Positions 1 to 44,054 of a DNA stretch of 44,054 nucleotides are shown piece by piece. A model generated the notes under the pieces. The model was not told the origin of the DNA, did not search any database, and saw only the letters and a list, made by a program, of their open reading frames with translations. The translations under genes and the position numbers were made by a program. The stretch is from the NCBI GenBank assembly GCA_046538155.1, contig JBKHJL010000003.1, positions 1 to 44,054 of the forward strand, written 5' to 3'. Positions within the stretch are counted from its first letter, which is position 1, and the number at the start of each line of letters is the position of its first letter. This stretch comes from Candidatus Micrarchaeia archaeon (GTDB taxonomy: Archaea; Micrarchaeota; Micrarchaeia; Anstonellales; Bilamarchaeaceae).

Positions 1-103
1 TTCTCTTCTTTGTTGTCTTTTTCTTGGTCGCTGGCTTTCTTTTGGTTGTTCTCTTCTTTGTTGTCTTTTTCTTGGTCGCTGGCTTTCTTTTGGTTGTTCT
101 CTT
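1..103. repeat. 48-bp perfect tandem repeat (two full copies plus a partial copy), coding a 16-aa unit TTKRKPATKKKTTKKR
   Basis: Positions 1-48 are identical to 49-96, and a third copy begins at 97. Confidence 0.9.
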
Positions 104-361
104 TCCGGCCGTTTTCTTCTTTGTTGGTTTTTTCTTCACCATAGTGGTACCCTCCATGGGGATATTATTGTAAGATTTTTTGGATGTGGTAGTAAACTCC
201 ACATCTGCATACTCATCTATTTCCGGTGGTTCAGGTTCTTCTTCCTCTTCTTCATAGATTATGGTTTCCCTTTCCTGCATCGGAGGTTCAGGGATAGCTT
301 TTACCTCTTTCTTTTCATCTGAACCAAACAGCCACCGCTTCAATTTATCAACGAGTCCCAT
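1..361 (-). CDS. Hypothetical protein with an acidic N-terminal half and a Lys/Arg/Thr-rich, histone H1-like repetitive tail; runs off the window edge
   Basis: Not in the ORF track because it has no stop within the window. Manual translation from ATG 361 gives MGLVDKLKRWLFGSDEKKEV...YEEEEEEPEPPEIDEY...MVKKKPTKKKTAGKRTTKRKPATKKKTTKKRTTKRKPATKKKTTKKR. A second in-frame ATG at 142 is preceded by GGAGGG. Confidence 0.7.
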   Translation of the reverse strand, partial: MGLVDKLKRWLFGSDEKKEVKAIPEPPMQERETIIYEEEEEEPEPPEIDEYADVEFTTTSKKSYNNIPMEGTTMVKKKPTKKKTAGKRTTKRKPATKKKTTKKRTTKRKPATKKKTTKKR

Positions 362-432
362 TTTACTTCACGGTGCTAATACAAACGCAAACAATAAAAA
401 AGTTGCGCAGATTTTCGTCATAAACAACTTGC

Positions 433-963
433 TTAGGCCCATGCTATTCTTGCAGTTTCAGCACGCGCGCTCTGGGTAAGCAAACGGCCGGTGGAAAGAG
501 AGGACTGCCAGGGCTTCTTATTCATAGCAATTACGTACTGGTACCACATATGCCACTTGACCATCCAAAGCGGGTCAAACTTGCCCCGCCTCATGTTTCT
601 GAGACCCCTGGACCTTGAAGTTTGTTTCTGCAGTTCAAACAGGGGCCTGTACTCATCTCCGGAGCTTTTGGGGATTTTGGACATCTCTGTCTTTTTTCCC
701 TGACGCCCATGTTCCTTTTCTTCTTCATTTACAGAATCTGACAGGGGCTCTTTTTTACCAAAATCAGCAAAAATGACATTGCCCTCCCTGTGGATTTTCG
801 GGCTCTGTTTTCTTTTGGTTGGGGTGGATTCCGCTCCACCTTTTATACTGGAAAACCTGGGTAATTTGCCTGGTGCCCGGGAATCTCCGCCATGAGAAAT
901 GCTGGATGCATTACCCAGACTGGGCTGCTTGGTCTGCTTGAAAACCAGGATTGGCTTTGCCAT
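433..963 (-). CDS. Hypothetical basic, largely low-complexity protein
   Basis: ORF 433..981. The ATG at 963 is preferred because TTTATATA lies about 25-30 nt upstream on the minus strand. No family recognised. Confidence 0.55.
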   Translation of the reverse strand: MAKPILVFKQTKQPSLGNASSISHGGDSRAPGKLPRFSSIKGGAESTPTKRKQSPKIHREGNVIFADFGKKEPLSDSVNEEEKEHGRQGKKTEMSKIPKSSGDEYRPLFELQKQTSRSRGLRNMRRGKFDPLWMVKWHMWYQYVIAMNKKPWQSSLSTGRLLTQSARAETARIAWA

Positions 964-1014
964 GTAAAAATCTCCCATCATAAAATATATAAATATTAGT
1001 TGAATTTTTTCCGA

Positions 1015-2343
1015 TTATTGCCGTAGTAATTCTGAAAAAGCTGCAAGGAACCCGTTTAAGGTGCCGTCAGGTATATTTGCGCCTGCAGCTATCCTGTGCC
1101 CGCCCCCTACCCCACCTGCCTTCTCTGCTGCTTCGGAAAGGGTTTTGCCCAGGTTCAGGCCCGAAGCAACAAGGCCTTTTGTTCCGCGGGAGGAAATCTT
1201 TATTCCGGATTCCGAAATGGCAGCTCCGATTATGGGTTTTTTCCGGCCTCCGGAAACCATGCCGCAAACAATCCCTATTATGGAATCCTCCACAACCCCT
1301 CTCGCATCAATAAAGAAGAAGGGCCCAAAATCATTTATATTGTTCTTGGCAAACGAAACTCCGCTCCTTATGGCGAGCTTATGCTGCCGCAGGAGGCCAA
1401 GGGCCGTTTCATAGGAAGCCGGCTCCATGAGACAGAGGGAGATGCCGGCTTCGGGCTTTGAGTGCCTTCCGCAGGCATTCAGTACAGTTGAAAACTCCGC
1501 TGCATCATAGGTGCTTGGCTGGGAAACCCTTTTTTGGAGCAGGTATGTTTCCCCCACCAGGCCTGAAGCCGCCCACTGCATACCCTTGTCCACAAGGAGA
1601 TTTGAAACCGCGGAAACCAGCCTCTTTTTTTCCTGAAATGATAAATCAGAGTATTTCCTCCAAGTATCCCCTTCCTTTAGTTTTATTCCACAATCAAAAA
1701 GGAACTTTTCGCAGTTTTCCGGGTTGTAAGCAAGAGAAGGGATGAATGGCTCATCTGAATATGCAAGAAAATCAACAAGGGGCCTTGAATACCTCCCGTA
1801 AAGGGTAAGCTCAATCTTTGTCTCAATCTCTCCAAGCTCCTCACCTTTCCGGAGAACAAAACGATTCATTCCATGAAGGGGATATTGCATGTCCCCCACT
1901 GCCCCAGTTACTCCCAGGTCAAAATGATGGTTGAAAACAAGGGAGCATGCAGCAGAAGCAGAAAGCTCGGTTCCACCATCTATTCCAAAAAGAAGGGGGT
2001 TTGCCTGCAGCTTTTCTATTCCTTCTGTCTGGTGATGGTCAATAATTACAACGTCCCTGAGTTCATTTACCCTCTTGTTTCCGCCTCCGAGATCTACCAG
2101 AATTATCTCCTTTTCATGCTGGATTTGCTCAATTACCGAATCATCCAGCTTTTTTGTAGGGAAACTCCGGTGCTTCTTGTTTTGCTTGATGAATGCAGAA
2201 GTGGTGATTGCACCACTTGTGATTCCATCTGCATCATAGTGAAAGATGACCAGGGGGTTCCTGAAAGAGAGCGCAACCCTCCTTGCTTCCCCGCACCTTT
2301 CCAAAAATTCCAGCTGGTTTGAAGAGAGTTCCATAAAAATCAA
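1015..2343 (-). CDS. recJ: RecJ/GAN(Cdc45)-like DHH-DHHA1 phosphoesterase
   Basis: Motifs HYDADG, VDLG, IDHH, GAVGD, LNACGR and C-terminal GGGHRIAAG. Confidence 0.9.
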   Translation of the reverse strand: MIFMELSSNQLEFLERCGEARRVALSFRNPLVIFHYDADGITSGAITTSAFIKQNKKHRSFPTKKLDDSVIEQIQHEKEIILVDLGGGNKRVNELRDVVIIDHHQTEGIEKLQANPLLFGIDGGTELSASAACSLVFNHHFDLGVTGAVGDMQYPLHGMNRFVLRKGEELGEIETKIELTLYGRYSRPLVDFLAYSDEPFIPSLAYNPENCEKFLFDCGIKLKEGDTWRKYSDLSFQEKKRLVSAVSNLLVDKGMQWAASGLVGETYLLQKRVSQPSTYDAAEFSTVLNACGRHSKPEAGISLCLMEPASYETALGLLRQHKLAIRSGVSFAKNNINDFGPFFFIDARGVVEDSIIGIVCGMVSGGRKKPIIGAAISESGIKISSRGTKGLVASGLNLGKTLSEAAEKAGGVGGGHRIAAGANIPDGTLNGFLAAFSELLRQ

Positions 2344-2353
2344 AAATAGGGGA

Positions 2354-3313
2354 TTAATCCCCTATCCCCTTTGCAGTGACCCTGAAAACAGCTTCCCCCT
2401 CCGGAAGGCTGGGGCTGTCAATCAGCCTGGCAATCCTCTTGGACTCCTTGCTCTTTCGCAGATAAACGCGGTAAGTTGCTGCGTGGGCAAGCACATGCCC
2501 TCCTATGGGGGTGGTCGGGTCGCCAAACAGGATTGCCGGATTGTCCATCACCTGGTTGGTAACATATATTGCAAGATTATATTTGTCTGCAAACTTCTGG
2601 AGGGTGTGGACGTGCTTGTTCAATTTCTGCTGCCTCTCGCCCAGGGCTCCCCTGCCCACATAATCAGCGCGGAACTGGGATGTGAGAGAATCCACTATGA
2701 TCAGGCGGATATTTTCTTTTTTTATCATCTGTTCTGCCTTTTCCAGAAGAATTATCTGGTGGTCTGAGTTTTCCGCCCGTGCAACCAAGATATTTTCCAG
2801 GGTCCTATCAGGATCCAGTCCATTGGTTTCAGCAATCTGGACAACCCTCTCGGGCCTGAAGGTGCTTTCCGTATCTATGAACAGACTGCGGGGGGGAGTT
2901 TCCCCCTCGTCCGTCAGGGCATTCTGCAGATTCACCGCAAGCTGGAACCCGACCTGGGATTTTCCTGAAGAAAATTTCCCAAAGCACTCAGTTATTGCCT
3001 GTGTTTCTATCCCCCCTCCAAGAAGCTCGTCCAGCTTGGAGGAACCTGTGGAAATTCTCCGCACATTTTTTCTCCGTTCAAGTATCTGGTTGGCTCTCTC
3101 AAAACCGGTTTCAATTGCATCCTTTGCTGCGGAAATTGCCTTTTTGGCGGCTTCCACTCCAAATTCCCCGGCTTCTGCAAGTTCGTGTGGGTTTGAAGCA
3201 GCTATCTGGGGTAGCTCATTATATCCTGCCTTGCGCAGCTTGTCCCCGGTGACCCCCCCAATCCCGGGGAGGTCTTCCAGCTCCTTTAGAAGGATGTATT
3301 TTTCCTCACTCAT
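2354..3313 (-). CDS. radA: DNA repair and recombination protein RadA
   Basis: N-terminal HhH (LEDLPGIG), Walker [34 protein letters not shown] and RLIDSP. The ATG at 3313 follows GGGTGG. Confidence 0.97.
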
Positions 3314-3602
3314 TGAATCCACCCTGCTTGTCGTTCTTGAATACCAGGAGAGTCATCCTCCCAATATTAAGGACATAGAACTCATTTCCGTTCTTGCTGG
3401 TCTTCTTCCACATTCCGCCCACATTTTTCAGGATGGAGTTCCCATCTTTGTCCCTGTCCGGCTGCATTACCCGGAAATCAGGTCTTTCTCCGCCTCCGCT
3501 TCCTCCGGAACCAAATCCTTCGGATTTGGGCTGCTGCTCAAAATTCTGCTCCTTTGCCGGAGATTCCTCTATTTCCTCAAATTCTTCAAGTTTTTCTTCC
3601 AT
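3306..3602 (-). CDS. Small protein with an acidic N-terminus and a DUF736-like beta-rich C-terminal domain, overlapping the radA start
   Basis: [21 protein letters not shown] resembles the DUF736-type 'GAAWKKTSxxGxxY' pattern (from recall). Its stop overlaps the first radA codons. Confidence 0.65.
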
Positions 3603-3773
3603 TTTTTTCACATCCGTGCCCGGTGGGCACTCAATCCATTCTGCACCCAAACAGGTGCTCCAAGAAGATATTGTCCGGATATTGTTTTAAAAGAAGCGGA
3701 GGGGTGGGTTTCCAGTGTTTCCGGTGCGCAATAATTGGGAAACAAATAAATACTATTTATGAGATATTATAGC

Positions 3774-4029
3774 GAACGGGGGGCAGGCGGCTCACCGGGC
3801 ACTCCGGAGGAAGTTCTGCCCACCAGAGGCAAAGGCCCCTTAAGGGGGCTCCTAGCGGGAACAGAAACGCAACTCCCATGGTCTTACTATGAGGAAACGA
3901 GGTGTCCATGAAGGAGATGAAACGGCCCGCGAAGGCCGGGTGATGGTGCAAGCCGGTTTCGGCGCTTAGTATAATGCCGCCTCAACGCTTCGGCGTTGGC
4001 ACACAGAAGGCAGGCTATGCCCTCCGTTC
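3774..4029 (+). ncRNA. rnpB: Archaeal RNase P RNA (short form, about 256 nt)
   Basis: P1 pairing GAACGGGGGGCA...TGCCCTCCGTTC. CR-I GAGGAAGTTCTGCC pairs with CR-V ACAGAAGGCAGGCT (P4). CR-II ACAGAAAC, CR-III TGAAACGG, GTGCAAG and CGCTTAG are present. Confidence 0.92.
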
Positions 4030-4065
4030 AATAACATTTTTAAGCTATACAACCAAATAAACAGC

Positions 4066-4503
4066 ATGCGTTTATTCCTTGAAGCATTTGTTTCAGCCAT
4101 AATAGCGCTCCTGCTGCTGAACTTTTTTGGCATAACCCTCTATACCCTTACTTCACTGACTTCATTTTTCGTGATACTGCTGGTAATACTTATAGTGGAA
4201 GAAAAACTGGGGATATCCAGTGAAAAAGTTATTCAGGAGATGCGGCTGGAACGGCCCATACTCTCCACTGTCCTTGCCTTCATAATACTGATATTAATAG
4301 CACTTGTATTCACAGTAATACACGACAGGATAAGCATTGTAGTTGCACCTTTGGTAAATGCAACAGTTGAGCTCGGACTTATAGGCCTCGCCTTGGTAAT
4401 GGCTGCTGCATACAGGCTATTCTACCACGTGATGTTCAAAAAAATACAACTGGACCCGGGAATAGACCTGGGAATAAAAAGGAAATTCGGCAAAGGGGAA
4501 TAA
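4066..4503 (+). CDS. Hypothetical membrane protein (about 4 TM segments)
   Basis: 145-aa ORF with hydrophobic segments and an upstream TTTTTAAG TATA-like element. Confidence 0.75.
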   Translation: MRLFLEAFVSAIIALLLLNFFGITLYTLTSLTSFFVILLVILIVEEKLGISSEKVIQEMRLERPILSTVLAFIILILIALVFTVIHDRISIVVAPLVNATVELGLIGLALVMAAAYRLFYHVMFKKIQLDPGIDLGIKRKFGKGE

Positions 4504-4505
4504 TC

Positions 4506-5141
4506 CTATTTGAAGGAGACCTCCACCTTTATTTTTGAGCCTTTTGAGATATCCAGTTTTTTTGCAAGGTCATGGGGAGAAATGATTTCAAGAACTCTCA
4601 GTCCGTGGTGGGAGCGGAAGGGGAAAATCAATGCGCCTTCATAACCACCTATACTACAGGGATAGAGTCCCACCGGCCCAAAACTGCGGCCCCCCTGTCT
4701 GAATCCCTTTATCATGATTGGGCGGTGCTCGCGCAGGGCTATGCGGTGCTCAATCTGGGACTCATCCAATTCTATATTAAGTGTGCCGGGAAAAGGAGTA
4801 AATCCGAGTGCTTCCTTCATTCTGTTTTTGTAGGGGGGGAGAGAAACGTAATACTTGCCCTCATCCAAACCACGGACCACCCTGCCAGTAAAAATAAACC
4901 TGTTCTTCTGGAAAATTGATGAAAGGCGGGAATAGAGCCGGACCAGTTCTTTTCTTCCATTCTGGGTTATCCTTATGCCTTTCTCCCCTGATACAAGATA
5001 GCCTTCATGGATAAGCTTCCTAAGCCTTATGGATGCATTCTGCTGGCTCATAAAAAGAGATTTTCCAAGATTTCTGGTGGTGAGGTGCACAGGCTCATCA
5101 AGAGCGCCTTTCTCGGCCAACAAAAGAATTAGCTCATCCAT
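4506..5141 (-). CDS. ribK: CTP-dependent riboflavin kinase with an N-terminal winged HTH (RbkR-type)
   Basis: HTH (MSQQNASIRLRKL), GLDEGKYYV, PFPGTLN and LEIISP. Start taken at MDELIL (5141). Confidence 0.9.
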   Translation of the reverse strand: MDELILLLAEKGALDEPVHLTTRNLGKSLFMSQQNASIRLRKLIHEGYLVSGEKGIRITQNGRKELVRLYSRLSSIFQKNRFIFTGRVVRGLDEGKYYVSLPPYKNRMKEALGFTPFPGTLNIELDESQIEHRIALREHRPIMIKGFRQGGRSFGPVGLYPCSIGGYEGALIFPFRSHHGLRVLEIISPHDLAKKLDISKGSKIKVEVSFK

Positions 5142-5183
5142 AATGGAAAAAGGCTGGAAAAAGTTTTTAAATGCTGGAGCATA

Positions 5184-5939
5184 ATGCAAAACGGTGATCT
5201 GCTGCTTGAATCCATGAAAACCTCCCTTGAGAGTTTTTCCAGGGATCCGGTTTCATTTATGCTTCCAACTATCATATACCCTATTTTCATGCTTGTAACC
5301 ATGGGGGCTTCAATCGGGATAATGCTTCTCCTTTTCCTGGTGCTCACGGGCATCGGGATAGATGCACAGATAAACCTTATTGTATTGGGGGTACTGGGGG
5401 CAGTGTTGCTATTCATAAACAGCATTTTCTATGCTGGATACAAAGGAGCTCTGATAAATGAATATCACCGCGCATTGCACAAAGAAAAGGTGGGAATCGT
5501 CTCCTTTATGCACTATGCATTTGGCAATGCAATTTCATTTTTTGTGATGAGCCTGGTAAAAATGATTGTGATAGGGTTCTTCCTGAGCCCGCTTGCACTA
5601 CTGTTCTACTTCCTGAAAGTTTGGACAATACACCTCGCCCTGGTCTACCTATTCGGGGCCGTGGCGCTTTTCATCCTGTTCATGATAGAGTTCCTTTTTG
5701 CTTTTACCTACATTGCATACGTGGAAAAAAAGGTCAGGCCATTCAGCGCAATCCTGATTTCTCTTAATTTTATAAAGGACACAAACATCAAGGCCCTGTT
5801 AGTATACGTGCTGTATTCAATCATAGTGATGAGCACACTCGTTCCCCTGCTGAACATAATAATGTATCTTGTATTCTATCCTATTGCAATGAGCTCGCTC
5901 ATAAAGTTCTTTGAAAAGGAGAGCTATTCTCCTTATTAG
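5184..5939 (+). CDS. Hypothetical polytopic membrane protein
   Basis: 251 aa with about 6 hydrophobic helices. Confidence 0.75.
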   Translation: MQNGDLLLESMKTSLESFSRDPVSFMLPTIIYPIFMLVTMGASIGIMLLLFLVLTGIGIDAQINLIVLGVLGAVLLFINSIFYAGYKGALINEYHRALHKEKVGIVSFMHYAFGNAISFFVMSLVKMIVIGFFLSPLALLFYFLKVWTIHLALVYLFGAVALFILFMIEFLFAFTYIAYVEKKVRPFSAILISLNFIKDTNIKALLVYVLYSIIVMSTLVPLLNIIMYLVFYPIAMSSLIKFFEKESYSPY

Positions 5940-6841
5940 TGTCCCCCTGATGAAACTACTGCTGCAACCGTTCCGTCTGCTGTTGCGGTTGTAATCTGCT
6001 TGACAGGTGAATGGCGGGCATCCCCTGCAGCAAAAACCCCGGGGAGACCTGTTTCCCTCTTCTCATTTGTCTTGATGTAGCCACGCTCATCTGTTTCAAT
6101 CTGGTCCATGAACAACTCAGTGTTGGGGAGCATGCCGATGTAAATGAACACTCCTGCAACCGGAAGCGTGCTTTCATTCCCCGTCTTATTGTTTCTCAGA
6201 GTAAGAGATTCAACTCCGGATTCCCCCCCATTTACGCTCTGCACCCCATTGTTCCAGAGGAATTCAATCTTATGGTTTTCAAACACCCTCTCCTGCATGT
6301 ACTTCTCTGCTCGGAGCTCATCCCTCCGGTGGATTATTGTAACCTTCTCTGCAAAATTTGTGAGGTGGAGAGCCTCCTCAACTGCAGAATCTCCCCCTCC
6401 CACTACTGCAACTTCCTTTCCCTTGAAAAACGGACCATCGCAGGTCGCACAGTAGCTTACCCCTCTGCCGACAAACTCGTCCTCTCCAGGAACACCCAGT
6501 TTTCTCCAGCGGTTTCCTGTTGCTATTATTATGTTCTCTGCATGGTACTGGGCCTCCTTTGTCTTTACCTGCTTTTGCTTTAAGTCTGCTTCAATGACTT
6601 CTGAGAATGGCTTAACCTCTGTACCGAAAGACTCTGCCTGGGCAACCATTGTCTGGATCAGCTCCTGCCCGCTGGTGGACTTAACCCCTGGGTAGTTCTC
6701 CACTATGGAACTCAGATAAATCTGGCCCCCGGGGGCGGCCTTGTCCAGGAGCAGGGTCTTTCTCCCCGCCCGTGAGGCATAGATTGCTGCAGAAAGCCCT
6801 GCCGGTCCTGCCCCTATTATTACAGTATTGTATTCCTCCAT
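5936..6841 (-). CDS. trxB: Thioredoxin-disulfide reductase
   Basis: IIGAGPAG, ENYPG, GVSYCATCDG, VGGGDSA, HRRD and FAAGD. Start taken at MEEYNT (6841). Confidence 0.96.
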   Translation of the reverse strand: MEEYNTVIIGAGPAGLSAAIYASRAGRKTLLLDKAAPGGQIYLSSIVENYPGVKSTSGQELIQTMVAQAESFGTEVKPFSEVIEADLKQKQVKTKEAQYHAENIIIATGNRWRKLGVPGEDEFVGRGVSYCATCDGPFFKGKEVAVVGGGDSAVEEALHLTNFAEKVTIIHRRDELRAEKYMQERVFENHKIEFLWNNGVQSVNGGESGVESLTLRNNKTGNESTLPVAGVFIYIGMLPNTELFMDQIETDERGYIKTNEKRETGLPGVFAAGDARHSPVKQITTATADGTVAAVVSSGGH

Positions 6842-6846
6842 CTTAA

Positions 6847-7647
6847 TCACAATTCTGATTTCTTTCCTGTGGAATCGCGGGTATACTTGCCGAACTCTTT
6901 TATTTTCAGTGCGAGCTCCCCGGAAATTATGGGTCCGTCTCTGCACATGCAGAGGCCAAGGTCATCAACACAGCACTGCCCGCAGACACCTATCCCGCAT
7001 TTCATGTACCTTTCCATGCTTATCTCGCTGGGAATCCCGGCCTTTTGGGAAATCTCAACCACCTTCTTCATCATTATTTCGGGGCCGCAGCTAAAAACCT
7101 TGTCGATTTTGTGAGTTTTAAGCAGGTATTTCAGCACATCCGGGGAATAGCATTTCGGGCCTTCTGAGCCATCATCAGTGCAGATATGCAACTCTGCTCC
7201 GGCCTGCTTCATGCGCTCCTTGAAAAGAAGGCGTGCGCTGGTGCGGGCACCTTCTATAAAATAAACCTTTTTTCCATGAAGGGTTGCCTGCTCTGCAAGA
7301 TAAGCGAGGGGTGCTGAACCATATCCCCCGCCCACTGTTGCAATGGAAGTGCAATCCTTGGGAAATTTATAGTGGGTTCCAAAAGGGCCCCGGAAACCGA
7401 TTTTATCACCTTTGCCGAGTTTGGAAACAGATTCTGAAAATGGCCCCACAGCACAGACAGTTACCTGGAATTTTCCTTCCTTTTCCCCCGAGATTGAGAT
7501 GGGCTTTTCGCCCTTTCCGGGCAGCCAGAGCATCACGAACTGCCCGGGCTTTGAGTTTAGCTCATGGGGAATGGTAAGGGTGACACTGTCTTCAGATTCT
7601 TTTTGCACATCAGCTATTCTCACTACAGTGAATCTATCATTCTTCAT
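6847..7647 (-). CDS. pyrK: Dihydroorotate dehydrogenase B electron-transfer subunit
   Basis: PGQFVMLW, GGGYG, CGPEIMM and the 2Fe-2S motif MKCGIGVCGQC...C; overlaps the end of pyrD. Confidence 0.93.
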   Translation of the reverse strand: MKNDRFTVVRIADVQKESEDSVTLTIPHELNSKPGQFVMLWLPGKGEKPISISGEKEGKFQVTVCAVGPFSESVSKLGKGDKIGFRGPFGTHYKFPKDCTSIATVGGGYGSAPLAYLAEQATLHGKKVYFIEGARTSARLLFKERMKQAGAELHICTDDGSEGPKCYSPDVLKYLLKTHKIDKVFSCGPEIMMKKVVEISQKAGIPSEISMERYMKCGIGVCGQCCVDDLGLCMCRDGPIISGELALKIKEFGKYTRDSTGKKSEL

Positions 7648-8551
7648 GAACAATACCCCTCATCTCACTTATTGACCTGTACCCCTCCTTCTCCATAATG
7701 TTCTGCATTTCTTCAGAAACCCTGGAGAAAACTTCGGGGCCGCGATAATAAACACCTGTCCCGATTCCCACGGCAGAGGCACCCGCCATAATCATTTCAA
7801 CTGCATCCCTTCCGGTGGTTACCCCACCAGTGCCAATTATCGGGAGCTTTGTTGACTTGTAAATGTCATATACGCATTTCAGGGCAAGAGGCTTGATTGC
7901 CGGGCCAGAGATGCCACCCACCCTGTTGGAAAGCACGGGGCGGGCAGCTTCAACATTTATCAGCATGCCAGGCCCGACAGTATTTATTGCAGTTATGCCG
8001 TCTGCACCTTCCTTGGCAACCGCTTCAGCAATCACCCCAATGGTTGAGACGTTGGGGGAAAGTTTTACCAGCACCGGAATATTGGTGGATTTCTTTACTT
8101 TTTTGGTTACTACTGCTGCAATCCCCGGGTCGCAGGCAAAGGGGCGGCCGAATTCATCCTCCACATTTGGGCAGGAAATATTTACTTCGATTAAGTGAGG
8201 GTTGGCCTTGGAAACTGCTTCGGCGACCTTGCCGAATTCGGTTATTGTGGTTGCAAAAATGGAGGCTATTACTGGGACTCCGGAGTTCTTTACTGCAAAC
8301 TCGAGTTCAGGGAGTGTTTCTTCGGCGCCTGCATTGGAAAGGCCCACTGCATTTATCATTCCCTGGGAATAAGTAGCGATTACCGGGGTGGGGTGGCCCT
8401 TGCGCTCCTTTAGGGAAATGGACTTTGTGGTTACTGCACCTGCGCCAGCCTTTGCAACTGCGGCAAGGGAGGCGCCTGTTACGCCAAGAATTCCGGAAGC
8501 GAGTACCGTGGGATTCTGCAGTTTTGTTCCTGCAACTTCAGTAGAAAGCAT
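7637..8551 (-). CDS. pyrD: Dihydroorotate dehydrogenase 1B catalytic subunit
   Basis: ASG, TTKS, NAVGLSN, EVNISCPN, VKLSPN, AINT and GGISG. Start taken at MLSTEV (8551). Confidence 0.95.
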   Translation of the reverse strand: MLSTEVAGTKLQNPTVLASGILGVTGASLAAVAKAGAGAVTTKSISLKERKGHPTPVIATYSQGMINAVGLSNAGAEETLPELEFAVKNSGVPVIASIFATTITEFGKVAEAVSKANPHLIEVNISCPNVEDEFGRPFACDPGIAAVVTKKVKKSTNIPVLVKLSPNVSTIGVIAEAVAKEGADGITAINTVGPGMLINVEAARPVLSNRVGGISGPAIKPLALKCVYDIYKSTKLPIIGTGGVTTGRDAVEMIMAGASAVGIGTGVYYRGPEVFSRVSEEMQNIMEKEGYRSISEMRGIVHEE

Positions 8552-8627
8552 CAGAGTAATTAGTAGATGTGAATAATTTAAAGGGGTTTTGTATGTAAAA
8601 AAAGGAAAAAAGAAAACTGAAGGGGGA

Positions 8628-10274
8628 CTATCCCATGGGCATTCCTCCTGGAGGCATACCTCCGGGCGGCATTCCTTCCGGCCCGCCTTTGCCTCCCTTG
8701 GACGCAATTATGTCATCAATCCTGAGGATAAGGCGGGTAGTCTCGGTTGCAGAAGAAAGCGCCTGTGTCTTTACCTTTGCAGGCTCAAGGATTCCCTTTT
8801 CCTCCATATCCGATATCTCTCCCCGGAGTACATCAACTCCAAAACCGTTTCCCTGGTCCTCCTTGTGCTTATTCCTGAGGGAAACAAGGGCGTCTATGGA
8901 GTCCATTCCCGCATTCTCTGCAAGAGTCTTGGGGATGGATTCAAGGGATTCTGCAAATGCCTGGATTGCAAGCTGCTCGCGGCCACCTACTTCCATTGCA
9001 TAGCTGTTGAGCGCGGCCGCAAGGGACATTTCAACGCTGCCCCCTCCTGTCACGTACTTTCCTACCTCCACTGTGCTGGCAACTGAGCCGAGAGCATCGC
9101 GGATTGCCCTTTCAACCTCGGAAACTACATGGTCTGTTCCGCCGCGCACAAACAGAGTGACGGACTTTGGGTCCTTACAGCTGCGCACAAACACCATTGC
9201 CTCTCCTGAAACCTTCTTCTCCTCTACAAGGCCTGCAAAACCAAGGTCGGATTCGGAAACTTCAGAAATGCTTGAAACCGTTTTTGCGCCGGTTGCCCTT
9301 GCAAGCTTCTCCATGTCAGATTTCTTCACCCTGCGCACTGCAAGAATTCCTGCTTTTGCAAGATAATGCTGGGCAAGATCGTCAATACCCTTCTGACAGA
9401 AAAGCACGGTTGCGCCGGATGCCTTTACCTTGTCAACCATCTCTCTGAGCATCTTTTCCTCCTGCTTCAGATAGGCTTCAAGCTGGTCTGGGGAAGTAAT
9501 TTCAATCTTTGCATCGGTTTCCGTCTTTTCCACTTCAAGTGGAGCATCAACAAGTGCAATCTTTGCCTCTTCCGCCTTCTTGGGCATGCCTGAACTCACA
9601 ACCTCCTTGTCAACAAGGATGCCATTTATAAGTTGAGTGTCCATCACGTCCCCACCTGCCTTCTTCTCTATCTTTATCAGGTCGGTATCAACATAGTACG
9701 CTCCATTATGGTCCTCGGCAACCTTGCTGATGGAATCAACAACAAGCTCGGAAATCTTCTTCTTCTCCGCATCGCTTCCGATTCCTTTTGAGCCCATGGA
9801 AACGAGGGAAATTTTATTAAGGATCTCCTTATCTGCAGGAGTAACATCCTTGCCTATTGCCGTAAGGATCTCCTCCGCCCGATTGGCGGCCAGCTCATAA
9901 CCCTTGATTATGGTTGTGGGGTGGATTGACTGGTCAAGCAGGTCCCCTGCTTTCTTGAGAAGGTTCCCTGCAACAACAACAGAAGTTGTTGTGCCATCCC
10001 CCACCTCTTTGTCCTGGGTTTTTGCAATCTCCACCATCAGCTTTGCCGCAGGGTGGTCCACATTCATTTCCTCAAGGATGGTTGCGCCATCATTTGTAAT
10101 TACAATGTCCCCAAGCTCGGAAACAAGCATTTTGTCCATTCCCTTTGGGCCAAGGGTGGTCTTTATGATGTTTGCAACCGCATATCCAATCGCGATGTTT
10201 ATGCGCATCGCGTCTCTTCCAATTACCCGGTTTGAACCTTCGGGCATTACTTCTCCACTATTTACTTTTCCCAT
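8628..10274 (-). CDS. ths: Thermosome (group II chaperonin) subunit
   Basis: [30 protein letters not shown] and a GGM-rich C-terminus. Start taken at MGKVNS (10274). Confidence 0.96.
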
Positions 10275-10373
10275 AGTTTTCACACTCCTTTTTAGAGTTG
10301 TCAAAATTTGTAGAATGATTAGTAAGTAGTAATATTTATAAAAGTTGTTTAATGGGATTCCGGGCAGATTTTA

Positions 10374-10880
10374 TCATATGTGGGAACGGTCAACGTTCGC
10401 TGATTCAAGAAAATAATGCAGGGCATACGCTGCAGCAAAGGCACCGGTTGCCAAAAGGGCATTTTCCGCCTGGCCCACATAAGTTAGAAATATTGAATAA
10501 GCAAGAACAGAAAAAAGGATGGCAACCATGGTGTGGAATGGGGCACGGGAGGGGTTGAGGAAATCAAATGCAAAGATGAGACCAACAAAAAGCCCGAGTA
10601 GAATCCTGAGGAACAATATGCAATGGGGGAAACTGAAATAATAGCAGGCCGTAGGGGCCATAATGAAAACATAGGAAAAAACCAGGCCGGCCATGAGCAG
10701 CACAACTATCCTCAGCTGCTTCCAGAGCGGGAAAAAGAGGCGGTCCAAATCCGGTAGGGCGGAGCCGAGAACTATGCTGAATGCGCAGAGGAGGATGGTG
10801 GATTCGGGTGCACCCTGGAAGGCAAGGCCAAGGGAAAAAAGCACCAGCAATGCAGCTGCTGCCACTATCTTCGTGCTCAC
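10374..10880 (-). CDS. Membrane-bound metal-dependent hydrolase-like protein (YdjM-like)
   Basis: GSALPDLD, FHT and YALHYFLE motifs within a multi-TM protein. Confidence 0.65.
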   Translation of the reverse strand: MSTKIVAAAALLVLFSLGLAFQGAPESTILLCAFSIVLGSALPDLDRLFFPLWKQLRIVVLLMAGLVFSYVFIMAPTACYYFSFPHCILFLRILLGLFVGLIFAFDFLNPSRAPFHTMVAILFSVLAYSIFLTYVGQAENALLATGAFAAAYALHYFLESANVDRSHI

Positions 10881-10888
10881 AGTAATCC

Positions 10889-12277
10889 CTATAGATTAAA
10901 ATATTTTTCAAACTCGTATGAGGTCGGGCGCGCGCTCTGCTCGCGGTGCTCCTCAATTTTGTCTTCAAGATAACTTTCCAGTAGATCGGATGAGAGAGTC
11001 CCCTTGAGGAACTTATTGTCACTCTCCAGCGCAGAAATTGCCTCAAGCACATTTGAAGGAACCTGGCTTGCCCCGGCTTTTTTCAGCTCATCACTGTCCA
11101 TATCCCAAATGTTTGAGTCTATTGGGTCCCCTGGCTCGGTTTTGTTTTTTATTCCGTCAATGCCGGCGGCAACAACCACTCCCAGAGCGATATAGGGGTT
11201 TGTGGAGGGGTCAGAAAGATTGAAAACCACCTTCTTGCCCTTGCGGTCATTCCGGATTTCATTTTCAATACGGACAAGTGCGGAGGAATTACGCTTTCCC
11301 CAGGAGATGTAGCGGGGGTCCGCAGCAAGACGCTTGTAGGAATTTGGATTGGGGCAGGTGAAAATGGTGAGGGCTTTTGCATGGTCCAGAAGGCCACCGA
11401 CAAAATAGCGGGCAGTCTGGCTTATCTGGGCATAATCATCAGTAGAATCATAGAATACATTTTCATCCTTTTTCCAGAAGGTAAAGCCGGAGAGGAGCTG
11501 GTTTCCCTTTTCCCCAAGAACAGGGAAGGGCATGAAGGTAGCCATGGAATTTGCAATAAATGCAAGATTCTTAACTGCAAACTTAATTGTCTGGATTGCA
11601 TCAGAGCAAACCCCGAGGGGAAGCGGGGCAACAGAAATAGTCTGCTGTCCGCTTGTGGACCTTCCGTGGTAATGCTTTGTGACTATGTAGCGGAAATTAT
11701 CCTCAACAACTTCCGAAACTTGGGTTCTTGCACTATAAAGCGTATCAAATGGCTGGGAGAAGTACGCGCCGTTCTTTGTGTTCCATAGGGGGGATGGAGA
11801 CCAGGGTGCTTCCCTGGACTCTATGAGGCAGTTGGGACCCCTCTGGGGAGTCATCTTGTCAACAGTTACGTTGTCAAAAACATAGAAGTCTATCTCAGAG
11901 GCTGAAGTGATTTCCGTAAAACCCATCGCCCCTGCATTCACTGTTGCCCTTTCAGTTACGTATCTGGGGTCTTTAAGAAAACGCTCCTTGCCCGGGCTCA
12001 CCATGACATCGCAAATCAGCCTCATGGTGCTTGGCTCCCAGGGAACCCTGCCAAACGTATTTGCATCAGGCATCAAAACCAGCTCCCCTTCCTCAGGCCA
12101 TCCAAAAACTTCCTTCAGGTCGCCGCAGTATATCCCGCGGGAAAAAGAGGAGGTGTTGAGCTCCCTTGAGTTCAGGGTTGTTTTATTGAGCCTTCCTTCA
12201 ACATCAAAAAACTGCAGGTCCACCCACCTTATGTTGTTTGATGTGATATATTCAAAAACATCATCAGTTCCGGGCAT
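10889..12277 (-). CDS. glnA: Glutamine synthetase type I homolog with a degenerate active site
   Basis: Fold signatures VDLQFFDVEG, LMPDANT, DPRY, ATFMP, NSYKRL, DPSTNPY, AGIDGI and RPTSYEFEKYF. The metal ligands are altered (see findings). Confidence 0.85.
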   Translation of the reverse strand: MPGTDDVFEYITSNNIRWVDLQFFDVEGRLNKTTLNSRELNTSSFSRGIYCGDLKEVFGWPEEGELVLMPDANTFGRVPWEPSTMRLICDVMVSPGKERFLKDPRYVTERATVNAGAMGFTEITSASEIDFYVFDNVTVDKMTPQRGPNCLIESREAPWSPSPLWNTKNGAYFSQPFDTLYSARTQVSEVVEDNFRYIVTKHYHGRSTSGQQTISVAPLPLGVCSDAIQTIKFAVKNLAFIANSMATFMPFPVLGEKGNQLLSGFTFWKKDENVFYDSTDDYAQISQTARYFVGGLLDHAKALTIFTCPNPNSYKRLAADPRYISWGKRNSSALVRIENEIRNDRKGKKVVFNLSDPSTNPYIALGVVVAAGIDGIKNKTEPGDPIDSNIWDMDSDELKKAGASQVPSNVLEAISALESDNKFLKGTLSSDLLESYLEDKIEEHREQSARPTSYEFEKYFNL

Positions 12278-12367
12278 CAGTATCCACCGAAGATATTAAC
12301 ATGAATAGGTAAATAAACATTACGGAGGGCTGCACAGCTTTTTAACAGATAACTGCGGAATGGGGAT

Positions 12368-13237
12368 ATGGAAGCTGAATTCAAACTTAAAAGCGGGCTT
12401 GCCAGGATGCTAAAGGGTGGGGTTATAATGGATGTAGTCAATCCTGCCCAGGCAAAGATTGCGGAAAAAGCAGGAGCAGTTGCAGTGATGGCACTTGAGA
12501 GAGTGCCTGCAGACATCAGGTCATGCGGTGGAGTTGCAAGAATGTCTGATCCTGAAATAATAAAGGGGATAATGGATGCAGTAAGCATACCGGTGATGGC
12601 CAAGGTGAGGATAGGGCATTTTGCCGAAGCGCAGATACTTGAGGCCATAGGTGTTGATTACATTGATGAAAGTGAAGTGCTCACCCCTGCGGACCCCGAA
12701 CTCCATGTTGAAAAGAACAAATTCAGGGTTCCCTTTGTGTGCGGGGCAAGAAACCTGGGGGAGGCCCTGCGGAGGATAAATGAGGGGGCTGCCATGATAA
12801 GGACAAAGGGAGAAGCAGGAACAGGAAACATCGTGGAAGCAGTAAGGCATATCCGAGAAATAAAAAACGGGATAGAGCAGCTGGGAGAGGAAGATGCCGG
12901 AGAATACGCAGAAAAAGCAGGAGTGCCTGTGAAGCTGGTCTCCGAAACCAGAGAAGCGGGGAGGCTGCCGGTTGTGAACTTTGCAGCCGGGGGGATTGCC
13001 ACTCCTGCGGATGCTTCATTATGCATGCAGATGGGCTGTGACGGAGTATTTGTTGGCTCCGGGATATTCAAATCATCCGCACCGGAAAAAATGGCCGGGG
13101 CAATAGTTGAGACTGTGGCAGATTACCTGAACAATGAAAAGCTTGCCAGGATATCAAGCGGCCTGGGCAGGGCAATGGACGGTCTTGAGATTTCAGATAT
13201 ACCTGAGGGGCAGAGGCTTTCAGAAAGGGGTTTGTAA
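12368..13237 (+). CDS. pdxS: Pyridoxal 5'-phosphate synthase lyase subunit
   Basis: [35 protein letters not shown] and [10 protein letters not shown]. Confidence 0.97.
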
Positions 13238-13809
13238 TGAAAGTTGGAGTACTTGCGCTGCAGGGGGCAGTGAAGGAGCATACCGCGTGCCTGGAGAAGG
13301 CAATGGAAAAGCTGGGGCTTAACGGGGAAATCCTGGAAGCGAGAAACCGTGAAGAAATCAAAGAACTTGACGGTCTGGTATTGCCCGGAGGGGAAAGCAC
13401 TGCCCTTTCACTGCTTATTAAGAAGAATGTGCTTTCTGAAGATATTTCAGGGGTTGGGGCAATCATGGGGACTTGTGCGGGCGCAGTGCTTCTTTCCAAA
13501 AAGATTTCGGGCGGGATTGAAGGTCAGGAAACACTCAAGTTATTAGATATTGAATTGTTGCGAAATGGGTATGGGAGACAACTGGACTCGTTTTGCACAA
13601 CGCTGGAAACTGCAATTGGAGATATTGAGGGTGTTTTCATAAGGGCTCCGGTAATCAAGTCTGTTTCTGGGAACGTGGAGGTAATTGCAGAACATGGTGG
13701 GAACCCCGTGGGAGTGCAGCAGGGCAGGCACATTGCGACAACTTTCCATCCGGAACTGTCAGGCTCAACCTTGTTCCATGAGCACTTTCTGAAATTGATA
13801 GATAAATAA
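13237..13809 (+). CDS. pdxT: PLP synthase glutaminase subunit
   Basis: GVLALQG, PGGEST, GTCAG, VFIRAP and FHPE; TAATG overlap with pdxS. Confidence 0.96.
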   Translation: MKVGVLALQGAVKEHTACLEKAMEKLGLNGEILEARNREEIKELDGLVLPGGESTALSLLIKKNVLSEDISGVGAIMGTCAGAVLLSKKISGGIEGQETLKLLDIELLRNGYGRQLDSFCTTLETAIGDIEGVFIRAPVIKSVSGNVEVIAEHGGNPVGVQQGRHIATTFHPELSGSTLFHEHFLKLIDK

Positions 13810-13836
13810 AGATTTCTGTACAGAAGAATAGGTTAC

Positions 13837-13908
13837 GCCTCAGTAGCTCAGGGGGAGAGCACTCGGCTGAAGACCGAGGTGTCGGTGGTTCAAATCCGCC
13901 CTGAGGCA
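13837..13908 (+). tRNA. tRNA-Phe(GAA), intron-less, CCA not encoded
   Basis: Acceptor stem GCCTCAG/CTGAGGC, anticodon arm CTCGG-CTGAAGA-CCGAG and T-loop GTTCAAATC; followed by a T-tract. Confidence 0.95.
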
Positions 13909-13939
13909 TCCTTTTTTATACTCGTTTTGAGCGATACTG

Positions 13940-14011
13940 TTGCTCCAGATGATGATATGTACAACCGCTGAGAGAAATCAATGATGATGCCAACAGCGCC
14001 TGATGGAGCAA
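13940..14011 (+). ncRNA. Box C/D 2'-O-methylation guide sRNA (double guide)
   Basis: 8-bp terminal stem TTGCTCCA/TGGAGCAA. C box ATGATGA 13949-13955, 12-nt guide, D' CTGA 13968-13971, C' ATGATGA 13981-13987, 12-nt guide, D CTGA 14000-14003. Confidence 0.9.
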
Positions 14012-14060
14012 ACCCTTCTGACTAATAAGAGAGTGGGCAGGCGCAATACTGCATTTATTG

Positions 14061-17000
14061 CTATCTCCTGCGCTTTGGGGGAGGGGCCATGTGGGGTGAC
14101 CTCACCTTGGGGCCATTTCTGGAGAGTTTTCCTGCGTCCCTCCGGGCTTCCTCCGGAGAAACTTCATCTGAAACCGGAGAAACCCTGGCCCGGTGTTTCT
14201 GGAGGAAATTGAGTCCTCTGGAGATGCTTTGGTCAGAGAGAGGCCCGACAATCGGCTCTGCCACAGATTTTAGATGAGATACCACTGCAGAAGTCTTTGG
14301 TGGCTCCGGGTCCTGTGCAAGAATCTGGGCGAGAAGACTGAACTTTTCTGCTGATTCTGCTTCGGGTATAGAATCAATCTCTGAAATAGCTTCGGCTGCG
14401 CTCCTGAAAGCATGCTCTGCAACAAGCAGGGGCAACTCCTCATAATCAAGGATTTTATTAAGAACGGAAAAATCGTTCTCCAGCACTATCCTGCTCAGCA
14501 GAGAAACCTGCTCCTGGAAATCATCGTCTGCCTGAATATAGAGTTTGCTGGCAAGCTTTTCCAAGTTGGGGTGGTTCCTGTGCATCCAGAGCATTTCGTA
14601 TGATGCCCTGAGGTTCCTGCTGAACATTCCTGCGCCATCATCAAAATGAGAGAGGAAATCAAAGAGCAGGTTTGACGCATTCCTGTTTCCTCCACTATTG
14701 AGCAGTTCCCGGAAAGCGACCTCCTTCACTAATTTATATGGGGCTTCTTTCGCCCCGGGGTCCTCATAAGGCAAGGGGAGGGACTCCATCTTTCCCTTCT
14801 CCCCGAACAGTATCTTCTGGTGGGGGAGCTTAAGTGGAAGGGGGGGCATTTCTTCAATTTCCCTCAGGGCAATTGCAGTGTCCGCTGCATATTCAACATT
14901 AGAGGTGGCCAGGAAAAGTTCTGTTGCAGAAAACAGAAGATGGGGGCTGCGGCTGTGGAGGGCGGCCTGGCGCAGGTTATCGGCAACAGGTCCTTTTGCA
15001 GCAGAAGCACATGCTTGCCTGGTCTCCGGGGTATTGAAAAGGTAATATGCCTGGAGTATCAACTCTGCCTTGTCTTCCCTGCCCTCAACACACCTTTCTG
15101 CAACCAAATTGCAGATTCTTGAAACAGCTCCATCAACATCCTCCGTAGAACCAACTGCTTCTTTATGCAGTTTGTAGAGTTCCTGCAGCGATTTGTTTGT
15201 GGGAAAATAACCAAGAGCAGCTATGCTGGAAGGGCCTTGTTTGGCCAGGGACCGGGGCAGTGATGGTGTTAATCTCAGGGCTGCATCAGCAACCTTTTGT
15301 CTGGAGTATTCATTGTTGGAGTCTGAAGAAAGAAAATCAATCAGCTCTTCTGCAACCATGTCCGAAGCAATGATTCTTGCCGCCTTTGATGAAACCATAT
15401 TGGAAATATCTGCTGCCAGCCCGGAAAGAATTTTTCTGGGTATGTGCTCTTCACGGAGGAGTTCCAGTGCGGAGAGCCTTATCCTTTCTTCCTTGCTTGA
15501 AAGGGCTTCAATAAGAGACTGCTTCTTTTCCGGGCTGTGGGGAAGAGAATCCAAAACCTTGTAGGTATCCTCACGCAGGGTTTCAGAATCACATGAAAGG
15601 AGGGAAATCATCCTGCGGTATGCACCTGCATCTGCCAGCACCTCCAGGGCCCTGAGGCCGAAGCGCCTTTTCTGCAGGGGGGTAAAATCTCCAAGAAGAT
15701 TCTCTCCCTTTGCCGCTGCCTCTGCAGCAGCAATGCCTTTTTCCCCCATGTTTGAAAGGAGGGTGCATGCATAAGAAGAAATGTTTTCCGAATCATGCCC
15801 AAGAGCAGGAACAAGCATTCTGCTTACCGCCTGTTCAGTCCCTGCCATAAAAGCAGAGAAAAGGGAGGCTTTTCTTGCCATTGCGGCTGTTTTTCCGGTC
15901 CAGTCCAGGGACTGCTTTGCTACTTCGGAGGAAATTTCGCTGAACCCCTCTTCTGAGCGCTGCATCCTTCTGGCAAGGGCAAACTGGGAAAGTACCCGTA
16001 TCTGCTCATCAGAAGAAGCAAGGGCAGAAACAAGGGATTTTGTTTTCTTTGCCCCCATTTCTGCAAGAACATCCTCTGAACCGGAAAGGAGAATACTGCG
16101 CGCAGCATCAGAAATGATGTTGTCCTGTTCCACCTCAGAAAGAGAATAAAGCTTCAGGGCAGAATCTTTGGAAAGGACACCTTCCCCTTTTTCAATAAGG
16201 GCAGGAAGAACCTCTCCTGCAAACTCACGGAGCTTTTCGTTTCGGCCGGTACGCATTTCGTATAGGAGAAGAAACTCGGCCTCGGGATGAGAACCGCTGA
16301 ACTCCATGGAAACAAGGGCATTTGTTGCATGCTGGCCCAACTCTGAGGAATCGGTTTCTCCAAGTATGAAGGCCATATTCTCAATTGACGGTTTTCTTTT
16401 TGAAAGAACCTCCAGGGCAGAAATCCGCGTTTCCTGGGAAAACTCCGGGAACCTTTCCCTCAGGGCGGAATCCACATCCCTGCCCGGGAAATTGCTCAGT
16501 ATCGTTTCCCAGATTAGGGAATTCCCGGCTGAAGAAGAATTCTGGAAATTGGTTATACAGAATTCAAGATCGTCCTGCTTCAGGACCTTGAGGGCAGCAA
16601 GTGCTATTGAGCGGGAACAATCCGGAAGTCCGCCCAGATTGTTAAGATGGCTTTTGGCAAGTTTAAGAGAGAAAGAACTCGGCCTGGTATGCTTACCCAG
16701 CAGTACATCCAGGGATTCCCGGCCTTCCGGGTCAGTCTGCTCAAGGTGTTGGAGGAGCAGGGTCTGGGGAAACTCATAATCATGCACTGCAAAACGGAGA
16801 ATCATCCTTGAAGCTTCTTTTCCTGAGAATGAAGACAATACTTCATCCAGGGCACGCTCCCTGCGTGTCTTTATCCTTCCGCGTTCATCCCTTCCCTGGC
16901 CGGACACCTCCCTTCTGTGGGCAAGAATCTCAGATACAGACAGGAGTCTGGCTTCATTTCCTGAAACAGCGTGCTGGTAAAATACAGGATTTGAAACTTT

Positions 17001-18959
17001 TGGGTTAACTGCTGCAAGATTTGCAGTAATCAAATAAGAGGGAATATGCCCTCCCTGGAAAACAAGAGTCAGCATGGCGCCTGTAGCCATAGCTGCGTCT
17101 TCATCTTTTCCATTCAATGCAATATCTGAGAGACCCATAACCAGCTCCTCATACTTTCTGGGCTTGCCTGCAAAAGAAGACATGATTTCCTGGTATGCGT
17201 CCTCCCTGTCTTCCAGAATATGCTTGGGATTTGCAAGAATTGAAAGTGCTGGTTTCAGGGAATTGAATTCCGGGGGCAGCCCCGGAGCCTCTTCCTCCAT
17301 CGTGGTCCCTGGTTCATTCTGGAGTTCCGGGCGGGAATCTGACTCTTTCTGCTCTCCTTCTGGGCTCTTGTCTCCATCTTCAGCAAGGGGGGCTGGTTCA
17401 TGAGTATCCTGGTGGATATCCAGGGAAAACTGCTTCTCTCCCTCTCCCCCTTTGACTTCTTCCCCGGAGCTGGACCCTTTATCCTCAGGCACATCTTCTA
17501 TGGGTTCTTCTGGGCCTGTCCTTATCTTCGCAGTTGACTCCTTAGCCTCCTCATATTCCCCTGCTATCTCTCCTGTTTCCGGAACTTGTTCCTCCGGGTA
17601 AAGACGGCTCAGCCTTGAATGGACCTCGCTGTCTCCCTCTGAACTGGCAAGATATGCCTTGAGTTCCTTTTCCACTCCAGATTTTTGTGAAACTTTTACG
17701 AGCAGTTCCAGGAGTTTTACCTGCGACTCCTCTCCGGCTTCAGGAACAAGCAGCACCCTCTTTCCATCCTTCTTCAGTACAACCATGTCCTCTGCAACCG
17801 GACGAATAATCTTGCAGCATAGGATGTTGCGGGCTTCCTGGTTGTGAGGAGGGATATCTGCCTCTGCAAGCCGGAGCGCTGAATCCACAAGTTTGGGGAC
17901 CGGCCACGCCTTCGCGGGAGACAGGTCCACGGATTGGGTATCAAATTCTGCCTCGGATTCCAGGCCCTGGAGAACTGCAGATATATCAATGGGTATTCTT
18001 TCAGTCCCTTTTTCCCCGGGTAGAGTCTGCCTCTCTGCTTTGGGAGCCGGGACCCCACTCCGAAGATATTCTGAAAAATCATTATATAAGTGTTTTATTC
18101 TTCCGGGACCAGAGGAAGAAGAAAGCTTCCTTACCTGCTCACGGACTTCGGCCTGGAAAGCAGAGGAACTCCGGGAAACGAACCTGCCCATCTTCTCCCA
18201 GACAAGAGAAGAAACGGATTTAGAAATCTTGTCGCTTGTATATGTGGCTCCAAGCAGGGCAGCAGTTGCCTTTGCCTTACCGTAATCAGGGAGGAGGTCA
18301 AGAGAAGAATCAAGATGGGAAACTGCCCAGGATTCCTGATTGCCGGAAGCGGCTTCGAGGATTCCTGCAATCCTTTCAAGAGCCTTCCTTCCTGAAAACA
18401 GGGAGGCGGAAGGGGGTATTGTCTGGAGGACTTCGGGAATTTCCCCTGTTTTAAGGAGAGTTATTATCTGTTCTGTCCGTTTTTTCGGGTGGGAAGAAAG
18501 GCTGGCCTGCAAGTTTATTGCATTGTATGCTGCAAAAATTCTTGTGTTTGCTTCCTTATCAGGAAAAAACCCATTAGGATACAACTGGTTAAATGCTTCA
18601 AAAAGAGGCAGTTTCTTGCGGGCAGTCCTCTTTACCCTCCTCCTGGGCTGGTTAGGGACAGAAAGATACCTGAGCATCTCATCTGCTTTGTTTGCAACAA
18701 ACTCCTGAGCAGGGTCAAGTATCCGGTGCTGCTGCCTTATGGCAGGGTTCCTTCCTGTTCCTGATTTCGTAGGAGAGATAGAAGCAAGCATTTCAATTGC
18801 CTCTTCTGCAGAATCCAAAGAAAGAACCGCCTTCTGGAGCCGCTTTTCAACCTCCTCGGGTACGGTCCTGCCCGAAGTCCATGCCTGTTTAACAGAATTA
18901 TAATCCTTCTCAAATTTACGAATTTCAGAAGGGTGGGTATTTTTATTTGAATTAGACAT
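14061..18959 (-). CDS. Giant (1632 aa) hypothetical alpha-solenoid/HEAT-repeat-like protein with an acidic disordered linker
   Basis: Long open frame with an upstream TTTATAAA. Recurring HEAT-like units (LIEALSSKEERIRLSALELL; LVSALASSDEQIRVLSQFAL) and an E/P/G-rich linker at about aa 450-560. Confidence 0.75.
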   Translation of the reverse strand: MSNSNKNTHPSEIRKFEKDYNSVKQAWTSGRTVPEEVEKRLQKAVLSLDSAEEAIEMLASISPTKSGTGRNPAIRQQHRILDPAQEFVANKADEMLRYLSVPNQPRRRVKRTARKKLPLFEAFNQLYPNGFFPDKEANTRIFAAYNAINLQASLSSHPKKRTEQIITLLKTGEIPEVLQTIPPSASLFSGRKALERIAGILEAASGNQESWAVSHLDSSLDLLPDYGKAKATAALLGATYTSDKISKSVSSLVWEKMGRFVSRSSSAFQAEVREQVRKLSSSSGPGRIKHLYNDFSEYLRSGVPAPKAERQTLPGEKGTERIPIDISAVLQGLESEAEFDTQSVDLSPAKAWPVPKLVDSALRLAEADIPPHNQEARNILCCKIIRPVAEDMVVLKKDGKRVLLVPEAGEESQVKLLELLVKVSQKSGVEKELKAYLASSEGDSEVHSRLSRLYPEEQVPETGEIAGEYEEAKESTAKIRTGPEEPIEDVPEDKGSSSGEEVKGGEGEKQFSLDIHQDTHEPAPLAEDGDKSPEGEQKESDSRPELQNEPGTTMEEEAPGLPPEFNSLKPALSILANPKHILEDREDAYQEIMSSFAGKPRKYEELVMGLSDIALNGKDEDAAMATGAMLTLVFQGGHIPSYLITANLAAVNPKVSNPVFYQHAVSGNEARLLSVSEILAHRREVSGQGRDERGRIKTRRERALDEVLSSFSGKEASRMILRFAVHDYEFPQTLLLQHLEQTDPEGRESLDVLLGKHTRPSSFSLKLAKSHLNNLGGLPDCSRSIALAALKVLKQDDLEFCITNFQNSSSAGNSLIWETILSNFPGRDVDSALRERFPEFSQETRISALEVLSKRKPSIENMAFILGETDSSELGQHATNALVSMEFSGSHPEAEFLLLYEMRTGRNEKLREFAGEVLPALIEKGEGVLSKDSALKLYSLSEVEQDNIISDAARSILLSGSEDVLAEMGAKKTKSLVSALASSDEQIRVLSQFALARRMQRSEEGFSEISSEVAKQSLDWTGKTAAMARKASLFSAFMAGTEQAVSRMLVPALGHDSENISSYACTLLSNMGEKGIAAAEAAAKGENLLGDFTPLQKRRFGLRALEVLADAGAYRRMISLLSCDSETLREDTYKVLDSLPHSPEKKQSLIEALSSKEERIRLSALELLREEHIPRKILSGLAADISNMVSSKAARIIASDMVAEELIDFLSSDSNNEYSRQKVADAALRLTPSLPRSLAKQGPSSIAALGYFPTNKSLQELYKLHKEAVGSTEDVDGAVSRICNLVAERCVEGREDKAELILQAYYLFNTPETRQACASAAKGPVADNLRQAALHSRSPHLLFSATELFLATSNVEYAADTAIALREIEEMPPLPLKLPHQKILFGEKGKMESLPLPYEDPGAKEAPYKLVKEVAFRELLNSGGNRNASNLLFDFLSHFDDGAGMFSRNLRASYEMLWMHRNHPNLEKLASKLYIQADDDFQEQVSLLSRIVLENDFSVLNKILDYEELPLLVAEHAFRSAAEAISEIDSIPEAESAEKFSLLAQILAQDPEPPKTSAVVSHLKSVAEPIVGPLSDQSISRGLNFLQKHRARVSPVSDEVSPEEARRDAGKLSRNGPKVRSPHMAPPPKRRR

Positions 18960-19084
18960 GGTTTAGTATATGTGTCAGATTATGTTTATAAACCTATTGC
19001 AAAAATTGTGAATAAACCACAGGAGAAAAAATACAAGGTGCGCTTTATAAATTATTGGTGAGAATATGGGGTTGAGGTGTGGAG

Positions 19085-19828
19085 ATGAAAATAATCATGG
19101 AGGAAGCTCCAGCACTAAAAGATGCCATAGAAACAGTAGTCAGCCTTGTAGAGGAAGGAGTTTTTGAAGTAAATGATGAGGGTATCAGCCTTAAGGCAAT
19201 GGACCCTTCCCAGATATCAATGATATGCTTCAGGATGCCAAAGGAGATGTTCAGCGAGTACGAAGCAGGGGAAAACAAGAGAGTGGGTATTGATATAAGC
19301 AAACTTTCGAAAGTGCTGGCAAGGGGGAACTCCGGGGAAAGTGTTGAACTTGCAGTAGATGAGGGCAAGCTCCAGATTACTTTCATGGGAGAAAAAAGAA
19401 AAAGGGTATTCAGGCTGCCGCTCCTGGACCTTGGCGATGGATTGGAAAGAGAGCCAAAAATTGAATACAAGAACAAGATAAAGATGCAGGCAGACTCGCT
19501 GAGGGAAATAATACGGGACGCAAAGCTGATAAGCAGCCATATCGGGCTGGTTGCCACACCTGAAAAATTCAAAGTGGAGATAAAGGGGGATGAAGGAGAG
19601 ATAAAAGAAGAATTTGAAAAAGAGGGGGAACGCCTGAAAGAACTGGGAGTAGAGAGCGAAGCAAAGGCAACATACCCATTAAGCTACCTTGAAGACATCA
19701 TAAAAGGGAGCAAGGCAGATACGGATATCACCCTCTATCTTGAAAATGACCGGCCCCTGAAAGTGGAATACAGCATGGTGGGGGCAACTGCCAAGTATTA
19801 CCTTGCGCCAAGAATAGAAAGCGTATAG
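19085..19828 (+). CDS. pcn: DNA polymerase sliding clamp PCNA
   Basis: LKAMDPSQI, PLKVEY and YYLAPRIE; TTTATAAA upstream. Confidence 0.96.
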   Translation: MKIIMEEAPALKDAIETVVSLVEEGVFEVNDEGISLKAMDPSQISMICFRMPKEMFSEYEAGENKRVGIDISKLSKVLARGNSGESVELAVDEGKLQITFMGEKRKRVFRLPLLDLGDGLEREPKIEYKNKIKMQADSLREIIRDAKLISSHIGLVATPEKFKVEIKGDEGEIKEEFEKEGERLKELGVESEAKATYPLSYLEDIIKGSKADTDITLYLENDRPLKVEYSMVGATAKYYLAPRIESV

Positions 19829-19829
19829 A

Positions 19830-21056
19830 CTACTTTCTTTTTGAAAACAGGAATGGGATAAGAAGGGCAAATGCAATGAAGCAGGAACCCTGATCAAGAG
19901 AAAGAGGGTCTGGGGCTTTCGCAAACCCTTCCTCATCCTGGACCACTATAGAGCGTTGCTCAGAAAGACTTGTTCCCTGGACTTTTACCTCGTAGGGAAG
20001 AGAGTGGGCATAACCCGGCTGGAGCGAGGAAGTGTCCAGGTTGTATCTAAGATTCACTGAACTCCTGGGCGGGATGAACAATATCCGGGTATCCTGCTGG
20101 ATAAACTCTCCGGGCATAGTGAAATGATACGTGGGTGTTGCGTACTCTTCCGTAGGATTATACACTGTTATCCTAAGTGAATCATTAGAAAACATTGAAT
20201 GGACAAAAAGAGTTTCGGGAAAAGCGAGCTTTTCGGAAGTTGTGAGGCGGGTGGAACTGGAAAAATTAATCTTTGCACCGCGGGCAGTGAGGGTCTCTCT
20301 GGTCCCTTCCTGGTCCTCCGTATAGCGAATTGCGATGTGCCTTGCGTCCAGGGAGAGGGACTCCTGGAAAGTCGGGTCAAAGGGAACCCACCTGTTCCCT
20401 ATCTTTGCCTCTGCCCATGTGTGCGGCTGCCACTTCTCGGAATATGCATATCCTGAAACAAACCGTGTTTCAAAGCCCAGGGAACGGAGAAGGGAGATGT
20501 AAAGGTGGGTATAACCTACGCACATTGCCTCCGGGTTGTGGAAAACCTCTTTGGCCGGTGATGGGCTTCCCCAGTGGCTGTCATTGTAATTCACATATTT
20601 ATAAGTCCAGTCTGCAAGAGCAGAAGCGACCTCCAGCTCTGTTTCCATGCCTTCAGTAAAGGAGTATGCAAAATCGCTCATCGGGGAATCGTATGCAATA
20701 AGGCCGGAAGCAGGAGCCGGGGATGGGTTGAATGGTGGGCTGGAAGGAGTTGTGATGGGGTAGATGGACTTTACAAGTGCAGTCGCAGAAATCATTTTTT
20801 CCCCGGAAAACTGTTCTGCTGAATAAAAGAGCCGGACAGAGCCGTTGGAACCCACCAGCTCAGCACCATCTGTTGCCTCCATCCAGAGAATTTTCTGGTA
20901 GGGGTTCTCAAGCAGGAAAGAGCCGTTCAGGGATAAGTCACTGGCCGGGCCTTCTGAAGTTATCGTCCAGTTTTTCTGTACATACACAAGTGCCTCCCCT
21001 GCAGGAAATGAAAAAGCAGGAAAGAGAAAAAGAAGGAAAATAAAAATGCCTTTCAT
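19830..21056 (-). CDS. Secreted/surface transglutaminase-like protein with a C-terminal membrane anchor
   Basis: Signal peptide, a Cys-His-Asp triad (AMCVGYT, HTWAE, WVPFDPT) and C-terminal GSCFIAFALLIPFLFSKRK. Confidence 0.85.
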   Translation of the reverse strand: MKGIFIFLLFLFPAFSFPAGEALVYVQKNWTITSEGPASDLSLNGSFLLENPYQKILWMEATDGAELVGSNGSVRLFYSAEQFSGEKMISATALVKSIYPITTPSSPPFNPSPAPASGLIAYDSPMSDFAYSFTEGMETELEVASALADWTYKYVNYNDSHWGSPSPAKEVFHNPEAMCVGYTHLYISLLRSLGFETRFVSGYAYSEKWQPHTWAEAKIGNRWVPFDPTFQESLSLDARHIAIRYTEDQEGTRETLTARGAKINFSSSTRLTTSEKLAFPETLFVHSMFSNDSLRITVYNPTEEYATPTYHFTMPGEFIQQDTRILFIPPRSSVNLRYNLDTSSLQPGYAHSLPYEVKVQGTSLSEQRSIVVQDEEGFAKAPDPLSLDQGSCFIAFALLIPFLFSKRK

Positions 21057-22348
21057 TGCTTAAGTCGCCTCGCATGCTCCATGCGGCGGCTTATCAGTCC
21101 ATCTGTTCCGATGTCCCTGCGGTGCCAGAGCGGGCCGCTGATTAAAGTAGTTGCAGACTCCACTGCCTTTTCAGCTTCCTGCCGGGTTTCTGCCTTGGAA
21201 ACCAGGGCTGCAGTGCGGGAAGCCGTTGTATACGTTACCCCTTCTTTTTCATATACTGAGCCGAAATAAAGCTTTACACCTTTATCCCAGAGCCCCTCCC
21301 CATCAACAGTAATCGGCTGGTCTGCTTTTCCCTCTGAGGGGTATCCCTCCGGAACCAGATACTTTACAACCGTACATTCATTGCTGAAGCTCACCGGGCA
21401 GAGCCTGCCGTTGGCCATGGAAAGAAAGACTTCTGAAAGCTCCGTGCCCAGCAAGGTAAGGACATTCATTGCCTCGGGGTCCCCAAAGCGGGCATTGAAC
21501 TCTACAACTTTTACCCCGTCCCGGGTAAGCATGAACTGGCCGTAGAGGATTCCGGTAAATGGGTTTCCCTCATTCTTCATTTCAGTGAGGGTGCGCTGCA
21601 TTATCTCCTTTGCATCATCAAGGTCCTTCTGCTCCATGAAAGGGAGAAGCTTTCCGGTCGAATAACTCCCCATCCCTCCTGTATTGGGGCCTTCATCTCC
21701 CTCAAATGCCCGCTTGTGGTCCTGCACTGGTGGCATCAGGGCAAGACTGTTGCCGTCGCAGAATGCCTGGAGAGTAAATTCCTGGCCTTCCATGCGCTCC
21801 TCAATCAGTACAGAACCGTCTTTCTCTATGAGCTCAGAGCAGTAACCGAGTACTTCCTCCTCCGAATTGAGGTGCTCTCCGGAAATCTTCACTCCTTTTC
21901 CCCCGGTGAGACCAATGGGCTTTACCGCAACCTCCCCCATCTCAGAAACAAATTCATTTGCATCATCAAGGGAAGAAACCACTTTCAGCCTTGGGCATCC
22001 GGGAATCTCCTTGGCCTGCATAAGATTTCTGGCATAACTCTTGTCCCACTCTATCCTTGCTGCACTCTTACTTGGTGAAGCAACAGGTATCCCCAATTCT
22101 GAGAACGTATCTGTAACCCCTTTTTCAAGAAGCCCGTCAGGGCTCACGAATGCAAGAGCCACCCCCTTTTCCTTTGCCCACTGGCCAACCACTGCGGAAT
22201 CTGTGGGGTCATGGACCAGAGTTTCCTCAGAAAGGGAGGCAATACCCGGGTGCTTTTTGGCCATTATGGAATAGAGCTCCGAATTTTTTGAAAGCTGCTC
22301 CGCAAGTATGTGCTCCCTTGCTCCTGAACCTACAAGTAAAACCTTCAT
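21053..22348 (-). CDS. purD: Phosphoribosylamine-glycine ligase
   Basis: VGSGAREH, GGKGV, QDHKRAFEGDEGPNTGGMG, EFNARFGDPE and RRDIG. Confidence 0.96.
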   Translation of the reverse strand: MKVLLVGSGAREHILAEQLSKNSELYSIMAKKHPGIASLSEETLVHDPTDSAVVGQWAKEKGVALAFVSPDGLLEKGVTDTFSELGIPVASPSKSAARIEWDKSYARNLMQAKEIPGCPRLKVVSSLDDANEFVSEMGEVAVKPIGLTGGKGVKISGEHLNSEEEVLGYCSELIEKDGSVLIEERMEGQEFTLQAFCDGNSLALMPPVQDHKRAFEGDEGPNTGGMGSYSTGKLLPFMEQKDLDDAKEIMQRTLTEMKNEGNPFTGILYGQFMLTRDGVKVVEFNARFGDPEAMNVLTLLGTELSEVFLSMANGRLCPVSFSNECTVVKYLVPEGYPSEGKADQPITVDGEGLWDKGVKLYFGSVYEKEGVTYTTASRTAALVSKAETRQEAEKAVESATTLISGPLWHRRDIGTDGLISRRMEHARRLKQ

Positions 22349-22349
22349 C

Positions 22350-22502
22350 TTATTCACCTTTGAAAAGCTGGGAAAGTGTCTTCATGAACGCGGAAAAAAA
22401 ATCCGAATCCGGTTGCTTGATAACCTCAAAAGACTTGTGCTTGGGGAAATTCTTGGCAACCGTGAAATGGAAAGTATCGGGGCGCTTTCTTTTTCCGGGC
22501 AT
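22350..22502 (-). CDS. Small hypothetical protein (50 aa), below the ORF-track cutoff
   Basis: Manual translation MPGKRKRPDTFHFTVAKNFPKHKSFEVIKQPDSDFFSAFMKTLSQLFKGE*. It fills the gap between the 232-aa gene and purD almost exactly, and GGAGG lies upstream. Confidence 0.55.
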   Translation of the reverse strand: MPGKRKRPDTFHFTVAKNFPKHKSFEVIKQPDSDFFSAFMKTLSQLFKGE

Positions 22503-22505
22503 TCA

Positions 22506-23204
22506 TCATGACCTCCGCTTTATGTATCCGTTCTTTATGAGCATATTCAGCCCATCCTCCACCCTTCCTATAGGCAGGGAATTTATCTTTCCGAAATCAT
22601 AGATGTTTATCTCGCCATCATGAGTCTTTATCCATTCAAAAAGGCGTTCCTGGAGAACCTCGTCATCCAGTCCTTCCATCTTCTTTATCCTGTTCTCAAG
22701 CTCCTCATTCTTGCGCTCTGTCTCCACAAGGATGCGGGCATTCTGTTCGCTGGAGCGCACAAGGTCCTTGTATTTTTTCTCAAGGGAAACGTGCCTCGCC
22801 TTCAGGGTGTTTAGCTCAGAAATTGTCTGGAGCTTTTCCTTTTCCAGAGACTCGGAAAGAGAAGTGAGCAGGGCATAATAAAAGGGATAAACAGAAGAAA
22901 CGCTGACATCATAATGCCTGGAAATTATGCGGAATATGTTGAGAGAAAGAAGGCCCATATCAAGACTCCGGGAAAGTCGCCTCTCCGGGGAGGGAAGAAG
23001 ATATCTTATGAGAATTGAACGGGGGGCGAGCTCAATGCGGTAAAAAAGATAGGGTTTGCCAGAGAGATCCTCAGACTCCACCTTTTCCACAATAAGTTTC
23101 TCCTTAGTGTAGCTGATCTTGGTGAAACCAAGTGAGCCGAGCAACGGAGTAAGCTCCTTGAGGGGCTTGGTGCGCTTTGCCTTTATCTTTATTATCTCTT
23201 CCAT
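22506..23204 (-). CDS. Hypothetical protein with a coiled coil and a C-terminal winged-helix-like domain
   Basis: Heptad-rich region at about aa 120-180; C-terminus WIKTHDGEINIYDFGKINSLPIGRVEDGLNMLIKNGYI. Confidence 0.75.
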   Translation of the reverse strand: MEEIIKIKAKRTKPLKELTPLLGSLGFTKISYTKEKLIVEKVESEDLSGKPYLFYRIELAPRSILIRYLLPSPERRLSRSLDMGLLSLNIFRIISRHYDVSVSSVYPFYYALLTSLSESLEKEKLQTISELNTLKARHVSLEKKYKDLVRSSEQNARILVETERKNEELENRIKKMEGLDDEVLQERLFEWIKTHDGEINIYDFGKINSLPIGRVEDGLNMLIKNGYIKRRS

Positions 23205-23205
23205 T

Positions 23206-24645
23206 TCACTCCTCCTCCTTAAGTCGCATGTCTACCACACCCTTTGTGGCCTTTCTTCTCCTGGTCAGGGAAAACACCTCAACAATGAACTTTTCCTCAA
23301 CCCCCAGCTGGCGGAGGAAAGTCATTATGGAAGTGTGGGAATACCCGAATTTCTCAAGAAGAGAAACCAGGTGCGAGGCCTCAAGAACCCCGTCGCCCCT
23401 CTCAAAATCAACCTTGACCAGGTTTATCTGCTCATCCGTAAGCCCAAGCTCATAAAGCATTCTTGAAAACTGCTCCCTTTCAACTTCAATAGTCATCTTT
23501 CCCACCTGTATTGTATAGACAAAGAGAGGCTCCTCCCCGTCTATCTTATCAAGAAGGAAGGTGTGGGCTTTTTCCGAGCGCTGCGAAAAAATCATGTTTA
23601 CTGCAGCATCGCCCACCCCAAATCCTGAAATCTCATTGTCTATGTAATCTGAGTAATTTAAGGAATCGCGTATATAATTTTTATACTCCCGCAGAACCAA
23701 GCGTAGCACAAACATCGTTCCCACGTTTGAAATAATTGTCTTGTGCATGTCCGTAGGATTCTGGGAAGCGACTATCAGGCTGAAATTGTATTTTCGTCCC
23801 TCACGGACAATGGTGATTACATCGCTGCGGTCATCATTTGCTATCTTCCAGGCCTCATCAACCACAACAAACAGATTCACCCCCTTCTTATCTTTAAGCT
23901 CCTCCCGGCGCATCTTCTCCTTGAGGAACTGGAGAATTGTGAGCCCGGTAAGGGAGCGCATTTCTTCAGTGGGAAGAGAATGAAGATCTATGCATACAAG
24001 CCCGGAAGTTGCAAGCTTCTCAAACTCCAGGGTAGACTTGCGGGAGAAAAAATTGCTGCCCTCCACAAGGAAAGTCTTGACCAGCCTTGCAGCGTGCTTC
24101 TTGCCCTTCTTCTCCATAAGAGAAACAAGGTCAACCAGGGTGGGGTTACTTACTTTATCATAAACTTCTTCAAGGGCTTCTTCAATATCATAGCGCTCCT
24201 CAACATGCTCGTGGAGATTGAGGAGGATATCAAATGCAGACATTATCTGCTTTATCCGCTCGGAAACGCTCAGGCCTGCCAGTTCCAGAAGATTGAGGCT
24301 CTCCCTGCCCAGGCTAATTACCCTGCCTCCTGCCTGGCGCACCCAGCGGTTATATTCCCCTGTCCAGTCCAGTATGATTGCGTTGGAATTCCAGGTGAGG
24401 GCAGCGCGGGTCAGGAACGTTTTTACCAGGTAGGACTTGCCTGCGCCGGTTATTCCCACTATTGCGATGTGCGAATTAATCAGCTTACTATAGTCCCAGA
24501 AAACAGGGACGTTCAGCCAGCGGGTCTTACCCACGTAGATGCCATGATCCGGAGATGAGAGGAGGAGATGGGGCGGGGGCTCCGGGGGATGGACAAGGAA
24601 AAGGCGCTGAGCCATCTGGCTTGTAAGGTACTCTTTCAGCTCCAT
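23206..24645 (-). CDS. VirB4/HerA-FtsK superfamily ATPase (CedB/TedB-like)
   Basis: HIAIVGITGAGKS (Walker A), ILDWTGEY, VVVDEAW (Walker B) and REGRKYNFSLIVASQ (Arg finger and sensor). Confidence 0.88.
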   Translation of the reverse strand: MELKEYLTSQMAQRLFLVHPPEPPPHLLLSSPDHGIYVGKTRWLNVPVFWDYSKLINSHIAIVGITGAGKSYLVKTFLTRAALTWNSNAIILDWTGEYNRWVRQAGGRVISLGRESLNLLELAGLSVSERIKQIMSAFDILLNLHEHVEERYDIEEALEEVYDKVSNPTLVDLVSLMEKKGKKHAARLVKTFLVEGSNFFSRKSTLEFEKLATSGLVCIDLHSLPTEEMRSLTGLTILQFLKEKMRREELKDKKGVNLFVVVDEAWKIANDDRSDVITIVREGRKYNFSLIVASQNPTDMHKTIISNVGTMFVLRLVLREYKNYIRDSLNYSDYIDNEISGFGVGDAAVNMIFSQRSEKAHTFLLDKIDGEEPLFVYTIQVGKMTIEVEREQFSRMLYELGLTDEQINLVKVDFERGDGVLEASHLVSLLEKFGYSHTSIMTFLRQLGVEEKFIVEVFSLTRRRKATKGVVDMRLKEEE

Positions 24646-25424
24646 CAGAACACCTCATCCCGCAGCTGCTCGGAATCGGCGGGAATGAAGTAGCTCCATT
24701 CAAAGCATTTTATCATGTCCGTATCCAGGAGTTCAGTGACATCCGATCCAAGGGTGGAAGAAATTATGGTGCGGGCCTCCTTGGCCTGCCTCCTTGCCTT
24801 GGAAATTGCTTCTTCCCTTGTGACTCCAAATGCAGTGGTCTGGGCAAAAGCAGTCAATTCAAGTGAGCGGTCTCCATGGGTAAGGCGCTCAAGCAGCCGG
24901 TTCCACATTGCTATCTCCCGGTCAATACGCACCAACTCCTCGCTGTTTGGGGGAAGTCGGCGCCTCTTGCTTTCTGCCGCGCTCCGCTTTGCCTTTATCT
25001 TGTCTATGTGCTTTGTAAGGTCAACTGCAGAAACCATCAGAGAAATCTTGAGGACGTTTTTGAGAGAGGCAAGAGACTTCTCAAATGCCTCAATCATGTG
25101 CGCCTTGTCCGCGTCCTCGCTATCTATCATGCTCTCGTAGAACTTTATTTCCAGGAACTTGGAAGCATAATACCCCCCTGCAACCCTCTTGGTTATGCAG
25201 TCCCTGGTTGGAGGGATTGTGTATCCGCCCCTTACCTCAACTATGTTTGTTGCCGAAGTGATGAAAGGAATGAATAGGTATCCATACTTCCAGAGAAGAA
25301 TAGAAAGGGCAAAAAAGAAAGATGCCAAGAGGGCAAAAATAACCTGTCCGCTGACAAAGGAGAAAAGAAGTGCAAGCACCCCTCCGCCAAGCGCGGCAAA
25401 CGTAACTGCTCTGTTCGCAATCAT
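24645..25424 (-). CDS. Membrane-anchored protein (2 N-terminal TM segments plus a cytoplasmic domain), probable ATPase partner similar to VirB3 or the VirB4 N-terminal part
   Basis: TM hairpin followed by an alpha/beta region with a coiled-coil insert; overlaps both neighbours. The function is inferred from context. Confidence 0.6.
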   Translation of the reverse strand: MIANRAVTFAALGGGVLALLFSFVSGQVIFALLASFFFALSILLWKYGYLFIPFITSATNIVEVRGGYTIPPTRDCITKRVAGGYYASKFLEIKFYESMIDSEDADKAHMIEAFEKSLASLKNVLKISLMVSAVDLTKHIDKIKAKRSAAESKRRRLPPNSEELVRIDREIAMWNRLLERLTHGDRSLELTAFAQTTAFGVTREEAISKARRQAKEARTIISSTLGSDVTELLDTDMIKCFEWSYFIPADSEQLRDEVF

Positions 25425-26362
25425 AACATACCCACCGAGTAAAAGAATTCTCCACCGAATATATCAGTTACCTCCTTTATAAATATCAGGGTAATAATAA
25501 ACGAAAACAACGGGGCCAGGACAATGAAAATTGCAAGGGAGGATGTTGCATAAGTAAGGTGCTGGACAGAAGTGGTAAGGTCTCCGGTAAAGTCGTTTCC
25601 TGCAGTCACGTTGGTCATATTGTCCATCTTCCCTGCTATCGCATAATTATCATTAAGGTCAAGGATGGGGGTTGTAGTGTAATTTGTATTGTTGTTCATT
25701 TGTGCGAGGGAAACTTCTGTTTCATTAAGGTCTGGCTGGGGGAAGACCATCACCATGGAGGGGTAGAGGAGGTAAAGCCCGAAAGAGAGGGCAATAAGGA
25801 AACCTCCGAGCCGGCGGGTGGAAAAAAATGCCCGGAATATGAGCCCCAGGGGAAAGAAAAACGTGAGGAGCTGTGGACCGAAGAAAGAGAGCAACTGAAC
25901 ATGTATTTCAGAAAACAGCAGAAGCTGCTGGAGAGTAAGGACCTGTGCCTCCAGCATCATGGAAACAGAGGAAAGATGAGCAAGGGGCTGGATGCTGAAA
26001 GTAGAGAAATCCAGAACTATTGACTGGTAATATGCAGAGATGCTGTGGAGGTCAACTGCTGCAGTGAGGAGAGAATAAGTACTTTCGGAAACACCCTCAT
26101 ACTCGCAGAGGAGATTCTCAACTGCGCTTCCACCTGTGCAGGGGCCATCGCCCCCTATCTCTGCGCTTATCTGGGTTGCGGTGAGGGTAATTGTTGCATA
26201 TGCGCCCACAAGAGCGGCGTTTATGATTGCCTGGATGAGCTCCTCCCTGCCAAAATACTCTACTTTGTGAGAACCCATCGCCCTCCCAACACCAATGAGT
26301 ATTCCGGAGAGGACAATGGAAAGTGCAACAATCGTCCCTGCAATAGTAAGGTCAAGCGCCAT
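25421..26362 (-). CDS. Polytopic membrane protein, CedA/TedA/VirB6-like channel candidate
   Basis: About 5-6 TM segments. FPLGLIFRAFFSTRRLGGFLIALSFGLYLLYP resembles the CedA-type motif (from recall). One loop is rich in N-x-T sequons. Confidence 0.65.
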   Translation of the reverse strand: MALDLTIAGTIVALSIVLSGILIGVGRAMGSHKVEYFGREELIQAIINAALVGAYATITLTATQISAEIGGDGPCTGGSAVENLLCEYEGVSESTYSLLTAAVDLHSISAYYQSIVLDFSTFSIQPLAHLSSVSMMLEAQVLTLQQLLLFSEIHVQLLSFFGPQLLTFFFPLGLIFRAFFSTRRLGGFLIALSFGLYLLYPSMVMVFPQPDLNETEVSLAQMNNNTNYTTTPILDLNDNYAIAGKMDNMTNVTAGNDFTGDLTTSVQHLTYATSSLAIFIVLAPLFSFIITLIFIKEVTDIFGGEFFYSVGML

Positions 26363-26366
26363 GGTT

Positions 26367-26612
26367 TCACTTAAATAGGTTGGAGGAAATCTCCTGTATC
26401 AGGTCGGCGGCCCCGAGTATTGCTGCTATCAGTACACCACCAACAACAATAGCTATCCCTGTGGTCTGCCACTTCCCTCTGGTTTCACCGGGCTGAACCT
26501 GGGAAATTCCGTAAATCAGGCCCCCAAGAATTATCAAGAGCATTGAAATCATCGTGCCCGCTGATTTGAGTGTTTCAAGCCAGCTTGAGAGAAGTGTTTC
26601 TATATATGCCAT
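26367..26612 (-). CDS. VirB2/TrbC/CedA1-like two-helix pilin candidate
   Basis: 81 aa with two hydrophobic helices joined by a short charged loop (QPGETRGKWQ); first gene of the ATPase operon. Confidence 0.7.
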   Translation of the reverse strand: MAYIETLLSSWLETLKSAGTMISMLLIILGGLIYGISQVQPGETRGKWQTTGIAIVVGGVLIAAILGAADLIQEISSNLFK

Positions 26613-26688
26613 TGAATAAACCCGAGTAGATAAAGAGGATAATATTAATAAACCTTTAGCGGATGTTTTTCCAGGTTGCTGAATAGAG

Positions 26689-27477
26689 GTGCAGAGATTG
26701 GAAATAAAGATAAATCTGGAAAAAAGAGCCCAGGAAAATGCTGCGGAATACTACCAGGAAGCCAAAAAAGCCAGGAAGAAAAAGGAGGGAGTACTGAATG
26801 CAATAAAGAAAACCAGGAAAAAACTCAGAGAAGTAAAGGAAAGGGGTGTGGGGGGAGAGGAAAAGCAGGTACGTGTGCTGAGGGAAAAAAAATGGTATGA
26901 AAAATTCGGATGGAGTTTCACAAATTCTGGGAAACTGATTCTGTTTGGGAGGAACGCAAAACAGAATGATGCTCTTGTATCATCCCACCTGGAAAAAGGA
27001 GACCTTTTTCTCCATGCGGATATAAAGGGGGGCTCGGCAACAATACTCAAGGGGGGTGAAACATCAGAGGGAGAAGAACTGGAGGAAGCCACATCAATTG
27101 CGGCGAGCTTTTCAAAAGCATGGACAAAAGGTTTCAGCCAGGTGGATGTCTATGCAGTTGAGGCTGGGCAGGTAAGCAAGCATGCACACGGAGGGGCAAT
27201 AGAGTCAGGAGGATTTGCGCTTGAAGGGGAAAGAAGATGGTACAGAAACACACCACTTAAGCTCAGGGCAGGAATTGACGGGGAGGGGAGAGCGGCAGTA
27301 GGGGCACCGGGAGCCGCGTGGATAAAAAAGGGAGTGGAGATTGTTCCGGGAAGGCAGGGGAAGGGGAAGACTGCGAAAATGCTGGGAAAGCTTTTCCAGC
27401 TGGACGAGAATGAGTTTGTGCGGATTCTCCCTTCGGGAACTTTCAGGGTGTTGGGAGTTGGGGAGAAAAGATTGTAA
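26689..27477 (+). CDS. NFACT RNA-binding domain (DUF814/Rqc2-like) protein, short form
   Basis: ENAAEYYQEAKK coiled coil, WYEKFGW, GRNAKQND, LHADIKGGS and GGFALEGERRW. Confidence 0.85.
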   Translation: MQRLEIKINLEKRAQENAAEYYQEAKKARKKKEGVLNAIKKTRKKLREVKERGVGGEEKQVRVLREKKWYEKFGWSFTNSGKLILFGRNAKQNDALVSSHLEKGDLFLHADIKGGSATILKGGETSEGEELEEATSIAASFSKAWTKGFSQVDVYAVEAGQVSKHAHGGAIESGGFALEGERRWYRNTPLKLRAGIDGEGRAAVGAPGAAWIKKGVEIVPGRQGKGKTAKMLGKLFQLDENEFVRILPSGTFRVLGVGEKRL

Positions 27478-27488
27478 CCATGGTTACA
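27473..27488. promoter_or_regulatory. Palindrome TGTAACCATGGTTACA, copy 1 (upstream of purL)
   Basis: Perfect palindrome, extending to 18 bp (27472-27489). It contains the TAA stop of the NFACT gene; TTATAAA follows at 27509. Confidence 0.8.
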
Positions 27489-27550
27489 AAAAAGCCCTGC
27501 CCCTAATATTATAAATTTGTCAGCAGAAATGCGGGTATTGGTGGGAATGT

Positions 27551-30466
27551 ATGCGGCGAATTGAAGTAAAACCAAGGGGCAGTCTCAGGGACCCTGCCTC
27601 TGCCACGCTGAAAAAAGATATTGGAGCAATGACCGGAAAGGACATTGCTGACCTCATGATAACTAAGTCGTATACCATCGATGCTCAGCTGTCTGATGAA
27701 GAAATGGAAAGGCTGGGTAAAGAGCTTTTCGCTGACACCATTGCTGAGGAATATACCTACAGAGAGCCGGCATACCTCCACACCTGGAGAATAGAAGTCG
27801 GGCTTCTCCCTGGGATGACTGACAATGTGGGCAGGACTGCGAGCACTGCTGTTCAGGATGTGCTTGGAAAACGGCCGGATGTCTATTTTTCAAAAGTATA
27901 TTATGTAGACGGGGAATTTGAAGACGAAACAGTACTTGATGAAATTGCGGAGAAGCTCCTTGCAAATAAAATGATAGAGAGATGGAGGGTCTTCTCTCCT
28001 GAACAAACGGAATTCAGCCCCTTCCCTGCGAAAGTTGAGCTGGAGCATACCCCCAAAGTAGAAAAAATAAACATGGATGTCAGCGCAGGGGAGCTGGAGG
28101 AAATGAGCAGGAAAAGGCTGCTTGCCCTTTCCCCGGAAGAGATGGAAGGGATAAAGGAGTATTACAAAAGAAAGGAGATAATAGAAGAAAGGGAAAATGT
28201 GGGGCTGGACAGCCGTGCAACAGATGTTGAGCTTGAGGCCCTTGCCCAGTCCTGGAGCGAGCACTGCAAGCACAAGATATTCAACTCAGAAATAGAATAT
28301 TATGAGAATGGGGAAAAGGTTGAAGAAATAAACTCCATTTTCAGCACCTACATAAAAGGAGCAACGGAAAGGGCGATGAAACCATATGTGGTTTCCGTTT
28401 TCAAGGACAATGGAGGAATAATAAAATTCAACCTTGAGCATGATGTTGCAGTAAAGGTGGAGACACACAATGCCCCTTCAGCACTGGACCCCTACGGGGG
28501 CGCAATAACCGGCATACTTGGGGTAAACCGTGATGTTCTTGGCACAGGGATGGGGGCAAAGCCTGTTGCAAACATGGACATGCTCTGTTTTGGATACCTT
28601 GATGAAAAAGAAGTTCCGGATGGGGCTATGCACCCAAAGCGCATAGCAAAAGGAGTAGTAAAGGGAATAGAAGGGGGCGGAAACCCTGTAGGGATACCTA
28701 CAGTAAACGGCTCCATAACATTTGAAAAATGCTATGCCGCACGGCCCCTTGTATATGCAGGCACAGTGGGAATAATGCCCAACCAGGTCAACGGAAAGCC
28801 TTCATCAGAAAAAGAGGTTGAGCCGGGAAGCCTGGCGGTCATGGTAGGCGGTAGAATAGGAAAAGACGGGATACACGGGGCAACATTTTCATCCCAACAA
28901 CTTACTACAGAAGTGAGCTCAAGCGTTGTCCAGATAGGCGATGCGATAACCCAGAAAAAAGTAATAGACCTTGTGCTGGAAGCACGGGACAGGGGGCTGT
29001 TTGATGCAATAACTGACAATGGGGCAGGGGGGCTGTCATCCAGCATAGGGGAGATGGCCCAGTTTTCCGGGGGATGTGAAATTTACCTGGACAAATGCCC
29101 CCTGAAATACAAAGGACTTGACCCCTGGGAAATACTGCTTTCAGAATCACAGGAAAGAATGACACTTGCGATTCCCAGGGAAAAATGGAAGGAGCTGCAG
29201 AAGCTTGCGGAAAAGCACGATGTGGAAGCAACAGTTGTGGGTACATTTACGGACAGCGGATACTTCCACATCATGTATAATGAAGAAACAGTGGGATACC
29301 TGAGCATGGAATTCCTGCATGAAGGAATGGGAAAACTAAAGCTTAAGGCCAGCTGGGAAGAAAAGCTGCAGCCTGAGCCAAACCTTACAGAAACAGACCC
29401 GAATGAAATACTTCTGCGGCTTCTTGCTGCCCCGAACATCGCTTCAAAGGAGTGGGTGATAAGACAGTATGACCATGAGGTGCAGGGAGGAAGTGTAATA
29501 AAACCGGTCATGTGCGGAAACGGGACCTCGGACGGAGGGGTGATAAGGCCGCTTCTGGACTGCCAGGAAGGCCTGGTTATAAGCCATGGAATCTGCCCCA
29601 GGCAGGTTGAGGACTCTTACCACATGGCCCAGCTTGCGGTAGATGAAGCAGTGAGAAATGCTGTTGCTTCCGGAGCAATGTTCGGCTACCTCGCGGGGCT
29701 GGACAACTTCTCCTGGCCTGACCCGGTAAAATCCGAAAAGAACCCTGATGGAGATTACAAACTTGCCCAGCTGGTGCGCTGTGCAAAAGGCCTGCATGAT
29801 GCAGCAGTTGCTTACAGGATTCCTTTAATTTCCGGAAAAGACAGCATGAAAAACGATTATTATTCCGGAGGAGAGAAATATTCCATAAACCCCACCCTGC
29901 TGGTAACCATAGTGGGCAAAATACAGGATATTGAAGAGTCGGTTACCTGCAATTTCAAGAACCCGGGTGATTCCATATACCTCCTTGGAAAAACCAGGGG
30001 TGCGCTCGGGGGCAGTGAATACTACAAGGCATACGGAGGAGTTGGAAACGGGATGCCAAAAGTGGACCTGGAAGCTAACTCTTCACTTTACAATGCAGTT
30101 TCAAAGGCAGCGGCCGATGGGCTTCTCAGCTCTGCCCATGATGTTTCTGATGGGGGGATCGCTGTGGCCCTGGCAGAATGCACAATGGGGGGATTGCGGG
30201 GGGCAGATTTTGAAATCAGAGAAGCAGAAAGCGAAACAGAAGACGAAAGGGCGTTTCTGTTTTCAGAGGACCCGGGGCGTTTCATTGTAAGCGTCTCCTC
30301 GGAAAATGAAAACCGATTCAGGCAGATATTCTCCGGGCTTCCCGCTGCAAAAGTGGGCAGGGTTCGGGGGGACAAGAGAATGGTTATACGGAAGGATGGA
30401 AAGATGATTGTGAACCAGGATGTCATGGAAATGAAAGCGCTTTGGAGGAGGGCATTGAAATGGTAG
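27551..30466 (+). CDS. purL: FGAM synthase PurL with N-terminal PurS-like modules
   Basis: QSWSEHCKHKIF, KVETHNAPS, GRIGKDGIHGA, DNGAGG, LSESQERM, QYDHEV, SGKDS and HDVSDGG. Confidence 0.95.
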   Translation: MRRIEVKPRGSLRDPASATLKKDIGAMTGKDIADLMITKSYTIDAQLSDEEMERLGKELFADTIAEEYTYREPAYLHTWRIEVGLLPGMTDNVGRTASTAVQDVLGKRPDVYFSKVYYVDGEFEDETVLDEIAEKLLANKMIERWRVFSPEQTEFSPFPAKVELEHTPKVEKINMDVSAGELEEMSRKRLLALSPEEMEGIKEYYKRKEIIEERENVGLDSRATDVELEALAQSWSEHCKHKIFNSEIEYYENGEKVEEINSIFSTYIKGATERAMKPYVVSVFKDNGGIIKFNLEHDVAVKVETHNAPSALDPYGGAITGILGVNRDVLGTGMGAKPVANMDMLCFGYLDEKEVPDGAMHPKRIAKGVVKGIEGGGNPVGIPTVNGSITFEKCYAARPLVYAGTVGIMPNQVNGKPSSEKEVEPGSLAVMVGGRIGKDGIHGATFSSQQLTTEVSSSVVQIGDAITQKKVIDLVLEARDRGLFDAITDNGAGGLSSSIGEMAQFSGGCEIYLDKCPLKYKGLDPWEILLSESQERMTLAIPREKWKELQKLAEKHDVEATVVGTFTDSGYFHIMYNEETVGYLSMEFLHEGMGKLKLKASWEEKLQPEPNLTETDPNEILLRLLAAPNIASKEWVIRQYDHEVQGGSVIKPVMCGNGTSDGGVIRPLLDCQEGLVISHGICPRQVEDSYHMAQLAVDEAVRNAVASGAMFGYLAGLDNFSWPDPVKSEKNPDGDYKLAQLVRCAKGLHDAAVAYRIPLISGKDSMKNDYYSGGEKYSINPTLLVTIVGKIQDIEESVTCNFKNPGDSIYLLGKTRGALGGSEYYKAYGGVGNGMPKVDLEANSSLYNAVSKAAADGLLSSAHDVSDGGIAVALAECTMGGLRGADFEIREAESETEDERAFLFSEDPGRFIVSVSSENENRFRQIFSGLPAAKVGRVRGDKRMVIRKDGKMIVNQDVMEMKALWRRALKW

Positions 30467-31239
30467 GCAAGACAAATGCGCTTGTGCTGAATGGGTATGG
30501 GATAAACTGCCCGGTGGAAACCACTTATGCAGTAAAGGAAGCTGGGGGAAACGCGGAGATAATGCACGTAAGCAGGGTCCTGGAAAGCCCTTCCATTCTT
30601 GAAAAATACAATTTTCTGATTATACCTGGGGGATTTTCTTTCGGGGACGATATTGGCTCGGGAAAAGTGCTTGCAAACAGGCTCAGGTACAGGGCAGGAA
30701 AAGAGTTGCAGGAATTCATAAACAGCGGAAAGCTTGTGCTCGGGATCTGCAACGGATTCCAGGTACTTGTGAAGATGGGGCTGCTTCCGGAACCAGATTT
30801 CAGGCAGAGAGTAACCATAACCTACAATGAATCAGGGAAATTTGAAGACCGCTGGGTAGCGCTGAAAATAAACGAGCGCTCCCCATGTATATTCACGAGG
30901 GAACTCGGAGAAATAGAACTCCCGGTACGGCACGGGGAAGGAAGATTCATACCAGAAACAGGAGAAATACTGGATGGGATTATGAAAGACAACCTGAATG
31001 TTATGCAATATGCCGGACCGGACGGGGGGCAGGGAAAATACCCCTGGAACCCCAATGGCTCTGTAAAAGGCATTGCCGGAATCTGCGACAAAAGCGGGCA
31101 GACACTGGGGATGATGCCCCACCCCGAAGCCTACAACCACCGCACAAACCACCCCTGCTGGGCAGGAAGAACGGGCTCCACCGGAAGGGGGCTGTCGCTA
31201 TTCCGCAATGCTGTTTCATATCTTGAGCAGGAGTGGTGA
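30460..31239 (+). CDS. purQ: FGAM synthase glutaminase subunit
   Basis: GYGINC, PGGFSFGD, GICNGFQ, HGEG, NPNGS and GMMPHPE. Confidence 0.95.
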   Translation: MVGKTNALVLNGYGINCPVETTYAVKEAGGNAEIMHVSRVLESPSILEKYNFLIIPGGFSFGDDIGSGKVLANRLRYRAGKELQEFINSGKLVLGICNGFQVLVKMGLLPEPDFRQRVTITYNESGKFEDRWVALKINERSPCIFTRELGEIELPVRHGEGRFIPETGEILDGIMKDNLNVMQYAGPDGGQGKYPWNPNGSVKGIAGICDKSGQTLGMMPHPEAYNHRTNHPCWAGRTGSTGRGLSLFRNAVSYLEQEW

Positions 31240-31242
31240 GCA

Positions 31243-31728
31243 ATGGGAAGGAGGAACCTGGAATCAAGGGCAACCGGGGAAAAGAACTCTCTGAGGCACC
31301 TCTGGGAAAGCAGGGACCCTCTCCGGGTTGTTTTTAATTTTCTTGTGATTTACACTGCAAAATATGTTCCATTCCTGGAATTGAAAAACGACCTGCTCAG
31401 GCTGACAGGCATGAGGATAGGGGAAAACGTTTCAATCGGGCTGGCGGCAATGTTTGACATCTTTTACCCTGAGCTTATAGAAATAGGAGAAAATTCAGTG
31501 GTCGGATACAATGTCACAATACTTGCACACGAATACCTGATAAAGGAAATGCGTGTGGGGAAAGTAAAAATCGGTAAAAACGTAATGCTTGGGGCAAATT
31601 CCACTGTCCTTGCAGGGGTGAGCATAGGGGATGGTGCCACTGTTTCCGCAGCAACCCTTGTAGACAGAACAGTGCCAAAAAAAAACTTTGCAAAAGGCAA
31701 TCCAATGAAGGTTGTGAAGAAAAAATGA
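31243..31728 (+). CDS. Hexapeptide-repeat (LbH) acyltransferase, YvoF-like
   Basis: IGENVSIG, IGENSVVGYNVTILAHE, IGKNVMLGANSTVLAGVSIG and GNP. Confidence 0.85.
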   Translation: MGRRNLESRATGEKNSLRHLWESRDPLRVVFNFLVIYTAKYVPFLELKNDLLRLTGMRIGENVSIGLAAMFDIFYPELIEIGENSVVGYNVTILAHEYLIKEMRVGKVKIGKNVMLGANSTVLAGVSIGDGATVSAATLVDRTVPKKNFAKGNPMKVVKKK

Positions 31729-32315
31729 ACATCTGGAGATTCCTGTTTTACCTGCTCTGTGGCCTCTCTTTCTTCTTTGGATTTCTTACATACTATTACC
31801 AAATTCCGGAATTTCCGCCATGGCTCTGGGTTTTTATTCCGGACTGTCCGCTGTATGTAGGGCTTCTCCTGCTGGTGGTTATATTCGGAATACAAAACCG
31901 GCTTTGCAGATTTATTGCGGGCGCAGGACTAGTGAAATACGGGCTCTGGACACTGATGATTTTCGGGCTTTTTCCGGAAAGGTATTTTTCCCCGCTTTGC
32001 CTCAACACAACCAGCATACTGATTGTGGGGCACCTGCTGATGATTATGGCTGCCTGGGTAATCTTGCCGAAAAAACTGGGGAATGGATATTTGATGCTGG
32101 TCCTGGGGTGGTTCCTCCTTAATGACATTATAGATTACTGGGGGGGAACAAAGCCCCTCTTTCCGGGAGGGAAGGATGAGATTGTTATGGCGGCTTCGAT
32201 AGGTTTAAGTTTTGTTTCTGTGTTTGTGCCTTACCTGTCCAGGGAAATCGGGCAGAAGCCCTTCTTCCGGGCAATGCGTTCTGCATTGGGTGTTAAAGAT
32301 GAAAATCAGGTTTGA
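31725..32315 (+). CDS. DUF1405 (YpjA-like) membrane protein
   Basis: FIPDCPL, VKYGLW, H-x-x-M and NDIIDY motifs. Confidence 0.8.
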   Translation: MNIWRFLFYLLCGLSFFFGFLTYYYQIPEFPPWLWVFIPDCPLYVGLLLLVVIFGIQNRLCRFIAGAGLVKYGLWTLMIFGLFPERYFSPLCLNTTSILIVGHLLMIMAAWVILPKKLGNGYLMLVLGWFLLNDIIDYWGGTKPLFPGGKDEIVMAASIGLSFVSVFVPYLSREIGQKPFFRAMRSALGVKDENQV

Positions 32316-33765
32316 AAAAAAAGAAGTTGAAGAAATTGAAACAGAACTGCTTGTTGTGCCCTGCATAAAAGGGAGAAGGCCCGCCTGGTCTTCTGAAATC
32401 CTCAAAAAAAGCGGTGTGGAGGACAATTTCGGAGGTGAAAAAGAAAAATCCCTTTTTGTGCCAGTCCCGGACAGAGGATACCGGCGGCTGCTTTTCATTG
32501 GAATAGGAAAGGAAGCAAAGGCAAAAATAGAAAACTTCAGAGAGGCCGGGGGAAAGGCATATTCACTGGTGTCCGGAAAAAAAATAAAAAAATGCGGAGT
32601 CTGGGTAAGCGGAAAAATGGAGCTTGACCGGGGGGATGCCCTGCAGGCATTTGCAGAAGGATTTGCCCTGAAGAGCCAGCGGACAGATGTTTACAAAACA
32701 GAGAAGAAAGAGGAAAAGAAGAAAGACGTGGAAGAACTTGTTATTTTTTCTGAAGAGGACTACTCAAGGCGGGCAAGAGAAGCAGAAATACTCTCAACTG
32801 CACAAAACTATGCCCGGAGGCTGGACATGGAGCCCTCAAATGTAATGAGCCCCCAGAGAATAGCAGATGAGGCGTTGATGCTGGCAAAAAAATACGGGAT
32901 GGACTGCCGGGTTTACAGCAGGGGAGAGCTGGAAAAAAAAGGGATGGGGGGAATACTTGCAGTGGGAAGGGGAAGCGCAAAGCCCCCAACCTTTGTGAGA
33001 ATAGTATACAACCAGGGAAAAAACCTGCCCCACATTGCACTTGTGGGAAAAGCAATCACTTTTGACAGTGGAGGGATTTCCATAAAGCCAGGAAAGGGAA
33101 TGGCAAGCATGAAATATGACAAGAGCGGGGCGCTTGTTCTCCTGGGAGTGATGAAGGCACTTGCTGAACTGAAGGTGCCGGTAAAGGCAACCCTCATCTT
33201 CGGGGCCGCCGAGAATATGCCTGATGGGAATTCCGTGAACCCTGGGGACATAATAAAATCTTACAACGGAAAAACAATAGAGATAATTAACACCGATGCA
33301 GAAGGAAGAGTCTGTCTTGCAGACTCTGTTGCATATGCTGCAGAAATGAAGCCTGCCCTGATTCTAGATATGGCCACGCTTACCGGAGCAGCAAATGTGA
33401 TACTGGGCCGCCATGGAATATGCATGATGGGAACTGAGGGGAAGGCAATGGAGCTGCTTGAAGAGGCAGGGAAAGAAACCTACGAAAGGGTGTGGCCCCT
33501 GCCTGTATGGGAGGAATATTCAGAAATGGTGAAGAGCGATATTGCGGATGTGAAAAACATAGGGAGCGAACAGGGAGAGGCGGGAACCATAACCGCAGGG
33601 ATTTTCATAAAAGAGTTCGTGGGCAAAACTCCCTGGATACACCTTGACATCGCAAGTGTTGACCTTATTGAACACCCTGGCGCTTATCTCCCCAAGGGCC
33701 CGAGCGCAAGAGGAGTGCGGCTTGTTACCTCATTTATCAGAAAATGGACACAGAAAAAGCAATGA
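32299..33765 (+). CDS. pepA: Leucyl aminopeptidase (M17)
   Basis: VGKAITFDSGG, MKYDKSG, NTDAEGR, ATLTGA and WIHLDIA. Start taken at MKIRFE (32299). Confidence 0.95.
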   Translation: MKIRFEKKEVEEIETELLVVPCIKGRRPAWSSEILKKSGVEDNFGGEKEKSLFVPVPDRGYRRLLFIGIGKEAKAKIENFREAGGKAYSLVSGKKIKKCGVWVSGKMELDRGDALQAFAEGFALKSQRTDVYKTEKKEEKKKDVEELVIFSEEDYSRRAREAEILSTAQNYARRLDMEPSNVMSPQRIADEALMLAKKYGMDCRVYSRGELEKKGMGGILAVGRGSAKPPTFVRIVYNQGKNLPHIALVGKAITFDSGGISIKPGKGMASMKYDKSGALVLLGVMKALAELKVPVKATLIFGAAENMPDGNSVNPGDIIKSYNGKTIEIINTDAEGRVCLADSVAYAAEMKPALILDMATLTGAANVILGRHGICMMGTEGKAMELLEEAGKETYERVWPLPVWEEYSEMVKSDIADVKNIGSEQGEAGTITAGIFIKEFVGKTPWIHLDIASVDLIEHPGAYLPKGPSARGVRLVTSFIRKWTQKKQ

Positions 33766-33798
33766 TAACTAATTAAATAATTTGTGAGATATAAAACT

Positions 33799-36700
33799 AT
33801 GAATACTAAAATTCTGCTTGTTTTATTAGTGGGCTTGGTTTGTGTGGGGTTTTCTGCTTCTGAGGAATACCCCCGGCCCTGGGAAAACGACACCTGGCTG
33901 CAGGAAAACCCATATGCAGCAAGCTTTTTTGAAATGCCTGCCCTTGCTTCTTCGGGCTCAATGCTTGAGGAAGAAGACAGGGAAGCGCTTGAGGATCTTC
34001 TTCAGACAACTGTTCCTGATTTCCAGAACAGCCTGGAAGAGCTGCAGCTGGAAAAGGTTAAATCTGGGATCTCCCTGCGTAGGGAAAATGCATCATACAT
34101 TAGTGCTGCCGCAGAAAAAAAAGAAGATGCGGCAGAAATAAAGCTTGATGTTGAGGACCTAGTTCCGGGAAAGTGTAGCTGGGACATATTTACGTATCCC
34201 TGGGACTGGACAGACTGTGCAGAATATTCCCTCCTCGGGCTGGAGAAGTATGGAGAAAAGGTAAATGGGAAGAGGGCAGAGTTTGAGGTGTGGAGAGAAA
34301 AACTTGTATACGGCGGGGTGTGCAATGACAATTATACCGGAGGTGGAAGTGAATACTGTGGAATGCCTCTGGAGGATGTTGAGTGTGAAATTTCAGAGAT
34401 ATGGAATGCAGTACCCGGGTTTTCCTGGTATTACGGGTGCGTGGAAGAGCACTGGAGCACGATTGACGCACTTGATGAGAAGATAGACAGCATAAACCAG
34501 ACCTACCGGGAACTGGGTGATTCCTGCGAAGAGGGGAAAGCACTTGCAGAAGAGAAAAAGGGGCTTGTGGAAGATGTTGTTTCTGAAATGGAGCAGGAAG
34601 AGATAAGCAGGATATACCGGAGCAGCTATGGGGAGAGCAACAGCCGGGCCCAGGGGATTAGGGGAGAATATGAAGAACTCATAGGAATAAAGGAACTTGC
34701 GGACGAAGCCTTCCAAAGGGCAGAAAATGCTGAAGAGGGGGACAGGGGATGGATAAATGACTGTATAATGGGGAGCGGAACCGCGGTTTCAGGTTATACT
34801 GTGATTGCCCAGAGCGGGATAATGGATGAGGCTGAAGAAGTTGTCTGGGAGTATGGGGAAGAAGCGGAGGAACTGCTGGAAGAGGCAAAAGCAATGGAAA
34901 ATAAAATGGGGGAAAGAGGAAAGGCCTGGCTGGAGGATGCAAAGGGCTACTGCCGCATCGGAAGTTCGGGGAGCTTGGGGGAGCGCTTTGAAGATTATGG
35001 AAAGTGTAAGAAATATGCAAACATGGCCCTGAATTCTGCAGAGCAGGAGGAGGGGGCAGAAGAAGCAATAATAACCGAGGAGCTGGAGTGGCTGGAGGAA
35101 TTCATAGAAAAGGCGAAGGCAGATGGAATAGACACCCATACTGAAGAAGTGCAATATGCGCTGCTGGAGCAGACAATGCCCTCCAACTATCAGGAAATAA
35201 TTGAAAACATAGAAGAAGGAATTCTGGAAAAGGCGGAAAACAGGTATGGGGACCTGCCTGAAAGAAGGGCATATATCCTTGACCAGATAAGCATGGACGG
35301 CTCTAAGCCGAGTTTCCTTGAAACCTGGCTAAAGGGAGAGGAGTGCTATGATGGGGATGAACTTGATTACCGCTGCGCACTGGGGACGCTTTCCGAAATA
35401 GAGGAATCATATGATGAGATAGAAGCAGAATTTATGGCAAACAGGAATTCGCTTGTGCAGAACTCTATTATTGTTGATGCTTATGAGCAGATTGGCATAC
35501 CTGCACTGGACGGCAACACGAGCCAGTATCTCTATGTGGACATAAAGAACCCCACTAAATATTCTGGAGAAGGAGTAACTGTAGAAGCACATACAGATGT
35601 GGAATACCGGAAGATTGACCTGGTCCGGGGAAAAGAAGAAGTAAGGTTGGTAACCCCGAAAAGAGGCAGGATTGAAATAGAGCTTACAGAGATAAACGCA
35701 AGTGAGACGATATCCCTTATCTTCAAAAAAGAAGGAATTGTCTGCAGGACAAAAAAGCATGAAGAAGAAGCGGAGGGAGACAGTGAAGGCGGGGCAGACG
35801 TGAAGCATGAGATAAAGATTTCCTGTGAAGAGGATGTCGGAGGGTTGATAATCGGGGATTATCCAGGTGTGGAAAGCGTAACCATTGATGGGATAACCGT
35901 CCCATACACAGGAGATGGGATAGCCCGGCCTCTTGCAAAAGGAACACATACCCTGGAACTGTACACCCATGATTATGATGCATATGACGTTGAAAGGGGG
36001 GTCTCCTTCATAACAACCTTCGGGCAGACCACCAATGTGGAGCTATTCTTCACCTTCCATCCAAAGAGAGACCTGGAATATATTGCATATTCAAGTACAG
36101 AAGAGGGAAAGGGAATGGAGGAAATTGATATTTTTGGTTACACTGGGGAGAGGATCACAGAAAAAAACATAATCGGGGAAAGCACTGTGTTTTTCAAGGT
36201 GCACGACCTTGAGGCAGGAAAGCCAACGAAAGTCAGGGTAAGCTACGAGATGAACAACCTTGAGGAGTATGTTAATGAGCAGGTACTGCTTTACCAGGGG
36301 ATGAACCTGAGCAGCGGGGAAACTGCAATCCTGGAGGAAACACTGACATACCTCCAGCAGGGTGATGAGGAAAGCGCTTATGAAAAAATAGAAGACCTCA
36401 GGGATTTGGTTGAGAACAGGGAGAAAAAAGAAGAAAACGTGCTGAAAAAACATGAAAAACTGAAGGAAGAGATGGAAGAGAAAATAAGCCAGTTAGAGAA
36501 TGCTCTGCAGGTTGCAGAAAACCTCGGGGTAAACAATACTTATACCCGGGAAATGGAGGCACGGGTGACTGAGCTGCGCAGTGCTATTGAAGAAGACGTT
36601 CCGGAAGGGGCCCTGATAAGCCCGCTTGAAAGTATAGACAAGGGATGGGAAAAAAAGAAGATAACCAAGATATCCAAAGCACTGCTGAACAGGGAAAAAG

Positions 36701-37470
36701 AGATAAAAGAAAGATGGGCGGACACAGGTTATTACGGAGAGAATACTGAGGAGGCTATCACTGAAGTAGAAGAGAAAAACAGCCAGTTCTCGGGAAGCCT
36801 CAATCTTGACGATGCAATGGAGGCATTTGATGCGGCGCTCAGGGCAGAAGCGGTGCTGGATGCGGCAGAAGAAAGCAAATCTGAGGAAGATATGGTAATG
36901 GAGGCGGCCCTTGAGGAAATTGTAGCTGAAGCATATGATGTGCTTGAGGAGTATACACGGGAATACGAAGAAGCCGATGAAACCCATCTTGAAGGCAACT
37001 TTCTGCTTAAGCCATATGAAGTGAGCAGATACCTGAAAAAAGCAGATGAAACAGAAAACTGTGGGGAAACAATAGGGGAAATTGAAAAAATGACAGGAAA
37101 GATGGAGGGAACCCTTGAACTCCTTAAAAACGAGGAGGAGAGGCTCGGGGAAAATCTGGAGGCGCTCTACGGGAAGCAGAAAGAAAACATGGCAGACAAG
37201 GACCGGAACTTTGTGGAAAGCGCAATGGCAACCGCAGAAAACTATGCAGGGAACGGAGAATATGTGCGGGCAATAAAAAGCCTGGAAGCAGGCCTGGACA
37301 AGATGAAGAACTTTGAGCGGAAGCAGGACGGCCTGCTCATACTCGCGATTACCGGTCTTTTGGTACTGGGGATAGTCGGGCTCTATCTGATGAGGGAAAG
37401 AATCCCGCCCAATATCCTGGGGCAGGGTAAAAAAGAGAAAACATACAGAAAGCTTAAGAGGGAGCAATGA
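33799..37470 (+). CDS. Large acidic cell-surface protein (signal peptide, Cys-containing helical region, beta-rich middle, long coiled coil, C-terminal TM plus basic tail)
   Basis: N-terminus MNTKILLVLLVGLVCVGFSA; C-terminal LLILAITGLLVLGIVGLYLM followed by KKEKTYRKLKRE. Confidence 0.8.
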   Translation: MNTKILLVLLVGLVCVGFSASEEYPRPWENDTWLQENPYAASFFEMPALASSGSMLEEEDREALEDLLQTTVPDFQNSLEELQLEKVKSGISLRRENASYISAAAEKKEDAAEIKLDVEDLVPGKCSWDIFTYPWDWTDCAEYSLLGLEKYGEKVNGKRAEFEVWREKLVYGGVCNDNYTGGGSEYCGMPLEDVECEISEIWNAVPGFSWYYGCVEEHWSTIDALDEKIDSINQTYRELGDSCEEGKALAEEKKGLVEDVVSEMEQEEISRIYRSSYGESNSRAQGIRGEYEELIGIKELADEAFQRAENAEEGDRGWINDCIMGSGTAVSGYTVIAQSGIMDEAEEVVWEYGEEAEELLEEAKAMENKMGERGKAWLEDAKGYCRIGSSGSLGERFEDYGKCKKYANMALNSAEQEEGAEEAIITEELEWLEEFIEKAKADGIDTHTEEVQYALLEQTMPSNYQEIIENIEEGILEKAENRYGDLPERRAYILDQISMDGSKPSFLETWLKGEECYDGDELDYRCALGTLSEIEESYDEIEAEFMANRNSLVQNSIIVDAYEQIGIPALDGNTSQYLYVDIKNPTKYSGEGVTVEAHTDVEYRKIDLVRGKEEVRLVTPKRGRIEIELTEINASETISLIFKKEGIVCRTKKHEEEAEGDSEGGADVKHEIKISCEEDVGGLIIGDYPGVESVTIDGITVPYTGDGIARPLAKGTHTLELYTHDYDAYDVERGVSFITTFGQTTNVELFFTFHPKRDLEYIAYSSTEEGKGMEEIDIFGYTGERITEKNIIGESTVFFKVHDLEAGKPTKVRVSYEMNNLEEYVNEQVLLYQGMNLSSGETAILEETLTYLQQGDEESAYEKIEDLRDLVENREKKEENVLKKHEKLKEEMEEKISQLENALQVAENLGVNNTYTREMEARVTELRSAIEEDVPEGALISPLESIDKGWEKKKITKISKALLNREKEIKERWADTGYYGENTEEAITEVEEKNSQFSGSLNLDDAMEAFDAALRAEAVLDAAEESKSEEDMVMEAALEEIVAEAYDVLEEYTREYEEADETHLEGNFLLKPYEVSRYLKKADETENCGETIGEIEKMTGKMEGTLELLKNEEERLGENLEALYGKQKENMADKDRNFVESAMATAENYAGNGEYVRAIKSLEAGLDKMKNFERKQDGLLILAITGLLVLGIVGLYLMRERIPPNILGQGKKEKTYRKLKREQ

Positions 37471-37482
37471 GGGTGTGGTAGG

Positions 37483-38094
37483 ATGCAGGGATGGCAAACT
37501 CTTCTGGCAATTTTCGTAATTGCCTTCATAGTTCAGCTGGGAGTACCTGGGTTTACAGAAGGATTGTATTTTGACCCATCAAACCTGATGCCATGGATGT
37601 TCATTACCAGCTGTTTCCTGCACGGGGGGCTGATGCATCTTTTCTTCAATTCATTTTCCCTGCTTATTTTCGGGCCCTACCTGGAAAGGGAAATCGGCAC
37701 AAAAAATTTCCTTTTGCTCTTCCTGGCTGCAGGAATAGCAGGAAACATTACCTATTACATTACAATCATAATGGAAATCATTCCTTTGGTACCTGCACTC
37801 GGGGCAAGTGGGGGAATCTTTGGGATACTGGGTGCACTTGCAATGCTCAGGCCGGACATGCGGGTTTTTGTGTTCTTTATTCCCATGCCCATACAAGCGG
37901 CTGCGGCACTCTGGTTCGTGCTTGAGCTCATGGGTTCATTTAACCCGGGCTCAGGAATAGCAAATGCTGCACACCTTGGAGGTCTCATACTGGGGCTGGC
38001 TTACGGAACGTATTATGAAAGGAAACGGAGGGAGGAATTTGTGTTCCAGCACAGTGGAGATGCCAGCGGGGGCTGGGACGGGGACTATATCTAA
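37483..38094 (+). CDS. Rhomboid family intramembrane serine protease
   Basis: FLHGGLMHLFFN, GASG (catalytic Ser) and AHLGG (catalytic His). Confidence 0.93.
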   Translation: MQGWQTLLAIFVIAFIVQLGVPGFTEGLYFDPSNLMPWMFITSCFLHGGLMHLFFNSFSLLIFGPYLEREIGTKNFLLLFLAAGIAGNITYYITIIMEIIPLVPALGASGGIFGILGALAMLRPDMRVFVFFIPMPIQAAAALWFVLELMGSFNPGSGIANAAHLGGLILGLAYGTYYERKRREEFVFQHSGDASGGWDGDYI

Positions 38095-39578
38095 AGGAAT
38101 TTGTTTAGAGTATTCTGCCCGGCTTTCTTCCCTTCTGGCTTTGTGGGCATTTCGGACGTTGTGTTCTGCATTCGGAATTTGTCCCTGAAAGACAGGAGAA
38201 CCTCTTTCATTTTCTTCTCTCTTTTTCTTGAAGCCCAATAATAATACTCATCTCTTGTTTTGCGGGTCATGAGAACATAAACAGCGCCTTCCTTCATTCT
38301 TCCTGCCCTCCCTCTCCGCTGGATAGTCCGTATCTCGCTGGGTATGGGTTCATAGAAAATAACCGCATCCACTTCAGGGATGTCCAGACCCTCCTCTCCT
38401 ATAGAACTTGCAACAAGGATGTCAAACTCTCCCTTGCGGAAAGAATCCATGGTTTCCTCCTGCATCTTCCTGTTGAAATTCTTTCTTTTGCCCATAAAAG
38501 ATTTTGCACGAAACCCGCGCCGGTCCATCTCCGCGCTTATTTCTTCTATCTGGTCCCTGTACTGGACAAATATTATGACTTTCTTTTCCCTGAGCTTAGC
38601 CATTATTGAAAACAGCTTTTCCATTTTTGGGTGTTCCCCGGCCTTCTCAAGCAGGGAAACTACTTTTGATATTTCTGTGTTTTTGGAAACGGCAGCTGCT
38701 GATTTTGAATCAGATGTACGCAGCTTTTCCAGGTATCTGAACACCGGAACCTTTCCCTGGGTTTCAAGGAGCTCCTGGAGGTGGAGAATGTGGAGCAGGC
38801 AGCTGTAGAGATAAATTACACGGTATTTCATGGGGTGTTTTATTCTCATTATGCGGGGACGCAACTCAAGAAAGGCCTTTTTGGAAGAAAGGCAGGGGCG
38901 TATTCCCATGTTTTTCAGGAGCTTTGCCTGTTTTGTTGCGTAGGAAGCCAGTATTTCCTTTGCCTCAAGATATGAGCTGGTGAGAGTTACCGGCACCCAT
39001 TCCTGCTTCATCCTCTTTATATATGGAAGAACATCGGGGTCGGAATTTGTCCTTACCTCTACATTCGTTATCCTGAGACTGTCAAGGACTTTCTTTATCT
39101 TGGCGCGGTCCCCCCCAGGAGAAGCAGTTAGGCCTATTATTTTTGCTGTTTCGGGCAGACCTTCAGCTATTTTTACATAGGCGTAATCCCCCACTGCTCG
39201 ATGGGCCTCGTCAAATACTGCAAGAGATATTTTGTCAGAAGGAAAAATCCCTTTTTTCATATCATTCCGTATTGTCTGGGGTGTTGAAGAAACAACCCTG
39301 TTCTTGTAAAGCACGGTGCGTTTTTTTGGGGTGTTTTCACCAGTAACCAGTGCAGAACCGCCTTCCACTTCACCCAAAACACTCTTTATTGTGTTGCTGT
39401 GCTGGCGGGCAAGGGGCTTTGTGGGGGTAAGGAAAATGCATTTTCCTGGTGTGTTTTCCATCATTGCCAGGGCTATCAGTGTTTTGCCCAGGCCAGTAGG
39501 AAGCACAACAAGGGTGTTGCCATTTTCCTTTATAGATTGTATTATCTTTTTCTGGTATTCCCTGGGCTGAAGCTTCAT
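38091..39578 (-). CDS. hef: Hef/FANCM-like SF2 helicase without the ERCC4 nuclease domain, ending in a PIP box
   Basis: PREYQ, LPTGLGKT, DEAHRAVG, LTASPG, EEGLDIP, QRRGRAGR and C-terminal QNTLNKFL. Confidence 0.9.
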   Translation of the reverse strand: MKLQPREYQKKIIQSIKENGNTLVVLPTGLGKTLIALAMMENTPGKCIFLTPTKPLARQHSNTIKSVLGEVEGGSALVTGENTPKKRTVLYKNRVVSSTPQTIRNDMKKGIFPSDKISLAVFDEAHRAVGDYAYVKIAEGLPETAKIIGLTASPGGDRAKIKKVLDSLRITNVEVRTNSDPDVLPYIKRMKQEWVPVTLTSSYLEAKEILASYATKQAKLLKNMGIRPCLSSKKAFLELRPRIMRIKHPMKYRVIYLYSCLLHILHLQELLETQGKVPVFRYLEKLRTSDSKSAAAVSKNTEISKVVSLLEKAGEHPKMEKLFSIMAKLREKKVIIFVQYRDQIEEISAEMDRRGFRAKSFMGKRKNFNRKMQEETMDSFRKGEFDILVASSIGEEGLDIPEVDAVIFYEPIPSEIRTIQRRGRAGRMKEGAVYVLMTRKTRDEYYYWASRKREKKMKEVLLSFRDKFRMQNTTSEMPTKPEGKKAGQNTLNKFL

Positions 39579-39675
39579 TAAACTAATTATTCCTCTTCAG
39601 GTTTAAAAACAATGAGGGGGTGTGTTTCCACTATTCCCGGTTTGATTTTCCAGTAAAGTAATAATTAAAAATATA

Positions 39676-39691
39676 TGTAACCATGGTTACA
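39676..39691. promoter_or_regulatory. Palindrome TGTAACCATGGTTACA, copy 2 (between the TATA-like element and the ATG of the Cas2-like gene)
   Basis: Perfect 20-bp palindrome TATGTAACCATGGTTACATA at 39674-39693, with the ATG at 39696. Confidence 0.8.
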
Positions 39692-39695
39692 TACA

Positions 39696-39929
39696 ATGTT
39701 AGTATACCTATACGATATCAAGTCTTCTGTTGAAGAATATAACAGAATAAAACGAAATTTTTACTATCATCTTAACAAAAATGGCTATAATAAGTATTTC
39801 TGGAAAACGAAGTCTGTGTTGGTCGTACCTGAGGAGATGGAGCAGGTTATTGACGGATTTTTTCATTCTTTCTCTGGCTCAGTCGTAGTTTATAAAATAA
39901 TAACTGATTCAATTGAAGAGCTGGAATAG
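39696..39929 (+). CDS. Stand-alone Cas2/VapD-like small protein
   Basis: 77 aa. It starts LVYLYDI, continues with helix RIKRNFYYHL, then WKTKSVLVV, matching the Cas2 pattern 'YDI...R...L...QxSV'. No cas1 or array in the window. Confidence 0.65.
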   Translation: MLVYLYDIKSSVEEYNRIKRNFYYHLNKNGYNKYFWKTKSVLVVPEEMEQVIDGFFHSFSGSVVVYKIITDSIEELE

Positions 39930-39950
39930 TGGAAATGAGGGGTCTCCTGC

Positions 39951-41513
39951 CTATTCCACTAATTCTTTTACATCCAGTTCACAAAGTGCAACAGGGTATT
40001 CCAGACCATATTTTTTTAGTACTTCGGGATGCACTGAACCAATAACCCCTGCCTTTTCTCCATCCAGGAAAACTTCAGCACACCTTCCTTCTATAAAACA
40101 AGAGTCTTTGCCCTGCTTTAGCTTAATCCCTTTACCTACCCATTTTGACAGTGTCTGGAGGAAGGCCTGGAGAGTCGTAAGTGAGGCGTTGTCCCCCATA
40201 ATTCCAAAACAAAGGCTTTCTTTTTCTTCCCCGTTGTATATTTTTCCACACTCGTAGATTTTTTGCGGCAGCCCCATCATCTTATTGGTTGAAAAACATT
40301 CCATTATACCTGAAACAAGAGTTGTTCTCAAATGGGTAAATTCCTCGGATGCAGAGTTTTCTATTACAAGTGCCCCCTTTTCCTTCCCCACCTTCCCGAG
40401 CTTTTCAGGATTTGTGAGAAAATAATTTTTTACTTCCAGGAACTCCATGCCCGTAAGCGCACTGTGCAGAGGCTCCAGCCTTCTGTTTTCTTTGCCCGTA
40501 GTTGTAAGCTGGGGGAGGGTTGGCTCCAGCCTCTCATATCCATATCCTATTGCAATATCTTCTATTATATCAGTAAAGGAGAGTATGTCTGCCCTGTATG
40601 GGGGCACAATTGCCTGCTCCCCTTCAACAGGAATCCCCATTTTCTGCAGGCAGGTTTTTCCTTCCTCCAAATCCAGTTTAATCCCAAGCACCCTTCCTGC
40701 CTCCTCCATATCCACTTCTATTTTTTCTTCGGTAAAATCCGGGTGGGTTTCCCCATTAATTTTAACCTGGAATAGCTCTCCTCCCCTGTCCGCGAGCGCA
40801 GTAGCTATTATGTTTACGGTTTTCCTCACAGTTTCCCTTGAGGTTCCTGTTGCTTCTACAAGCAGGTTCTTTGTTTTTTCCGTTACCCGCGTCCGTTCAC
40901 TGTTTATTACAGGAGGGAAGGACACCACGCCTTTTTCATCTTTAATTAACACTGCTTTTCCTTCCGGTACAAGGTGCGCATACGCCCTTCCCTTTGGGTG
41001 TTTTTCTAGCACCTCCCGGATGTCCATCTCCTCCTCCATTTCCAGGGGGACCAGCTTTTCCCCCCGTGCAACAGTATACCTCATTTTCCCGGATATATTG
41101 TCCAGGTCGTGTATTCCCACCGCAACCTTCTTTCTTTTCCGCCCAATTGTCTGGTGCAGTTTTTCCTGCATCTGCATCAGGTCTTCCAGCAGCTCATCAT
41201 CAATATTCAGCCCTTTAACTACAGCTGCGGAAACCTCAGGCCTTACTTTCCGTGTTTCATCTGAAACTTCCATTGAGTAATCTGATTTTTCAGCCACATA
41301 TTCAGGAATCTTTTTATCATAATATGCAGTGACTGCACGGACAATTCCCTCTACGCAAAAGAGGTCCGGCCGGTTTGGGGTTATCTCAACAACAACTTCT
41401 CCCTCCTCTTCTTCCACAGGCATACCTATATTGGTAAGGCACTCAATGATTTCGGATTCGGTGCGCCCGGTCATCTTTTCCAGTTTTTTGAAATCAGCAT
41501 TTATATTTGCCAT
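39951..41513 (-). CDS. pheT: Phenylalanine-tRNA ligase beta subunit (archaeal type)
   Basis: EITPNRPDL, QEKLHQTIGRKRKK, SFPPVINS, PPYRADI...DIIEDIAIGYGY and GSVHPEVL. Start taken at MANINA (41513). Confidence 0.94.
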   Translation of the reverse strand: MANINADFKKLEKMTGRTESEIIECLTNIGMPVEEEEGEVVVEITPNRPDLFCVEGIVRAVTAYYDKKIPEYVAEKSDYSMEVSDETRKVRPEVSAAVVKGLNIDDELLEDLMQMQEKLHQTIGRKRKKVAVGIHDLDNISGKMRYTVARGEKLVPLEMEEEMDIREVLEKHPKGRAYAHLVPEGKAVLIKDEKGVVSFPPVINSERTRVTEKTKNLLVEATGTSRETVRKTVNIIATALADRGGELFQVKINGETHPDFTEEKIEVDMEEAGRVLGIKLDLEEGKTCLQKMGIPVEGEQAIVPPYRADILSFTDIIEDIAIGYGYERLEPTLPQLTTTGKENRRLEPLHSALTGMEFLEVKNYFLTNPEKLGKVGKEKGALVIENSASEEFTHLRTTLVSGIMECFSTNKMMGLPQKIYECGKIYNGEEKESLCFGIMGDNASLTTLQAFLQTLSKWVGKGIKLKQGKDSCFIEGRCAEVFLDGEKAGVIGSVHPEVLKKYGLEYPVALCELDVKELVE

Positions 41514-42885
41514 ATGGGTCCCTCTTCTCCTTTGCTTTCTTTTCAGCCGCAGGAGTAACATACTCTCCGGTCACACAGCCAAAACAACCGTTTTCCCCAA
41601 CTGCTTTTTTCAGCCCGTCCAGGCTTATGTAATGGAGGCTGTCCACTCCAAAGAAATCTCTTATTTCCTTCACGCTTTTGTTATTTGCTATCAACTCATC
41701 ATAAGTGGGCATATTTATTCCGTAAAAACAGGGGGAGATTACCGGAGGACAGGTTATGCGCAGGTGAATCTCCTTCGGCCCGCAGTTCTTAAGCACGCGG
41801 ACTATTTCTTTCATCGTTGTGCCACGCACGATACTGTCATCAAACAAAACAATCTTTTTTCCCTGGATTATCTGCCTGATAGGGTTTACCTTCATTCTCA
41901 CTGCCTTTTTTCTGCTCTCCTGGTCAGGCATTATGAAGGTCCTGCCAATGTATCTGTTTTTTATTATTCCTTCCGTGTATTCTACTCCGGTTTCCTTTGC
42001 AAACCCAAGGGCGGCGCTTCTTGAAGTGTCAGGAACAGGGATTACAAGGTCTGCATCAACCGGGGCTTCCTCTGCAAGCTGCTTTCCGAGCTCTTTCCTT
42101 ACCTGTTCCACAAGTTTTCCGTTTATTATGGAATCAGGCCGGGAAAAATAGACATATTCAAACATACAGTGCCTGGCTCCTTTGTTCAGAAGAGTCTTTT
42201 TTTTCATGTTTCCGTTTTCATCAACTATTGCCAGTTCCCCTGGCTGTATTGAACCGGAGTAAGGGACCAGGTTCATGTCCAGGCCTGTGGATTCAGAACA
42301 GAATATTATATTGTTTTCATCTTCGCCGTAGGTAAGGGGCCGTATCCCATGGGGGTCCCTGAAGATAAAGACTTTCCTGTCGTATATTCCGACAACCGAG
42401 TAAGCACCATCAAGCTTTTCCATTGCATGGAGCACCGCCCCTTCCAGGGTTGCTCCTTCCCGCAGTTTGTCTGCCATGAGATAGAGGATGGCTTCTGAGT
42501 CAACAGTTCCCTCAAAAACATAGTTTTTTTCCTCCAGCCCCTTTCTTATTTCAGAATAGTTTGTGATGTGCCCGTTGTGGGCAACGGAAATACCGCCTGA
42601 AATGGATGGCTGGATATCCCTGAGCGTTGCTGTTTCAGTTGTAGGGTAGCGTGTGTGGCCTATTCCGGCCCAGTGAGGCTGGACAAGGTCTTTTTCCTGG
42701 ATGACTTCTGCAACCAGCCCCACCCCTTTTTTCTTATAGAATGAGCCATCATACAATACCATGCCTGCGGCATCCTGCCCCCTGTGCTGGACACCAACCA
42801 TTGCCCGGTAAACAGCCGGTGCAACCCGGGATTTGTTTTTTGAGATGACCGCCACTATGCCGCACTCTTCCTTTACTTCATCCAT
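41494..42885 (-). CDS. purF: Amidophosphoribosyltransferase
   Basis: EECGI (Ntn Cys after a propeptide), QHRGQD, GHTRY, HNG, CMFEYVYFSRPDS, DDSIVRGTT, and Fe-S cysteines CFYG and CFGC. Confidence 0.96.
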   Translation of the reverse strand: MDEVKEECGIVAVISKNKSRVAPAVYRAMVGVQHRGQDAAGMVLYDGSFYKKKGVGLVAEVIQEKDLVQPHWAGIGHTRYPTTETATLRDIQPSISGGISVAHNGHITNYSEIRKGLEEKNYVFEGTVDSEAILYLMADKLREGATLEGAVLHAMEKLDGAYSVVGIYDRKVFIFRDPHGIRPLTYGEDENNIIFCSESTGLDMNLVPYSGSIQPGELAIVDENGNMKKKTLLNKGARHCMFEYVYFSRPDSIINGKLVEQVRKELGKQLAEEAPVDADLVIPVPDTSRSAALGFAKETGVEYTEGIIKNRYIGRTFIMPDQESRKKAVRMKVNPIRQIIQGKKIVLFDDSIVRGTTMKEIVRVLKNCGPKEIHLRITCPPVISPCFYGINMPTYDELIANNKSVKEIRDFFGVDSLHYISLDGLKKAVGENGCFGCVTGEYVTPAAEKKAKEKRDPYGKYKC

Positions 42886-42950
42886 TAATTCACCAGACAA
42901 GCAAGAATACTCTTCTTAGGGTATGGGAGTTTTATAAGCATTATAGGTCT

Positions 42951-42966
42951 TGTAACCATGGTTACA
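42951..42966. promoter_or_regulatory. Palindrome TGTAACCATGGTTACA, copy 3 (upstream of purF)
   Basis: Perfect 16-bp match. It contains the minus-strand TAA stop of the Nre gene; TTATAAA lies on the minus strand at 42937-42931. Confidence 0.8.
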
Positions 42967-44054
42967 TAAACTCCAGCAGGTTCTTCTGCCCCAAGATACT
43001 ACTTTTTTTCAGGTAATCCCCCACAGGAATCCTTAATCTCCCTGCAGCAACCCCAAGGGCTTCCCCCACACTGGAAAATCTTTCAGGGTTATCCATAGCA
43101 TCTCTTGCATTTTCCCTTACCTGGAATACCCCCACCGGAACCTGGTATCCTTCGTATACTTCTCTGAATGCCACTACCCGGGCCTGCCTGCCTATCCTTT
43201 CCAGGAATTCAAGGACCGCAAGCCGTACCGAGTAGTATGCTCCTGCCTGGGACTTTGCATATTTGCTCCTTCCTCTGAACGCCTCATATTCCTTGCTTAT
43301 CCTTGCCTTGCTTCCACGTGGATTCCAGAGCGTATTCGGGCACCATGCCTCAAAATTCTCAAATTCCCATTTTCCGGGAATCAGCATTATCTCATAGTGA
43401 TTTGAGAAGGAGGAATGGTTGAAAAGCCATACTTTGTTTAGCTGTTTAAAGTCCCGTACTCTTTGCATTATGTGCTTTCCAAGCATATCGTCTGTTGCGG
43501 TTATGCTCCACCGTGTCGGCACCATTATCCTGTTTTCTTCAAGACCGAGCTTGCCCACGGAAAGTACGCTTGAGATATAGTAGTTATCCATCCCCTTCCG
43601 GTAGAGCTCTATTGCCGCAGATCTTGCCTTCATTTTTTCTTCCAGTATGCTGTCCACCTTTCTGGGCACCTTTGGATTGTCGCATACACGCAGCTTCCGC
43701 ATTGGCGCAGATGCCCCGGTAGGCTGGACAAGCGAGGAGAATCTCATATCATATTTTGGCTTTCTTGAGAAGTTTACCTCCAGGTCCACCGGCCTTGTGG
43801 AGATTGCCGCTTCAGCCGTTTCCCTGATGCTTCTCCTGTGGGGCCGAAGTCCCCCAAAACGCTTTCCTTTGACCATTGCTGCACGTGCCTCAACCACTCG
43901 TTCGTAGCCCTGTTCGTAGAGTTCCCGGGCTCCCCTGTAGTCAGAAAGCGAAACCACCGGACCCCAGGAAACATCAGGATAGTTTGCCGAGCTCACAAAC
44001 ACCTCATTGGAAGGACCGAAAAGGTCCTGTTTTATGTCCTGGTCCAGCTTATGC
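42962..44054 (-). CDS. nreA: Nre-family PCNA-interacting DNA repair protein (5' end beyond the window)
   Basis: FVSSANYPDV, VPTRWSITATD, AGAYYSVRL, PVGVFQVRENAR and the C-terminal PIP box QKNLLEF. The frame stays open to the window edge. Confidence 0.88.
   Translation of the reverse strand, partial: HKLDQDIKQDLFGPSNEVFVSSANYPDVSWGPVVSLSDYRGARELYEQGYERVVEARAAMVKGKRFGGLRPHRRSIRETAEAAISTRPVDLEVNFSRKPKYDMRFSSLVQPTGASAPMRKLRVCDNPKVPRKVDSILEEKMKARSAAIELYRKGMDNYYISSVLSVGKLGLEENRIMVPTRWSITATDDMLGKHIMQRVRDFKQLNKVWLFNHSSFSNHYEIMLIPGKWEFENFEAWCPNTLWNPRGSKARISKEYEAFRGRSKYAKSQAGAYYSVRLAVLEFLERIGRQARVVAFREVYEGYQVPVGVFQVRENARDAMDNPERFSSVGEALGVAAGRLRIPVGDYLKKSSILGQKNLLEFM

Follow-up and report, generated by a model that had tools for sequence, protein, structure and literature searches.

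Among the closest described systems is the PurR/PUR box of Escherichia coli, in which a dimer binds a 16-bp palindromic operator found ahead of the gene for the regulator and of several units for de novo purine synthesis; PurR itself belongs to the LacI-type helix-turn-helix proteins and carries a corepressor domain. A second is the DNA-binding domain of papillomavirus E2, a small ferredoxin-like domain that dimerizes through its sheet and reads ACCG-N4-CGGT with one helix per half-site, so that a ferredoxin-like fold can evidently read a palindrome with four central bases. The ParB target parS is likewise a 16-bp palindrome, present in a handful of near-perfect copies per genome, and integron cassettes and the Xer-dependent dif modules of Acinetobacter plasmids are short modules, often toxin-antitoxin, that are bounded by one short site. 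Gene control in DPANN archaea is, to our knowledge, almost entirely uncharted, and the control of archaeal purine synthesis is poorly described.

The DNA analyzed here is a 44,054-nt stretch (the window) from a 972-kb Micrarchaeota MAG (G000) that is 89% complete. As originally predicted, the window has three exact copies of TGTAACCATGGTTACA at gene boundaries (Table 1) and no fourth match at ≤3 mismatches; the chance expectation is 0.13, and three or more copies occurred in 0 of 100 shuffles. The geometry described for copies 1 and 3 is also as claimed: each supplies the TAA stop of the upstream gene and is followed by a TTATAAA box and a purine biosynthesis gene, the purS-purL ATG (27551) lying 62 nt from copy 1 and the purF ATG (42885-42883, minus strand) 65 nt from copy 3. 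Copy 2 extends to a 20-bp perfect palindrome (39674-39693) that separates an A/T-rich, TATA-like stretch from the ATG of a gene for a 77-aa protein, in the divergent region common to this gene and a helicase gene. The other neighbor of the 77-aa gene encodes PheRS beta.

Table 1. Positions of the palindrome copies and associated features in the window.
Feature	Coordinates	Strand	Remarks
Palindrome copy 1	27473..27488		Overlaps TAA stop of NFACT-R gene; upstream of purS-purL promoter; left inversion joint
Palindrome copy 2	39676..39691		Between TATA-like stretch 39660-39675 and ATG of 77-aa gene
Palindrome copy 3	42951..42966		Overlaps stop of Nre gene; upstream of purF promoter; right inversion joint
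77-aa protein gene, unnamed family	39696..39929	+	Ferredoxin-like fold, predicted homodimer, candidate palindrome binder
purS-purS-purL fusion (FGAM synthase)	27551..30466	+	Followed by purQ at 30442-31239
TTATAAA box, purSL promoter	27509..27515	+	20 nt after copy 1; box conserved in five species
purF (amidophosphoribosyltransferase)	41494..42885	-	Counted from ATG 42885-42883
TTATAAA box, purF promoter	42931..42937	-	13 nt after copy 3
NFACT-R domain gene	26689..27477	+	Stop inside copy 1; flank exchanged by inversion
Nre (archaeal DNA repair) gene	42962..44053	-	5' end beyond window; stop inside copy 3; other exchanged flank
DEAD/ResIII helicase	38091..39578	-	Divergent from 77-aa gene; synteny kept across order
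Inverted segment	27473..42966		Flipped relative to flanks in G002, G005 and G007

Scanning the whole genome with mismatches, a check suggested at the outset, found 16 exact copies and one copy with a single mismatch; no site had two mismatches, and the background was zero (a reversed control pattern had no matches). Arm-only matches at two mismatches numbered 16, all within ORFs, and control patterns gave 22, 15 and 10, so that the distribution of copies is sharply two-peaked. The site center falls outside ORF calls at 14 of the 17 sites (binomial P = 9e-14 for at least 13 of 17, with crude ORF calls that leave 5.5% of the genome uncovered). The palindrome is thus over-represented and largely restricted to intergenic DNA, the pattern sought in an operator regulon, and it behaves like the target of a dimeric protein, as had been proposed. 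The consensus is TGTAAC-YATR-GTTACA; all eight genomes of the genus have 8-19 copies, and near-perfect copies number 4-19 per genome. In G022 there are eight perfect copies of TGTGACTATAGTCACA and one hybrid, both arms having been altered together genome-wide. That 16 copies should agree at every one of their 16 bases is unusual in a set of operators, and a copying or recombination process fits it better.

Two familiar classes of element were considered for the copies and rejected. The flanks of the 17 copies share only 1-2 bases, which speaks against a MITE or an insertion-sequence end, and a search of Rfam (gathering thresholds) placed no known RNA family at the sites, its matches in the window being limited to RNase P RNA and one tRNA. 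At the level of search results, the literature searched included no paper with the motif and none on a Micrarchaeota purine regulon.

The original prediction linked the palindrome to purine synthesis, and in part this holds: copies lie upstream of five (purSL, purF, purP, purN, purE) of the eight purine units found in G000, the exceptions being purC, purM and purD. The hypergeometric P for enrichment at pur genes is 5.6e-7 if 19 genes are taken as site-proximal and 12 of 1133 ORFs as pur genes. Another candidate, the argH-adjacent site, was rejected as a purine (purB) site; the gene is an argininosuccinate lyase next to argG. A regulon confined to purines did not survive the wider comparison, however. 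Twelve of the 17 copies are away from purine genes, and in G043, from another order, purine biosynthesis genes adjoin none of the 11 copies; the regulon thus extends beyond purines and varies between lineages. The purine sites are retained in G001, G002, G005 and G007; genus g17 keeps the site at purSL and purF, genus g13 keeps it at purSL, and the purE site is also present in G032, which belongs to another family (f9). More generally, sites at orthologous promoters persist between genera and between families amid diverging flanks, which requires selection on each copy. Counting against an operator, the distance from site to TATA box at purSL varies from ~19 to 29 nt among five species, unlike the fixed spacing of a classic activator.

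The relationship of the palindrome to the 77-aa gene is closer still, and here the predicted retention before the start codon of homologs is borne out. Exact arms (TGTAAC-N4-GTTACA) occur 1-30 nt before the gene in 22 of 32 genomes and variant arms in five more, so that an exact or variant site lies 1-33 nt before the ATG at 27 of 32 loci, in flanks that diverge around it; the other five orthologues have no upstream palindrome. Two further families have the site 0-17 nt before the gene in 5/5 genomes, and the arrangement is retained in at least 14 families. In several genomes with a single copy (G029, G134, G108), the lone palindrome sits at the 77-aa gene. Motif and protein also co-occur as anticipated: in a sample of 151 genomes the palindrome was present in 38 and the protein in 59, and 37 of the 38 palindrome genomes had the protein as well. 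Both are confined to the same families, and 0/89 genomes of families f13, f14, f16, f17, f20 and f22-24 have either. Such co-occurrence may merely mark one clade, related genomes not being independent.

The 77-aa gene is a single-copy core gene of the clade and had been described as an orphan Cas2-like gene. This identification did not withstand sequence comparison. Searches of Pfam (E 0.01 or better) and NCBIfam returned no family, a family profile searched against the PDB retrieved no Cas2 and solely spurious repeat-protein and apolipoprotein matches, and a profile search of 1.84 billion proteins gave only 78 clusters, all of the protein's own family; the top named clusters in the ESM Atlas (0.81 and 0.79) are both hypothetical proteins. 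Seemingly fused forms (P0026, P0040, P0046 and others) were rejected because they have no Pfam domain and probably reflect wrong starts or low-complexity extensions. The structure model (pLDDT 90.8) has the order beta-alpha-beta-beta-alpha-beta and is confidently ferredoxin-like, with a weak likeness to Cas2: the best Foldseek matches are Cas2 chains, but at E 0.01-0.1 and TM 0.4-0.64, with no matches at E 0.001 or better, and in the Foldseek-independent VIA-align comparison the best match (Z 7.9) is an uncharacterized protein and Cas2 (Z 6.7) is one among many ACT and PII folds. The structural neighbors are thus generic ferredoxin-like, ACT or Cas2 folds, many of which bind ligand or RNA.

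Several features of the protein bear on a possible role in DNA binding. Its predicted homodimer scored 0.47 (best control, 0.00), with at least 81% of contacts agreeing between runs and a partner pLDDT of at least 66; among solved proteins, 20 of 30 same-chain pairs and 1 of 23 single chains reached the same mark, counts that hold only roughly because a custom alignment was used. The homodimer pass may stem from likeness to solved Cas2 dimers. The predicted interface comprises residues 64-77 plus 3, 5 and 7, and would leave free helix 1, whose K19, R20, F22, Y23 and Y24 are among the invariant residues. Also invariant, in 34 sequences, is D7 at the end of strand 1 (residues 2-8), which we take to be the position of the catalytic Asp of Cas2. 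Two points count against a DNA binder: the protein has ~9 basic and 11 acidic residues as counted from the sequence, and so is not basic overall, and Pfam and NCBIfam found no known DNA-binding domain in it. Comparison by eye of helix-1 residues with arm variants gave no clear covariation rule.

With moderate confidence, we favor the explanation that TGTAAC-YATR-GTTACA is recognized by a dimeric DNA-binding protein specific to the clade. The most likely candidate is the 77-aa protein, which would act as a repressor of its own gene and as a regulator of purine and further promoters, from copies that are also recombination points. At the protein's own gene, the site fills the gap that separates the TATA-like box from the ATG; a dimer bound there would block recruitment of RNA polymerase, which would amount to negative autoregulation. 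At purSL, purF, purP, purN, purE and about ten other units, where the site is 0-54 nt upstream of a TATA-like box, the same protein might activate or otherwise tune initiation, and a ligand may conceivably take part. Because 8-19 identical copies are scattered through each genome, DNA is also exchanged at them: cassettes, in circular or excised form, would enter at one copy and leave that copy duplicated, and two copies have recombined to invert 15.5 kb.

That the copies are recombination points was implicit in the earlier suggestion of a genome-wide dispersed element, and this part of it stood. At the argH 3' end, one of the two sites (with EF-2/MTase) that lie between convergent gene ends, L099 has one copy of the palindrome, L103 and C9 of G000 have two copies around a ParD-MazF cassette, and G002 and G005 retain the "empty" site; the same cassette (82% identity) is at a different copy in G005. 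A 743-bp VapBC module lies between two copies in G000, at a place where a single copy stands in G001, G002, G005 and G007. At C26 the array (MTase-pal-Fic-pal-ParE TA) is variable: G005 has Fic alone, and G002 has just the ParE module. Other genes enclosed by a pair of copies are an EamA gene in G023 and, in G043, AbiEii and AAA_14/DUF4143 genes. Thus there are site-bounded modules, in empty and occupied states, with the same module at different sites. In addition, the 15.5 kb between copies 1 and 3 is inverted in three sister species, and both joints are inside palindromes. Two further ideas about these loci were discarded: tRNA-linked integration at C26, where no tRNA was found, and mobility of a 260-aa methyltransferase "cassette," which is colinear in G002 and whose upstream copy is inside or at the start of a reading frame.

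These events raise an alternative that we judge unlikely but a genuine contender, namely that the palindrome is primarily an attachment site for cassette integration or site-specific recombination of the kind known from integron cassettes and dif modules. A recombinase would then exchange DNA at the copies, with the 77-aa protein perhaps as a targeting or accessory subunit. The place of the palindrome at promoters would be secondary, insertions being tolerated only between genes or cassettes gaining expression there. Such a system would account for the empty and occupied sites found twice, the cassette shared between copies, the variable array, the flanking pairs and the inversion joints, and equally for copies at convergent gene ends that have no promoter; the identity of the copies and the concerted change of their arms fit a copying process. 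There are, moreover, three tyrosine-recombinase (PF00589) loci in G000 (at C44, C8 and C7:33459-34053). None of these adjoins a palindrome, however, the C7 match being 20-30 kb from the C7 copies, and Cas1 (PF01867) was not found in G000. The site, with its 16 bp and symmetric center, is far shorter than, and unlike, the known core sites of tyrosine recombinases. Contigs of two DNA runs over 26000-44054, including the likely source run, have no variant joints at the palindromes, which says little because contigs drop rare variants. Nor does an attachment site give any reason for the enrichment at purine genes, and the persistence of copies at orthologous promoters calls for selection on each of them.

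A true operator might instead be bound by another transcription factor, with the 77-aa gene as its most conserved target, encoding for example a small regulatory or nucleic-acid-handling protein that belongs to the regulon. All of the operator evidence applies equally to this arrangement, and the lack of a recognizable DNA-binding domain and the orthologues that have no site would be less awkward for it. We nevertheless consider it quite unlikely: apart from cassette antitoxins, the annotated neighbors of the 17 sites in G000 include no transcription factor, the lone copy at the 77-aa gene in several genomes is the usual mark of self-regulation, and the motif and the 77-aa protein have the same family range.

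A more ambitious explanation, which seems to us decidedly improbable, is that the 77-aa protein is a domesticated palindrome reader of the Cas2 type. It would control transcription of its own gene and of genes for nucleotide metabolism and replication, and would also mark or nick the same sites for cassette insertion. The proposed duplication of the site upon insertion would parallel CRISPR adaptation, in which the repeat is duplicated when a spacer is added.

The likeness to Cas2 and VapD, and to binders of RNA hairpins such as Csy4, also admits an RNA element, UGUAAC-CAUG-GUUACA, forming a hairpin at message ends that the 77-aa protein would bind or cut as a Cas2/VapD-like RNA-binding protein or RNase. 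It would in this way set how stable messages are or how well they are translated, its own message included. Consistent with such an element, 10 of the 17 sites overlap the stop codon of the upstream gene or are ≤9 nt from it (as read from gap lengths), D7 is invariant, and a transcript from a second TATA-like box (39601-39609), if that box is a promoter, would carry the hairpin 4 nt before the ATG. This is very improbable, given that four of the 17 sites are between divergent genes, where neither message should carry them, that the TATA-like box at purine genes is downstream of the site, that a 6-bp stem is weak, and that the recombination events act on DNA. Barely credible, finally, is a chromosome-handling site (a parS-like centromere, an uptake signal or a roadblock ending transcription at gene borders), for which the size, the copy number and the many copies abutting stop codons might be cited, since ParB_N (PF02195) was not found in G000, which does not accord with the parS option in the original prediction; the 12 copies in G032 are spread over three contigs (~760 kb in total) and so are not clustered; the copy number is far too low for an uptake signal; no consistent T-run follows the site; and the fixed place before the 77-aa gene is left unexplained.

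The operator explanation has the merit of reducing to a testable pair, one 16-bp site and one 77-aa protein of a nameless family, with a defined regulon across many genera. If the protein binds, a ferredoxin-like fold would underlie a new class of proteins that read DNA sequence-specifically. In this tiny genome, identical and apparently regulatory sites act as seams at which toxin-antitoxin and defense cassettes enter and the chromosome is rearranged, which is of general interest for how genomes evolve. Were the domesticated Cas2-type protein real, the clade would hold a living link from gene regulation to an integration module of the adaptation type, without Cas1.

Set against the described systems, the palindrome differs from parS in that its copies are unclustered and tied to promoters and to one small gene, with ParB_N not found. 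It resembles integron cassettes and dif modules in having modules between copies of one site, at different copies in related genomes and in empty and occupied states, but the site has just 16 bp and a symmetric center and is spread chromosome-wide at conserved promoters rather than in one array or plasmid, with no PF00589 recombinase next to it. The 77-aa protein shares with Cas2 and VapD its size, its order of strands and helices, the invariant Asp ending strand 1 and a predicted dimer via the C-terminal strand, and Cas2 chains head its Foldseek list; unlike them, it matches no Cas2 or VapD profile, its Foldseek matches are at E 0.01 or worse, VIA-align ranks generic ACT and ferredoxin folds equally, and its gene belongs to the single-copy core of a clade and is regularly preceded by the palindrome, in a genome where Cas1 was not found. 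The likeness to E2 is one of fold and site type rather than of shown kinship, E2 being viral and eukaryotic. With respect to PurR, the candidate regulator is a single-domain ferredoxin-like protein of no known family, the promoters are archaeal TATA-box promoters, purine genes account for 5/17 sites only, and the copies are all identical; what the two systems have in common is a 16-bp palindrome before several purine units and before the gene of the candidate regulator itself, a putative dimer.

The original prediction of three exact copies of the 16-mer TGTAACCATGGTTACA held in the window, which contains no further match at ≤3 mismatches, and the geometry claimed for them (stops, boxes and start distances) was likewise seen in the sequence. 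Three copies compare with 0.13 expected by chance, and three or more occurred in 0 of 100 shuffles. Copies 1 and 3 each provide the TAA stop of an ORF; a TTATAAA box lies 20 and 13 nt beyond them, and the starts of purS-purS-purL and purF (identified by Pfam) 62 and 65 nt beyond, respectively. Copy 2 is a 20-bp palindrome, with an A/T-rich TATA-like stretch on one side and the ATG of a 77-aa ORF on the other. The assembly to which the window belongs as contig C27 (G000; 972 kb, 53 contigs, 89% complete) has 17 copies, 16 of them perfect and one differing at a single base; there were no two-mismatch copies, and a reversed control pattern gave none. The true copies form a class apart because arm-only matches with two mismatches (16, all within ORFs) were as common as those of control patterns (22, 15 and 10). 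Comparison of the flanks of the copies revealed nothing in common, which rules out a mobile repeat with a body. Site centres lay outside ORFs in 14 of 17 cases (P = 9e-14 for at least 13 of 17, with crude ORF calls that left 5.5% of the genome free); the flanking genes were divergent at 4 sites, tandem at 11 and convergent at 2.

A copy stands upstream of five purine units, namely purSL-purQ, purF, purP (DUF1246/DUF1297), purN and purE (P = 5.6e-7 for 1133 ORFs, of which 12 are assumed to be pur genes and 19 lie close to a site). purC, purM and purD have no copy, the best match there having 7 mismatches. Copies also precede the 77-aa gene (with a divergent helicase gene), HisRS (with a divergent small nucleotide-kinase-like gene), an ADP-forming acyl-CoA synthetase pair (with a divergent beta-CASP gene), the primase large subunit (the one-mismatch copy), a family-2 glycosyltransferase, a Fic gene and three toxin-antitoxin pairs (ParD-like/MazF, VapB/PIN, and an antitoxin with ParE). 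A further two are flanked by converging genes, at argH in one case and at EF-2 and a methyltransferase in the other.

Coordinates of features in the window and in other contigs of the same genome (G000)
Feature	Location	Strand	Remark
Archaeal RNase P RNA	window 3774-4029		
tRNA gene	window 13837-13908		
ORF stopped by copy 1	window 26689-27477	+	
Copy 1	window 27473-27488		
purS-purS-purL	window 27551-30466		two PurS stretches fused to purL, one 971-aa protein; purQ next
TTTAAAA box, then GGGGGTGTGTTTCCACT	window 39601-39635		6-8 nt apart (spacing read by eye)
Copy 2	window 39676-39691		
77-aa gene	window 39696-39929	+	
Copy 3	window 42951-42966		
ORF stopped by copy 3	window 42962-44053	-	
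Inversion joint (BLAST)	window 42951-44040		joined, inverted, to 27472-29967
Inversion joint (BLAST)	window 38175-42970		joined to inverted 24979-27263
ACT + DUF7523 gene	C9 (L021) 3373-3969		198 aa
Palindrome in methyltransferase frame	C23 (L018) 5032-5047		within, or at start of, 260-aa frame; codes V-T-M-V-T
95-nt direct repeat	C26 (L019) 5781-5875, 7707-7801		98% identity; hairpin with 15-bp stem
95-nt repeat, partial copies	C26 7806-7858, 8688-8787, 8836-8898		also on C16, C31, C13
Leader of VapBC cassette	C20 9330-9380		directly after palindrome
Leader of ParE cassette	C26 7981-8004		directly after palindrome
Second GGGGGTGTGTTTCCACT copy	C44 ~2160-2200	-	near tyrosine-recombinase gene; similar box-to-element distance

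Within the genus, all 8 genomes carry 8-19 copies each; across the rest of the family and order the exact 16-mer has a patchy distribution (17 of 41 genomes). Comparison of 41 loci with 50 sites from four sister species placed sites at the same gene borders for purSL, purF, purP, purN, purE, the 77-aa gene, HisRS/kinase, the glycosyltransferase, the primase subunit, the CoA-synthetase pair, argH and the methyltransferase, and the promoter sequence surrounding the kept copies differed. The copy in the methyltransferase frame is also kept in the sister species G002, and a second copy follows the stop of that gene. The 198-aa ACT + DUF7523 gene always ends 3-4 nt short of a palindrome, in G000, G001, G002 and G005 and also in G023, which has a convergent neighbour there in place of purN; its product may act in the system as a ligand-sensing partner. 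In other genera the CATG at the palindrome centre is replaced by TATA, TATG or CATA; copies precede purSL in two more distant relatives (one in G019, two in G023), purF in G023 and, at 38 nt, purE in a different family (G032), and others stand upstream of PCNA, DNA ligase, Nre, ThrRS, glmS and carB or follow the ends of several genes. Positions kept at orthologous promoters, placement between divergent genes and purine enrichment speak for a site that works at the level of DNA and is selected in each position, which is what an operator is.

The 77-aa gene is present in single copy in 37 of 41 relatives. At 32 orthologous loci, drawn from the 37 matching genomes, TGTAAC-N4-GTTACA stood 1-30 nt before the ATG in 22, a variant with changed arms in five, and no palindrome in five. 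One relative (G022) has a variant, TGTGACTATAGTCACA, in eight perfect copies genome-wide plus one hybrid; therefore both arms changed together at all sites. Among 151 genomes sampled across the phylum, the palindrome was found in 38 and the protein family in 59; all palindrome genomes but G145 (37 of 38) encode the protein, and both were absent from 89/89 genomes of families f13, f14, f16, f17, f20 and f22-24. Since relatives are not independent, the overlap may reflect a single clade. Outside the order, 5/5 genomes from two families have a copy 0-17 nt ahead of the 77-aa gene; where a genome has a single copy, it is at the 77-aa gene in G029, G134 and G108 and elsewhere in G037 and G059. The element GGGGGTGTGTTTCCACT is kept 50-70 nt upstream of the gene across the order; it may serve as a further operator, or mark where a plus-strand transcript with the palindrome as 5' leader begins.

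The fixed TATA-to-ATG place of the palindrome, the common range of motif and protein, and a predicted dimer make the 77-aa protein the best candidate binder. The homodimer scored 0.47 versus 0.00 for the best control, passing a mark reached by 20/30 proteins solved as one-chain pairs and 1/23 solved as single chains, in a run with a custom-built alignment, which makes those counts approximate, and whose pass solved Cas2 dimers may account for; contacts agreed to at least 81% between runs, with partner pLDDT of at least 66. The predicted interface comprises the C-terminal strand and residues 3, 5 and 7, so that the conserved basic/aromatic helix 1 stays exposed; Y4, D7, K19, R20, F22, Y23, Y24, S40, F55 and K67 are invariant. 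Bound at its own TATA-ATG gap, the dimer would repress its own gene. We consider it somewhat probable that the palindrome is an operator with the 77-aa protein as putative binder. Against a simple operator stand the perfect identity of the copies, their variable distance to the TATA box, the copies between convergent genes, and a candidate binder with no known DNA-binding domain.

The evidence from the cassettes and the inversion is solid and shows the copies to be seams at which the genome changes. One G002 contig bears argH, a single palindrome and a 180-aa gene; at this spot a second contig (~86% identical) carries ParD-MazF flanked by two palindromes, the arrangement also seen in G000; their alignments overlap by exactly the palindrome. 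Upstream of its glycosyltransferase gene, G000 has a 743-bp VapBC segment flanked by two copies, at a place where four sister species (G001, G002, G005, G007) have a single copy. G005 has the ParD-MazF cassette (82% identity) instead after the copy behind the ACT-domain gene, and a decayed palindrome (4 mismatches, read by eye) before purN. The C26 locus reads methyltransferase-palindrome-Fic-palindrome-ParE toxin-antitoxin in G000, with Fic only in G005 and the ParE pair only in G002. Copy pairs also surround an EamA gene in G023 and, in another order, AbiEii and AAA_14/DUF4143 genes. The 95-nt repeat is a second repeat family, bordering the methyltransferase, Fic and ParE cassettes. The VapBC and ParE cassettes have a common leader (24 nt at 96% identity by BLAST, ~50 nt of likeness by eye), which suggests a common promoter or origin. 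In G002, G005 and G007 the purSL and purF flanks are exchanged relative to G000, with both joints inside the palindrome; the inversion is derived, since the outgroup G023 shares its gene order with G000.

The seam role may be a side effect of identical sites being scattered, or it may be the first purpose of the site. Cassette integration, to which the seams point, has against it the selection argued for at each place, and we hold it rather unlikely. An operator of another, putative factor seems less likely still. Action at the RNA level would suit a palindrome in a 5' leader; the DNA-level arguments make it very improbable. A chromosome-handling site, akin to the parS-like option raised originally for these dispersed copies, is the least credible, ParB_N not being found in G000 (89% complete). 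No paper with the motif was found in the part of the published literature covered, and titles and abstract openings on Micrarchaeota palindromes or purine and on archaeal purine regulons disclosed no such regulon.

The 77-aa protein matched no family in Pfam or NCBIfam; the NCBI-named source of a close homologue is Candidatus Micrarchaeota archaeon. When 1.84 billion proteins were searched with its profile, 78 clusters were the only matches, and each comprises stand-alone small proteins or probable start miscalls. AlphaFold gives a confident model (pLDDT 90.8) in the order beta-alpha-beta-beta-alpha-beta. Cas1 was not found in G000. Cas2 chains headed the Foldseek matches at E 0.01-0.1, with 0 at E ≤0.001, and an independent structure search returned many ACT, PII and Cas2-type folds at Z ≤7.9. 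Because these scores are weak and shared with ACT and PII, the 'Cas2-like' label originally given to the protein stands for fold likeness and for nothing beyond it: judged from the model, its resemblance to Cas2 appears to be one of fold.

Follow-up and report, generated by a model that had tools for sequence, protein, structure and literature searches.

A 77-residue Cas2-like protein of Micrarchaeota and a conserved promoter palindrome that may be its operator

What does a small gene that resembles cas2 do in an archaeon where it stands apart from any CRISPR system? The window analyzed here, a stretch of 44,054 nucleotides, is contig C27 of a 0.97-Mb Micrarchaeota genome (G000) that is 89% complete. 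An initial annotation, made from the sequence alone, had described a lone Cas2/VapD-like gene in it and suggested that the product might bind or cleave nucleic acid at an adjacent palindrome. The gene, hereafter X, is real, and its product runs from MLVYLYDIKSS to IEELE; the start first given for it, 39661, took in the upstream promoter and the palindrome, and the ORF begins at 39696. As a hef-type helicase gene and pheT, which flank it, are both on the minus strand and X is on the plus strand, the gene is monocistronic, as had been noted. It is also as AT-rich as described, with a G+C content of 0.28-0.33 over 39600-39899 against 0.43-0.50 in the flanking genes. Short inverted repeats cross the convergent stops of X and pheT and are possibly a 3′ end element shared by the two. 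A GGTG was looked for ahead of the X start codon in the window and was not found, and judging from the sequence a leaderless mRNA is plausible.

Table 1. The X locus, further copies of the palindrome core, proposed targets and palindrome-bounded cassettes
Feature	Position	Strand	Evidence or remark
X gene	39696..39929	+	77-aa ORF, stop codon included; 16 close homologs of 77-80 aa; 60 species-genome loci; AF2 pLDDT 94.5
Palindrome TATGTAACCATGGTTACATA, proposed operator	39674..39693	.	Perfect over 20 bp (16-bp core 39676-39691); from sequence
A/T-rich TATA-like box of X promoter (putative)	39665..39673	+	~27 nt ahead of the X ATG; from sequence
Hef-type helicase	38091..39578	-	Pfam ResIII/DEAD/Helicase_C; divergent from X; start 106 nt from palindrome center
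pheT	39951..41561	-	Right-hand neighbor of X
Short inverted repeats across convergent stops of X and pheT	39922..39961	.	8-nt arms, 100% complementary
Core copy 2	42951..42966	.	Upstream of purF (minus strand), just past the Nre stop
purF (amidophosphoribosyltransferase), proposed target	41494..42900	-	Pfam GATase_6/7 and Pribosyltran
Core copy 3	27473..27488	.	70 nt (center to start) upstream of the purS-purL fusion
purS-purL fusion (FGAM synthase), proposed target	27551..29974	+	Pfam PurS, FGAR-AT_linker, AIRS and AIRS_C
Cassette C9	sites 168/865		RHH-like and MazF-like
Cassette C20	sites 9315/10074		RHH-like
Cassette C23	sites 4321/5033		Methyltransferase
Cassette C26	sites 6610/7966		Fic

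A search restricted to proteins of similar length returned 16 X homologs of 77-80 aa with 47-100% identity, and an exhaustive search of representatives returned 58 proteins at E≤1e-3, 19 of them at E≤1e-10. We located 60 X loci in species genomes; every title that names a lineage names Micrarchaeota, and three say only "archaeon." Within 301 sampled genomes of this phylum, X is present in 123, always in single copy (in two pieces in one genome). It is near-universal in families f1 (59/64), f2 (22/23), f12 (6/7), f15 (4/4) and f18 (5/5) and was not found in f10 (0/75), f11 (0/54), f13 (0/7) or f14 (0/15). Viral contigs contained no relative, which led us to reject a viral or mobile origin. Fused or longer forms were rejected as well: the nine longer entries that we fetched proved to be low-complexity N-terminal extensions, wrong starts or read-through. 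X thus has no fused domain, nor does it have an HTH, in agreement with the first description.

Seven residues (D7, K19, R20, F22, Y23, Y24 and S40) are invariant in 59 X sequences, and ten more (Y4, Y6, Y15, N16, T38, K39, D53, F55, F56 and K67) are conserved in at least 90% of them. The two motifs by which X had been likened to Cas2 are present, with the Asp of Y6-D7-I8 invariant in 59/59 members and the S40 of KTKSV, in the KSV variant, equally constant. The family is basic (median pI 9.6), and the copy in the window is its most acidic member (pI 5.6), perhaps owing to a hypersaline source; microbial-mat and salt-lake metagenome runs contain the DNA of the window.

X is found in two different gene settings. 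In one clade the order is hef-X-pheT-purF (Hef at 26, PheT at 25 and PurF at 20 of the 60 loci); in the other, a SAM synthetase gene lies on one side and a Rad50-like ATPase gene downstream. Neither is a CRISPR-cas locus, and X never adjoined cas1 or an array in the loci examined. The search of the genome for cas1 and arrays that the initial annotation had proposed found neither. Neither Cas1 (PF01867) nor Cas2 (PF09827) gave a Pfam match in the genome of the window, at its 89% completeness; a six-frame search of the same genome with PF09827 was likewise empty, and a crude k-mer scan of it yielded no array, its lone candidate (on contig C6) being a coding GT-rich repeat, which we rejected. Across the phylum, canonical Cas2 is found in 41/301 genomes, at loci different from those of X. 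The independence of X from CRISPR is thus upheld.

Whether X belongs to the Cas2 family is a separate question, and here the sequence comparisons gave little. Pfam assigned the X of the window to 0 families at E≤10, and among 59 relatives a single one matched CRISPR_Cas2, at E 0.014, which is below the cut-off. An hhalign comparison of the X alignment (59 sequences) with 30 canonical Cas2 sequences of the same phylum returned a probability of 7.9% over 43 columns. With the single sequence, phmmer placed the Cas2 protein PF1117 (2i0x) at E 0.86 over X residues 2-69; in both the phmmer and the hhalign alignments D7 falls on the Y-D of Cas2. Profile searches of PDB sequences with X alignments retrieved no Cas2 and nothing else relevant, NCBIfam gave just a spurious NosD match (E 0.028), and the ESM Atlas gave only clusters labeled "hypothetical protein." On these sequence data membership of X in the Cas2 family is not established, and "a Cas2-like fold with YD and SV motifs" is a fair description.

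The predicted structure comes closer to Cas2. An AF2 model built on a 16-sequence alignment is confident (pLDDT 94.5, pTM 0.81) and ferredoxin-like, with a strand at residues 2-8, a helix at 12-28, a short helix at 31-34, a strand at (35-36) 38-44, a helix at 46-58 and a strand at 63-69. In a Foldseek search against the PDB nothing fell below E 1e-3, and 26 of the 32 rows shown were Cas2 or Cas1-Cas2 entries; the best matches among those shown were 5g4d (E 1.0e-3, 26% identity) and 2i0x (23% identity), with the VapD chain 6zn8_B at rank 45. A wide VIA-align search put Cas2 8ia4_A first (Z 7.0, rmsd 2.8 Å, 74 residues), with TM1266, SBDS-C, ACT, CutA and Lrp-RAM domains within 1 Z of it. A second look with the same method gave Z 6.6-7.2 for Cas2 chains (74/77 residues aligned, rmsd 2.7-2.9 Å) and Z 7.6 over 69 residues for the PII-like SMU.1657c; PII/PstA-like chains as a group scored Z 6.0-7.6 over 68-70 residues at rmsd 3.4-4.0, and X drew no Pfam hit to them. 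Cas2 provides the best full-length matches, but several ferredoxin-like folds, PII and ACT among them, score equally well (Z 6.6-7.6), so that the proposed likeness to Cas2 in particular is provisional.

X is also predicted to form a symmetric homodimer. The homodimer prediction passed with a score of 0.44 (best of three controls, 0.00); this mark was reached by 20 of 30 proteins whose solved structure is a pair of one chain and by 1 of 23 solved as single chains. The state examined for X was the homodimer. At least 93% of the contacts are shared between runs, with a partner pLDDT of at least 77. The predicted interface comprises residues 3, 5, 7, 37-38, 41, 53, 56-57, 60, 64-70 and 72-77, and helix 1, with N16, K19 and R20, lies outside it. 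Residues 73-76 pair onto 64-68 of the other copy, an arrangement that we take to resemble the Cas2 dimer; because Cas2 dimers are solved, the pass may partly reflect the likeness to Cas2.

X shares several traits with Cas2, including the size class (~80-90 aa in Cas2), a ferredoxin-like β-α-β-β-α-β core, an invariant Asp in the Y-D-I that closes the first strand, and an S-V motif that opens the central strand; the predicted homodimer, in which the C-terminal segment pairs onto a strand of the partner, may be a further one. It differs in having ~10 extra residues between helix 1 and the central strand, in a conserved set of its own (N16, K19, R20, F22, Y23, Y24, K37-S40, D53, F55 and F56), and in being a single-copy, vertically inherited gene, away from cas1 and arrays in the loci examined, that is coupled to a specific palindrome. 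One could take these traits to mean that X has decayed from a CRISPR Cas2 or VapD-type toxin and has no function of its own, as the YDI and S-V motifs, the phmmer hit to PF1117 and the predominance of Cas2 among the Foldseek rows shown might suggest. We find this scarcely credible, given an intact single-copy gene of ~77 aa with seven invariant residues in so many genomes, canonical Cas2 at other loci in the phylum, and the lack of both a partner gene and viral relatives in our searches.

Two other relationships raised at the outset can be considered here. VapD is the Cas2-like endoribonuclease toxin of VapXD, and X shares its Cas2-like fold (Z 5.8-6.1 against 6zi0 and 3ui3), although the match is weaker than that to Cas2. 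Neither pairing with a VapX-type antitoxin nor an accessory distribution is seen, X being a monocistronic core gene between hef and pheT. A role as a VapD-like toxin is unlikely, because X is single copy, vertically inherited and partnerless. In PaaX regulators the Cas2-like domain lies between an N-terminal wHTH and a C-terminal helical domain; X homologs are ~77-80 aa, and none has an HTH.

The strongest lead to a function lies in the promoter. The palindrome ends 2 nt short of the X start codon, with wider, imperfect arms also present. In the 60 nt upstream of X at 60 loci, the consensus is TGTAAC-YATR-GTTACA, with a CATG or TATA center almost throughout. After correction of starts, 54 of 59 X genes have a site with at most two mismatches in the 200 nt that precede them. 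When the simpler pattern GTAAC-N4-GTTAC is sought from -100 to +5 of the match start, 31/60 loci carry it without a mismatch, 46/60 with at most one and 51/60 with at most two, and the GTAAC half-site hardly varies. The site persists although the neighbors differ, in both the Hef and the Rad50-like contexts. In genus g23 the X-proximal site is degenerate: loci L028, L029 and L046 have palindromic variants with three mismatches in the usual place, and near X in L021, as in L038, we found no recognizable site.

The distance from site to start codon varies, being 0-12 nt or a slight overlap in 35 of the 54 genes (two overlap the start codon itself). It amounts to 23-37 nt in 15 genes, where a GGTG often precedes the ATG, and to 67-116 nt in four. 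The 15 nt 5′ of the site are 83% A+T across the X loci, compared to a background of 55%. Since a TATA box, a gap of 5-8 nt and the site follow one another in this order despite the varying distances to the gene, the site tracks the promoter and not the start codon. By this sequence arrangement it would sit between the TATA box and the transcript start, and at most loci the palindrome is upstream of, or at, the inferred transcript start. We also considered an RNA element and rejected it: no Rfam family matched (best E 0.22, an unrelated viral UTR), and the hairpin energy is ordinary (z -0.52).

We then asked how sites and X are distributed across the 301 genomes. Exact 14-mer sites number at least six in 24 genomes, and 23 of these carry X; a reversed pattern gave 0-7 matches as a control. 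In the 24th (G292) a contig ends inside pheT, where X should follow. The remaining X-less genomes have 0-3 sites, like the control. The only exact 14-mer of the genome adjoins X in 12 cases (G288, G243, G143, G283, G118, G287, G156, G236, G110, G247, G001 and G081); in G288, G287 and G156 the sole 16-mer is also beside X, and matches with at most two mismatches are at control level. Within genus g2, G017 (95% complete) has neither X nor any 16-mer site at one mismatch or fewer, and reading downstream of its pheT by eye revealed no X-like ORF; of its congeners that carry X, G014 has 2 sites and G032 has 8. Six genomes (G012, G025, G207, G221, G212 and G182) have one exact site elsewhere and not beside X, which in G012 and G025 is a single perfect site between a PRC-barrel-like gene and a 189-aa gene.

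The genome of the window contains 17 perfect 16-mer cores, all with a CATG center, where ~1 is expected from composition (10 specified bases), an excess well above what chance would give. Fourteen of the 17 are outside ORFs in a genome that is 87% coding (binomial P ~1e-10). Five precede purine-biosynthesis genes, namely purF, the purS-purL fusion, purN, purE and purP. Counting as adjacent those genes that start within ~40-100 nt of a site, with starts called mechanically, the others include HisRS together with a divergent nucleotide-kinase-like gene, PriL, a ferredoxin, a GT2 glycosyltransferase, Pop5, an ATP-grasp protein with a β-CASP nuclease, Fic and small RHH-like genes. The distance from site center to start is mostly 42-70 nt at these targets, against 12 nt at X, and reading by eye we noted a TATA-like box 10-35 nt downstream of the palindrome. 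The dyad-symmetric site is thus both conserved in the promoter of X and recurrent at other promoters, as befits the site of a regulator.

Other genomes give a similar picture with other genes. In 8 related loci an exact site is found at the position (+3235..+3361) that corresponds to the site upstream of purF. In G031 (family f6) the spacings are 41 nt for Hef, 47 for PurE, 62 for Nre and 9 for PCNA, and in G006 (family f12) they are 43-59 nt for several genes. The gene sets of these two genomes differ and include PCNA, Nre, GlmS, Fic, GatD, proteasome alpha, a Pelota-like protein and ABCE1. Because sites are conserved at orthologous promoters and not avoided, we find no support for the cleavage at the palindrome that had been suggested. 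The suggested functional tie between X and the palindrome, on the other hand, has strong comparative support in the 54 of 59 X genes with a site, the 17 genomic copies and the co-occurrence described above.

As a pur regulon and a ferredoxin-like fold together raise the idea of a PurS paralogue, we compared X with the PurS domain of the PurS-PurL in the window and rejected the idea (hhalign probability 0.7%). A role as an enzyme or subunit of the purine pathway was also rejected. X occurs without PurE in f15 (4/4 against 0/4), f18 (5/5 against 0/5), f5 and most of f6, and PurE without X in f13 (X 0/7, PurE 7/7), f14 and f20; since their presence differs between families, X is not tied to the pathway.

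Do these patterns mean that X binds the palindrome, or could another protein do so? The palindrome might be the operator of a different, conventional transcription factor, with X merely its most conserved target; X would then be a small ferredoxin-fold protein with another role, for example a ligand sensor of the PII/ACT kind or a ribonuclease of the Cas2/VapD kind. Several observations fit this. X has no recognized DNA-binding domain, PII-like and ACT structures tie with Cas2 in the structural comparison (Z 7.6 for SMU.1657c), the residue that matches the metal-binding Asp of Cas2 is invariant, and genus g23 has a perfect site away from X. However, in the 12 genomes whose sole exact site is beside X, such a factor would have a single target that is not itself. 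No other gene has a site in all of G000, G031, G006 and G014, the X-less G017 has lost every site, and the site-rich genomes are all in X-bearing clades. We consider this explanation somewhat unlikely, and from co-occurrence and position we infer that X itself is the protein that binds.

Eight of the 17 sites in the genome of the window are paired: accessory genes are enclosed by two sites 0.7-1.4 kb apart in four places (Table 1). The cassette on C9 is absent in G184 and G258 (there on contig C29), where its flanks adjoin each other and a single palindrome lies between the convergent 3′ ends; G037 has a different gene and one palindrome at this position and carries the C9 cassette elsewhere, starting at a palindrome. 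The cassette on C20 is absent in G037 and G070, where the contiguous flanks overlap by 16-17 bp, and also in G258 and G082, and is present in part in G184. In both cases tested (2/2), accessory cassettes thus occupy pre-existing palindromes, with the palindrome duplicated. This pattern may reflect recombination at a repeated site, and because 8/17 copies flank accessory cassettes, some may serve recombination and not regulation. At least one site, that at C9:865, lies with its empty orthologues between convergent 3′ ends, outside promoters.

An explanation built on these cassettes would make X either a site-specific nuclease or the subunit by which a machinery for recombination or integration recognizes DNA; the machinery would act at the palindrome and insert small cassettes with site duplication, by analogy with Cas2 in the Cas1-Cas2 integrase. 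The four tight pairs, the contiguous flanks with a single palindrome in congeners and the RHH-MazF cassette at another palindrome in G037 would all fit, as would an invariant D7 at the predicted dimer interface. Against it, G000 (89% complete) has no Cas1 or casposase, none of the cassettes encodes a recombinase, and strand transfer is beyond a lone 77-aa protein. Moreover, the sites at X, purF and purE keep their positions across genera and families, which fits regulation, and in the majority of genomes with X there is a single site, or very few, and no cassette is visible. We judge it decidedly improbable.

A related reading would join the two roles, with a Cas2-derived, CRISPR-independent X defining a 16-bp "address" in Micrarchaeota genomes that is both the operator of a growth-related regulon (purine synthesis, replication and repair) and a landing pad at which cassettes integrate with site duplication. 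This we regard as improbable. If true, it would be reminiscent of the repeat duplication in CRISPR spacer integration and would suggest that the handling of DNA by Cas2-type proteins may be connected in evolution with gene regulation or the capture of cassettes.

On balance, and judging from sequence comparisons, X is probably a dimer that binds DNA sequence-specifically and regulates its own gene, together with a regulon that differs from lineage to lineage. On this reading, a Cas2-like ferredoxin-fold dimer would have become a transcription factor that binds double-stranded DNA, each subunit contacting one GTAAC half-site of TGTAAC-YATR-GTTACA. The reading surface would probably consist of the K37-T38-K39-S40 turn and of invariant polar or basic residues exposed on helix 1 (N16, K19, R20 and Y23/Y24). 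In the promoter of X the site would separate the TATA box from the start of an mRNA with a short leader or none; X bound there would block recruitment of RNA polymerase, and we therefore propose autorepression. At target promoters the site center lies ~42-70 nt before the start codon and upstream of the TATA-like box, a geometry that would suit an activator or a regulator acting at the level of TBP/TFB. The targets in this genus would include the five purine-biosynthesis genes as well as DNA-replication or repair genes; in other lineages the regulon would differ or shrink to X alone. Both the sign of regulation and the residues involved are deduced in this way and are accordingly provisional.

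Several observations count against the proposed regulator. X lacks HTH, RHH or any other known DNA-binding fold, and the fold searches did not single out a ferredoxin-like domain that binds DNA. The copy in the window is acidic, with the pI of 5.6 given above. The sites in g23 are degenerate, 5/59 X genes lack a site with at most two mismatches within 200 nt, and some sites are outside promoters. What remains of the original proposal is a Cas2-like fold, independence from CRISPR and the tie to the palindrome; membership in Cas2 by sequence, cleavage and a VapD-like toxin do not.

In function, the closest analogues of the proposed regulator are SurR/TrmBL1-type regulators; in structure, the closest is Cas2. 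SurR and TrmBL1 are archaeal dual-function regulators whose palindrome represses when downstream of the TATA box and activates when upstream of it, with a site in their own promoter. The X sites show both geometries, own promoter included. SurR and TrmBL1, in contrast, are several times larger and have winged-helix/HTH domains, neither of which X possesses. The DNA-binding domains of papillomavirus E2 and EBNA1 are dimeric and ferredoxin-like, with a helix that reads a palindrome with a 4-bp spacer (ACCG-N4-CGGT), and offer a precedent for sequence-specific reading of DNA by this class of fold; they are not among the fold-search matches listed for X, and the E2 dimer is a β-barrel, whereas the predicted X dimer is of the strand-swap type. 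The cassettes at C9, C20, C23 and C26 recall pdif modules and other Xer-exploiting elements, which are small modules, often toxin-antitoxin, bounded by short palindromic sites of the host replicon. The X palindrome differs in being no known Xer site and mainly a promoter element, and the cassettes carry no recombinase.

We regard the protein family of X as new and the functional class to which it probably belongs as a known one. In the literature accessible without journal subscription, we found no description of the family, of the motif or of a Cas2-like archaeal regulator. If X binds the palindrome, a Cas2-like ferredoxin fold would be the basis of a family of transcription factors that lack HTH, RHH and zinc ribbon alike, and its 77 aa would place X among the smallest specific regulators known. 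The palindrome-bounded cassettes, for their part, suggest a simple mechanism of gene capture in reduced genomes. With the proposed operator and the target promoters identified, the link to purine synthesis can be tested directly. To our knowledge, Micrarchaeota are hard to culture and their gene regulation is essentially uncharted; X and its palindrome, if this reading is true, would be the first defined regulator-operator pair, with a regulon, for this DPANN phylum, and would reveal a non-CRISPR career of the Cas2 fold.

The gene for the 77-aa Cas2-fold protein is absent downstream of pheT in G017, a 95% complete genome of genus g2, and no 16-mer palindrome was found in this genome at up to one mismatch. 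This absence of both the gene and the palindromes is a natural co-loss. The sole perfect palindrome of each of two genus g23 genomes, G012 and G025, does not lie at the Cas2-fold gene; its position, flanked by a PRC-barrel-like small gene and a gene of 186-189 aa, is conserved between the two.

In the window's own genome, G000, palindromes also bound four accessory cassettes (loci L063-L066). For both of the cassettes that we tested (2/2), the site is empty in congeners and holds just one palindrome, and one G000 cassette was found again in another genome, G037, at another palindrome. The single match of a crude CRISPR-array scan of G000 was a long GT-rich stretch, apparently coding, that repeats imperfectly in tandem every 48 nt.

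Features and their coordinates in the window (W), G000 contigs and other sampled loci
Feature	Location	Description
RHH+MazF-like cassette	G000 C9:168-880	two 16-bp palindrome copies as bounds
RHH-like cassette	G000 C20:9315-10090	two 16-bp palindrome copies as bounds
Methyltransferase cassette	G000 C23:4321-5050	two 16-bp palindrome copies as bounds
Fic cassette	G000 C26:6610-7980	two 16-bp palindrome copies as bounds
Sole perfect palindrome	G012:C10:25090 (L101), G025:C1:67239 (L103)	intergenic
GT-rich repeat	G000 C6:15960-16300	
Region downstream of pheT, G017	L139:1-420	Cas2-fold gene absent
Rad50-like gene, example	L039:5188-7566	second clade
Cas2-fold gene	W 39696-39929	
Inverted repeats	W 39922-39961	two, perfect, 8 nt, overlapping
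PurS-PurL ORF	W 27551-29974	807 aa
Acidic ORF	W 33784-37470	1228 aa

The Cas2-fold gene is divergent from Hef in the first clade; in the second (loci L020-L054), a co-oriented gene for a Rad50-like SMC ATPase of ~765-790 aa lies directly downstream. Both neighbors are DNA-repair genes. In the window, the Cas2-fold gene and pheT converge, and the inverted repeats extend across both of their stop codons; these repeats may be a 3′-end element common to both.

Elsewhere in the window, a single ORF joins PurS to the PurL N-terminus (Pfam layout: PurS 3-70, linker, AIRS, AIRS_C). A strongly acidic (E/D-rich) ORF looks like a halophile-type surface protein: its N-terminus is signal-like, and its C-terminal part has a hydrophobic anchor with basic residues after it.

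The Cas2-fold protein family (59-sequence alignment A2) is otherwise basic, with a median pI of 9.6, but the window's copy has a pI of 5.6, the most acidic of all. Because the window DNA is present in microbial-mat and salt-lake metagenome runs, this acidity may be a halophilic adaptation.
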